Source: Octopus sinensis (taxonomy: Eukaryota). Taken from it: a stretch of DNA of 64,000 bases. Below, piece after piece: positions 1-64,000 of the stretch. Made by a program: the position numbers and the translations under genes. Under the pieces are notes generated by a model, which was given only the letters and a program-made list of their open reading frames with translations, ran no database searches and had not been told where the DNA came from. Each line of letters begins with the position of its first letter. The first letter of the stretch is position 1. The stretch lies in the NCBI RefSeq assembly GCF_006345805.1, contig NC_043006.1, positions 80,166,001 to 80,230,000 on the forward strand. Reading direction: 5' to 3'.

Positions 1-37
<37 letters not shown>

Positions 38-112
38 CCACAACAACATTTTCATTTTTATTCGAGGAACGCTGTTTTTTTTTCCTGGTAAACATAAATA
101 ACAATATTGTTG

Positions 113-344
113 GGATCTTTTCCTTTTGATGGACGGAATTTTCTAGTTAACTAAACAATTTGAAACTTCGTATACTGGTAGAATGTGTCAAAAGAAAACA
201 TTGTAAACAAAATTGAAAACAAAATTGTAACTTGTAAGTTTAACGTAGTTTAATTCTTCTAATTTTAACCAATGAAATGCCAGCATTTGAGCTGAAATCA
301 TTTGCTGCGTCTAAAAACTCAGACAATATCCTGTTGCAACGTAA

Positions 345-417
<73 letters not shown>

Positions 418-1081
418 CACGCGCGTGTTATTCATCCTTCTCTCTTCTGTCTGTTTGATAAACAAAGGCGGAAGGAGGAGGCATGTGCTAGAAATAACAG
501 CTATATCTCTTAAATCGATGAATTTCGTCGCCCAATAAAAATATTAACGATATTTTTTTATATTTTCTTTATTTTTTTACCGAAAAGGCTTCTCCCATGG
601 TTGAAGGGCCAGAAACAACAAAAACAAAACAATAATATGCCTAAATTGGTCTAGAGGGTGCGCGTGGAGTGTGGGTCGTATTGTAAAAATTTGCGAAATA
701 TTTTTTCATAAAAGGATACCCCAGCTTGTCGGAGGCTGTGATATAAATTGGGAAAAAAATCCTCGACACCAGTGCGTAATTGGTACTTAATTTATCGACC
801 CCGAAACGATGAAACATTGACACCCCCCCTTCTGGTTTATTTACCTTTTGTGTAAATTTGTTGCGGCAAGGGGCAAAATACAGAGGGGACAAAGCATGAG
901 ATACAAAAGTATTAAGTCGATTCTATCGACACCAGTGCGAACTCACGAACGTGTATGTATGCTTGTGTGCGTATGTGTGTGTATGTATATCTCCGTTTGT
1001 ATGTGTGTGTACGCTTATATATTAATTACTATGTGCTTGTGCAAATGTATATCCATGTGTTTGAGAGAGAGAGAGAGAGTG

Positions 1082-1120
<39 letters not shown>

Positions 1121-1404
1121 AAGTGTACGTGTGTATGTATCTGAATATATGTGTGTGTGTGTATGCGGCGTGCGTCTGCTATGTTTGTTTATCAATATCG
1201 ATAACGCAGCAAATGATTTCAGCTCAAATGCTGGTATTTCATTGGTTAAAATTCGAAAAATTAAACTACGTTAAACTTACAAATTACAATTTTGTTTTCA
1301 ATTTTGTTTACAATATTGTTTTCTTTTGACACATTCCAACAGTATACGAAGTTTCAAATTGTTTAGTTAACTAGAAATTTCCGTCCATCAAAAGGAAAAG
1401 ATCC
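113..1404. repeat. Inverted repeat pair, arms ~113-310 and ~1204-1404, enclosing microsatellites and SINE fragments
   Basis: gggatcttttccttttgatggacgga...tttgctgcgt at 113-310 is the reverse complement of acgcagcaaatgatttc...ggaaaagatcc at 1204-1404, with scattered mismatches; a related sequence starts again at ~1858. Confidence 0.85.
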
Positions 1405-1405
1405 T

Positions 1406-1560
1406 ATTGTTGTATTTAGGAATGGTAATTTTACCAGTTTAGCCAAAAACACACGCACTATATATTTGGTGCTACTTTGCTTCAGTATTATTTACTTTTT
1501 ACATTAATCTTAATCTTATTTGGCTAAAATGGAAAAATGACCATTCCTAAATACAACAAT
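1406..1560. mobile_element. Small MITE-like element with ~42-bp terminal inverted repeats
   Basis: attgttgtatttaggaatggtaattttaccagtttagccaaa (1406-1447) is near-perfectly inverted at 1519-1560. Confidence 0.65.
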
Positions 1561-2453
1561 ATCTGTTTCAACACACGATTTCGCATCAAAAATCTTGCAA
1601 AACAAATATATAAACGTAATAAATAACAATATTGTTATTTATATATAAGATAAGTAAATAAAATTTTTGCACCTCAAAACTATTTTTTCTGTATCTATAA
1701 GGTTGTTTGACTGTTCTGGAAATTTTTTCTGCTTAAAAAGTTGCAAAGTGAATAGAATATAAGATAAGTAAACAAGTATTCATAAAATTAAAATATTATC
1801 TATTGAAAGAGAGCTTGAAAATATTGTCTGTTTAAAGAATGCTCAATATAAAATGAATGGGATCTTTTCGGTTTGACCGGCAGTTTTTAACATAATTTCT
1901 AGGTAACTAAACACTTTTAAACTTCGTATACTGGTAGAATGTGTTTATAAAACATCTTTTTCTCTTGGCTTTATTGAGAAAATTCTATAGTTTGTAAGAT
2001 ATTTGTTGTTATTTTTCTTCAATTTCTGCAATTTCAATAACCGGTATTATGACTTCACAATTACGATTTAAAATCGTAATTGTTATAAAAGTCGAAGAAA
2101 ACTTTAAATTAAAAAAAAATAGCTTTAGTAGAAGGGAAAAACGGTGTATTCTCAAGGTAAATTAACTGATGGTAAAAATTAAAATATGCATAAAGATATA
2201 TCCGTTTAAAATAAAAACATTTACACAGAACTAACAACATAAAAATATAAATATATTTAGTAATACACATATCAAAAAGCCCTATATATACATATATACA
2301 CTAAACATACGAACATTGGTATATGCCTACATACATATATAAACAAAAGCAGGCAAAATACATGTAAAAAATGCATGTCTACATAAATAGATACATATAT
2401 GCAAAAGTAACATACATATAGACATGCATACAAGTATACACATCAACATATAC

Positions 2454-2658
<205 letters not shown>

Positions 2659-3490
2659 TCTATATACATGTCTTCACATCCAGATAAGTACATACACCAT
2701 AACGTATACAAGCAAATATATTTAAAAATTGCCTGGAGTATAGAATATTAAAATGAGGAAATAGCACAATGAATTGATAAAATATAACTAAATGCAATAT
2801 AGATATATAAATTTAAAAATATAAAAATATGAAAGAATAATTTTAAATTTATATATAAAAAATGAGTAAAAGTGAGGAAAAATATTTAATCCCTGCGAAA
2901 TTTAAATTAAAATTTGTAAAATAGTTGAAAGCTTTCTTAAAAGTCGAATGTAAAACATTAGATATAAGGTGAAATATGTACCAGCATTGTAATACAAAAA
3001 GTGTTTATATATTAGGTATAAAAGCTAAATTAAAATTCCAAAGTTAAAATTTTTCAAAACTCGAAAATGTTTGCCCATACGGATTTAAAAAATTTTATTT
3101 GGCATTTTAAACTTCCTAGTGTGCATGCAGGAGAGGTTGAATAATTTTTCTCAGAGGCAAATATTACATTTCATGAAAGAACGTCATATTTTGTACATTT
3201 GAAAGATGTTTGACATACGTGAAAAGATATTGGTACCAGAGCAAAAGAAATATCAAAAGCTGTTAGCATTAAGGATGTTTAAAGTCGATTGCTATCGTTG
3301 TTGTTGTTTAGTAACAGTTCAGACAGATGAAAAGCATGCATATCTACAAGTATTTTAGCCGTGATCATCCAAACTTCCTTTTCTGACATGGTTTATTTAA
3401 AATAATATTTTTCGACGATATTATAAATATTTCGTTGCTATTTCTAGCAACTGTACTCAAGTTCAGAGAGTCTCCATAGTGTTTGTGATG

Positions 3491-5524
3491 TTAATTAACC
3501 GAGCCTTCAGTAGATAGAGCCATTGATATTGTTTGAGGAGCAGAAGAAACATCAGTAATTTCTTTTGTCGGCAATCTTGCAATTTTGTGCAAATTATTAA
3601 GAATATTGAGGCGAACAGTCTTTGTTGATAGAAACGATACACAAATAAATAATCCAACGAATGAGTTGACAATACAAAATAACAGAGAAAATTCTTCAAT
3701 TCTTGTAAACGCATAAAGAAATGCAATTGTCCATGTTAGACCCATGATAAAGAATAGTTTTAAGTGAATAAAAAATTCATTTTTGTTATGTTTTGATAAA
3801 TATTTTGAAGAAAGCTTTCTGGTAACATAAAGGCCTCTAGTGGTGAAAATAAATGCTATTATATTGAGACATAAAATAATCATTACGGGGATTCCAAAAA
3901 GCCATAGCAGACTTTTTCCATTTTTAATCCAGCAAATACCTTTTCCATATTCTGGGGAAAGTCCATGATTTTCAGGTGTGTACTCAAATATCAGTGATAC
4001 TATTACTATTACAAGTGGACAGATCCAAGCATACAAGGAACACAATACAAATCTCTTGGTGTGTTTTCCTTTACTTCGAAGTTGTGTAAGTCCTGAGAAA
4101 GTGTGACAGGCATCAAATGATATAACATTCATCCAGAAGAAAGACGCTAGAAAGGAATAATGCATTACTACTGCTAAAGATTTACACAGCACTGTAAATT
4201 TAGTGACTTGTGATGAGATAAGAAATAGAAGCTCAGCTACAAACAGTGCTGATAAAAGACTAATGAGTAATTTACCTGGTAAGGTACGAAGATCAGGTAT
4301 ACAGAGATAAACTATAATAGTGATTGCTAGAGCTGGGACAGAGATTGCTAGTCCCACTAATGTGATATAGCTCTCAGCTACGGAGTATTTTGATATACCA
4401 TTGATATTTGATATATTATTGGTACCATTGTTTATACGGATACTTATTATACCTTGAGAATCACGAGTGAATTCTGATTGGTTCAGCAAACGTTGGGTAT
4501 TATTTAAGTAGAGACGACCGTCACTAGTAATGTAATACTCAGATTCATTTAATCTTGTTGTCGTACTCTTTAGTTGAGGATGGTAAATAACTTGTCGACA
4601 TTTATTGGTATAGATATCGTAGACAGCGTGTTTTGAACAGGGTGGCAACTGTACAAGTCTATGTTCCGTCCCATTTGTTACCTTTATGGTATTTGTAGAA
4701 TACTTGAAAAGGATTGTTAGTGGTGATGACGGCACACTTCCATCATGTTGCATTTCCGAACAGGAGAAATTACACGGAATTTCAGAAACTCCGTTGCATT
4801 TGGCACAACCTCTGTTTTTGTAAATCTTAATATCTCCACCTTCAGTACATTTCTTACTCTTAGGTAAATATATTAAGGACATGGCCCCAGAATCACATGC
4901 AGTTCTTTTTTCCGTATTATTGTTATCTTGAAGACACTTCGAAATATATGGAATACAGGAATACAAATATTTATTCAAATCTCCTGAAGGAAGTCTCAAG
5001 GTTGGCCTACATTTTCTCTCTTTCACATAACTGAATATATTTTCGAAGCTTATATTAGAGATGAAATAGCAGTTATATAAAAGATTCCAAAGAATGAATT
5101 CCTCTCCATGACACAGAGCGCAATATAGGTTCCTATAGAGTTTTTTACTTGTTTTACCAAAAGCAGGAATGGATTGCAGTTGATCATTTGAATCAGGACG
5201 TTCACAGTTGTATACATGCTCCTTAACATCATGGTTAGGTGGACAACGGTCAAATTGATAATAAGAAGAGTAAGCAACATTTCTACAACTGTAATATATT
5301 GAAGGATAGGGTTGTTTCTGATTAGAGGTGATGTCATTAATCATATCAGAACAACATTCATTGTAGAGGTAGCAATTCGAGCGACACGAACAGCGTTTAG
5401 GTGCTCTAAATTTGGGAGAAACAGAGCACAAAGCTGGGCTGCAGTTGTCGAAGTCTTGTGCATGCGATACAATATATGAGAAAAGTAGGAGAGGAAGAAA
5501 ACACAACTGAATAAATGCTGCCAT
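3491..5524 (-). CDS. Methuselah-like (class B/7tm_2-like) GPCR with SMB-like Cys-rich ectodomain, paralog 1 (677 aa, uninterrupted CDS)
   Basis: ATG start and hydrophobic signal peptide (MAAFIQLCFLPLLLFSYIVSHA); CSCRSNCYLYNECCSD SMB-like motif; seven hydrophobic segments from YITLVGLAISVPALAITIIVY; class-B-like TM2/TM3 motifs LPGK..SL and HYSFLASFFWMN; two close paralogs in the window. Confidence 0.92.
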   Translation of the reverse strand: MAAFIQLCFLPLLLFSYIVSHAQDFDNCSPALCSVSPKFRAPKRCSCRSNCYLYNECCSDMINDITSNQKQPYPSIYYSCRNVAYSSYYQFDRCPPNHDVKEHVYNCERPDSNDQLQSIPAFGKTSKKLYRNLYCALCHGEEFILWNLLYNCYFISNISFENIFSYVKERKCRPTLRLPSGDLNKYLYSCIPYISKCLQDNNNTEKRTACDSGAMSLIYLPKSKKCTEGGDIKIYKNRGCAKCNGVSEIPCNFSCSEMQHDGSVPSSPLTILFKYSTNTIKVTNGTEHRLVQLPPCSKHAVYDIYTNKCRQVIYHPQLKSTTTRLNESEYYITSDGRLYLNNTQRLLNQSEFTRDSQGIISIRINNGTNNISNINGISKYSVAESYITLVGLAISVPALAITIIVYLCIPDLRTLPGKLLISLLSALFVAELLFLISSQVTKFTVLCKSLAVVMHYSFLASFFWMNVISFDACHTFSGLTQLRSKGKHTKRFVLCSLYAWICPLVIVIVSLIFEYTPENHGLSPEYGKGICWIKNGKSLLWLFGIPVMIILCLNIIAFIFTTRGLYVTRKLSSKYLSKHNKNEFFIHLKLFFIMGLTWTIAFLYAFTRIEEFSLLFCIVNSFVGLFICVSFLSTKTVRLNILNNLHKIARLPTKEITDVSSAPQTISMALSTEGSVN

Positions 5525-7174
5525 TTAAAAAGATATAATCGACAAGTAATAATTGACCTTTAAGTCGTAGGGATACTCTAAATGAATTCAAGCAAAAGAC
5601 CTGATATGTATTTTCGATATGTAGTTTCTACACATTGGCGGCATTCAGGAGTATTGTTAGTAACCCTTGTATTTCAGCTCACTAGTGATGGAAACAATAC
5701 GAAATTGCCAGCAATGAAATATTTTCATTTCTAAATGGAGCTCTGTATTCGAAGATGATACTTGTGTCTGTAAAATAAAAAGTATATAATTACACACGTT
5801 ATCATAAGCACAGGTACATATGTAGGCATCCATTCCAATTCAGGCACACAAGCACGCACACATATGCATTATATGCAGGTGAAGTCAGATGTGGGGACGT
5901 GCACCGTTGCAGCATTTTGCTACATTCACCATTTGTTGGTATATTTCCGGGACCACTCGGTTAACAAGTCGAGTTGAGCACCAGTCAGTCCCCACCTCCA
6001 CGAGGCACCTCAGCATCTGCAGCGGCCCGCAGCATGTGGATGATCAACACGAGCCGTCATCCCAGCCGGTCCCTGAGGGAAGAGTACATATTAAGCAAAG
6101 TTTAACTCAGATATTCAAGAAACATGGCCATACAGACTGCGCTATCGCTTCCGAATCATACAAGTAATATGACATATCCCACTTTGTTAGTAGAGTCGTT
6201 GGTTGAATCCAAAATTGGACCAATGGTAACACATCATCCTGTTGATCATCCTAGTATCAAAGGATTTCAAAGCGGCCCCTGAGGTTCCGTACAGTCCAAG
6301 TGTCACAAATATAGTGTAGAACAGGAAAGACCAGAAATCCAAAGCTCATAGAATGTAATCTTTAGTGATGTATTATACAAGTTAAAATTTCTAACCGATT
6401 ATATTTATTTGTAGTTTACTTTTAAATGTCACAATCTATGATATATATATATAATTTGAAATATTCTGCATATTATAACTATTAAGAAATGTTCAACGTT
6501 TACACCATTTTATGTAGAGAGAAAATAGTTTACGTCTGATCACTTCATGAGACCTAACAATCTTCAAGTTTAGACTATACTAGACATCTGTTTCCTTAAG
6601 TGGATATATGTTGTTGATATATCCTATCTCTCTTGATATCTAATTGGAGTGTTGTAAACGACTCCCTGACGATAACCGCTCGCCTGAGCTTGCATGTTGC
6701 GTACCATCTCTGCAAAATAACTTCTCATTTGCAGTGACCTTATAGCCTGAGGTAGATCATCACGATCTGTGAACTCACAAGGATCCCCAGTAAAGAGTAC
6801 ATAGTAAGCAGGTTCTAACTAGGAAAATCGAGAAACATGGTCAAATAGATTGAGGTGGCTTTCCCAGAGAGGTTGAAGCTGAAAAAAAAATTGATACCTT
6901 CTCATCCGAATATAAGATGAAAGGTGATAGTGTTGATGCCAACTGGGAAAACAAAATGTCTTTAAAATGCATGTAATGTATATGCACATAGCCTCTGATT
7001 GTATATATGGTATGGGATTGTTAAAAGAACGGGGCAACGTGCTTTCTAAATGTTTTGCGGCGAAAACATCTCAGTAAAATTTTGTAAATGTATTTTGGAA
7101 TATTAAATTTATTTGCTGTTGAGTGATGACAAATTGGATATTTATTGTTTTGTAGCAACATCAGTTATTTAGAA

Positions 7175-7506
7175 ACGCATTAGAGCCTTCAACAAAATTG
7201 CCATCGAAGACGTCATATTAAAATTCAGCTTCTGTCGAACGACCTGCACGAATGATTTGTTTATAGTAATCAAATACCCGCGCTGGACATTTGTTCACTC
7301 TCTCCATCAAATCGACATTGTCTGAACAGGTGCACTGTATTTCACGGGTTAAGTGTCGAACACTGATCGCAGAGCAACGTGAGGTGAAGTGTTTTGCTCA
7401 AGGACACTTCACTCAAGAACACCACGCACCACCCAGTATAGGTATTGAAATCACGATCTAGTGATCGTAAGTGCAACACACTAACCACTAGGCCATGCGA
7501 CTTCAC
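7175..7506 (-). mobile_element. tRNA-derived SINE
   Basis: Minus-strand head gtgaagtcgcatggcctagtggttagtgtgttgcacttacgatcactagatcgtgatttcaatacc has A-box and B-box-like motifs; similar head at 26993-27287. Confidence 0.7.
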
Positions 7507-7507
7507 A

Positions 7508-7711
<204 letters not shown>

Positions 7712-7862
7712 AATCTCTGAGAAACAGCTTTTGTTATATTTCTGCTGCTTTTAAATAAACCATATTACTCTACCTCCGGTATTTCAGTACTCTTTTTGCC
7801 ACTTTGTTTCACATTTATGTGCTTACTCCGGTATATATATATATATATATACATATATATAT

Positions 7863-7908
<46 letters not shown>

Positions 7909-8021
7909 TTGCACCAAAGGACAGTTGCCACTAAAATACACGATATTCAACATTGCACCAAGTGAAGAGATAAAGAAAGAAATATACAATTGATGACAGA
8001 CTAATGACATTGCTTTCGAAT

Positions 8022-8204
8022 CTTATAACAAGGCCAGCAATTTCAGAGGAGGGGGAGGTCGATTACATCGGCCCCGTTGCTCTTATTTTATCGCCACTGA
8101 AAATACGAAAGAAAAAGTCGACAACAGGGGAATTTGAACTCAGAACATAATAATGTTCGAAATACCGGTAAGCATTTTGCCTGGTGTGTTAACTATTCTG
8201 TCAG
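8022..8204 (-). mobile_element. Degenerate SINE, family A (head ggcggcgagctggcagaaacgttagcacg)
   Basis: Matches the better-preserved copies at 37164-37395, 45903-46119 and 50312-50595 (aagtcgac...gaatttgaactcagaac...aagcatt). Confidence 0.75.
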
Positions 8205-8754
8205 AACAAGCAAAAATTAATAACTGCAGCTTGATATAACATAAGCAAAGTGAGATGCCGAATCACTATGTCTTTCTACGCGTGTGCCTATCTTTCTTCA
8301 CCGGGCAACCTAGGATCAACAAAATCGATTCCGCAGCCAAACAAATTCAGTATTTGGTGATCAAGCAACTTGGAAATTTGTCACAAACCTGCACATTAGA
8401 ATGGAGGGGATGTTACTTGATATGATTCCCTTCCAGTTTTTGGCTGTTGGATGAATAAGAGTGAGAATATTGTGACCGAACGACCTCATAAAAAGAGCTT
8501 CCAGAGCTTGAACATATTAATATAATCGACGAACGATATTCAGGCACATTTGTTTTCATCTTTCATTTTTACAGTTTGTTTTTAGACCGACCAGGACTTT
8601 ACTCTTGTATCTAACGAAGGAGTAAATCCGAAACTCTTTAACTTTTGGTCTGTAATTTTTAAACTCTCTCTCGAGTCGACCAAATCATACTAACTGTAAA
8701 CGTTCCTAACACTTATTTTTTAGGCTTGTTATTCACATTTATTTTGCTGCACAT

Positions 8755-8812
<58 letters not shown>

Positions 8813-8865
8813 AAACAAGTCAAAAATAGAAAATGCTAAGATGATTTTATAGTGAATCTTTCAGT

Positions 8866-9230
8866 TCGTGCTAAGGGCGAGGTGCGTTTGCCCGTCTCCG
8901 TCGGTTAGCCGTGCCTGCGCTTTACGTGGAGCGACGGGCCCGGTCGAGAAGAGCGCGTGGATTCACCGACCGCCGCTTTCGCGGCAGCGACGGGGCTCTC
9001 GTCTGCGACCTGCGGACGCCGCGCGCCTGCCGGCCCGACGGGAAACGGGTCGCGACGACGGATCGGAGGGGAAGTGCATCCGATGCTGGCGCCCCTGAAA
9101 TCGAACGCCGACGAGGCGGCAGACGACCGCCCGCGGAACGAGCGGCCGCCACCGGCGCGTTCGTCGACGACGACGGCGCCTCGGCGGGAAGCAGCGGACT
9201 GAGTCCCCTCGCGATCGCGGTTTCCACCCT
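8866..9230. other. Very GC-rich insert, possibly a dispersed 28S rDNA expansion-segment (D2-like) or spacer fragment
   Basis: Roughly 70% GC by eye with abundant CpG, in AT-rich flanks; the minus strand has gggtggaaaccgc... and gcacttcccc...cgcgacccgttt, loosely recalling D2 core motifs; identity not established. Confidence 0.35.
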
Positions 9231-9231
9231 T

Positions 9232-9272
<41 letters not shown>

Positions 9273-9276
<4 letters not shown>

Positions 9277-9699
9277 CTTTGCAATAGATCCAATACTTAA
9301 ATTATCCTTTCTTCGAAGCTTAATAATCTGCTGACGAATTGGTAACGGAGAAAGTGGCATTATATTAGCAAAGTAAACTGCAAATATTCTTACTAATGTT
9401 TAGTAAACGAACCGTCACGTAAAAAAATTCAAAACATTAAAGTTCGCCGGTTAAATATAATAAAACACGGAGTAAAAGCAACCGTTCTGATCATTTTGGC
9501 CGCCATGGGTTTTACAGTAAATCACTAAATCATCCATAACTTTTGTATTATACTCTCAAATTATACCAAAATCTCAGGCAATAACAAATAATATCGTATT
9601 TATTGTCTGTGAAACTTATAGCATATAAAACAACTTTGATAAAAAATTATATCTTCTTTTCTGACGAAAACAATGCCGTTCTGAACATTTTGGCCGCCA

Positions 9700-9702
<3 letters not shown>
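9273..9702 (-). mobile_element. Tc1-like transposon left end (IR/DR-type TIR) and first 29 codons of the transposase
   Basis: TA|CAGTGGCGGCCAAAATG terminus at 9702; 24-bp direct repeat at 9676-9699 and 9482-9505; ATG at 9360 gives MPLSPLPIRQQIIKLRRKDNLSIGSIAKI (HTH-like), truncated by (TA)n. Confidence 0.75.
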
Positions 9703-9721
<19 letters not shown>

Positions 9722-9744
<23 letters not shown>

Positions 9745-9838
9745 CAGACAAAACAAATATACACACATACACACACCTAACATATATATATATAAAGTTA
9801 CACAGAGTACAAAAAATATGAGGAAAATATGTATACAT

Positions 9839-9928
<90 letters not shown>

Positions 9929-10533
9929 TGAGGGAGATAAATTAATATTAATTTTAATATCAATTTAAAACCAGTAGTCTAGCATACAAAAAATCTGAGA
10001 AGTCAGAGAAAATTCTAATATATGTGTATATTGGCAGGGCTGAACTGCTAGGTAGTCGGCTGTATGCTAGGAACAGATCATCAACGATCAAACTACAAAG
10101 GGAAATTCTCTAGAGGAAAAATTCAGCGAACACCAGAACCAAATTTGGCGGGCAGGACAGATGAAAATTTATATAAAAGACAGACTTAAATGCATACCTC
10201 GGTTTCGGCCTTTAACAAAGGAATTACTTACATAAGTCTGCATTTAAGTCTGTTTTTTTATATAAATTTTCATCTGTCCTGCCCGCCAAATTTGGTTCTG
10301 GTGTTCGCTGAATTTTTCCTCTAGAGAATTTCCCTTTGTAGTTTGATCGTTGATGATCTGTTCCTAGCATACGGCTGACTACCTAGCAGTTCAGCCCTGC
10401 CAATACACACACACACACATATATATATATATGTATGTATACATATTTTCTTCATATTTTTTGTACTCTGATTAATTTTATATATATATATATATGTTAG
10501 GTGTGTGTATGTGTGTATATTTGTTTTTGTCTG

Positions 10534-10560
<27 letters not shown>
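9722..10560. repeat. Long foldback/palindrome; inner arms ~10028-10197 and ~10236-10405
   Basis: ttggcagggctgaactgctaggtag...cagacttaaatgca is inverted as tgcatttaagtctg...cagttcagccctgccaa; outer arms ttcacagacaaaacaaatat... and ...atatttgtttttgtctgtgaa. Confidence 0.92.
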
Positions 10561-10582
<22 letters not shown>

Positions 10583-10590
<8 letters not shown>

Positions 10591-11798
10591 AAAGTGAAGT
10601 TGTGTGAGTGTCTGTCTCCTACGATTTAGATTCCTAACTACTCCCACATTTTGCGGTGCAGTTTAACCAAATTCGGGTATCTTATAGTCGTGATGATTCA
10701 TATCGAGCCCGTCTGAGTATTAGCGCGCGTCTACGATGAGTCTACGATTTTAAAAATAATTTACCATAATTTTTTTTCATTTTAACGCATATTTTTTTCC
10801 CTCCCTCGTGAAGCTATGGGGAAGGGAGTGTAAGGAAATCAACATCGTAAAGCGTTGTCAAGGAGACCAGTGTTCTTTTAGAACAACGACTTCATGGCTT
10901 GAAGACACCAAAACAGAAATGGCTAAGAAAGCCCGAAAGCAAATTCTACAAAATCGGGAAACACGCCACACAGGGAAGGTTTCCCGTGCAAATAATTTGC
11001 ACAACCGAATGTTATAGTTGTTGCACAACTTTTACTTAAAAAATATTATCCAAACACAAACTTTTGAAGGCAATATTGTATGGCGATGGTACTTGTGAAA
11101 TATGGTAATGGATTTAGTAGCCAAAAGGAGAGAGCAGAGGCATAGTATGGTGGTGGTGGAGGCGGTGGTAGTGGCAGCGGTGGTGGCGGTGGTGCTGGTA
11201 GTGGTGATGGTGGTCGTGGTCGTGGTGGTCGTCGTGTTTGTGGTGGTGGTGGTGGTGGTGTTGTTGTTGTTGTTGGTGGTTGTGGTGGTCGTGGTCGTGG
11301 GGGTGGTGATGATGGTGGTGGTGGTGGTCGTGGTGATGATGGTGGTGGTGGTGGTGGTTGTGGTGGTCTTCGTGATGGTGGTGGTGATGGTCATGGGCGT
11401 AGTGGTGGTGGTGGTCATGGTGGTAGTGGTGATGGTGTTGGTCGTGGTGGTGGTGGTGGTGGTGGTGGTGGCTGAAGCTGTCGTCTGGGTTCTTCCAATC
11501 TTTTCGTGTGTCGGTGGCGGCGTTGGCGTTCATGCTCGCACCTGCACCTGTGTAGCTCATCCCCTTCTTCCCTCCCTCGTGAAGCTGTGGGGAAGGCATG
11601 GTAGGGAAATCAACGTCGTAAAGCGTTGTCAAGGAGACCAGCGTTCTTTTAGAACAACGACTTCATGGCTTGAAGTCGCCAAAACAGAAATCGCTAAAAA
11701 AACTGAAACAGATCCACAAAAACGGCAAAAACCGCCACACAGGGCAGGCTTCCTGTGCAAACAAGTTGCACAACCGAATGTTTTAGTTGTTGCACAAA
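10583..11798 (+). mobile_element. Helitron-related composite: 5' segment, a duplicated ~230-bp block and a (GGT)n tract
   Basis: 10583-10790 repeats the 5' part of 11799-12180; block 10800-11030 is repeated at 11570-11798; (GGT/GTC)n at ~11150-11470. Confidence 0.65.
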
Positions 11799-12179
11799 TC
11801 TTTATATATAAAAGTGAAGTTGTGTGTCTGTCTCCTACGATTTAGATTCCTAACTACTCCCACATTTTGCGGTGCAGTTTAACCAAAACCGGGTATCTTA
11901 TAGTCGTGATTCATATCGAGCCCTTCTGGGTATTAGCGCGCGTCTACGATGAGTCTACGATTTAAAAAAAATTTGCCATCATTTTTTCCATTTTAATGCA
12001 TTTTTTCGCTATTATATAAGGGAAGTAACTCTCTAAAAATGTCTACGATGAGTCAACGATTTAAAAAAAATTACCATCATTTTTTATTCCATTTTTAATG
12101 CATTTTTTGCTATAACTCTCTAAAATGCTTATATAGTTATTTCCCTTACAAACCCGAGCAACGCTGGGCGATACTGCTA

Positions 12180-12180
<1 letters not shown>
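11799..12180 (+). mobile_element. Non-autonomous Helitron
   Basis: A|TC 5' end at 11799, 3' hairpin cccgagcaacgctggg (12153-12168), CTAG|T end at 12180, no TSD. Confidence 0.85.
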
Positions 12181-12259
<79 letters not shown>

Positions 12260-12381
12260 TCATGGCCGCGGCCTTCGGGCTAAAACATTTTTAAGGATTT
12301 AAGGATATATGTATGTATATATATATACATATATATATATGTATACATATACATATACATACATATATATATATATACATA

Positions 12382-13789
12382 CTAGCAGAATATCCCGGCG
12401 TTGCTCGGGTCTGAATTTCTTGAAAGTACTGTTAATGACTGCAGTGAATTATGATGATTATTCAGGCAAATATTGATATAAGTTTACGGCGAATGAATGT
12501 ATTTGTAAGTGTATAGAAAGCCGTGTAAAGGGGATCCTACCCCTTCGTAGAATGGTGTAAGAATTGAATGCGAGGTGGCCTTGAAAAGAGCCATGTTATT
12601 GTTGTCATAATTGTAAGAATTTGATAGTCGTGGAAGGCGGTGTAAAACGTTCGCAGTAGAATAGTGTCTCTTCGTTTTCCACGAACGGCAGCGGATGTGC
12701 TTGGAAAAATGTTGACCGTGGAAGGAAAAGAAAGAAATATTTGCTGCTGAAAGAAATTGTTTAGGCAAGTATAGCGACAGTGTGTAAAGTGTATTGAAAC
12801 TTGAGTTAAAAGAAAGAAAATAAAGTGAGATTTGTAAGAATGGAAGTAGTTTACGTACATGTTCCAAATGGCAAGTGTTTTAGTTGTTTAATTAAATATT
12901 TGTGTAAAGTGTATAAAAACGTAAATTGAAAAAGAAAATGAAGTGAAATTTTTAAGAAAGGAATTTGCATACATACATGTGTCAAATGGCAAATGTTTGT
13001 GCAGTTGTCCGAAATGGAACCAGGGTAAATGCGTGGAACTGATGTATTATAATGAATAGTCCATCTCGATCAGGATACATTTGTGGTGTGTCATGGTGTG
13101 TGTTAAGTACAGTATATATAATGTGGTTGCAGCTATAAAAATAGACATAGCGCAGCTGTTATGTTGTCTGTACGGAAATAAAATTGAATTGTTGGTGAGT
13201 GTTTGCAAATGTGTTCGAATGAGAAAGTGAATTGTGTTTGTCGCCTTTTTTACTAATAACAAACACACACCTGTGTGTGTGTTTGAGTGTTTGTATGTAG
13301 TTGTTTGAAACGTTTGTGTTTGTCACTGTTATATATGTATATGTTTGCGTATCTATGTGTGTGTAAGGAGTAAATCGTTATGTATTTATTTTTTTCTGTT
13401 TCCTCTGCCTTTTTTTTGAAGAGTGGTTTAAGCATTAATAAGAGAAAGTAGGAGAATGTGTGATGTTGAATGTATTTTTAAGAGTGGTAGAAAGATGATA
13501 TGAGAGAGGTATACACTTGGAAAGAGAAAGTAGCAGAAAGTGTGGTAATAGAAGGAGTAAACCAGTTGAAATGAGAGAGGCAAATCGTAAAATATTGAGT
13601 TTTATCGAATTTTTGCTTAATTGGGGGTCAAATTGAAAAAAAATTATATGTCATGACCCAATCGAATCTACTTCGAAAAATCATAGGTGAATTCCAATTG
13701 AAGAAATTCTATATTGTATAATCGTATAGCAAACAAACATAGTCACAGACAGAGAAAATCTGCCTTTTATAGTATATTATAATAAGAGA
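12382..13789 (-). mobile_element. Non-autonomous Helitron (~1.4 kb)
   Basis: Minus strand begins a|TCtcttattataatatactataaaagg at 13789 and ends cccgagcaacgccgggatattctgCTAG|t at 12382. Confidence 0.8.
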
Positions 13790-13795
13790 TGATAC

Positions 13796-13870
<75 letters not shown>

Positions 13871-13871
13871 C

Positions 13872-13922
<51 letters not shown>

Positions 13923-13926
13923 TATG

Positions 13927-13990
<64 letters not shown>

Positions 13991-14101
13991 CATACATACA
14001 TATAATTTACAGTTCCGTGATAGAAAATTCAATAAAATAAGTATTCCATTTGGTGAGAGATAAATATTGTTTATTTAAAGGGCATAAAAACATGTATTTC
14101 A

Positions 14102-14155
14102 GCGCTACTAGTAGTTTCATATGTTGAGAAATACTCAAACATATTCTTCAGGCAC
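14102..14155 (-). ncRNA. Minimal type I hammerhead ribozyme motif, probably in a Penelope-like pseudo-LTR
   Basis: Minus strand: gtgc CUGAAGA atatgtt(tgagtatttctc)aacatat GAAA ctactag UA gcgc. Intact core, 7-bp stem II, 4-bp stem I, GUA cleavage triplet; AATAAA downstream. Confidence 0.8.
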
Positions 14156-15218
14156 AAACCACATATCATAATGAACTAAAAATATTAAATAATAGAAGAA
14201 ACGCGACAAAACTGAGATGGTAACATATCGAAAACACAGAAAGTAACTAAATAAGGAAAGTAATGAAACATGGGAAAGAAAAAAAAAAAGTAAAGTGTAA
14301 AAAATAAAAAGGTACAAAGTTAAAAGCGCTATCCTCCTTAGACCGGAAAAGTATATCTACGGACTTAACGTATTTTATTCTAATCGTCGTTCTTATTAAT
14401 TCATATAAGATAAAAAAATATGTGTATTTATACTTAAAAGACATTGTGACCAACTACATCAATGTCATGAAGCTGTGATTTTTCTCGTTCGTTGTTCATT
14501 ATGATAAGACCGCATCTTCCATGTTTTCAATTTCGTTCTCGCTAAAGTCATCAGAGGGTTTCTGCTTAAACAAAACTAATTGCTGGACCAATAATTAATA
14601 TAAATAATATATAATTAATAATTAATATTGACTTGCAATAGTCAATTAATATTTTATGCAATAAACGAACAACAGCGAGAACAAAAGAAAAGCATACTGA
14701 AAACAACAGAAACATTAAAAACAAAATCAAGATGTTAAAACAGGTGCGAAAAACAATCGTTCATGCTAAAAGAAAAATATGTTAAGATATATCCATTTGT
14801 ATACAAAGAAAAATTTTCATGCAAATCAATGCATTCAATTCCAAAGTCCGTGTATTGTGTTATAATATACGAAATAGTATTATATAAGTAAATGGTATAT
14901 AGGAAAACACATGTAACACTCCATTTAAATTCTTCATATTTATCAGCGTATGCGTGTATGCGTGCGTGCGCGTGTGTGTGTGTGTGTGTGTGTGCATATA
15001 TATATCATACTTTCACTTATATCACCATGCATGGGAACGCTCCCTTCCTGAAATCGTATGAAACACTTTCTTATAACTGTGAAGTTGTTTTGTTCTTAAA
15101 ATATAATGTACATATTATGAATAGAAATACACACACACACATACGTATGTATGTATGTATGTATGTATGTATGTATGTATGTATGTATGTATGTATGTAT
15201 GTATGTATGTATGTATGC

Positions 15219-15263
<45 letters not shown>

Positions 15264-15268
<5 letters not shown>

Positions 15269-15810
15269 GCGGCCAAAAGGGGCAGGAAGAACAAGTGTAT
15301 CGAAATAGTTATTATAGAAGATTAACAGCGCGTTGAGACTAGATATTTTATACATATTTAAATATATCCAACATCTATCTTTCGTGAAAATGTCAAGTGA
15401 ATGTAATAAATATTTCGTAAGTTATGAGGAAATAAACAATCTTCCAAATTGCAGCGGCTAAAAGTTAAGGGTCACTTAGAAAAAAATGAACTACTAATCG
15501 AGGTATTTGTTGTTTAGTAGACTGTTAATGAGCTAACTGTTACTTCTTATGAGCTTACATTATTCGAATATTCAACTGTTAGCATGGCGGCTTATGAGAG
15601 ATGACCAGTGTCCTGTGATGAAAAACAAAGGATTGCCGGGTCATTTTATCGATGAATTTAATGTGACTGGTTCCGATGGCGGGATATACGTCCGACGAAG
15701 TAGCGAAAGGTTATCTCGTGCATGTGTGAAGAAGACAGTGAAATATGGAAGAGGCAGTATAATGGTATGGGGAGTGATCTCTGCTGTTGGTCCTGGTCGC
15801 ATTTTCATCC
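15264..15810 (+). mobile_element. Tc1-like transposon remnant with a DDE-domain fragment
   Basis: TA|TAGTAGCGGCCAAAAG terminus related to the 9702 TIR; FIDEFNVTGSDGGIYVRRSSERLSRACVKKTVKYGRGSIMVWGVISAVGPG matches Tc1 DDE motifs. Confidence 0.8.
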
Positions 15811-15815
15811 TGGTC

Positions 15816-16319
15816 CACATGTCTCATCTTTATATAATATTACTTTTCAAATCCACCGCGCAAGCGCAGTTTTTGTTGGCAAGGTAGGAAAATTATAGAA
15901 ATTTTTCTATCAGTGGCCTAGCATGCAGAAAATACTCAATAGACTATATATTATTCATATAAAGTTAGTGTACATTTAAACACAAAAATGTTGATCCTAA
16001 CAGGACACCTAAGATGCTAGAAGAAGCAGTCAAAATCCAAACCGCCGTTAGGGGTAATTTTGAAGGAAATGAAAAATAAAAACATTTTCCATATTTTGTT
16101 ACCGGACCATGGTTTCGAACATTTGTATATAGTCTATTAATTATTTTCTGCATTCTAGGCCACTGGTAGAAAACTTTCTATAATTTTCGTATCCTGTATA
16201 TTTTACCTAATATGATTTTAATAATTTTGAAGTAAGTCGACATTTTTATTTGCTGCCAACAAAAACTGCGCTTGCGCGGTGGATTTTAAAAATTATAATA
16301 TATAAAGTTTAGACATGTG
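15816..16319. mobile_element. MITE/foldback element with bipartite long inverted repeats
   Basis: cacatgtc...atccaccgcgcaagcgcagtttt(t)gttggca is inverted at 16253-16319; second pair at ~15886-15950 and ~16125-16190. Confidence 0.8.
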
Positions 16320-16959
16320 CTATTTTGCCTCCTGTCTCATATGTTAATCTTTGGCGTACTCGCCGATGAGAACTTCGCCTAACAAATTATTTTATTTGCT
16401 AATTAAAGTTCGAAACCATATATGGTAATTATTTTTATTTTCATTCCATTCGAAATTACCCCTGATTCTTGTCTTAAATCTCGTGTTAGGTATATATGAG
16501 GTTTTAGTTTTGAAGCCGCTTAATTTAAGAGCGTTGTTGTATTCTGGCGCATGTTAATAAAAAATCTCTTCTTTTGCGGACAAATGAAAGATTCTGATCG
16601 AAATAGCAGTAACGATGCTATCAATAGTAGACTTCGGATGATTGGAGGAGACATTGATATATGAGATGGATCTGTTTGGCTTATAAAAAGGGTAGTATTA
16701 ACCCGTATCCAAATTCAAAGTAACATACAAGAAGTTCACCAATCTGGAGTTAACATCAAAAATAATGTTAAGATTAATGCAATCTTTTAAGAAACCTCTC
16801 AAAGATTTCTTCAATCTATTCAATGCAGTTTTAGACTGGCCACGTACAGCTAGAAGTACATCATCCCTATATAACCCTCCAGTAAGGAGGGGAAAACTAT
16901 CCTTAATCTGCGGTGATCTTTCATCCTGTCAACGTGCCTTGCTCAACGCCGTCGTGTCT

Positions 16960-19430
16960 CAAGTAAAATGGCTTCTAGGCTGGTGACTTTTGCTCGCTTG
17001 AGGACCTCATCGTTGGTAATGTAGTCGCTCCAGTAAATGTTGAAGATTGTTGAGGATTGTTGAGGAGCTTGAGATGATAGCAGTAGGGGACCCAGGACTC
17101 AGAGCCTTATAGGAGCGCCTTTAAAAAATACGGCTCTGTAGACACTGACTTTTGCGCTGATCTTAAGATGCTTGTTCCGCACACGCTTGTACAGTCTGCC
17201 AAATGCTTTGATTGCCTTTGCGAGTCTGTTGTCAATTTCTTTGCTGATATTCACATTTGTGATAAGTGAACTGCTGTACCGATTTCTGTTCTGTTTCGGC
17301 AATGGTGATGAGGGGCGGGCTGTACTCTTCTTGAGGAGCTGGTTGGTGTAGTACTTCAGTATTTTTCAAGCTTACTTCCAGTCCAAAGAGCTAGGTGGCC
17401 TCTACAAAGCAGGACGCGATGTGTTCTTTCTGTGTTTATGACAAGTACGGCATCATCTGCCAAGAGCAGGCCCTAAATCAGTTTGCTTTTGGATCTTAAT
17501 GCAGGCCTGTAGGACTGGAGCTTGAAAAGACTGCCATCCAGACGGTACTTGATGTAAACACCATCTTCAGCAACCATATTTGTTGTACCCCTGTTAGCTC
17601 TGAAACCCCATTTGGCTTTCTGGAAAAGGATTTTCAGTGATGAACGGAACAAGTCTGTTGAGGAATAGTCTTACTAGAAATTTTCCTGCAACGGAAAGCA
17701 GGGTAGTGCCCGGTAGCTTGAGCAGTCTGACGTTTCCCCTTTGTTTTTGTACAGTGTAATGGTGACAGCATCGCGGAGATCTTGTAGCAGCTTGCTCTGT
17801 TCCAAGCATGCAACGAGGAGCTCATGGAGTTTAGCATGTAGGGTAGGACCCCCATGCTTCCATATCCCTGGTGGTATGCCATCAACTCCTGCTGCCTATG
17901 GCAACTGTGGTCTCCACTAGGGCTGGAGGCTCATCTAGTTCCATTTTAACTGGTTGCTGCTGGATGTAGAGGATTGCGTTTTCCTGGAATCTCGGTATGT
18001 ACTGAAGAGGCCTGAGAATATTCAGACGTGCGGTTGAGGATGGATGTGGTGCCTGTGAAAAGCGCCTGGTCATCTGGACTTCGCTGGGGACTTGAACTTG
18101 ATGTGTTGGGCCGTAAACCGCCTTGATACCTTCATAACCGCCAGAGTCAGCACACAGTTGGGTTCTCTGTGCAAGATTGGTTCACCACTCATTCTGAATT
18201 TCACGGAGTTTGCACTGCAGGAAGCTACAGGACGATTGTGTCAAGTGTGCTTGATGGGTAGACCTCTTCCTTAATACTTTCTGGATCCGTATATCGTTTT
18301 CGTCAAACCAATCCTTGTTTTTCTTCGTAAACCCAAGGATTTCTGCTGAGGTCTGTAGGATGGCGGTTTTCAATTGTTCCCATAGGATTTCTGGAGAGGG
18401 ATCTGAGGGGAAATTAGATTGCTGTAGACCTGCGTAGGAGTTTACTTTCACTTCATTTAGGTGCAGACCGCTAGTTTTGATTTTCTTGTTGGCCGGTCCT
18501 TTCTTTTTTGTTGGTTTGAGCTTGACGTGAGGTTAGAGTTTGCAACGCACCAGACAATGGTGAGTATGGCATTATGCGCTAGGACTCAATCTGGTTTGCA
18601 TGACATCAGACTGGTCTCGTTGGCGCACTAAGACGTAGTCAAGGAGGTGTCAGTGTTTTGATCGGGGATTCATCCAGATTGTTTTTAGTCTCTTTGCTGG
18701 AAGATGGTCGGTTGGTGATGACGAGCTGATGTTCGGTGCAAGCTCAAGAAAGAGTTGCCCGTTTTCGTTGCATTTCCCAACCCCATGCTTTCCGAGGACT
18801 CCTTTCCAGATTTCTGAATCTCGGCCCACTCTAGCGTTGAAATATCCTAGGGTTATGACCTTATCATCGATGGGGGTCCCCCGGAGGACTCTGCTCTGGT
18901 CTGAGTAGAACTTTTTTTCTGATGAATCTGCTTGGAGAGTCGGGGAGTACGCTGAAGATCGTGGCATGCTGTCTGTTTTGCATGAAGATGATACAGCCAG
19001 AATGACCCGCTGGTAGGGTTTCCAGCTTTGAGGGAACGGAGTTTCTTATCATGAAACCGACACCTGAATGGCGTCTTTCTGATGGGGTCTTGCCTGATCA
19101 ATATAGGGTGTATCTGACACCATATTCTTTCAAGCTGCCTTCTTTTGGGAGCCGGACTTCGCTAAGGGCTGCGATATCAACTAGCCTGGAAAGTTCATGC
19201 ACAATAAGATCGGATCGGCTTTCTAGGCGACCTCTGTCGCCTGAGTCAAGAACGGTCCTGACGTTCCAATATGCGATTTTCAGAGCGTTGGCAACATTTG
19301 GAGGGTGTGTGGTCATTCCTTTTTGTAATTGTGCGTATTCGACCGCTTTGGAGACACTCATTGAGCGCGGTTTGCCAGCTGTGCGTATAGGAAGCGAGCT
19401 TTCTTAGAACCACCTTTTCTAGGCCCTTTT
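16960..19430 (-). mobile_element. RTE-clade (BovB-like) LINE, degenerate, APE endonuclease plus RT
   Basis: LKIAYWNVRTVLD...DIAALSEVRLPKEGSL; LGYFNARVGRDSEIWKGVLGKHGVGKCNENG; LLSVAGK...PESQMGF; KEIDNRLAKAIKAFGRL; many frameshifts. Confidence 0.9.
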
Positions 19431-20051
19431 CCATGTGGATTAAGCAGTACTCTTAATCAAAATATATATTAAAATGGTCTCGTGATCAACAATTTCATTG
19501 TTAGGAAGACTGGGATTTCCCCGTTCTTTGTTCATCGTAATAAGAACTTCCCTGCTATTATTTCTTTTTTCAGTTTAATTTTCCCGAACGCCATCAATAG
19601 GTTTCTACTTAAAACAGGATTTGTTATTGGAGTATGAGTTGATGTAATGTATCATACATCAAAACCACTATCACCGAGAACAATAGAGAACATAGAATAG
19701 AGCGACAGCATTTACAACAAAAACAAATGAATAAGAATAAGACATGTGTAAATATATTAATACCCCTAAGTGCATATAAGCTATCAAGGGATACAGAAGG
19801 AAGCAGTAATGGATCAGTATGATTATGAGAACATCAGAATATAGAGCAAATTATATACTTTAATTTACTCTAGTGGATAAACAATGCACTCTTTATTTTC
19901 CGTTGAATATTATGATCTTTATGCTCAACAGTATTATACAAGGGATGTATCGGAAGGAAAACCTCAACACTATAGGAAAGATTTTCTATTGTAACATGGT
20001 AAGGACATATTTTCCACTGCAAAATTCTAAAGTACTCAATAGCAATAGCTA

Positions 20052-20530
<479 letters not shown>

Positions 20531-21850
20531 TAATTTATTCTATGACAAATCAACAACAATTAGCATTTTCACGTTCGAATCTGCCGGAACACATGAAGAA
20601 TAAATACGCAAGTTATGGTTTTTATCCTCGTGTTTATATTAGTAACACACACACACATGTGTGTATGTGTGTGTGTGTGTGTAAATTATTTATAGTTTAA
20701 GCACAAAAGTACATAATAACTGTATAGGCGTTCAGTACGACTTTCTGGAGGAAGCATTCTAATTCTTATGCATTATAATTTAGGCAAACTGTGCTTGAAT
20801 AATGTTTATATGCATGATTTCCACGAAATTAGTTCATTGTATGCAAATGGATATATCATAACCTACTTTGCTTAGTATTAAAGACTACGTCCACCTAATT
20901 TTTCTTATGTCTTTACATTTCATTCACCTTTAGTTTTGATGCAAATGTTTAAGTTGTATTCTATGTGATTTTCTGTTGTTCTCGGTGATGCCGATTTTGT
21001 TGTGAGTTAATTTATATTCAATAATTAGTCCAATAATTAGTTGTTTAAGTAGAAACCCTTTGATGACGCTCGGAGAATCAAATTGAAGGCTACGTTTTAT
21101 TACGATGAACAAATGAGAGAAAATTACAGCTTCATGGTATTAACGTTGTTGTATGAAGGGGTTGTTTAAATATAAATACAGATATCTCGATCTAATATAA
21201 ATAAATGAGAAGAATAACGTCCAGAATGTTACCATCATTAAGGAAGAGATAAGGTCAGGTAAGTCTCGTAGATTTGTTCTACCTAATCGTTTCATTGTCG
21301 TCATACTGTTCCCAGAGATGCTGTTTTGTAATGTGGCTTCCCCTAGATATATCTTTCTAATTATGAAGGGGATAACAATCTATCACATAAGTTCCGACTA
21401 AGATCACCGCTTGTATTTGAAGCCTCTTCAGTTGAAGACATTCTGATATGTATATTTTGCTTTCAAGCCGTTAATTATCACTTTAATTCTGTAATATAGT
21501 GTGTGTATATAATAACTACACTTCTGTGATCTTATTTATACCAAACGTATAACCTACTGGTTATAACTTTTATATCATATACATTTACTGAATCAAAGCC
21601 TAATGCTTTCTATAATCTCCCATGGTATATTGTAACATACTGTACCTTTGAATAATAATTATTGAGAAATTGGCAGCTATAACATCATTAAAGTATCCTT
21701 TCTGAAGTACAGATCTGTATAAGTGAGTGATAAATATATACAGAAGCCTGAACTACACCGAGCTTGTCCCACAGAGAATGCTTCCGGTTACTTTTGAGAA
21801 TATATATATATATATATATACATATATGTATATATCTTACAAGATACTTG

Positions 21851-22170
21851 GTGACCCTACCAATGCTGGTGCCACGTAAAATGCATCCAATCCACACTGT
21901 AAAGTGGTTGGCATCTGGAAGGGCATCTAGCTGTAAAAATCATGCCAAAACTAAACTTGCCTGCGCTAGTACCACGTAAAGAGAACTGAGTCCACTATAC
22001 AGAGAGGTTGGTGTTATGAAAGGCATCAATCCGTAAAAGCTCTGTCGAAACAGACACAGTAGCTGGGGTAGTTTTCTACTTAGCCGGCTCGTGTAAATCG
22101 TCCTACTCATGCATGCATGGAAAACGGATGTTAAACGACGACGACGACGACAATGATGATGATGGTGATA
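21851..22170 (+). mobile_element. SINE or LINE 3'-end-like repeat with internal duplication and a (GAC/GAT)n tail
   Basis: Two copies of gccacgtaaa...cac(t)...gtggttggc/gtgtta...aagggcatc; ends atggaaaacggatgttaaacgacgacg. Confidence 0.6.
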
Positions 22171-22179
22171 TATACGTGC

Positions 22180-22225
<46 letters not shown>

Positions 22226-22261
22226 ATAATAACAACAACAACAACAATAATAATAATAATG

Positions 22262-22316
<55 letters not shown>

Positions 22317-22465
22317 TAAAAATAATAATAATAATATGAAGGAATATTATTCCAAACTTACAGGGAAAAATTCAATTTAGAAATACTAAATCAAATTTCA
22401 CAAAATATAAACTATAATATAATAAATAATATAATATAATATATAATATATAATATAATATATAT

Positions 22466-22543
<78 letters not shown>

Positions 22544-22562
22544 TATATTATATTATATATAT

Positions 22563-22597
<35 letters not shown>

Positions 22598-22718
22598 CCA
22601 CCTTTTATAATTCAATAATGAAAAATTAAATTATACATTTAGAAAAATACATATCATAGAAAGATTAAATATAAGATAAAACATATAACAATGATTAAGT
22701 AATGCGCATAATACTACA

Positions 22719-22788
<70 letters not shown>

Positions 22789-22836
22789 ATAATAATAATA
22801 ATAATCATGATGATGATGATGATCATGATGATGATG

Positions 22837-22914
<78 letters not shown>

Positions 22915-22925
22915 TATATATATAT
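22150..22925. repeat. Compound microsatellite block (GAT, TA, AAT, AAC, ACT)
   Basis: Direct reading. Confidence 0.95.
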
Positions 22926-23099
22926 GTAAATTTATATATATATCTCAGGCTAACTAAAAAGTAAGCAACGTTTTGAAACATGAAACTCATCACAAAATAT
23001 TTCAACAATGAGGAAATTTTATTCATCAAAGTAAGTAGTATTACAATCAACACATTTTTACCAACGAGTTACAAGTTTGTTTATTCAGGTAACATAAAA

Positions 23100-23900
23100 A
23101 TCAGGAGTTCGGAGCTGATGAGCTCTTTGAATGCACTTTCAGCATAGGTTTGATTTTTTAACTCCACTCGCAGGAGACCATCAAGGAGCTTGAAAAAGTG
23201 GTAGTCGGTAGTAGAAAGGTCTGGGGGAATAAGCTGGGTGGAGAATTATTAATGAGACGTGTGGAAGGAGCACTACAACATCGTAAACTGTTTGAAAATC
23301 ATCGATATGTCCTGGCAGGGTGTGACGAGGAGAACGCTCAATTTTGCATGGAGGAAACTGTGGCTCTAACTGCGTATCCGGAAGAGACTTCGAGAGGTTT
23401 GAGTCTGAGTCACCTGTAGTCGAGAAGATAGTTTCTCTTGGCAAGTCCATGGGGACATTAACGATCTCATCGAGGAACACTCAGAGGTGCTGACGACAGA
23501 TGAACTTCTGCAACATCAGGAGCAGCAACATTTGCATGGGATTGGTTGCCCAGGGAAGGACAGTGTAGTGGAGAATGCTATCTCTACGAATGACATAAAA
23601 GCAGTTTTGGCAAAGTGGCAGTATTTTTATGAATTTGAAATATCATCCTAAAAAAAGTATCCATAGGTCGTGCAGCTATTTTATTGAATGACACTGCTCT
23701 GACACATTTTCGTTACATTTTGAAAGGGAAGAAAAAGCAGACTTCTCTTGATATGTTTCTTATGAAACGACCTGCAGGTGTATTAAGCAAAGAAAGTGTA
23801 TTCAAAAAGCCAAAGTTAAGCGAAGTAAGAGAGAAAACACTAGAAACTGTTCTTCTTTAAGTCTTAATGGGAGGAGATTCTCCTTCCAAACAGTAATCTT
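23100..23900 (+). mobile_element. Tigger/pogo-like transposase C-terminal remnant
   Basis: Conceptual translation VEKIVSLGKSMG..DINDLIEEHSEVLTTDELLQHQEQQ and NDTALTHFRYILKGKKKQTSLDMFL, as in Tigger C-termini; frameshifted. Confidence 0.75.
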
Positions 23901-24876
23901 TCTCTTCGCAGCTCTGTCGTCTTCCTCGTGCACAAATTGTTCCATCTTTAAGGTAATTCAGTTCATAAAGCAAGTTTACATATTTTATTTTGCATTCTCT
24001 TTTTTATAATTGTCATTTTACTTGTAACTACACCTTTTCTGTTTCAGGAGTTCATTTTGGCAGTCTTTGAAGGATCTTGTTTTATTTCTCGCATTTATTA
24101 CGTTTATTTTTTTCTCCAGTACTTATTCACCTTGTTTGATAGTTCTTCCTGTAGACTCGATAGCCGTTTTCTCTACAAACTACATAAAATCCCTCTGTGT
24201 TTTTCTCAGGTGCGAATGTAAGTGATCTAGTCCTATGTCCATGCTACTTATCATGTCAGGATGAGTTAGGGTCAATTTCCAATATATTTCATCTTGCCAT
24301 GTCACCTTACTATCAGTTTTCCTGGAGCATAAAATAAATCCATACATGCCTAACAAAGCACAAAGCGCATAAAGTAAACAGGCAATTATAGCTTTCAGAT
24401 TCCAATTGAACAACCTTGTATCACCGAAAAATACTTTAACTGTCACAAAAACTGAGTGTACAATTATCTCTGCTTATAAAGGTTTACTAATGTCTAGCCA
24501 ATTGTTACTATTTCACAGTTTCGCTATTTACACCTAACGTCCCCCATTTTGACAATGGACTTCATCCTGATCTTACAGTGCTGCATACAAAACGTGTCTG
24601 TTTACCTGTTAAAATTTATAATGCACTGTTGGTAACTCTGCCCAATAATAATATTATATCATAATATACTCATAAAACAGGCATAATTTTAAAGAAAACC
24701 TTAATTTCCTAACACCAGTACTTCTTCGCCTTGTTTGATAGTTCTTTATGTAGACTCGATTACTGTTTCCACTACAAACTATATACAATCCCTTCTGTGT
24801 TTTTCTCGGGTGATTCTCTGTCGGAGCTCTGGTCGTATTTCCATGCCACTTATGGAGTTGGGGTGACTTAGGACCC

Positions 24877-24908
<32 letters not shown>

Positions 24909-24909
<1 letters not shown>

Positions 24910-25012
24910 GACGGGCTTCTTTCAGGTTCAGTTTCTGTTAACCAAATCCAATCACAGGCATTTGGTCGGCCCGATGCTATAGCAGAAGACACCTACCGAA
25001 GGTGCCACATGG
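24909..25012 (-). mobile_element. SINE family B fragment
   Basis: gacgggcttctttc...accaaatcca.tcaca.gcatttggtcggccc...gctatagcagaagacac. Confidence 0.7.
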
Positions 25013-25079
25013 ACATACCTGCGTCTTTCTCTCTCTTTTACTTGCTCACTCACTCTCTCTCTTTATAAATATATATATA

Positions 25080-25231
<152 letters not shown>

Positions 25232-26518
25232 ATATATATATATATATATACGAAAGAAGGTTTGAAAATGCAATTTAAAAGATGTTTATTTACTTAACCG
25301 GTTTCACTCTTTGGAAAAAGATTGTCAAAAGTAACATAGAATATTATGAATTCAAAAAAGTTTTTTTACATAATTGCCACATTGAATATTATGAATTCAA
25401 AGAAGTTTTTTTACATAATTGTCACATTACATGTATAAATATAGTCTTTGGTAACAGGGATATGTTAAGGGCATAAAGAAGTTCAACAGTGTGATGAGAA
25501 TATTTGGAAAAATTGGCAGAAAAGAATAAAACAAATATATTATTGGAAATTTGGTTGCGTTAATTATTGGTTGTTGCAAATTGTCACATTACATGTATAT
25601 ATATACAGTCTTTGGTAAAAAGGACATGTTAAAGACATAAGGAAGTGCAACAGTATGGTGAGAATATTTGAAAAACTGGCAGAAAAAATTAAAATTAAAA
25701 TGAGTATATTATACATCTCAGGGTCCGTACAGAATATTATGAATTGAAGGCGAGAGTTTGTTTACTGACCTGTTCCTTTTAGCAGAAATGTTGAATTGAG
25801 AAAAATGTACCCGTTTTGTTCTGTTTATGGCTTCCCTTCAAGCATCAATGATTTTGGGGTTATCATGAGGTGAGTGTGTGTGTCTCTCTCTGCGTGTGTG
25901 TGAATAGATGTGTCTGTGTGCCTGTAGTATCTGGTCAGATGGCGTCTGTTTGTCACACAAATATTATAATTCATTTCTCTCTGTCATACTGCCTTGGTTC
26001 TCGCGGTTAAAATATAATGTTTACTAGATAGACCACGTGGGTGGAAAAGGTTTGCAGAGATTTACGCCTGCGCATTTTGAATTTGTTGGCACTAGCAGTT
26101 GGAGCTGGTTCATTTGAAGCGACAAGTTCGCCAAGACGTAAAGTTCCTTCTTTTTAGTGTTTCCAAATCCAAATTAAGAAATTTTGAGCTGACGAAAGAA
26201 ATGCTGATTTTATTTGGCTAATCTTGAAACGTTGACGTACTCAAACGATCTATGTACTTGTGATATTTTTCTGTATTTACCTCCAAACCTTCGTGAGCTG
26301 TCTGGAGTAAACATTATCTGAGAGAAATTTTCTTTAAGTAGTAGAAATGGCTAAAAAATTTTATTTGGCTGCTATTTCTACTAAGTCCAGTATGTGGCAA
26401 AGTAATTTATTTTACTAAGCCCTAATTATATAATGTAATATTTTGAATTCGCCTTAAATGGTCCTTTTACATACTGAACACTTGGTGAAATTGATTAATT
26501 AATTCCACCCTCAATTGT

Positions 26519-26598
<80 letters not shown>

Positions 26599-26609
26599 CA
26601 TATACATAT

Positions 26610-26646
<37 letters not shown>

Positions 26647-26647
<1 letters not shown>

Positions 26648-26885
26648 GTAAATGTAATATGTGACAATTATTCGGTAGCCAAGATAAAACTCTGAGTTTC
26701 GGATGCCGAGGTGGAAATATACACTACCATCTCTTCAGTTACCCGGCCATCGGAAAAACGCTATGAAAAATGACCGTTATGCAAAGGGAAATTACTGTGT
26801 TATTATTGACCGCTATTTATACAAAAGAATCCGAAACTCTGTTTTATCATGGCTACCGAAAACTTTGTCACATATTACATTTACA
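26647..26885. mobile_element. MITE with ~58-bp terminal inverted repeats, between TA and CA microsatellites
   Basis: tgtaaatgtaatatgtgacaa...tttcggat (26647-26704) is inverted at 26829-26885. Confidence 0.75.
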
Positions 26886-26908
26886 CACACACACACACAC
26901 ACATACGC

Positions 26909-26992
<84 letters not shown>

Positions 26993-26993
<1 letters not shown>

Positions 26994-27287
26994 GGAGGAG
27001 ATCCCCTTCGGTTATGAAAGACCAAAGTTACCCTCCGAGGCACAAATCCGGGCAAGGTTGTTTATGGAAGGCGAGCAGCCGCTCATGCATACCAGCCTCC
27101 CTATCCACACCACTGCTGTTATCCAAGAGAAAGGCAAAGGCAACTCATTTCTACAGCTGAGTGAACTGGAGAAACGTGGAATAAAGAGTTTTGCTCAAGA
27201 ACACAACACGCAGCCTGGTCCGGGAATCAAACTCACAACCTCACGACTGTAAGCTCGACGCTCTAACTATTGAGCCATGCGCCTTCC
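26993..27287 (-). mobile_element. tRNA-derived SINE
   Basis: Minus head ggaaggcgcatggctcaatagttagagcg...gtgagtttgattcccggacc has A and B boxes. Confidence 0.8.
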
Positions 27288-27300
27288 CTATATATATATA

Positions 27301-27348
<48 letters not shown>

Positions 27349-27392
27349 CATATACATACATACAATATATATATATATCTATATATATATAC

Positions 27393-27428
<36 letters not shown>

Positions 27429-27459
27429 CGTGTGTATATATATATATGTACATATGCAT

Positions 27460-27512
<53 letters not shown>

Positions 27513-27937
27513 GGACCGCTTTTAAGCCAACTACTGTACAACCTTGGAAGCTCTCTTAGATTCAGCTTTTTCAGGTGTTTCTAATGCCACTTTTCTCCTC
27601 TTGGTAAGAGCATTTGACACTCTCCTGGATGCAGCTGGTTCAGAAGTTTGAGAGTCCCTAAGTATTTGCAAATTCCCAACATTGGAAGCTCTCCTGCTGC
27701 CGTTTGATCTACACGGGATTTTGTTTTCATTGTGTATGGTTTCACTTTCTCTTAGTCAATTTTACATCTAATATTTCGACATTTCCATTTCGTTTTACTT
27801 TTTCTTAACCTCCTGCTTTATTTTAATTTTAGGTCTTCGCCAGTGAGCGAAACCACACTATTAACCATCGCTTAGAATTATGTTTTTATATTTCGTTAAA
27901 TATTTTATGGCTGTGTTATAAGAAAATAGATAAGACA

Positions 27938-29125
27938 ATGCAGTGCCAATTAGAAAGATATGAGCATTTTCGATACCTGCTTCTCTTAGCTTTTAACCCA
28001 GGTTTCAAAATTGCTAAAGCGCCTCAGAACATTTGTACTGTGTACGGAGAAGGAATCTTTACTGAAAGAGCTGCACAAAAATGGTTTTCCCGCTTCCACC
28101 TCACAGACCCTCCGCGTTCCGATCAACCCGTTCAGTTCGTGGAGGCACATGGCCTAGTGGTTAGAGAAACAGACTCGCTGTCGGGGTATCACGAGGTTGA
28201 ATCTCAGACCGGATGATGTGTGTGTTTATGAGCGAAACGCCGAAGCTCCACGCGGCTCCAGCAGAAGGTAATGGCGAACTTCTGCTGACTTTTTCGCCAC
28301 ATCTTTCTCTCACTCTTTCCTCCTGCATCTTTAAGCTCACCTGCGACGGACCGGCGTCCCGTCCAGGTGGGGAACCTATATGCCAAGGAAACCGGGAAAT
28401 CGGCCATTATGAGTCAGGCATGGCTCGAGAAGGAACAAACAAAAAACAAAACCCGTTCTGTTCAAAGAAGATCGATTGAATGAGTTCACGCACAGAGATC
28501 AGCACTAATCCTCTGGGGAATTGGAATAGCAAATAGGATGCTTTCATGATATTTCACCAGTTGCTTTCAGTCGACGTGTAAGATCTAAAATCTTGGTGCA
28601 TGTGTGCCACACTCTCTGAACTAAAGAGTCAAGCTCCAGTGCTCTTCTTTCGCCGCCAGTTTGCTCGATGGTCAGACAGCTCGTGGACAAAAGCAGATAT
28701 TTCTTTACGATATCGTCTATTTAAATCGACACGACTGGTATTACAGCGTGCTTCTTCAACATATCAATGTTCCTTTCCACTAGGTAATTAATTTTACAAA
28801 TGCTTTACCAGAGTTTGGTTGTGAAATACTATCGCATCTACCGTATTCATCTGACACAATGCCCTCACATTATCATCTACCTCAGTCGCTTTCTAACAGT
28901 TCGCTAGACGACAAGGAACTGAAAACGTGGCTCGAAGAATTCTTCGAATCAAGACCTGGTGATTTCTACTGTTAAGGCAATTAATAAGCTAGTGGCACGT
29001 TGGCTAGAGATCGTAAACAAAGAAGGAGGATATATTATTGACTGATATGTTAAAAACGTTGATGGAAAATAAAGATTAAAATAAAATAAAAAAAGAAACG
29101 AACGAATTTACCTGACAACACGATA
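27938..29125 (+). mobile_element. mariner-like transposon remnant, interrupted by a SINE
   Basis: N-term MQCQLERYEHFRYLLLLAFNPG...YGEGIFTERAAQKWFSRF (mariner HTH); C-term ILSHLPYS...LKTWLEEFFESRPGDFY..INKLVARW..IVNKEGGYIID; TIR-like end at ~29095-29125. Confidence 0.85.
28139..28449 (+). mobile_element. tRNA-derived SINE (family D) with a 14-bp TSD
   Basis: TSD aacccgttcagttc (28125-28138) / aacccgttctgttc (28450-28463); head gtggaggcacatggcctagtggttag; A-rich tail. Confidence 0.9.
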
Positions 29126-29299
29126 TATTAAATCAATTTTAAAAGGAAAAGAACTAGACAGAAATCGTGAAATATTTTAATATAAACGAAGCAAATATAA
29201 GAACAAATAAAAGAAGCAAAGGAAAATGTCAGTCGATATAAAACATCATACTTATATAGTAACATTATGGTTACAACTGACAAAAGCAATTAATACGAA

Positions 29300-30220
29300 A
29301 AGAAGGAGCACTCTGCATTAAAAGCTGCATAGCAAAAGTCTGCGGACTCCAAAAAATATGGAAGTCAGGATTGTCTGCAGTTAGCAAGACAATATCTTAC
29401 AATGCACAATGCTTTTGTAGTTCCAGTGTTAGCACCATCGTTTGGGATGTTGCACTGGACGCTTGACGAGGTCCGCAGATTTAAGAATAGAAAGATACTA
29501 ACCATCACTGGTAACATCTACATTAACGGTCATACCGATAGGTCAATGGAAGACGAAAAGATGGTGGCAGAGGTATAAGGCCAGTTCAAACGGCTTTTGA
29601 ATGTCGCATTGTATCACTCAGACAACACCAGCTGAGCAGAAATGAGTACATTACATACATTCTCAAAAAGAAAATGTAATGCATGGGAACATACCGCATA
29701 AGCTAGAAGATAACAGTAGCATCAAGTACAAGAGTAGTATCTCCTGGACCTGTGAAGATACCTTACCATCCATTTAGAAGGATATGATTTCGCTGTTCAT
29801 GAATAGGAGATAACTACAAATTATCTGATAAACAAGCGAGAATAAGATCCATCAAACTTCCATATGATAGAAAATGCCAGTGGTGCTATACCAGTATGGA
29901 AGATATCAACTGCATTATCAGCAACTACCCCAAAATGTCTGCGTGATACTAGCTGCTCATATGACATAGTATAGTTGCAAAAACTATCTACGATGCAATA
30001 CACAGGAAGGATTGCTCTAGCGGATACATCAAAGGCATGTTAGAACAAGAATGCACTCACACCTTCTCAAACGAAGAATTTTGCAATAAAAGCTGTAATC
30101 CGGAGCAAACACAATTTACCCGACATTGTTCTGTAGGACAGGAAGAGAAGCCGTGAACAGTTGTAGAGGTCAGCTATTCAGCAAATATGAATGTACCATC
30201 AAAAGGTCAGGAAAAAGATT
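29300..30220 (+). mobile_element. Highly degenerate R4/Dong-like (RLE-type) LINE remnant
   Basis: Conceptual fragments NAFVVPVLAPSFGMLHWT..RKILTITGN..DR..RKDGGRGI, parallel to the better copy at 41225. Confidence 0.6.
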
Positions 30221-30417
30221 AATGCAAAACTAACAGCTCTCGTACACTAACTATAAAATTTCATTTGTACATTAGGTTATGTATATACAGATTTACGGGT
30301 TTCTCCAAATCCAGTTTATTAGTGAGAGAGTGAAGATCTGTCAGACATTATATATATATTTCGTTTTTGGATTTGGTTTGCAAGATTCTTTATGTGAGTT
30401 CGTGTGTTGAAGCATAT

Positions 30418-30599
30418 TCTGTTGTGTCTGGGGAGAGCCATTTTCTTTTTGTGCTTTATAATTTAACACACTCGCTGGTAAAATTTCCACTTATTCTTTA
30501 TTTTTATTTTCCTAAAATTTTCGTTGCGATTTGCAACCTTTTCAATAGTCTTGACTCTGTCCGTTATTTGCACTGCGTTCCGTTTTGTTTGTTTGTGCG

Positions 30600-30644
<45 letters not shown>

Positions 30645-30845
30645 ATGTGTGTGTATGTGCATGCGCACAAACAAACAAAAGGGAACGCATTGTAAATAAC
30701 GGACAGAGTCAAGACTATTGAAAAGGTTGCAAGACGCAACGAAAATTTTAAGAAAATAAAAATAAGGAATAAGTGAACATTTTACCGGTGAGTGTGTTAC
30801 ATTATAAAGCACAAAAAGAAAATGGCTCTCCCCAGCCACAATAGT
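30418..30845. repeat. Foldback with ~185-bp arms and a (TG)n loop
   Basis: 30418-30603 and 30661-30845 are reverse complements, about 90% identical by eye; explains the mirror-image ORF pairs in the track. Confidence 0.92.
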
Positions 30846-31041
30846 ATATATATATATATATAAATAATAAATATTAGGGAATAAATCCAAATTTACAGGG
30901 AAAAAATCAGATTTAGGATTAAATCCAATTTTATAGTAAAATATTATAAAATATTATTAGAGACAAAACCACTATTTTGCAAAACAAACAAGGAAAGACT
31001 TAATCAATACATAAAATTTTAATAAATAGTCAAAAAAACCG

Positions 31042-31084
31042 CCACTACAATTGTTTCTTGTCTTGATCGACAATCTTCAGGTGG
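31042..31084 (-). ncRNA. Minimal type I hammerhead ribozyme motif (left-arm copy)
   Basis: Exact reverse complement of 31143-31185. Confidence 0.8.
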
Positions 31085-31142
31085 ACTTCCAATAAGTCAG
31101 TTTCAAATTTGTGCGCATGTTTGAAACTGACTTATTGGAAGT

Positions 31143-31185
31143 CCACCTGAAGATTGTCGATCAAGACAAGAAACAATTGTAGTGG
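31143..31185 (+). ncRNA. Minimal type I hammerhead ribozyme motif (right-arm copy)
   Basis: ccac CUGAAGA ttgtc(gatcaa)gacaa GAAA caattg UA gtgg. 4-bp stem I, 5-bp stem II, palindromic stem III acaattgt, GUA cleavage after 31181. Confidence 0.8.
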
Positions 31186-31272
31186 CGGTTTTTTTGACTA
31201 TTTATTAAAATTTTATGTATTGATTAAGTCTTTCCTTGTTTGTTTTGCAAAATAGTGGTTTTGTCTCTAATA

Positions 31273-31339
<67 letters not shown>

Positions 31340-31984
31340 GTGTATACAAGCACGCACGCACACACACACAAAAAAATAGATATATCCATATTGATAAATA
31401 TGTAATTAGATATGTAATTAAAAGGATTGATTTAATTAGTGTGGTGTCAATTATTGATTGATGAACGTCTCTTGATATGTTTCGCATGACAAAAACTGAC
31501 GAACAATAAGGTCTTGCAGGAAGATGTGTGATCTCCGGAGGATTAACATGGACATCAAAACTTAAAGATATCGAAGACCAAGCGAAATGAACAAAAGTAT
31601 ACACTCGCTCGTTGCAGATTTAAGAGAAGTTTGGCATACATGTAAGAGCAAAAGAAATGTCACCAAACCCTCTTCGTACTAAGAATTATTGCTATTGGTT
31701 GACTTGTGAAACGGTTGACAGATCACCCAGATGGGAATCTATGATGAAAGGCATTCCGATAGAAATCAACAGGTCTCACATTCAAACAGTATATTTTAGA
31801 TTAGGTTATATAGGGCTTTCATCTTTCAAGGTATCAGAACATTAGATGAAAATTATCAGTCTGTTATTCTAGCAGGACAAGCGATTATATAGAAGTTAAA
31901 AGCATTTATATAGAGGATAGAAGACATCACGCTGGCTTCATTAATAAAGACTTTGCTCCATAGAAATCTTGTCGGAGGACATAA

Positions 31985-33976
31985 TTAATCAGACGCTTTG
32001 ATTGGGATATCCATTGATTGTTCAGTGGAAGAAACAATAGGCTCTTTTGTGGAGAATTTTGTAATTTTATGCAAATTCCGAAGAATACTGCGACGAACAG
32101 TCTTTGTTGATAGAAATGATATACAGATAAATAATCCAGCGAATGAGTTTAAAATACAAAATAACAGAGAAAATTCTTCAATACTTGTAAAGGTATATAG
32201 AAACGCAAATATCCATGTTGGTCCCGTGATAAAGAATAGTTTTATGCAAGCAATGAATTCGTCTTTATTATGTTTTGAGAAATATTTCGAAGAAAGTTTA
32301 CTAGTCAAATAGATTCCTCTAGCGGTGAGAATAAATGCAATGAAATTAAAGCATAATATAATCAGTACGGGTGTTGCAAAGAACCACAGCAGACTTTTTC
32401 TGTTTGTAATCCAGCAAATACCATTTCCATATTCTGGAGAAAGTTCATGTCGTCCTGGTGTGTACTCAAATATCAGTGATACTGTTACTAATACAAGTGG
32501 ACAGATCCAAGCGTACAAGGAATACAAGACAAGTTTCTTAGTACCTTTCTCTATATTTCGAATTTTTGTAAGTCCTGAGAAAATGTACCAGGTATCACAT
32601 GATATAATATTCATCCAGAAGAAAGTAGCAAGAAAGGAATAGTGCATGATAACTGCTAAAGATATACACAGCGCTGTAGATGATGTTACTTGTGATGAAA
32701 TAAGAAAGAGAAGCTCAGCTACAAACAGGGCTGATAAAAGACTAATGAGTAATTTACCTGGTAAGGTACGGAGATCAGGTATACAGAGATAGACTATGAT
32801 AGTGATTGCTAAAGCTGGAATAGAGATAATTAATCCCACTATTGTGATATAATATTCAGCAGTAGCATACTTTGCCATTAAAGTGGTATCATTCTTTACA
32901 CAGATACTTATTATACCTTGAGAATCACGAGTGAATTCTGATTGGTTCAGCAAACGTTGGGTATTATTTAAGTAGAGACGACCATCGTTGGTGATGTAAT
33001 ACTCAGATTCATTTAATGTGGTTGTCGTACAATTTAGTTGAGGATGGTAGATAACTTGTTGACATTGATTGGTATTCATAGCATAAAGAGCATGTGTTGG
33101 ACAGGAGGGTAGCTGCACAACAGAAACTTCCTTAAGCTGGTTATCTTTTACTACCAGTGAACTGGTATGATAATTAAAAAGCATAGTTAAAGAAAACTTC
33201 CGTGATTTAAGCTTTCGTTTTCGTTCATGATTGCAATAACTATTGATTTTGTTTCTTTTTAATCCATTGCAAGTAGCACAGTGTATGTTCCTGAATATAT
33301 TAACTTGATCTGTCACTAATGCCATGGGTTTAGACTCACATTTAAATCTTTGTTTTCTATTTATGTTATCTTGGGGACAATCCGAAATGTATGAAATACA
33401 GGAATACAAATATTTCTCCAAATCTTCTGAAGGAAGCTTCACAGTTGGCCTACATGTTCCCTCTTCGACATAACTGGTTATATTTTCGAAGCTGATATTA
33501 GAGATGAAATAGCAGTTATATAAAAGATTCCAAAGAATGAATTCCTCTCCATGACACAGAGCGCAATATAGGTTCCTATATAGTTTTTTACTTGTTTTAC
33601 CAAAAGCAGGAATGGATTGCAGTTGATCATCTGAATCAGGACTTTCACAGTTGTTTACATGCTCCGTAACATCATGGTTAGGTGGACAACGGTCAAATTG
33701 ATAATAATAAGAGTCATCAACCTTTCTACAACTGTAAGATATTGAAGGATAGGGTTGTTTGTGGTTAGATGCGGTTTTATTAATCTTATTAGAACAACAT
33801 TCATTGTAGAGGTAGCAGTCCGGACGACACGAACAACGATTATTGTTATTACTGGTATTATCAACGCATAAAGGTGGAGGACATCTCCGACGCGATCGTT
33901 TATTGTAAACTTTCATTTGAGACACCAAATATGGAAGCGAAAATATAACCATGAAAAATGGAAGAAAATTCCCCAT
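31985..33976 (-). CDS. Methuselah-like GPCR with SMB-like ectodomain, paralog 2 (663 aa from the ATG at 33976)
   Basis: The track ORF starts at a TTG (34012); the first ATG at 33976 gives signal peptide MGNFLPFFMVIFSLPYLVSQ; CSCRPDCYLYNECCSN motif; 7TM region collinear with paralogs 1 and 3. Confidence 0.9.
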   Translation of the reverse strand: MGNFLPFFMVIFSLPYLVSQMKVYNKRSRRRCPPPLCVDNTSNNNNRCSCRPDCYLYNECCSNKINKTASNHKQPYPSISYSCRKVDDSYYYQFDRCPPNHDVTEHVNNCESPDSDDQLQSIPAFGKTSKKLYRNLYCALCHGEEFILWNLLYNCYFISNISFENITSYVEEGTCRPTVKLPSEDLEKYLYSCISYISDCPQDNINRKQRFKCESKPMALVTDQVNIFRNIHCATCNGLKRNKINSYCNHERKRKLKSRKFSLTMLFNYHTSSLVVKDNQLKEVSVVQLPSCPTHALYAMNTNQCQQVIYHPQLNCTTTTLNESEYYITNDGRLYLNNTQRLLNQSEFTRDSQGIISICVKNDTTLMAKYATAEYYITIVGLIISIPALAITIIVYLCIPDLRTLPGKLLISLLSALFVAELLFLISSQVTSSTALCISLAVIMHYSFLATFFWMNIISCDTWYIFSGLTKIRNIEKGTKKLVLYSLYAWICPLVLVTVSLIFEYTPGRHELSPEYGNGICWITNRKSLLWFFATPVLIILCFNFIAFILTARGIYLTSKLSSKYFSKHNKDEFIACIKLFFITGPTWIFAFLYTFTSIEEFSLLFCILNSFAGLFICISFLSTKTVRRSILRNLHKITKFSTKEPIVSSTEQSMDIPIKASD

Positions 33977-34626
33977 TTTATAATGTATTAATACAGGCCA
34001 ATATAATCGCAAATTACAATTATATTTTCACAAGTTCTTTAGTTCCTTGATTTTTTTCTAGCACCAACTAAATAATACGAACGTTCGTGAAGTTTGTTAG
34101 ATCGAAGACACTGATATCAAATCCTGAACGTAAGGCAATCATTATTGATTGCATTGTTGCACTTGTATATTTTAAGCTTTGTGGACGTATCTGAAAAAAA
34201 GTAGAAAAAAGAAATAACATTAAACGGTATAATGAATGTGCGCACATATATGCAAACTATAAAATTCATGCATTTTGTATCGTAACATTTGTCATTTTAC
34301 ATAGAAAATACTTGCAACTGTGATTGTGGTTTTTAAATTAATACAATCTGCTTGGCAGCAACTGTTTATAACAAATGTACTGGTAAGAACTTTTCTTACA
34401 AAATATTATACGCCTCGATATTTTATGTTCTACTCCTATTATCTAAGAGACAAAAAAAACTTTTATTGCCGGCACAAAGGGCATTATGCTTGGATTACGA
34501 AGTTAAATGAAAATCTATTACGATATGTTTAAATGTACACTCTCAGAATTTCCTAATAATGTTTCCATACCAATATCAAATACTTTTTTAGATGGAGAAA
34601 TTATTGCAGAGAATATATGGAATAGC

Positions 34627-34881
34627 ATTTATTTATTTTTATTGTGCCCTTTTCAAGCCTAGCCAGGCTCATGGGCCCGGTTTCCCGGTTTCTATGGCGT
34701 ATGCGTTCCCCATCCCCCAGCTGGACGGGTCGCCAGTCCATCTCAGCGTTACTCAAGAAACAGGAACAAAGAGTGAGTGAAAGTTGGGGCGAAAGAGTAC
34801 AACAGGGGTCCTCCCCTGCCGGAGCCTCGTGGAGCTTTAGGTGAGTTCGCTGCCCTAACCACTGGGCCATTGCGCCTCCAC
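34627..34881 (-). mobile_element. SINE family D, internally deleted, with a 10-bp TSD
   Basis: TSD atggaatagc at 34617-34626 and 34882-34891; head gtggaggcgcaatggcccagtggttagggc. Confidence 0.85.
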
Positions 34882-35439
34882 ATGGAATAGCGTTACTACT
34901 ACTCAACTGGACAGTTGTTGCTTAGTGACAACTAACTGCTAAAAATGATAAAGACGACGATGACGACGGCATCAGTAATACCACAGACTTGCTTGTCAGT
35001 TGTTTGACCTTAAGCAGTTGAGTATGTCCTTAAGTGGCTGGCGATATGTGCATTTCTGATCACGTGCAGAAGTACTGGGAGAACATCATAGCCATGTGTG
35101 GAGAGAAATCTTTTGGGGTTTGAATAATTCACCTCTGGAGCCATGGGTGTGTCGTTCACCATCTTTAAGCAAAACTTATTCAGCAACCTTTTGAGCGGGT
35201 TAGGCTACCCGACCTGAAGAAGATTTTAACAGGGGCTCCACCTAAGAGGTCATGCTTTGTCACACACATATGGTTGTGATGCATGTGTCTGCTGTACCCT
35301 TATCAAACGAGTAGTCAAGATGAGTAAATTGGGCTTCGTACATTTGTATCCCAGTGTTATTTTGATGGCATGCATTGATACAACGAAAAGTTAAAATAGC
35401 TTACGATTTAAGAAAAAGAGATGGTCAGATAAATCATCT

Positions 35440-36885
35440 CATTTCATGGGTGATATAAATGTTTATGCGAAAAATATGTAACAAATGATGTAGGAGTGCA
35501 ATTTGGGATAGAAAAGTACGCTATTTTGAAAATGAAACGAAGAATTTAAAGAAGCCAGGGAACTAAAATGCCAAATGGGAAAACAATGAGAGCAGTTGAG
35601 AAAAGACACTGGTATAAGTACTTGGAAATACTGGAAGCAGATGAAATAAAAAATGAAGAAACGAAACAAATTACCAGTAGTAAGTACACAGGGAGAATGA
35701 GAAATTATTGCAGTCAAAACTGAATTCAAAAAATCTTATCGAAGCAATAAATTAGAGCAGTACCTTTAATCAAATGTGGAGTTCGAATAATAGACTGAAC
35801 CAGAAACAATTTAAAAGAACTTGACAGAAAAACTAGAAAGTTGTTGACAATGTATGGAGCCCACCATCCGAAAGCTGATATCAACCGGCTGTACTTGAGG
35901 TGAGACCAGGGTGGAAGAAACTTAATAGCAGTAGAAGAATGTGTTGAGATGAAAAGGAAAAGCCTAGATGAGTATTTACAGAACAGCACAGAAAAACTAC
36001 TAAAGACAGTGAATAAAGAACAAGTGAGCAAGCGCGTAAAAGGAGAAAAGGACAAGAATAAAATTTAAAGAGAGCACGTCAGATAGATTGAAGAGAAACG
36101 TTTAGATAGTCAGTATTGGAAAGCCATTGATGATGTATGTGGAACAAAATCCTGAGCAAGGTTAAAAACGGGGCAATTAAAAAAAGAACCAGAGAGCCTA
36201 ATTGTAGCAGCCCAAGAACAAGCGATAAAAACAAAGAACTTGGGAAAAAATATACATGGAGAGAAGGTGGCAGAAAAATGTAAAGCCTGTGGAACTTGGA
36301 ATGAGACAGTGGCACACATTGTGACAGAATACTCCAAGTTGGCACAGGAAGACTATAAGAACTGGAGGCACGACCAGGTCGTAACAGTTTTACGCTGGAA
36401 TATTTGCCAGAAATGGGTATTTGAAGCTAGAAACACATAGTACAATCTTCGAATCGGAAGAGTACTGGAGATGAATTTTGTGGAACATTCTTATTCAAAT
36501 GGACAAGAAGTTAGAAAATAATAGACCAGACATAACAATCATAGATAAGGAAATGCGATTTTAGGATTGTAAAGTAAGAGGACGAAAAACAAAACAAAAA
36601 AAAAAAAGAAATTAAATGGGAAGAATTTGGAGCATGAAAGCACTAAAGAATGTGCCTATATTAATTAGTGCATTGCGAACAATAAACAAAGCAAAGATAT
36701 AAAGAAATGGCTGAAGGAGATTGGAATAGAATGCCCTGTAGAGCTCTTACAAAAAATTTGTCTCTTTGGGATAACAAGGATTATCAGGAGCGTTTTAAAC
36801 ACTTGAAAGACTACTGAAATCTTGTGGACACCAAATGTTACCCACATAAATCCTACGAGGAATAAGACCGTATAAAACCAGATAA
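35440..36885 (+). mobile_element. R4/Dong-like RLE-type LINE remnant (RT to C-terminus) ending in (AAT)n
   Basis: Fragments NHL.FMGDI.VYAKN, GVQFGIEK, LDRKTRKLLTMYGAHHPKADINRLY, KCKACGTWNETVAHIVTEYSKLAQEDYKNWRHDQV, NRPDI. Confidence 0.85.
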
Positions 36886-36937
36886 TAATAATAATAATAA
36901 TAATGATGATAATGATAATAATAATAATAATAATAAC

Positions 36938-36972
<35 letters not shown>

Positions 36973-37004
36973 TAATAATAATAATAATGATGATAATGAC
37001 GATG

Positions 37005-37418
37005 GTTTAAAATTTTGCCACAAGGACAGCATATCTGCGGGGATAAGCCGATTATATCACACCCAGTGTTCTACTGTTACTTGTTTTATCGACCTGAAAA
37101 CATGAGAGGCTAAGTCGATCTAGGTGGAATTTGAATTCAGAACGTAGCGACGGGCGAAATACCAATTTCTTTACTACCCACAATGGGCTAAACACAGAGG
37201 GGACGAACAAGGACAGACAAACGAATTAAGTCGATTATATCGACTCCAGTGCGTAACTGGTACTTATTTAATCGACCCCGAAAGGATGAAAGGCAAAGTC
37301 GACCTCAGCGGAATTTGAACTCAGAACGTAGCGGCAGACGAAATACCGCAAAGCATTTCGCCCGGTGTGCTAACGTTTCTGCCAGCTCGCGGCCTAAATA
37401 ATAATTATAATAATAATG

Positions 37419-37456
<38 letters not shown>

Positions 37457-37476
37457 CATAATAATAATAATAGTAA

Positions 37477-37560
<84 letters not shown>

Positions 37561-38147
37561 CTTTCTACTATAGGCACAAGGCCCGAAATTTTGGGGGAGG
37601 GGGCCATTCGATTAGATCGACTCCAGTATGTAGCTGGAATTTGTACTCCGAACGTCAATACGGACGAATCGCCACTAAGTATTTCGCCCGGGGTGATAAC
37701 GATACTGCCAGCTCACCCGCTGATTAATAATGATAAAAATAATAATCCTTTCTACTATAAGCACAAGACCTGAAATTTGTGGGGAAGAGACTAGTCAATT
37801 ACATCGACCCCAGTGCGTCACTGGTACTTAATTTATCGACCCCGAAAAGATGAGAGGCAAAGTCGACCTCGGCGGAATTTAAGCTCAAAACGTGAGGATA
37901 AGCATTTCATCCAGCGTGCTAACGATTCTACTAGCTCGCCTTATTATTAATAATAATAATGATCCTTTCCACAATAAGCACAAAGCCTGAAATTTGGGGG
38001 AAGGGGACAAGCCGATCACATCGATCCCGGTGTTTCACTGGCACTTATTTCACCAACCCCGAAAGATTGAAAGGCAATGTCAAATTCCCCTGCGGAATTT
38101 GAACTCAGAACGTAGCGACGGGCGAAATACCGTTAAGCATTTCTGTG
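37005..38147 (-). mobile_element. Head-to-tail array of five family-A SINE copies separated by (AAT)/(ACT) repeats
   Basis: Units at ~37005-37163, 37164-37395, 37559-37721, 37748-37944 and 37963-38147, all with the tcgac...ggtactta...gaatttgaactcagaacgt core. Confidence 0.88.
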
Positions 38148-38290
38148 TCCCCATGTTTTCGAACAGGGGACATCTTGCAAGCCACGTTGATAAAGAGCAA
38201 TAACCCTGGAACTAGCCCGTGGATGCTAGGTTTTGCTGAGTGGAGGTACTAATCTCCCTTGTTCGGGAACATAAGGACACAAAACTTTGA

Positions 38291-38323
<33 letters not shown>

Positions 38324-38499
38324 ATGTCCTTCCTTCAGTTCCCTCTGCGAAATCCACTCACAAGTCTTTGGTCGGTCCGAGGCTATAATATAAGCTTCTT
38401 ACCACACAGCCATTCCTGCGCCAAAAGAAAGGGACAGTATGGTTTAGCACAAAAACACATGTGAATAAACGGCGACCACACCTGTTCATCGTCAAGGAA

Positions 38500-40240
38500 A
38501 CGCTGAAGATTTTGCAGCCTCAGTGCATGTTTGTGCATCATTAGTTACGATATGCCTAGTTCTCCACGCTGTGGCTGTTGACTGCAAACGGACCGTCTAA
38601 GAGCGGAAGAGCAGACTCTCCAGCTTGATCAGCAATGAAACAGGGCAAAGGACGACGGTCAGACGGTAGTAGATTATGGAGTCAATGCATGCATTCACCA
38701 CCTCCACCCAACCTTTCAGGGACAGCTTTCTCTCGGTTCATTTTTGGGTGAGACAGGCAGGGTGGGCACTACCCACCTTGCTCGTCATCTTCCAGATCTT
38801 GTCCACCTGGAGGTCCGAACGAAGCAAAATCCAGAGCAGGTCAACCTATTCTTCTGTCTGTCGCCTCACGACGCTGGCAGGCTGCAGGTCCACTGATGTC
38901 TCCTTGTTAATTTTTGCACTTATCTTCATTTTGAATTCCCTTAGAGTAGAGCCGATCACCTCGATTGTCGGGATATCCGACATTATTATGGTGATGTCGG
39001 TTGCATAAACCAACAGGAATCTTCTGCATCCCATTTCACGAGGGATGCCCCCCAAAACATCTAGCTTCCGTCTCAATGGTTCGAGAATCAACACATAGAA
39101 AGGGGTGATAGTGGGCGTGCTTGGCGGACCTAACGTGCGATTCTAAACGACTTCTATAGATGGCCATTTAATTAACCATGAAGCTGCACGTTACAGCGAT
39201 CCAACTTCTGAAAACGGCACCAAAACCAGTAACCGCGTGGACAGCCTCTAAGTTTTGATGGTCGACCCTATCGACCGTTTTCGACTAATCCAAACTGATC
39301 AGAGGCCCAAACATGTCAGATTCCTTACCTACTTTGTTTAATATAGTGCAAGTGAGGTGGGGGTTGTCAACGCAAGCCATAAGCTTCTTTGCTTACACCT
39401 TGACCAAAATATTATAATCAGTCTTTAGCAGACTTACGGGTTTAAAATGACCTGTTTGATCACCACGCTACGACTCACAGAACTGGGAATTATTCTGTTC
39501 TGTTGTTAGTTGCAGCAGGCATCAGCTAAGAGACACCGAACAAGTCTGGCAGATGAAAATAGAGCTCAAAGAGCAGACCATCCAGCCCCGGAGACTTCTT
39601 TCGTTTGAAGCTAGTCATCGCGTCCCGTATGTCTTCTGCTATTATCGGCGTTTCGCAGAACCTCGATTCCCTAGCCGAAAGGTACAGCTGCCCGTCGGAG
39701 GTGAAATTCGTCTCTGCCTCCGACCACATTGCTGCCCGTACAGTTTAGCACTGTGCCGCTGAAATCCCACACATATCTGCTTGGGCTCAGTTAGTAAGAG
39801 CCTTCCCAGCCCGTCAAAGACTAACTTGTGTCTGTGTTGTCACGTTGCGCCTCCACCAGGAGTATCCATTGAAATTCTTTTGTTCTCTCGTGTCTTAGAG
39901 TACAAGCCATTGCTTTGACAGCGCAAACTTCATGCTTATTGTTGAAGAATTGGTCAAGTGCCAGTCATGCCATCAGTATGTCCGTCACTATGCCATTTTA
40001 AGTGCTTCTTGTAGCTTCCTAACTAGGTTTCCCTCTACTCTCGACTTAATGCTATTGCTTTACTAAATACTCTAACGCCTCTTCTCTAATAGCTCATTAC
40101 AAGGTCACCCACGAAAAGGTTATAAACGATTGCATCATCAACTTGCTAATCCAGTCTCTGAAAACTTGGCGCGCTGGAACTGACGCATTTAGTTTCCAGT
40201 ATCCGAGGAAGGCCTTACCTATGGAGACTATCTATGCCGA
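38500..40240 (-). mobile_element. Tx1/L1-clade LINE ORF2 remnant (linker and RT)
   Basis: YWKLNAS linker; KKSPGLDGL.FELY; DRVDH..L...GFG; INGHL...SPF.YVLILEP; LLVYATDITI (decayed YADD); AKINKE.SV. Confidence 0.85.
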
Positions 40241-41156
40241 CCGTACAGATTACAGTTTGTGGTCTGCGTAGACAACGACGTTTGAATTGTGGACAACTCA
40301 TGATACTTCTATCTACTGGCCTACAGAATACTCCATCTAGATACAACGTAGATAACCCGATGTTGTTTGCCAAGGTCCACATCGGCACATTCGGGAGATC
40401 CAATAGGTATCTGTCAGACAGTTGGAAGCAACTCTCTCCTTACACAAACGTAAATGGAATTATTATTTAACCTTAAAATACATGGTACATATTCAAAGAA
40501 CCTTTATGTACAAATTGAAATGCAAAAGAACGAAAAAATAAATGGATTTATGCATGAAAGTTTAGTAATAGCATTTATTTCCACCACGCGATACTTATTA
40601 TTGCAAACATGTTTTAACTAACCTAAACTATAAACGCACACAAATACAGTCATATATTTATGTCTCGAGTTGTAGCTGTAAATTCAAAGGGGCCAGCCTT
40701 GTCATATTCTGATTGAGGCTGAATCTCCCTGAGAATTACGTTAATGTTATGTATATCTGTGGAGTACTCACCCTTTTGTTAGTTAATTTTATCCTCGTGT
40801 GGTAATGAAAAGTGAAATTGACATCCAATACTTGCTGTGTCTATGTATCTATGTATGAAATTTTCTTTGGATTTATGTATCTACTGTCTCTCTCACTTTC
40901 TCTCTTTCTCTTTCACTTCTTTTGTGTCCCACTTCTGTCCAGCTTTTAAAACACAAAACGAACGCCGTCACCACTCACTGTCTCTTTTACTCTCTCTCTT
41001 TCTCTCACTTTTTTCTCTCTCTCTCACTCACTCACTCGCTCACTCTCTCTCTCTCCAACTCTATCCTCCTCTCTCTCACTTTACCACTTCTTTGAAGTAA
41101 CTGTGACACACACATTAGGTACGTACAAAAATCAAAAGTTAGCGTATTAAATTTAT

Positions 41157-41223
<67 letters not shown>

Positions 41224-41224
41224 C

Positions 41225-43245
41225 GATAGGCAATTACTAGCTGATATCCTGTTTACCACTTATGTGGAAATTATTGACTGGAATACTGGAAGAGTCAATG
41301 TACGAACATCTAGAAAAATATGGAGTCCTGCCACATGGGCAGAAGTGTTACAAGCGTAAGTGCAGATGTACCAAGGATCAACTTTTGATTGATAGAACTG
41401 TACTCAGAGATTGCAAGAAGAGGAAAAGTAACATAGCCATATCATGGATCGACTATCGTAAGGCGTACGATATGATCCCACATTCTTGGATTATGGAGTG
41501 TATGAACCTGTTTGGGATTGCATTGAATGTTGAGCGATTGCTTGGAAAAAGTATGGCGAATTGGAGGACCAACTTGACGGCATACGGAAGAAGTTTAGGG
41601 ATAGTAGAAATTAAGAGGGGCATCTTCCAAAGCGACTGCCTGTCCCCACTGATCTTTGTACTGTGTTTGATACCATTGACACTGATTCTGAGGAAAGCAA
41701 AAGCTGGGTATGTATTCAAAAGCAGGCAACGAAAAGTTAACCATTTGTTATTCATGGATGACCTCAAACTTTATGATAAAGATGAATCCCAAGTCAATTC
41801 CCTCCTTGATACGGTATATACCTTCAGTGCTGATATCAGAATGGAGTTCGGACTGAGAAAGTGTGGTGTGTTAGTATTGAAGAGTGGCAAAATCAAATGT
41901 ATGGGCGAACTAACGATATTGTCAGGGGAGGTTATGAAGCAAATTGAAGAGACGGGCTATAAGTACTTGTGGATTTTGGAAATGAATAAATTGATGGAGA
42001 AAGAAATGACATAAAAATTTAAGGTGGAGTACTTACACAGACTGAGACTGAGCCTTAAGTCGAAATTAAATGGACAAAATAAGATCGAAGCTATCAACAC
42101 CTGGGCGCTTTCACTCCTTAGATATGGAGCAGGGGTAATCGCATGGACAGTAGACGAACTAAACAGCTTAGACAGAAAAACAAGAAAATTGCTAACTAGA
42201 TATGTGTTACCCCACCAAAAATGTGACACAGACAGACTGTATGTACCAAGAAAAAGAGGGGGAAGAGGACTTATTGAATGCGAACACAGCATTAGAGCAG
42301 AAAAAAATAACATAGCATGGTATGTAAAAAATGCCACAGAACCGCTATTATTAGAAGTAGGAAGGTCAGGCCTGTGTAGGATGGAAGATTTCAAAGATAA
42401 AGAACTATACAAGCAATTGAAAACAAATGGAACTGAAAATAGGTGGGTAAAAAAAAGAATGCATAGTCAATTTCATAAGGATATTGAAGATAAGACAGAC
42501 ATAGAAAAAAGATGGCTGTGAATAACTTAAAACCGGAAACGGATGCCCTAATATGTGCTGCTCAAAAGCAAACACTAAGAAAAAACTACATAAAATAGAG
42601 AAAAGATAACATATCAGTAAGTGTTAAGTGCAGAATCTGTGGACAAAACGGTAAAATCGTATGGCATATTACCAGCCAATGTACGCCATTAGCCCAGAAG
42701 GAATATGAGACGCCACGACAATATAACCAATATAACACTTTGCAACAAGTATGGACATGACAGCGCAAAACATTGGTACGACCACAAACCTGAAGGCATT
42801 GTCGAAAATAGAAATGCAAAGATCCTGTGTGGTTTTATGATTCAGAGCGACCATGAGATTGAGAATTGGAAGCCGGACATAGTTTTAATTGAAAAAGAAA
42901 ACAAATTATGCTGGATCATAGACATAGCATGCCCAGCTGACAAGATATGCGATAAGGAGGAGAGAAAATTCGAGAGATATGACAGGTTAGCTTGGGAATT
43001 TAAGCAGTTGTGGTCGATGAAAATGGTAGCAATAGTACCAATAATTGTCGGAGCCCTGGGAGCAGTGAGCAAAAATCTCGAGAAGTACGTGAAACAAATA
43101 GGGGCTGCAATGAGGGTGGAGCCCTTGTAGAAAACAGCACTGCTTGGAACCGCTCGAATACTCCGGAAGGTGCTCGAAAAATAAGGTGTTACCTTAGTTC
43201 ACTTGTAGTGAACAGCTGACACAGCGTTAGAAGCTGTGCAAAGGC
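41225..43245 (+). mobile_element. 5'-truncated R4/Dong-like RLE-type LINE, flanked by (AAT)n
   Basis: RT motifs [37 protein letters not shown]; CCHC CRICGQ...HITSQC; RRHD; RLE motif KPDIVLIEK...IIDIACP; few stops or frameshifts. Confidence 0.92.
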
Positions 43246-43247
43246 AA

Positions 43248-43356
<109 letters not shown>

Positions 43357-43359
43357 GTA

Positions 43360-44450
43360 TATGTGCAGTTTCAGGCATTTATCAACCCCTTGAATAGTTC
43401 CAACGAGCCCCAGGGCTCGATATCGACCGCTTTGGAGCCCCCAACACAATTCAGCTATGCATTTACGATGGTGTCCTACGATGGTGGTGGGGATAGCGAT
43501 GGATGTGTTCATGATTGTAGTGCTGGAGAATTTGGTGTTGCTGTAGATGTGACTATGTTTGTTGTGGGTGCTTACTATGTTTTTTGCTTTGTGTGTGCGT
43601 GAGTGTGTTTGTATGTGTGTGTGTGTTTGTATGTGTATGTGTTCGTGTGATACATGATGTTTTTTGTTTTGTTTATTTTCACTTCGTGATGTAGAGATAT
43701 CGGTGTCTTTAGGATCTGTCTTGATATGGATGGAAATTTATTCATGTTTGTGCGAAATATCTGCGTGCAGGTTTCTGTTTAGAGAAAACGGAAAGGAGAG
43801 GAACCGCTTCGTTGGAAGGGGCTCGCGATTTTTTTGATGTCCGTTCGTGACTCTGTTGATGGTGTTTGTGGATCTTTAAATATTGTTGGTGTTGCTGTTG
43901 TTACTGGTGTTGCTAGTTTTGCTGTTTCCATTGTTCATGTTGCTTTTGCTGCCCGGGTTGGTGCCACTATTATTATTCGCTATTAGTTTGGTTGCTGTGG
44001 CTTTTAGGGAACTGGTATTGGCGGGAAGGGGGTGGTGGTTCCATGTCTTCTATTGAAAGCAAAAAGTATTCAAGTGACCAATTTCCCCAGACAGATGGCA
44101 ACGAAGCCTTCTGCTGTCAACTACATACAACTTCATCCCTCCTGGAGGGTGAATGAAGTTAGGGCACTTATGGATTTTGCCTGGTTTGATGTGGAGTAGC
44201 ACCTCCAAACTGATTTTAGACCAGTTTTCACGACCGGTTGGTTTCACCCATAGGAGGTTTTTACTTCCAGGACAATGCTGGCTAAAATCCATCATATATT
44301 CACCTCTGATAGTATCCCTAAAGTCTTGACACTTATCACCCTACTTCATCTTGGACAGCATACCGCACTCATGGATCATGAAATCGCTGGATATCTTCAA
44401 AAATTCTCCTGTGATTTCAGGCTTCCTGAAGTACATGTCTGGAGTACGAA
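43360..44450 (-). mobile_element. Tx1-like LINE ORF1 and possible start of ORF2 (remnant)
   Basis: ORF 44050-44295 ends KLYVVDSRRLRCHLSGEIGHLNTFC (decayed zinc knuckle); GLQSG...GVDKC resembles an APE N-terminus; same strand as 38500-40240. Confidence 0.55.
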
Positions 44451-44499
44451 TCTCCAGTTATACCACTCTAATGGAATACTGACCACAAAAAAATATTAA

Positions 44500-46400
44500 T
44501 ATCAACTGTGGCATTTTCCAAGGTGACTCACTTTCACCTTTAATTTTCTGCATAGCCGTAATACCACTTACAAGTGGACTCAGCAGAGTAGGGTATGGAT
44601 ATAATATTGGCGACAAGAAAATAAGTCATCTCTTCTATACGGTGTGATTTAAAACTCTATGGCAAAAACTATAATAATCTTGAAGGACCACTACATACTG
44701 TGTAAGCATTCAGTGGTGACATCGGGATGGAATTTGGTCTTAATAAATGTTCCAAGACCACTTTTCAGAAAGGGAAATTAAAGCCCTCACATTCAGTAGT
44801 GCTGGATGTTGACACTGTCATAAAAGAACTAGAGCAGGAACAAACTTACAAACACCTCGGATTAAATGAAGGCTCTGGAATTCAGCAGGGAAGTATGAAG
44901 GGCAGGAAGGAATTTTATTAGAGAGTTCGAGTAGTCCTAAAACCCGAGTTACATGGACGTAACAAGGTGTTAGCTATAAATTCCTTAGCAGTTCCGATTA
45001 TTATTTATAGTTTCAATGTGTTGAACTGAATATGAGCGAAATGAGGAAGATTGACAGAAAAAATCCGTAAGCTGCTGACTTGCACTAAGATGCACCATCC
45101 TCAGGCAGACGCAAATTGTCTTTACCTAACTAGAGCTCAAGGAGGTCGAGGCTTGATCCAATTTGGAATCTCCTACAAAACCATCACAATTGTACTGGCA
45201 AAATATATTGAAACATCTAACGACTGAATGCTAAGGCTCGTTGAAAACCATGAAAGACAATAAGCTTCATTCTGTTATGAAGGAGAGCAAATCATGTTCA
45301 AGTGAGTTTATGCAAAATATCCAGGTTAAACAGCATGATGGAAGTGCAGTAACTGTAGTTGCAAAGAAGGTGAAATCAATAGTAAAGTAAAATGCGTTTG
45401 AACAATTGGCTGATGGGTGGGAACAAAAAAAAACCTCTACATGGCAAATATGTGACCTGTAGCAAACACGCCGATGTAGGCCAGAAGCACACCCGTCGGT
45501 GGCTACGGAACTCATGGCGAAAAGAAGAGAGTGAAGACTTTATTTTGGCTGCTCAAGATCAGAGCTTATTGACCCGGAACTATCAAGTCAATGTGATGAA
45601 AAATGGTGTCGACCCAAGATCTGTAACGATGGGATAGAAACAGTGGGCCACCTAATCTCTGGGTGTAAGGTTTTAGAATACAAATCAAGATATGACAAAG
45701 TTGGCCAATATCTACATTGGATAATGTGCCGTCATTATAAAATCATAACTGCTGACAAATGGTACAGGCACCATCCTGAGGCTGTAACTGAGGGAGAAAA
45801 TGTAACTATTCTTTCGGACTTTCCAGTATGTACAGACCGGAGCATAAAAGCAATTAAACTAGATATTGTTGTGAAAGGCCAAAACAATAAAGTCTGTTTA
45901 TTCTTTTCTACTCTAGACACAAGACCCAAGTTTTGGCGGAGGAGGCCAGCCGATTAGATCGACTCCAGTACGTAACTGGTACTTAATTTATCGACGCCGA
46001 GAGGAAAGGATGAAAGGCAAAGTCGACTTCGGTGGAATTTGAATTCAGAACGGAAAGACAGACTAAATACCTCTAAGCATTTCGCCCGGCGTGCTAACGT
46101 TTCTGCCAGCTCGCCGCCTTAAAGTCTGTTTATTGATTGACATAAGCATACCCTGTGACCATAATATCACGGCAAAAGAAATTGATAAGCTCAGAAAATA
46201 TAAGATTTGGTAATCGAAATCGTAAAGATGTGGTATCCCAAGACGGTTACAATACCAGTGGTTGTAGGAGCATTGGGAATGATCAAAGAAACTGAAAATT
46301 ATCTAAAAATGATTCCTGGCTTACCATCCATGCAGTAAGTGCAAAAGATTGTCTTAACTGGTCCGTCATGCGTATTGAGAACAGAATTGTCACTGTGAAT
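44500..46400 (+). mobile_element. R4/Dong-like RLE-type LINE remnant, interrupted by a SINE
   Basis: INCGIFQGDSLSPLIFCIA; GMEFGLNKCSK; YKHLG; GHLISGCKVL.YKSRYDKV; KLDIVVKGQNNKVC|LLIDISIPCD; TIPVVVGALG. Confidence 0.85.
45903..46119 (-). mobile_element. Family-A SINE with a 15-bp TSD
   Basis: TSD taaagtctgtttatt at 45888-45902 and 46120-46134. Confidence 0.92.
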
Positions 46401-46614
46401 TTTTCTCCCACCCCCCACCTTTTATTTGCTTACTTTTTAATTTTAATTTTTTTTTCATTTTTTCCAAAGCTACAATACAGGGAAGAGTTTGCGCACTCCC
46501 AGTAACAGGAAAGAACACACAATGCTGCACACACCTCAGTAACAGGGATGTGTAGCAGGTGATGTAGAAATTTGCCTGAAACTACTGAGTGTTGAACAAT
46601 TGTATAATAAAAAT

Positions 46615-46708
<94 letters not shown>

Positions 46709-46729
46709 GAGAAACAATAATAATAATGA

Positions 46730-47050
46730 TAGAGAAACTTTCAAATTAGAAAGACATGGAAATAGAGGTAAATCGAATGTGGAATTTAAAAGCAGAAACA
46801 ATTCCTATCATAGTAGGCGTATTAGGTCTGATAAAAAAATATTCAGACAAATACATAAAAACACCAGGACTTACAAATATATATAACATACAGAAAATTG
46901 CACTACTGGGCACTGCACACATCCTACGTAAATCACTTTCAATAGAGTAACAAACAGAGCATCACAACAAATCACAGCACATACCCAAGGCACACAGAGC
47001 TGCGCTCGGTAATGAAGTGAAAGCACGCTATAAAAATAAAACTACTGAAT
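46730..47050 (+). mobile_element. 3' end of an R4/Dong-like LINE within AAT/AAC/AAG repeats
   Basis: MEIEVNRMWNLKAETIPIIVGVLGLIKK...IQKIALLGTAHILRK, then a 3'UTR and an aataat tail. Confidence 0.85.
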
Positions 47051-47058
47051 AATAATGA

Positions 47059-47089
<31 letters not shown>

Positions 47090-47499
47090 AAGAAGAACAA
47101 CAACAACAACAACAATTATAATAATAATAATGATATTAATAATAATAATAATAATGATACGAGCAAGAAGAGCAGGGCTGTAGGAGGAAAAGGAAAAAGA
47201 ACACTGTCGGTTATATAATGTTACAATATTATACACAAATTACATCTTCTGACAATCAAGTCCAACTCCGGGCCTTCCAACTCCGAGAAGGGAGTGAAAA
47301 GGCGAATGTCTGCTGCCTTCAAATAACCAGTGGTCAGGGTAGGTTGAGCTCGTTAGCCTTAGATAGCAAGTAGCCAAGGAGAAGGACCACTCTGATATCA
47401 AAACTAAGGGAGCAACCTCTCTTCCGCCGTAGTGGGCAACCTTGATAGAGATGATGTCTCAATAAAATACTAATTTGTAGCAATTCTAAAAACACACCT

Positions 47500-48600
47500 C
47501 ATTTATGTGAATATGTCAAACTAATCACCTAACGATAACGGTGTGAACAGGACTGGAGCCAATGGTGAAAGTGCCACACCCAGCAGGTGTCTGATTGTGC
47601 AGACACCTGGGTGAGGCCGGTCGTAATATGGAAACTGCTAGCCATACTGCGGGAAAAAGTGAAGCAAATAAACATGATAGTTGTAGAGTGCTACAATGAG
47701 ACCATCCCAGTAGAAATTACAGAACTGAGATTATCTGATCCAGCAAGAGCAATACAAAAGAATAGGTAGCTGTCAGTGTTGGACTTAGAAACTATCAAAG
47801 GAAGGATATCTGGAGATGTTGAGCATAAAAGAAACAAAAATAGCCAAATGGAAGAACTGAACAATTTTTCACAATAATATACGGACAAGAGTGGTGAAAG
47901 AATCGAGATCAGAGAATGATTAATCAATGAAGATCAGGCGATAATGAACTGGTTTGTGGATCTATTAAATGCAAAAGAGATAGAATTTATGTGTGATTGA
48001 TCAGTGAGACTAAATCAAGAAACAAGCAAAATCAATAAAAAAATTAGCCAAGGTTGCAAGTAGAAAGGATGGGATTGAAGATCAATGATAACAGAACCTT
48101 GACGGAAAGAAAAGGAAATACACGACCTTGGTAGGAAAGGAGAATATAAGGAGATATAAGCTCCCTGAACAGTGTAGTGTCAATACTTATCAGAAAAGGA
48201 AAAAAGAGAATTGAAGAATGGTCGTTAAATTTATTTCTTTATTGCCCACAGGGGAGTAAACATAGAGGTGACAAACAAGTACAGACCAAGGGATTAAGCC
48301 GATAACATCAATCCCAGTGCGTAACTGGTACTTATTTAATCGACCCCGAAAGGCAAAGTCGACCATGGTCGTAAAGTTGAAAAATTGAAGAAGTATGGTG
48401 TTGATACAAAAGGACTGAATGTTGTAACCGAAGAGCTGAAGCAGCGCATACTTGCCAAGAAGGAAAAACTAACTACATTTGAGCAATGGAATAAACAATA
48501 CTGGTAAAACCGATTATTTAGAATCGATCAAATACAATACGATCAAGAAATTAATGGCGGCCTGGGAAAGATTAGTTCCTAATGCAGAAGACAGTCGATA
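47500..48600 (+). mobile_element. N-terminal part of an R4/Dong-like LINE ORF, with a SINE fragment inserted at ~48226-48364
   Basis: TELRLSDPARAIQKN..LS.LDLE and KKYG...KGLNVVTEELKQRILAK...NRLFRIDQ, typical pre-RT segments; atggtcgt duplicated around the SINE fragment. Confidence 0.65.
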
Positions 48601-48604
48601 GTTT

Positions 48605-48787
48605 CAAATTTTGGCACAAGGCTAGCAACTGCGGGACAAAAGGTAAATCGATTACATCGGCCCCAGTACTCCACTGGTACTTATTTTATCAACCCTGAAA
48701 GGATGAAAGGTAAAGTCAGCATTGGCAGAATTTGAACTCAGAACCTTAAGACAGTGTGCTAACGATTCTACTAGCTCGCTCGCCAGC
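48605..48787 (-). mobile_element. Family-A SINE, degenerate
   Basis: Same core as the other family-A copies. Confidence 0.75.
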
Positions 48788-49014
48788 CTTGATCCATTTA
48801 ATACATAGTTTTACATGTATATTTTTTCATTTGTGTAACCTAACAAGATAATTGTTTTCATTAACATTTTCGTTAACATTTTCATCAATTATCGAAACGG
48901 TCGTAACTGATTAATAAATGTAATAGTGTCATATGCATCCCTCTGTTTCTCTCTCCCCTCCTCTCTCTATATATGTGCGTATGTGCTTCTGTATATGTAT
49001 GTGCTTGTGTATAT

Positions 49015-49265
49015 GTATGTATGTGTGTGTGTGTAAATGTATGTATGCATGTATGAATGTATGTATGTATGTATGTATGTATGTATGTATGTATGTATGT
49101 ATGTATGTATGTATGTATGTATGTATGTATGCATGCATGTATGTATGTACGTATGTATGTATGTATGTATGTATGTATGTATGTATGTATGTATGTATGT
49201 ATGTATGTATGTATGTATGTATGTATGTATGTATGTATGTATGTATGTATGTATGTATGTATGTA
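49015..49265. repeat. (TATG)n microsatellite
   Basis: Direct reading; similar tracts at ~15145-15220, ~59590-59672 and ~59986-60054. Confidence 0.97.
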
Positions 49266-49494
49266 TCGCAGGAAGAAGTTACAAGAGAGCTCCTAATGTG
49301 AAGCAACGTATAACTATGAAAGATTTCACATGGCGAAATTAAAAATATATTTTTGAAGATAGATATGTAGTAGTAGGGGTACTCTAAAACTATAGTCATA
49401 TTTTTGGTACGGCATATGTTGGTATATGTTGGTGGGAAGGCAGTGTAGGAATTTTGACAAAAATATACGCATTACAAACATATATGGAAAGAAA

Positions 49495-51373
49495 AAACGC
49501 TAAAGGTTGGCAATTCCTTAAGGGGCAAATATAAGGTAAAACGAAAGTATAGAATGTGGGAATGCTTATCAAACATGGTGGAAAGAAAAGAACTTATTGA
49601 ATATGAAGAGAATATTTAGAAGGCGGTAAGAATTTGAAGAAATATGACACTGTTGAAAAAAAGTAGGCCAGTTTGAGTAATATAAACTATGAAAAAAAAG
49701 TATTTGCATAGCAACGTAGAGGTGAGTAGATGTGAAGTACATGAAATGTAAGAATTTAGAAAGAGTACTGGAGCTATTTTCACTAGGATGGCTTGATTTC
49801 AAAAGAAAGGTGTAAGCAAAAAGCGAAGAAAAATAAAAATTAACGATAGTTTTACACTTTTTCAGAAGGAAGAAAAATAGCTTAGAAAGTAATATGACGT
49901 AGAGGAGTAACATAGATGCATATTTAGAGGATAAGATTTGAAGCCTACGAGAAACTATAAGACGTTATTATTAAAATATTGTAAAATATGGAGAAATTCT
50001 ATGGAAGACAATTTAATCAAAGTGTGAGTTTAAGGAATAAATATCCAGTTAAAGGGAATTAACTATTTCAGTTGAGTAATGGTCTCTAATTTAGACAGGG
50101 CAAATTATTTCTGAGGACTGTTTTAGTTGATTATATCAACCTCAAGAATTAGTAGGTACTCAATCCAGTCGATCCCGGAAGGCTGAAATGCAAGGAAGAT
50201 CTCAGCAAGATTTGAACTTAACCGAAACAAATATTGCAATGAAGTGTTTAGCGAGATCTAATATATTTGTTAACTCGTCGTCTTGTTTAGGTTGAATAAT
50301 GGCATATATAAGGCGGCGAGCTGGCAGAAACGTTAGCACGCTGGGCGAAATGCTTATTGGTATGTGCTGGCAGAAACGTTAGCACGCTGGGCGAAATGCT
50401 TATTGGTATTTCGTCTGTCTCTACGTTCTAAGTTCAAATTCCGCCGAGGTCGACTTTGCCTTTCATCCTTTCGGGGTCGATAAATTAAGTACCAGATACA
50501 CACTGGGGTCGATGTAGTCGACTTAATCCCTTTGTCTGCCCTTGTTTGTCCCCTCTATGTTTAGCCCCTTGTGGGCAATAAAAAAATAAAAAAGCCATAT
50601 ATAATTGACATTCATACATGAGAAATTAAGCAGGAGATTTCTTATTTATTTTAAAAACCTTCGTATGAAAAAATACTGCAGAATTCTGAACAGGCAAAAT
50701 CATCTCCCACCTCTCTTCGGATCCATCGAAGAAGCCCATCTGTGAAATACATATGTAAAGTGCCAAACAAGCCGCATTTGGTGAGAAAAATCATTCTGTT
50801 CATGGCGCTCTACTCTCCATCCATTAAATCTCAAATAGAGGCAATACCTCCAGCAGGGTGGTGGCCACGGAATTCGGAATGATTCGTGACTCTGTAACGA
50901 CTTGCTACTAGCCAAAACTATAAACAGCGCTGGAGCAACTAATTGAAGCTGGATCGTCTAGTTGAGGTGAGTACGGTGAGCTCATGCGCACGCCAATAAA
51001 ACAGTTTGGTCGTGTAGTAAGGTGTAGCGGTTTGAATGTTAACTGCCAATGGAAATCTGGATGAATCCAAGCTCCGGTGCTTGTCTCTGTCGTAGTATAA
51101 AATATTTCAACGTGTCTTTCAAAGTGTGAAATGGAGCAGGCTTACATGTCAACATGGGTTGGATAGAAACTAGTCGGCCTAAGTTTGTTGTTTCAAATAA
51201 CTCCAAATAAAACGCTAAAGGTTGGCAATTCCTGAAGGGGCAAGTATGAGGTAAAACGAAAGCATAGAAAGTGGGAGTGCTTACCAAACATGGTGGAAAG
51301 AAAAGAACTTATTGAATATGAAGAGAATATTTAGAAGGCGGTAAGAATTTGAAGAAATATGACACTGTTGAAA
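49495..51373 (+). repeat. Dispersed ~164-bp direct repeat (49495-49658 and 51210-51373)
   Basis: aaacgctaaaggttggcaattcct...gacactgttgaaa occurs twice, about 93% identical by eye. Confidence 0.9.
50312..50595 (+). mobile_element. Full-length family-A SINE with an internal tandem duplication and a 9-bp TSD
   Basis: TSD catatataa at 50303-50311 and 50596-50604; gctggcagaaacgttagcacgctgggcgaaatgcttattggtat occurs twice. Confidence 0.9.
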
Positions 51374-52322
51374 TATCTCCAAATAAAACATACGCTGAGA
51401 ACAAAAACAATATATGTAAATACTTAAGCATTATGTTAAATTATTTCTGTTATATATACATTTTTGTATTATCATTTCGGGTAATCTGATAAAATAAAAA
51501 TAATCATTGATAATGTAATCGGAAATCAATGATTTCATAAAACGAAGTATAATGTTCTTAAGATTTTACAACTTTATTATTCAGTATTAGGCCAATCCTG
51601 TGTTGAAGACCCTTCGGCAAAACAGTTTATGTTTTAATATAAGAAATATTATGTGAATAATAAATAGAAACCACAGAATACAGATAAGTTTAAATAAATT
51701 TCTGGGACCTCTTTTTTATTTTCATCATAATTAGCTAACAAATATCAGGTTACATATTGCGCTTGTGAGCATGCGTAAAATATATTAGTAAAGTAGTTCT
51801 TAATGTGAGATATAAATAAGTTTTCATGAAAGTAGTATTGTGTAAGATCATAAGAGACTTTACGCAGTATACATTGATTAGGTTTATAATATAGTTTTAG
51901 AGATTTCAGCAAAAAGCTATATTAATTCATATATTAATTCATAGTGTGGTAACGACGTTTCGAGATGACGATTGCTAATATTATTTTCCTAATGATATCA
52001 GCACTAATGTTTTGTAATTTAAGCAGAAATAGGTTAAAGGACATTTTTCTGTTGGTGTTAATTCAAGTGTGTTATTTTCGTACGTAAAAAAATTATAAGC
52101 TTTAAATAGAGATTGGAAATGCAACATTATATGGAAGTCTGCAAAACAGATGAGGTCATTGGTATGACTATTGACTTGTCTTGAGTAGGTACAAAAAACC
52201 TGGTTTTAAGAACGGTTAAATGAATATAGTTAGTAAATTCACGTCTTTCCGAACAACTTCAGTAGCGTAAAGTCATGATAAGAATTATTAACATGGATTT
52301 TTGCATGGACTACTTGGTAATG

Positions 52323-54326
52323 TTAGTTATATGAAACACTCATATCCGTTATTTGTGTTTTGGAAGTTGGAGAAATATCGGTGTGAATAATGGCAGAGAA
52401 CTTAGGAATCTTCTGTACGTGTTTAAGGAAATTACGACAGACAATCTTTGTTAATAGAAATGATAAACATATAAATAATCCTATGAATGAGTTTAAGATA
52501 CAAAATAACAGGGAAAATTCCTCAATTTTCGTAAATATATACAAGAAGACGAATATCCATGTTAAACCCATGATGAAACTTAATTTTATATATATGAAGG
52601 GCAAAGTTTTATTGTGTTTAGATAAATATTTCGAAGAAAGTTTCTTGGCCAAATGCAGCCCTCTAGCGGTTAGAATAAATGCAAATATATTAAGACATAA
52701 TATAATTATTACAGGTATTGCAAAGAGCCACAGCAAACTTTTTCCGTTTGTAATCCAACAAACACCATTTCCATATTCTGGAGAAAGTCCATGATTTCCA
52801 GGAATATACTCAAATATCAGTGATACAGTTATTATTACAAGTGGACAGATCCAAGCATACAAGGAATATAATACAAATCTCTTGGTATGTTTTCCTTTAC
52901 TTCGAATTTGTGTGAGTCCCGAGAAAGTGTGCCAGGCATCAAAAGACATGACATTCATCCAGAAGAAAGTCGCTAGAAACGAATAATGCATTACTACAGC
53001 TAAAGATTTACACAACACTGTAGATGTAGTAATTTGGGATGAGATAAGAAAGAGAAGCTCAGCTGCAAACAGTGCTGATGAAAGACTGATGAGTAATTTA
53101 CCTGGTAAGGTACGGAGATCAGGTATACAGAGATAGACTATAATAGTAATTGCTAGAGCCGGAATAGAGATAATTAATCCCACTAATGTGATATAACTTT
53201 CAGCAGTAGAATACGTTGGTATTATAGTGGTACTATTCTTTACACAGATACTTATTATACCTTGAGAATCACGAGTGTATTCTGATTGGTTCAGCAAACG
53301 TTGGGTATTATTTATGTACAGGAGACCATCGCTTGTAATATGATACTCAGATTTATTTAATGTTGTTGTCGTACAATTTAGCTGAGGTTGGTAGATAACT
53401 TGTCGACATTCCTTAGTATTCATATCGTAGACAGCAGGTTTTTGACAAGAGGTAAACTGCATGACAGAATCTCGATTACGGCGGTTATCTTTTATTACCA
53501 GAGAATTGGTATGGTAATTAAAAAGGATAGTTAAGGAAGGCGTAAATGGGACGTCAAAAACAACGCGTGGATATCCACAGTAATCAACGACTTCGTCAAA
53601 CCCGTTACATGTAGCACAGTGAATGTTTCTAAATACGTTAATTCCAGATTTTACTAAAGCCATTGGATTAGATTCACATTTAATTCTCTGTTCCGTATTA
53701 TTGTTATCTTGAGGACAATTCGCAATGAATTCAGTACAAGGATATATATATTTCTCCAAATCTTCTGAAGGCGGTTTCACAGTTGCCGAACAATTTCCAT
53801 CTTTCACATTATTTAATATATTTTCGAAACTTACATTTGGTCCTAAATCACATTGATATAAAAGATTCCAAAGAATGAATTCCTCTCCATGACACAGAGC
53901 ACAATATAAGTTCCTATAGAGTATTTTACTTGTATTTCCAAAAGCAGGTATGTTTTGCAGTCGATCATTTGAGTCAGGATTTTCACAGCTGTTTACATAC
54001 TCCATAACATCATGGTTCAGCGGACATCGATCGAACTGATATACACTATAACGAAAATAATCAACGTATCTACAACTATAATATATTGATGGATAAGGGC
54101 GATTTTTCTGATCAAAATTGGTATTATTAATCATGTCGATACAACATTCATTAAAGAGGTAACAATCCTGACGACACGAACAACGCTTTTGATCATTTTT
54201 AGCTGTATCAAAACATAAGGGTGGAGGACATAAAGAAATACTTCCGCCATGGAAGTCTGTTAGTATTTGTGGTGATGTAAGATTTGTAAAAGAAAGCATA
54301 ATCATGAAAAGTATAAGAATTTCCAT
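52323..54326 (-). CDS. Methuselah-like GPCR with SMB-like ectodomain, paralog 3 (667 aa, uninterrupted CDS)
   Basis: Signal peptide MEILILFMIMLSFTNLTS; CSCRQDCYLFNECCID; 7TM region collinear with paralogs 1 and 2. Confidence 0.92.
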   Translation of the reverse strand: MEILILFMIMLSFTNLTSPQILTDFHGGSISLCPPPLCFDTAKNDQKRCSCRQDCYLFNECCIDMINNTNFDQKNRPYPSIYYSCRYVDYFRYSVYQFDRCPLNHDVMEYVNSCENPDSNDRLQNIPAFGNTSKILYRNLYCALCHGEEFILWNLLYQCDLGPNVSFENILNNVKDGNCSATVKPPSEDLEKYIYPCTEFIANCPQDNNNTEQRIKCESNPMALVKSGINVFRNIHCATCNGFDEVVDYCGYPRVVFDVPFTPSLTILFNYHTNSLVIKDNRRNRDSVMQFTSCQKPAVYDMNTKECRQVIYQPQLNCTTTTLNKSEYHITSDGLLYINNTQRLLNQSEYTRDSQGIISICVKNSTTIIPTYSTAESYITLVGLIISIPALAITIIVYLCIPDLRTLPGKLLISLSSALFAAELLFLISSQITTSTVLCKSLAVVMHYSFLATFFWMNVMSFDAWHTFSGLTQIRSKGKHTKRFVLYSLYAWICPLVIITVSLIFEYIPGNHGLSPEYGNGVCWITNGKSLLWLFAIPVIIILCLNIFAFILTARGLHLAKKLSSKYLSKHNKTLPFIYIKLSFIMGLTWIFVFLYIFTKIEEFSLLFCILNSFIGLFICLSFLLTKIVCRNFLKHVQKIPKFSAIIHTDISPTSKTQITDMSVSYN

Positions 54327-55098
54327 TTCAAAAGTTCTAAAACAGTCTCATAGATAACAAAGTATATATATATATTTATAGCTTGACGTATAGTATTACG
54401 TTTGAATTCACAATAAAATATTTTAGCATGTTTGAATTTCCATTAATTTAATCCCTTGTGGACTAAAGAATTTACGTTTCCGTTAAGTTTCACAGGGAAA
54501 AAGAAATATCAATATTAAATATCGTATGTTAGATATTCAAGATTGAATTATAAATGAGTTTTATTATTTCTAATCTGTTAGTTGCATTTATAGACTTGGA
54601 ACTTTCCACTGGTATCTGTAAAATAAAAGAAAAAGAAATAGTTAATGTAAAATATAACAACTCTACACTCCACCAATCATACCCACTTCTCACATACAGA
54701 CACACACACACATATGTTGTCGTTAATTGCTAGAAATGTGGTATAGATGAACAGACGACAACTAAGAAGAGTCTGTCTTTATGTTACTTGTCTTGTTTTC
54801 CATTTGTTTCTCTCGTTGTTCGCATACCCAAGTTAAAACCACTATTATGCAACTCAAACTGATAGACATAAACCAATGCACAAATAACAAATAATATAAA
54901 TGTAATTAATATAAATAATATATATATATATATATATATAATTTTTTTAAAGTTTAAAAAGAATGATAAATATAATATGATAAGTAATAAGTAATATAAT
55001 ATTATAATAAATATAATATAATATAATAGTTATTATATTATATCTATCATTCTTTTTATACTTAAAAAAATTTATATGAAAATATATATTATTATATA

Positions 55099-55639
<541 letters not shown>

Positions 55640-55804
55640 ATATATATATATTTTTTTAAAGTTTAAAAAGAATGATAAATATAATATAAGTAATAAGTAA
55701 TATAATATTATAATAAATATAATATAATATAATAGTTATTATATTATATCTATCATTCTTTTTATACTTAAAAATTTATATGAAAATATATATTATTTAT
55801 ATAT

Positions 55805-55864
<60 letters not shown>

Positions 55865-55907
55865 TATATCATTATATGACTGAACCCCACGCTTCCATTT
55901 CGAAGTA

Positions 55908-55955
<48 letters not shown>

Positions 55956-55995
55956 TATATGTATACACACACACATGTTCAGATATATGTATGTA

Positions 55996-56410
55996 TGTGG
56001 CTGTGTGTTAAGAAATTTGCCTCCACACCACATGATTCCGGTGTCAGTCCCACTGCGTGCCACCTTGAGCAGGTTTTTCTACTATAACCTCGCACCAACC
56101 AAAACGTTGTGAGTGGATTTGGTAGATGGAAACTGAAAGAAGCCGGTTGCATAGGTATATATGTGCATATATCTATGTTTGTGTGTATATTTGTGTCTGT
56201 TTTATCACCCCCTCATCACCACTTGAGAATCGGTGTCGGTGTGTTTACGTCCACGTAACTTAGCGGTTCGGTCTCAGGTGTCGTTATAATAAGTACTAGG
56301 CTTAAAAAATAAGTCCTCGGTCAATTTGTTTGACTAAAACTCTCCAAGCCAGTGCTCTAGCATGGCTATAGTGAAATTACTGAAATGATTAAAAGAATAA
56401 AAGAATAAAA
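55996..56410 (+). mobile_element. SINE family B, diverged
   Basis: Collinear with 55230-55639. Confidence 0.8.
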
Positions 56411-56418
56411 GGATAAAA

Positions 56419-56491
<73 letters not shown>

Positions 56492-56638
56492 AGTATTATT
56501 CTTTTATTTGTTTCAGTCATATGATTGTGGCCTCTTTTTGGGGGAAATGAAGAACGAAAAAAAAAACGGGAGCGGACTGTTTGCACTTTACCTCTGTGTG
56601 TCTGTGTGTGTGTGCGTGTATATATATGTGTATATATG

Positions 56639-56703
<65 letters not shown>

Positions 56704-56759
56704 TCATACATAGACACACATAAAACTTACAGGGTACACTGGCCCACAGGGGACTACAA

Positions 56760-57440
56760 TCCCAGAGCCTAAGTCAGTGCAGGACCTGGGTATCGACATG
56801 TATCGACATGAGTGATGATACGTCTTTCCAAGTGCACATAACCAGGATGGTGACAAAGTGTAGACGACTGGCTAGCTGGATCCTGAGAACCTTCAGAACC
56901 AGAAAGAAGGAAACTGCAATGGACCTCTGGAGGACATTCGTCTTCAGCCGCCTGGATTATTGCTCCCAGCTATGGTCACCCCACACTGTAAAATTAACAG
57001 TGGACCTTCAAGCAATCCAGCGAAGTTTCACAAAGAAGATCGTCTTATTGCAACAACCCAGCTACTAGGATAGTCTGAAAGAGCTAACACTCAACTCCCT
57101 GCAGCAAAGGCGGGATAGATATGCAGTAAAATATATCTCGAAGATCCTAGAAGGGATTGTTTCAAATTTTGGCATTGGAAGCTACACAAATGCCAGAACT
57201 AGTCACCACTGCACAGTGCCAAAAATCCCAACAATGCCATCGCGCTTGGTTTCAGGGGCCCACAGCTTTTTAATATTCTGCCAAAGAGCCTGGCGGACCT
57301 ATACAATGTAGATGTAGGAGTTTTCAAATCAAAACTGGATCATTTCCTGTCTAGAGTCCCAGATGAACTTACCTCGCGGCAGGAGGTGCAAATGAGGATA
57401 GCGACATCAAACTCCCTTATTCACCAAATGCCACATATTC
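56760..57440 (+). mobile_element. CR1/Jockey-group LINE 3' remnant
   Basis: DLG..MSDD.SFQVHI...WILRTF.TR...LWRTFVFSRLDYCSQLWSP...IQRSFTKKI...KILEG. Confidence 0.85.
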
Positions 57441-57959
57441 TAATATGTGTCTCTATAATAACAGTAGCAAAACAGCAGTGCCCCAGTTTGACCACAGCTT
57501 TGAGCTAAAACTAATGCGAGGATGTGGAACAAATATAGTATTATTGGATGCTCAGGAAAGAAGGAGAGTTTAACGTTCCGAGCGGAGCTCTTCGTCGGAA
57601 ACATAGGAGAGGGAAAGATCCAGAGAAGGGAAGACAAAGGAAAAAAATCGCCAACGGTACACACGAGGTCACATATATATATGTATGTATGTATATATAT
57701 ATGTATGTATGTATATGCACGCGTGTGTGTGTGTGTGTGAGAGAGAGAGTGTGTATTTCTCTCTGTTTATGTATGTTTCCTTCATAACTTGACAACCACC
57801 GTTGGTTTGTTGACATCTCCTTAACTTAGCGGTTTCGACAAAAGAGACTGATAAAATTGTAAATATGGATCTATTTATCTGATTAAACACTTCCAGACAG
57901 TGCCCCAGCATGACCGCTGTACAACTACTGAAGTAAATGAAAATAGAAGGCAATTTTTT

Positions 57960-58147
57960 TTTCAAATTTCGGCACAAGAGTTTAGTCGGTTATATCGACC
58001 TCAGTACTTGACTGGTACTTATTGTATCGACTTTCGAAAGGTTGAAAGGCAAAAGTAATCATTGATCTCAGAACATAAAGAACCAGTAGATTCGCTGTTG
58101 AGCATTTTGTACTTTGCACAAGCGATTCTGCCAGCTCACCGCCTTAA
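57960..58147 (-). mobile_element. Family-A SINE, degenerate
   Basis: ggcacaag...tcgac...tggtactt...ctgccagctcaccgcctt. Confidence 0.75.
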
Positions 58148-58453
58148 TAATAATATAAACTTTGAAAAGTATTTATAAAACATATAATCATTGAATCACC
58201 ACGTTTTATCTTGGATATATTTATGTACGTACATACTATACATGTACGAATGCATTTCTTATTCTTAGCTTTCCCTTCCACAGAGATGAAGCTAGTTTTT
58301 AACAAAGAATCAGAGCTCCAATTTTTGAAAGTTGGGTAACAAAAACGATGCATTACACTTTGAATATTAGAATAATCTTGCATATTTTAACATTGTTTTT
58401 ATAGATTGTATCTAGAAGGAGTGTGATTTTTGAATATTTTTGCCCAAAAATTC

Positions 58454-58489
<36 letters not shown>

Positions 58490-59676
58490 GTAATAATATT
58501 AATAATAATAATGATAATAACAATAATAATGAAATTATTGTATACAGTGCTCAGGTGCACCACAACTTGTCAAAAGTGCGTATAAAGAATATGCAGTAAT
58601 GTACAAATGTCTGGAAAAGGAACAGTGTATGAGTCAGATACAGGCTTGCGTGTGTATGGAAGGGAGAAAATCAGGTGTAGTGTTGGCGAATCTCAAGAAG
58701 CATGGAAGTTTTGAAGGACGCAGTGCTCCGACAACTAAACAACTGATGCCGGCAGTTTGTTCCATACTTCAGCAACTCTTAGCGTGAAAAAAGATTTGTC
58801 ACTTTAGAAAAATGCCAACTTCTTTGGTATATATGTGAGCTTATAATATAGAGACTATAGATATCGAAACAGTTATTCATAAATGTTTTCCTTTTCAATG
58901 ATATTTGAGACATATTTATGTATACTGGGTGGCCCACTTCTATGACTGTAGATGCCACAAACAAATATATTAATCCTGAAATGTTTGCACTGGGAGGAAG
59001 ATCTGATGTTCTACCAACATTCTTCGTGTTGTTGTGTAATTAATAACAGGAGCATTATCTAAATTTATCTCTGGCCGGTCATCCTACCCAACAGGAGGTC
59101 GTATTTTGGTGATATTTTTGGGAACATGCTTATCACGTGTAATATTATTCACATAAATGTGATAATGACATTTTTGGCTCTATCTTAGCCGATTAATGAC
59201 TTCACTACCTCTTTTTTCTTTCGTTAGCTATTTCGCAGCTATCCTCTGCTTTTGGAGCGCAAAAGTTTAACCTTGAATTTGTGACGTGATATAACGGTCA
59301 CGAGTTCAAATGAGGCTGAATGGTGAAGACGGCGACCAGGCAGAATCGTTAGAGCCTTCGTAAAAATGCCTTGCACTATTTATAAGGACTTTTTACATTC
59401 TGAAATTTATAATAAGGGTTGCAAATTTCGAAGTGGTTGTCCACAAATATTCTCCTTTCTGCAAATTTTGCGTGATGTGCAAGACTTCTTTTTGTTCCAA
59501 ATAACAATGTCAAATCTGTCATGTGTACATTTGGTAGAGGTTTTGATGGGAATGCTCTACCAGTATTTCTTGTGAGTGTACGTACGTACTTATGTATGTA
59601 TGTATGTATGTATGTATGTATGTATGTATGTATGTATGTATGTATGTATGTATGTATGTATGCATGTATGTATGTA

Positions 59677-59982
59677 GTGAAAACGCGTGGCGTAGTGATT
59701 AGGGGCATTCGGCTCATGATCGTAAGGTCGTGAGTTCAATTCCTTAAGCAAGACACTTTATTTCATGTTGCTCCAGTCCACTCAGCTGGCAAAAAGGAGT
59801 AGTACCTGTATTTCAAAGGACCAGCCTTGTCACACAGTGTCACGCTGAATCTACCCGAGAACTACGTTAAGGGTACACGTGTTTTTGGAGTGATCAGCCA
59901 CTTGCACGTTAATTTCACGAGCAAGCTGTTCCGTTGATCGTATCAGCTGGGCCCCTCGTCGTCGCAACCGACGGAGTGCTCC
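59677..59982 (+). mobile_element. tRNA-derived SINE between (TATG)n tracts
   Basis: gcgtggcgtagtgattagg...gtgagttcaattcc (A and B boxes); partial relative at ~40670-40770. Confidence 0.75.
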
Positions 59983-60241
59983 TAATGTATGTATGTATGT
60001 ATGTATGTATGTATGTATGTATGTATGTATGTATGTATGTATGTATGTATGTATGTGTGTGTGTATGTATGTGTGTGTGCGTATCTGTATGTGTGTGTGT
60101 ATGCAAGTACGTATGTATTCCGTATTAATATGTGTATTTGGAAACTATTTACAGTACCTAAACTTGTGGTTGTCAGATTTTAGTATTTAGTAAATATAAA
60201 TGATCGAAGAATGATTATTGATATTTTATATATGCTATATA

Positions 60242-60628
60242 GGCGCAGGAGTGGCTGTGTGGTAAGTAGCTTGCTTACCAATCACATGGTTCCGGGTTCA
60301 GTCCCACTGCGTGGCACCTTGGGCAAGTGTCTTCTACTATATCCTCGGGTCTTGTGAGTGGATTTGGTAGACGGAAACTGAAAGAAGCCCGTCGTATATA
60401 AATATATGTATGTGTGTCTGTGTTTGCCCCCCCCCCCACAACATCACTTGACAGCCGATGCTGGTGTGTTTACGTCTGCGTAATCTAGCGGTTCGGCAAA
60501 AGAGACCGATAGAATAAGTACCGGGCTTATAAAGAACAAGTCCTGGGGGCGATTTCTTCGAGTAAAAGCGGTGCTCCAGCATGGCCGCAGTCAAATGACT
60601 GAAACAAGTAAAAGAGTAAAAGAGTATT
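60242..60628 (+). mobile_element. Full-length SINE family B
   Basis: Near-identical to 55230-55639. Confidence 0.9.
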
Positions 60629-61249
60629 TCAAAAAATCTTTTCTTTTAGTGCTCTTTGTGCAGCATCTGAGTTGATTAGCAACAGCTTGTAGAGTAGAAA
60701 CGGCCAACGGAATCAGTGGTTAGAAGGAGTTGGATATTGTGAGCTGTTTTGGTGAATTTTATATATTTTCGAACCTATGAATTAATAAAAATAAGTTGAA
60801 GTTAAACGACGCTGTTCAGAAGACTAATTCTAAATGGTTGATTTTTACGTTTACGTTTACAAATGTGGTTTGTTACTGATACAGAAGAGTAAGGATTTGT
60901 AGTGTTTGTTGAGAATAAATCTACTTAATGACATAACTCATAATATAATTGTTGAGGACACATGTACCTGGTGGCATTATTATTGTTGTTGCTGAGAACT
61001 ATATTTATTCATGTAGTGTTTATACAAATGTAATGCTTTTATAATTTCATAGTTTCAAACAGTAAAATTATAATAAGCGTGGGAAAACGAATCGAGTATT
61101 TAATATGGCATGAAAGATGAAAGTTACTGCTGATTGAGAGAGAAAGAGGATAGACAGACAGAGGAGAGAGAGGAGGAGAAAGGAAGAGAGGGAGAGAGTG
61201 ACATGGGAGAGAGTGATTGAAGTTATACTAAGCATGCAAATTTCTTGTT

Positions 61250-61656
61250 TGTTCTTTTTATATTTTTCAGTCATTAGACTGCGGTCATGCTGGGACACCT
61301 TCTAGAAAGTTCTTGGTTGACCAAATCGACCCTAGTGATTGTTTTTAAGCCTGGTATTTATTCTACCGTCTCTTTTTCAGAACAGCTGAGGTTCGGGACG
61401 TAAACAAAACAACACCAGCTGTCAAGCGATGGTGGAGGACAAGCATAAACAGAAGCAATCATACACACACACACACTTGTATATATATATTATATATATA
61501 TGGACTTCCTCAGTTTCCGTCTACCAAATACACTAACAAGGCTTTGGTCAATCCGGGGCTTTAGTAGAAAACATTTCCCCAAGGTATCAAGCAGTGCAAT
61601 TGAATCCGAAACCTATGGTAGGGAAGCGATCTTCATACCACGCAGCCATACCTGCA
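61250..61656 (-). mobile_element. SINE family B, diverged
   Basis: Reverse complement of the family-B head, body and tail. Confidence 0.75.
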
Positions 61657-62559
61657 TAAAGGTTTTTGGAGCCGTATGAATTTCATATTTGTAGGGTAAT
61701 GAGACGCATTGTGCATCAGCTCTCCAAAGGAGTAGAGGTCATATTAAAAGCACTCTATCAGCTTTTAGTTATTTACCTTCCAGAGAATGCTCCGATTTAA
61801 ACGATAAGAAATATCTAAATAGTTATAGAAGCAAAAAGTAATAAATACAGATGAGCTTGTATGTTGAACTAACTGTGCAGATAGTGGTTGTGTCAGAAGA
61901 TTCGTTGGTACATCTTTCACCATTGTTATGCTGCTCTTAACAATGACAGCTGAGAAAGTATAATCAAGGATTGCCTACAACCACTATAAAGAATGAATGC
62001 AAAAAAGATCTGAACCAGTTCGTTAGTATACTCTCTATTGGCTAATGTTTTAAAAAAAATATTAGTATCTAAGGGAGACTAACTTCTTAAGTACACAGGG
62101 AGAGAGATGTTTCCAAAAACGTACTGGTGTAGTGTCTTATCTTAGGGTAAGGGAACATATATCTTTCCAAACACAACACAGACATTCACTTCCTCCACAA
62201 GGACACACACATATTTGTGCATGAAGGGTGTGTCTTGTGTGTGCCGTAAGTGCCGCGCGCGCAGTGCATGTGTGCGTATGTAAATGTGTATGTATGCATT
62301 TATTTAAATATTTATATCTGTGTGCAAGTGCGAACATAATTTCAGCAGGAGGTGATCGTCTAATTGAGAAGCGTTTGTTCTGATCTCTCTCCATTTCTTG
62401 TTTCCTCACCAATCGTTTCTGCAGAAGTGTATAAGACTTTTCCTTTTATTTTTCCTGAGCGTAAACCTAATACGCTCTTTTTGCCTTTTGTACCCTATCA
62501 TCGGATTTTAAAATTTATTTTTGAAACACAGACACGCACACACACACACACTCACACAG

Positions 62560-62633
<74 letters not shown>

Positions 62634-62927
62634 AAACACACACACTCACACACTCACACACATATATTTCATGATGTGCTTTGATGCACGTCACATTACA
62701 ATACGAATTAGGGTTGGGTTATATGTTCAACCCGGCTTATGTTTCGAATGGCCTTGTAAAAGTATAATTATATAATTATTCTAAAAGACTATTGAAACGA
62801 TCGTAATGAAGGGCTCCAAGCATTCCCAATATGCTTCTTATTAACAATTCAATTTCACACACACACATAGACACACGTTTATGAATTTGTATTGCAAAAA
62901 TACTGATGGGAAGTCGTGTGTTGAAAG

Positions 62928-63322
62928 AGATATTGCTGCATTTTGGGACGGTCGTATTTTTGTCAAATAAACACACGTACTGTATATTCGTTCTTTACTC
63001 GTTTATTATTGTTCTTAATCTAGCTTATGTCCACTGTTCGGAAATCATTCGTCACACATCTGTGACCTCCTCAGTGACACTTTCTGGCGTCGTACGTGCT
63101 CTTGCTCTGCTTATTCCATGGAATAAGCTCTTGCTTAAATATTTATATTTAACACGTCGACGGAAAGTGTTGCTGAGGAGGAAGTCGCACGTGTGTGACG
63201 AAAGATTTCGGAACAATGGGCATGAGTTAGAATAGGAGCAGCAATGAACGAGTGAAGAACGAATATATAGTGCGTGTGTTTATTTAGCAAAAAAAATGAC
63301 CATCCCGAAATACAACAATATA
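62928..63322. repeat. Older foldback (~165-bp arms, ~80% identity) with a perfect 20-bp palindrome near its centre
   Basis: Arms ~62928-63098 and ~63165-63322; gcttattccatggaataagc at 63109-63128. Confidence 0.8.
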
Positions 63323-63458
63323 TATGTATATATGTATGTATGTATATGATTATTTGTGCATATATACGTGTGTGTATGTGTTTATACATATATTCAGTCA
63401 ATCATTCATACATATATATACGAGTACATATACACACACATGGATATATGTGCATATT

Positions 63459-63511
<53 letters not shown>

Positions 63512-64000
63512 CACTTTTCGCAGTAAATACAATGAAAGTAAATACAATATAGTTGAGACCTACCGGATTTGATGCGAAATATTTCTCCGTTTCAATCACA
63601 ATTGTATAGCTTGTTCACAGCACCAAGTTCCAAGCAAAGTTTGAAAATTCCCAAAAGTTCGCGTTGGTTTTTAGTCTTGGGATAAAACTGTGCATATATC
63701 TTTTTAATTTGAATCCATGTCATGCCGACTAAATCGTGTTATTTTTTCACATAATACTGATTGTTCATCCGGTGATAATTGAAAATAATGCCGACAAAGA
63801 AACTGCTAAATTTCAAGACCAACCAAATAACACAGTGTGTAAAAATGAACTGACAACGAAATTGAGTGTTTAACTGTGCCAAAGCTAATTCAATATGATA
63901 TTACTGTGCATTGGTCAATATAAATAACTATGTATTCGACAGTAGATGTATTATAATTATCATGCGATGATAAGCACATTTAAACTAATATTATTCTTCC

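Follow-up and report, generated by a model that had tools for sequence, protein, structure and literature searches.

The receptor genes and the DNA around them

The window analysed here, a stretch of 64,000 nucleotides of the Octopus sinensis genome (CM016868.1:80,166,001-80,230,000), holds exactly three long minus-strand open reading frames (ORFs) in the ORF listing. Each of these genes (g1, g2 and g3; Table 1) encodes a receptor of 663-677 aa in which a signal peptide and a Cys-rich ectodomain precede a full 7tm_2 core. The g2 ORF as listed begins at a TTG (31985-34012, 675 aa), and the RefSeq gene start is the ATG at 33976. The window ORFs next in length are a reverse-transcriptase fragment of 250 aa and an ORF of TGG repeats with 247 aa, and the chance of 667 random stop-free codons is about 4e-22 at 35% GC. 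A sequence-only reading of this DNA had proposed three intact minus-strand ORFs of ~2 kb with single-exon coding sequences (CDSs), spaced by ~26 and ~18 kb. The listing agrees with it at 677, 663 and 667 aa, the g1-g2 and g2-g3 spacers measure 26.5 kb and 18.3 kb, and all three CDSs are single-exon, yet strong upstream 3' splice sites indicate that at least g2 and g3 also have 5' non-coding exons. The site in g2 lies 214 nt upstream of the ATG, and its homologue in g3 is conserved in O. bimaculoides.

Table 1. Positions of the genes and other features within the window; a slash within a motif marks the cut.
Feature	Position	Strand	Description
g1	3491-5524	minus	complete single-exon CDS, 677 aa, DUF8401 ectodomain + 7tm_2
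g1 internal CAG/GTAAAT, LPGK codons	4270-4278, cut 4276/4275	minus	donor consensus
g2	31985-33976	minus	complete single-exon CDS, 663 aa from ATG at 33976
g2 internal CAG/GTAAAT	32752-32760, cut 32758/32757	minus	inferred donor, RefSeq 'Mth-like 12 isoform X2'
g2 coding-exon start	34117-34215	minus	polypyrimidine tract + CAG, AG 34192-34191, exon from 34190
Reverse-transcriptase fragment RVT_1, 250 aa	41262-42014	plus	Pfam; no other TE coding relic recognised in the spacers
g3	52323-54326	minus	complete single-exon CDS, 667 aa; LOC115216264
ATAG/G in g3 (Gly616)	52480-52485	minus	acceptor, possible 621-nt in-frame intra-ORF intron removing TM2-6
g3 internal CAG/GTAAAT	53096-53104, cut 53102/53101	minus	donor of RefSeq isoform X3 (P0003)
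Block of ~22 codons, NNTQRLLNQSE.TRDSQGIISIC	53244-53312	minus	zero synonymous differences, five paralogs
g3 5'-UTR 3' splice site TTTCTTTTTCTTTTATTTTACAG/ATAC	54616-54640	minus	homologous to that of g2, 289 nt upstream of ATG

The spacers had been called TE-filled, a description that holds only in part. They do contain the RVT_1 fragment, and ~18% of the intergenic sequence occurs more than once in the window, but a Pfam scan of 18 other intergenic ORFs for further TE proteins gave no match. Microsatellites are numerous, and both an Rfam scan and a tRNA scan of the window were empty. A tblastn search of the window returned neither extra receptor copies nor decayed fragments. The three proteins share 63-68% pairwise identity (about 66%); nucleotide similarity between the copies ends at the CDS boundaries, so the flanking DNA is unalignable whereas the CDSs can be aligned.

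A class B seven-helix core with a DUF8401 ectodomain

The Pfam 7tm_2 profile (PF00002) is matched over its full length by all three proteins (profile positions 5-250 of 250, E 4e-28 to 7e-31), in g1 at aa 385-627 with E 3.6e-28. The structure model shows seven confident helices and a helix 8 (pLDDT 80-95); its pTM is 0.47, and the relative orientation of the ectodomain and the 7TM bundle is uncertain. C439 at the top of TM3 and C523 with W524 in ECL2 are invariant in 36 family members, and the conservation of the Cys, the CW motif and PGK is family-wide. The full-length 7tm_2 match, the seven helices and the TM3-top Cys with the ECL2 Cys-Trp place the proteins in class B. The earlier description as 7tm_2 receptors with Cys-rich ectodomains was thus right, with 23-25 ectodomain Cys in a count for which g1 and g2 were truncated.

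The ectodomain belongs to a different family from the one that the name Methuselah-like suggests. Precomputed Pfam annotation of the exact g3 protein gives PF28443 (DUF8401) and PF00002, and DUF8401 precedes the 7TM region in all full-length paralogs; g1 and g2 align throughout, with 18 conserved Cys in the ectodomain. Neither Methuselah_N (PF06652) nor GPS/GAIN was matched in Pfam at E up to 1 in any of the three proteins, and HRM (PF02793), the secretin-type class B1 ectodomain, also gave no Pfam match. The ectodomain model (pLDDT 76.7) had 0 PDB matches at E <= 1e-3, and no GAIN structure was among the best 50 matches listed for it; a Mth-like or GAIN-like fold was rejected, there being no significant structural match. 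In the structure model, a linker of ~6 residues separates the last beta strand from TM1. The label Methuselah-like would therefore apply to the 7TM core only. The core shares with Drosophila Methuselah and Mth-like receptors the class B architecture and, in the g3 orthologue, the Mth-like signature CDD cd15039 (E 1.1e-83 in a published InterProScan analysis), and the match to a fly 'Mth2' protein (E 1.4e-25) is confined to the 7TM. The Methuselah ectodomain, in contrast, has 10 Cys and a solved fold, compared with ~18 conserved Cys, no fold match and no PF06652 match here. All non-arthropod Mthl members lack the Mth ectodomain, and some carry Somatomedin-B-like modules (de Mendoza et al. 2016, PMC4768249); the window ORFs resemble them in the absence of this ectodomain and in weak SMB-like Pfam matches. 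No link to the lifespan and stress biology of Methuselah is implied for the octopus genes.

The receptors might instead be adhesion GPCRs of the latrophilin type, with a tethered agonist that acts once GAIN/GPS autoproteolysis has taken place. By sequence, the nearest solved 7TM structures are indeed ADGRG2, D1, L3 and E5 (E 6e-20), and the fold search, which returned class B receptors, ranked adhesion GPCRs above the secretin class; the bundles of ADGRG2, ADGRD1, ADGRL3 and CD97 show 24-27% identity and target TM-scores of 0.74-0.84. Adhesion GPCRs likewise have a large extracellular region. The window proteins, unlike them, have no GAIN/GPS domain by Pfam or by the model comparison described above, no adhesion-type repeats and, on inspection, no HL/T-type cleavage motif before TM1. 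The RefSeq name 'latrophilin receptor-like protein A' is given to cluster members P0016 and P0019, but both models are N-terminally truncated. We consider this assignment very improbable.

Constraint, cluster and orthologues

Purifying selection, which the sequence-only reading had suspected, is evident. The dN/dS for the g1/g2/g3 pairs is 0.33-0.53 overall, and the analysis by domain that the reading had suggested gives 0.18-0.36 for the 7TM region and 0.41-0.58 for the ectodomain, so that constraint is strongest in the 7TM in every pair; among deep paralogs dN/dS is 0.30-0.44. Positive selection in the mid-ectodomain was considered and set aside, as pN/pS between orthologues reaches 1.74 but does not significantly exceed 1 (p = 0.13). 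The block of ~22 codons in g3 with its frozen synonymous positions is not explained by RNA structure, having no special fold (z = 0.17).

These data bear on the idea that the genes are young non-functional duplicates or retrocopies in which decay has not yet begun, as intronless CDSs amid repeats could suggest. We find it hardly credible: the copies are old (pairwise dS 0.42-0.70, with unalignable flanks), omega is well below 1, 5' UTRs are spliced in g2 and g3, and g3 has an orthologue that is both intact and expressed. Moreover, the intronless CDS is ancestral, since the relatives in oyster and limpet are also single-exon.

The array extends beyond the window, as had been supposed. At least 15 annotated loci on CM016868.1 form a cluster of ~600 kb on both strands, with members located at 79.83-80.44 Mb on the same chromosome; the cluster is same-strand, as previously described, inside the window, but the orientation flips just outside it. 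The suggestion of a lineage-specific array stands for the expansion, but not for the gene type, as the DUF8401 + 7tm_2 architecture is common to bivalves, gastropods and crustaceans and the intronless CDS to bivalves and gastropods. In O. bimaculoides, g3 has an intact orthologue with 87% identity, A0A0L8GGP0 (P0001, = Ocbimv22034321m); no clear orthologue of g1 was found there, the best match being 74%. The genes are orphans as proposed, no characterised orthologue being found in the literature searched.

This family has been described before. In Proc R Soc B, Ritschard et al. 2019 (PMC6408891) define an 'octopus-specific group 4, Methuselah-like' of tandem duplicates with a homogeneous omega of 0.306, expressed in sucker, skin and axial nerve cord, mainly in sucker and skin. 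A0A0L8GGP0 is placed there in group B/4 (sucker 0.61, skin 0.15, Tau 0.94), and P0004, P0015 and P0008 are also listed as group 4 members. Orthology or paralogy with the listed members and location in the same cluster assign g1, g2 and g3 to this group. Group 4 and the window share the family, an orthologous cluster, tandem arrangement, purifying selection and a run of same-strand genes after which the orientation flips, as in the O. sinensis cluster. The published work differs in that its scaffolds, from O. bimaculoides, are fragmented and its analysis used the 7TM signature, and the passages and tables consulted make no mention of the ectodomain family, intronless molluscan relatives, an internal splice site or fused O. 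sinensis RefSeq models. The receptor array inferred from the window is therefore already published, and what was found here is largely known apart from the conserved internal splice site.

With a probability of roughly 0.9, g1, g2 and g3 are functional paralogs of a DUF8401 + 7tm_2 class B family within the ~600-kb tandem-duplication cluster. This reading builds on observed features, namely the intact ORFs, the architecture, purifying selection strongest in the 7TM, group 4 orthology, and sucker and skin expression, the last known only for the g3 orthologue in O. bimaculoides. On this reading each gene encodes a signal peptide, followed by an ectodomain of ~350 aa that is glycosylated and rich in disulfides, a bundle of seven helices nearest to adhesion-GPCR cores and a short tail. 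The variable mid-ectodomain may recognise an extracellular ligand, and the nearly invariant juxtamembrane beta module would relay the signal to the helix bundle. The receptors presumably couple to G proteins in sensory or neural tissues of the periphery (sucker, skin, axial nerve cord).

A conserved internal splice site and fused gene models

Shortly after TM1, in intracellular loop 1, the LPGK codons retain a CAG/GTAAA motif in 10 of the 10 octopus paralogs examined. RefSeq and O. vulgaris models treat it as a donor, which results in products truncated to ectodomain+TM1 and in a chimera of the g2 ectodomain with TM2-7 of g1. The O. vulgaris orthologue of g3 uses it in model P0058, from an annotation pipeline in which transcript and ab initio evidence are mixed and whose data sets were PRJNA718058, PRJNA791920, PRJNA547720 and E-MTAB-3957. 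In isoform X3 of g3 the exon from 34190, ahead of g2, encodes a 24-aa tail (DTSTKLKIYKCNNAINNDCLTFRI) that stops at 34119-34117, 141 nt before the g2 ATG. The ATAG/G acceptor within g3 is present only in g3 and its orthologue. On the acceptor side of the LPGK site, neither branch point nor pyrimidine tract is conserved in deep paralogs, so comparative support extends to the donor reading only. The relatives in oyster and limpet have GGC or GGA at the LPGK Gly and so no GT; these single-exon relatives also led us to reject the site as an ancestral intron lost by retrocopy. Besides full receptors, ectodomain+TM1 isoforms are probably made through this conserved 5' splice site of intracellular loop 1.

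Neither g1 nor g2 is a separate gene in the RefSeq models. The exact g1 protein had no match in public protein sets and the exact g2 protein none in the protein collection searched; the TM2-7 half of g1 is found in public proteins only within the RefSeq chimera P0002, in which g2 aa 1-431 are joined to the C-terminal 281 aa of g1. If this structure were true, g2 and g1 would be one gene in which the ectodomain and TM1 of g2 are joined to TM2-7 of g1, while TM2-7 of g2 and the ectodomain of g1 are intronic remnants, as in a variable-exon/constant-exon locus. Such remnants would not be expected to stay intact and constrained at dS of about 0.35-0.70, as both supposedly intronic halves are in every pair, although three RefSeq transcript accessions encode the chimera and no 5'-UTR acceptor lies within 1.5 kb of g1. 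The join itself falls in a stretch where 126 of 135 positions are identical between g1 and g2, and template switching or read mis-assignment there would yield the same model; its sole seamless canonical GT-AG solution is the conserved CAG/GTAAAT, which in g1 would have to serve as acceptor as well, despite the unconserved acceptor elements noted above. A single fused gene thus appears improbable to us, and we retain the reading of separate functional paralogs.

Clustered protocadherins and UGT1A offer a comparison. There, as here, same-strand tandem units each contain an ectodomain and a first membrane span, and in database models of the octopus genes a conserved donor likewise links one unit to sequence lying downstream of it. 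Unlike in those systems, each window unit is a complete receptor, with a constrained TM2-7 and a stop codon of its own, and no constant exon is shared; cross-unit splicing is seen here in gene models alone (P0002, P0003 and P0023).

The cluster being published and annotated, the value of the present analysis is that of a correction and a lead; what it adds is the conserved CAG/GTAAA site, its use as a donor in database models and the missing intact g1 and g2 proteins. Public protein sets contain two of the window's three intact receptors solely in the form of a fused model, so counts, alignments and deorphanisation based on RefSeq miss the g1 ectodomain and the signalling half of g2. With regard to ligand recognition, 'Methuselah-like' is misleading because the ectodomain is a DUF without a solved relative, and, as the orthologue is expressed in sucker and skin, the DUF8401 ectodomain is a reasonable structure target. 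The conserved internal splice site provides a cheap and specific hypothesis of truncated and chimeric isoforms. It is conceivable, though unlikely, that selection keeps CAG/GTAAA as a splice site through which every gene gives a full receptor and a single-pass decoy or co-receptor form, while read-through along the same-strand run links a paralog's ectodomain to TM2-7 of the following one. We know of no other GPCR family with such combinatorial cross-paralog joining of complete genes. If it does operate in the octopus cluster, complete genes would generate combinatorial receptor diversity via read-through.

Three receptor genes within a published octopus expansion

The ORF search of the 64 kb returned exactly three long minus-strand ORFs, the receptor genes g1, g2 and g3, with spacers of 26.5 and 18.3 kb; the sequence-only reading had likewise described three intact ORFs about 26 and 18 kb apart. 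Gene look-ups set the window at CM016868.1:80,166,001-80,230,000 of Octopus sinensis, with the same orientation. At 35% GC, a stop-free run of 667 codons has a chance of about 4e-22. For g2, the RefSeq ATG at 33976 gives a protein of 663 aa. The three genes are 63–68% identical in pairs, their nucleotide similarity stops at the CDS edges, and a tblastn search with the three protein sequences turned up no further copies or fragments in the window.

The ORFs next in length are a reverse-transcriptase fragment of 250 aa and a 247-aa ORF, the latter rejected as a gene because it is an artefact of a 108-copy (TGG)n microsatellite. Two ORFs beside the reverse-transcriptase fragment, on the same strand, had no Pfam match, and together with it they are consistent with a decayed retroelement. 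No other transposable element proteins were recognised in the spacers of the window, where dispersed repeats make up about 18% of the intergenic bases and microsatellites are many.

Features of the window
Feature	Position	Strand	Description
g1	3491..5524	-	ORF, 677 aa
g2	31985..34012	-	ORF call begins at TTG
g3	52323..54326	-	ORF, 667 aa
Merged RefSeq gene	3491-33976		g2 + g1, 'Mth-like 12'
Tail of RefSeq isoform X3	34188..34120		24 residues; exon start 34190
Reverse-transcriptase fragment	41262-42014	+	RVT_1 (Pfam), 250 aa
Adjoining ORF	42024-42521	+	No Pfam match
Adjoining ORF	42705-43130	+	No Pfam match
247-aa ORF	11102-11845	+	Over (TGG)n microsatellite
(TGG)n microsatellite	11148-11471		108 copies
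Synonymously invariant block	53244-53312	-	About 22 codons of g3, before TM1
g3 aa 201-300	~53427-53726	-	Mid-ectodomain

The earlier reading of the window is essentially right, yet it repeats a published, annotated gene-family expansion. Ritschard et al. (2019, PMC6408891) describe group 4 as octopus-specific Methuselah-like GPCRs, all O. bimaculoides members of which lie on two scaffolds; they give tandem duplication as its origin and find omega homogeneous at 0.306. Their group 4 list includes the O. bimaculoides orthologue of g3 (P0001, 87% identical; UniProt A0A0L8GGP0 = Ocbimv22034321m, Scaffold69694) and likewise the relatives P0004, P0015 and P0008. For P0001 the paper gives expression shares of 0.61 (sucker) and 0.15 (skin), with a Tau of 0.94; the neighbours on its strand are predominantly expressed in axial nerve cord or sucker, and orientation flips farther along the scaffold. 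The O. sinensis layout matches: g3, g2 and g1 lie on the minus strand, and the cluster members P0006 and P0009 on the plus strand, 44–66 kb leftward. With more members at 79.83, 79.88, 80.36 and 80.44 Mb, the array does reach past the window, as had been supposed. A literature search found no later functional characterisation.

Every located cluster member has a single-exon CDS, as do the oyster and limpet relatives; the intronless CDS is thus old and not the product of an octopus retrocopy event. One single-exon homologue, in Ostrea edulis (OX387704.1:14,702,699-14,708,831), lies wholly within the limits of a same-strand gene with a GLTP domain and is thus probably intron-nested.

Receptor core and ectodomain

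The assignment to 7tm_2-like receptors holds, since g1, g2 and g3 match the entire Pfam 7tm_2 profile (E 4e-28 to 7e-31). The Pfam scan of the three proteins gave no other domain above threshold and no match to Methuselah_N, GPS or HRM. Weak Somatomedin-B-like matches (E 0.04–0.6) occur at the N-termini (e.g., g3 aa 38-64) over a CSCRxDCYLxNECC motif; de Mendoza et al. (2016, PMC4768249) report Somatomedin_B domains in Mth-like receptors outside arthropods. In precomputed Pfam annotation, g3 and all full-length relatives carry PF28443 (DUF8401) and, after it, PF00002. The family is large, with 670 representative clusters at E <= 1e-30, many of which also align over the ectodomain; oyster, limpet, penaeid shrimp and mantis shrimp proteins belong to it. 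Some 18 Cys are conserved in the family ectodomain, and C439, C523-W524 and G409 are invariant.

The full-length AlphaFold model, built on an alignment of 36 sequences, has seven confident helices (TM1 369-400, TM2 407-429, TM3 436-468, TM4 480-507, TM5 528-563, TM6 574-599, TM7 602-624), followed by helix 8. Its top matches among solved structures are the adhesion-GPCR cores ADGRG2, CD97, ADGRD1 and ADGRL3 (target TM-score 0.74–0.84), with secretin-class receptors ranking after them; the sequence search agrees on these nearest structures. The ectodomain-only model (pLDDT 76.7) matched nothing in the PDB at E <= 1e-3, and its 50 best listed matches include no GAIN domain and no Methuselah ectodomain. 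Since Mth/Mthl receptors are defined via the 7TM, and the Mth ectodomain was acquired in arthropods and is absent from all non-arthropod members (de Mendoza et al. 2016, PMC4768249), 'Methuselah-like' is acceptable for the 7TM only.

Divergence and apparent mosaicism among the paralogs

Pairwise Nei-Gojobori dN/dS among g1–g3 is 0.33–0.53 overall, 0.18–0.36 in the 7TM and 0.41–0.58 in the ectodomain, in line with the purifying selection proposed earlier. Deep paralog pairs (dS 1.3–1.9) give 0.30–0.38, and the sole closer pair of that set (P0028-P0202, dS 0.62) gives 0.44. When g3 is compared with its O. bimaculoides orthologue, pN/pS is 0.24 in the 7TM and 1.74 in the ectodomain segment aa 201-300, an excess over 1 that is not significant (p = 0.13) but a value strongly different from that of the 7TM (Fisher p = 6e-5). 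Of all structured regions, this segment diverges most in three of four orthologue pairs, and it is a candidate for determining ligand specificity.

Partitioned trees disagree on g2: the juxtamembrane/TM1 block unites it with g3 (97% bootstrap), but the N-terminal ectodomain places it beside g1, with weak resolution (61%); the conflict suggests gene conversion or recombination. Along g2 (31985-33976), dS against g1 and g3 varies several-fold, with a mosaic look. About 22 codons before TM1 (NNTQRLLNQSE.TRDSQGIISIC in g3, with equivalents in g1 and g2) show zero synonymous differences across five paralogs spread over 120 kb (g1, g2, g3, P0009, P0006), the overall dS of which is 0.4–0.7. Deep paralogs vary freely there, and no special RNA fold was found for the block; its cause could be gene conversion or nucleotide-level constraint.

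Merged gene models and a putative splice donor

RefSeq does not model three separate genes. It treats g2 and g1 as a single 'Mth-like 12' gene (XP_036362740-42), and the fusion model P0002 ('Mth-like 12 isoform X2', three transcript accessions) consists of g2 residues 1-431 and the last 281 residues of g1. Within their ambiguous overlap of 45 residues, a seamless canonical GT-AG join exists only at CAG|GTAAAT, in the LPGK codons. The exact g3 protein is present in NCBI; its 432-aa 'isoform X3' (P0003, LOC115216264) is 100% identical to g3 over the shared part, up to '...DLRTLP', and then takes 24 residues from directly upstream of the g2 ATG. A 3' splice site of textbook form (TTTCTTTTTTCTACTTTTTTTCAG|AT) opens this tail exon and is where the coding exon of g2 begins; in g3, a homologous acceptor precedes the ATG by 289 nt and is kept in O. 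bimaculoides. As a practical result, neither g1 nor g2 occurs as its exact protein in a 15-billion-sequence collection, no public protein contains the g1 ectodomain, and the closest matches to g1 reach 74% (paralog cluster) and 77% (chimera). Fused or duplicated-ectodomain models of this cluster also occur in O. bimaculoides (XP_014775022.1, 999 aa) and O. vulgaris (P0061, P0023), and mis-merging of tandem members thus appears systematic across octopus genome annotations.

g1, g2 and g3 all carry the LPGK motif, which falls in the first intracellular loop, linking TM1 and TM2. An independent pipeline, which mixed transcript and ab initio evidence, produced five O. vulgaris models (P0058, P0018, P0023, P0027, P0041) that exit the ORF exactly there, each with a next residue compatible with a phase-1 split of GGT. 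P0058 re-enters at an ATAG|G acceptor, found only in g3 and its orthologue, and removes 621 nt in frame. Each of the ten octopus CDSs examined has the motif, three of them at 42–48% identity, and in eight no other strong donor-like motif occurs. Among amino-acid-invariant degenerate codons of these CDSs, 23 of 95 are also codon-invariant, and three in a row occur only at CCA-GGT-AAA, which puts this pre-specified site at about 0.014. Oyster and limpet retain the PGK residues with Gly codons GGC and GGA.

Several points temper this reading: the PGK residues are conserved family-wide for protein reasons, AGGTAA is expected by chance once per 2 kb in AT-rich DNA (an estimate from base composition), neither the branch point nor the pyrimidine tract ahead of the site is conserved in deep paralogs, and the g2-to-g1 join lies within a stretch identical at 126 of 135 positions, where artefactual chimeras would be indistinguishable. 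We therefore regard use of the LPGK site as a donor, which would yield truncated ectodomain+TM1 products, as plausible, and functional chimeric receptors as unproven. Beyond the published account, the analysis adds, first, the classification of the ectodomain, second, evidence that RefSeq merges two intact genes and, third, a testable splice-site hypothesis.
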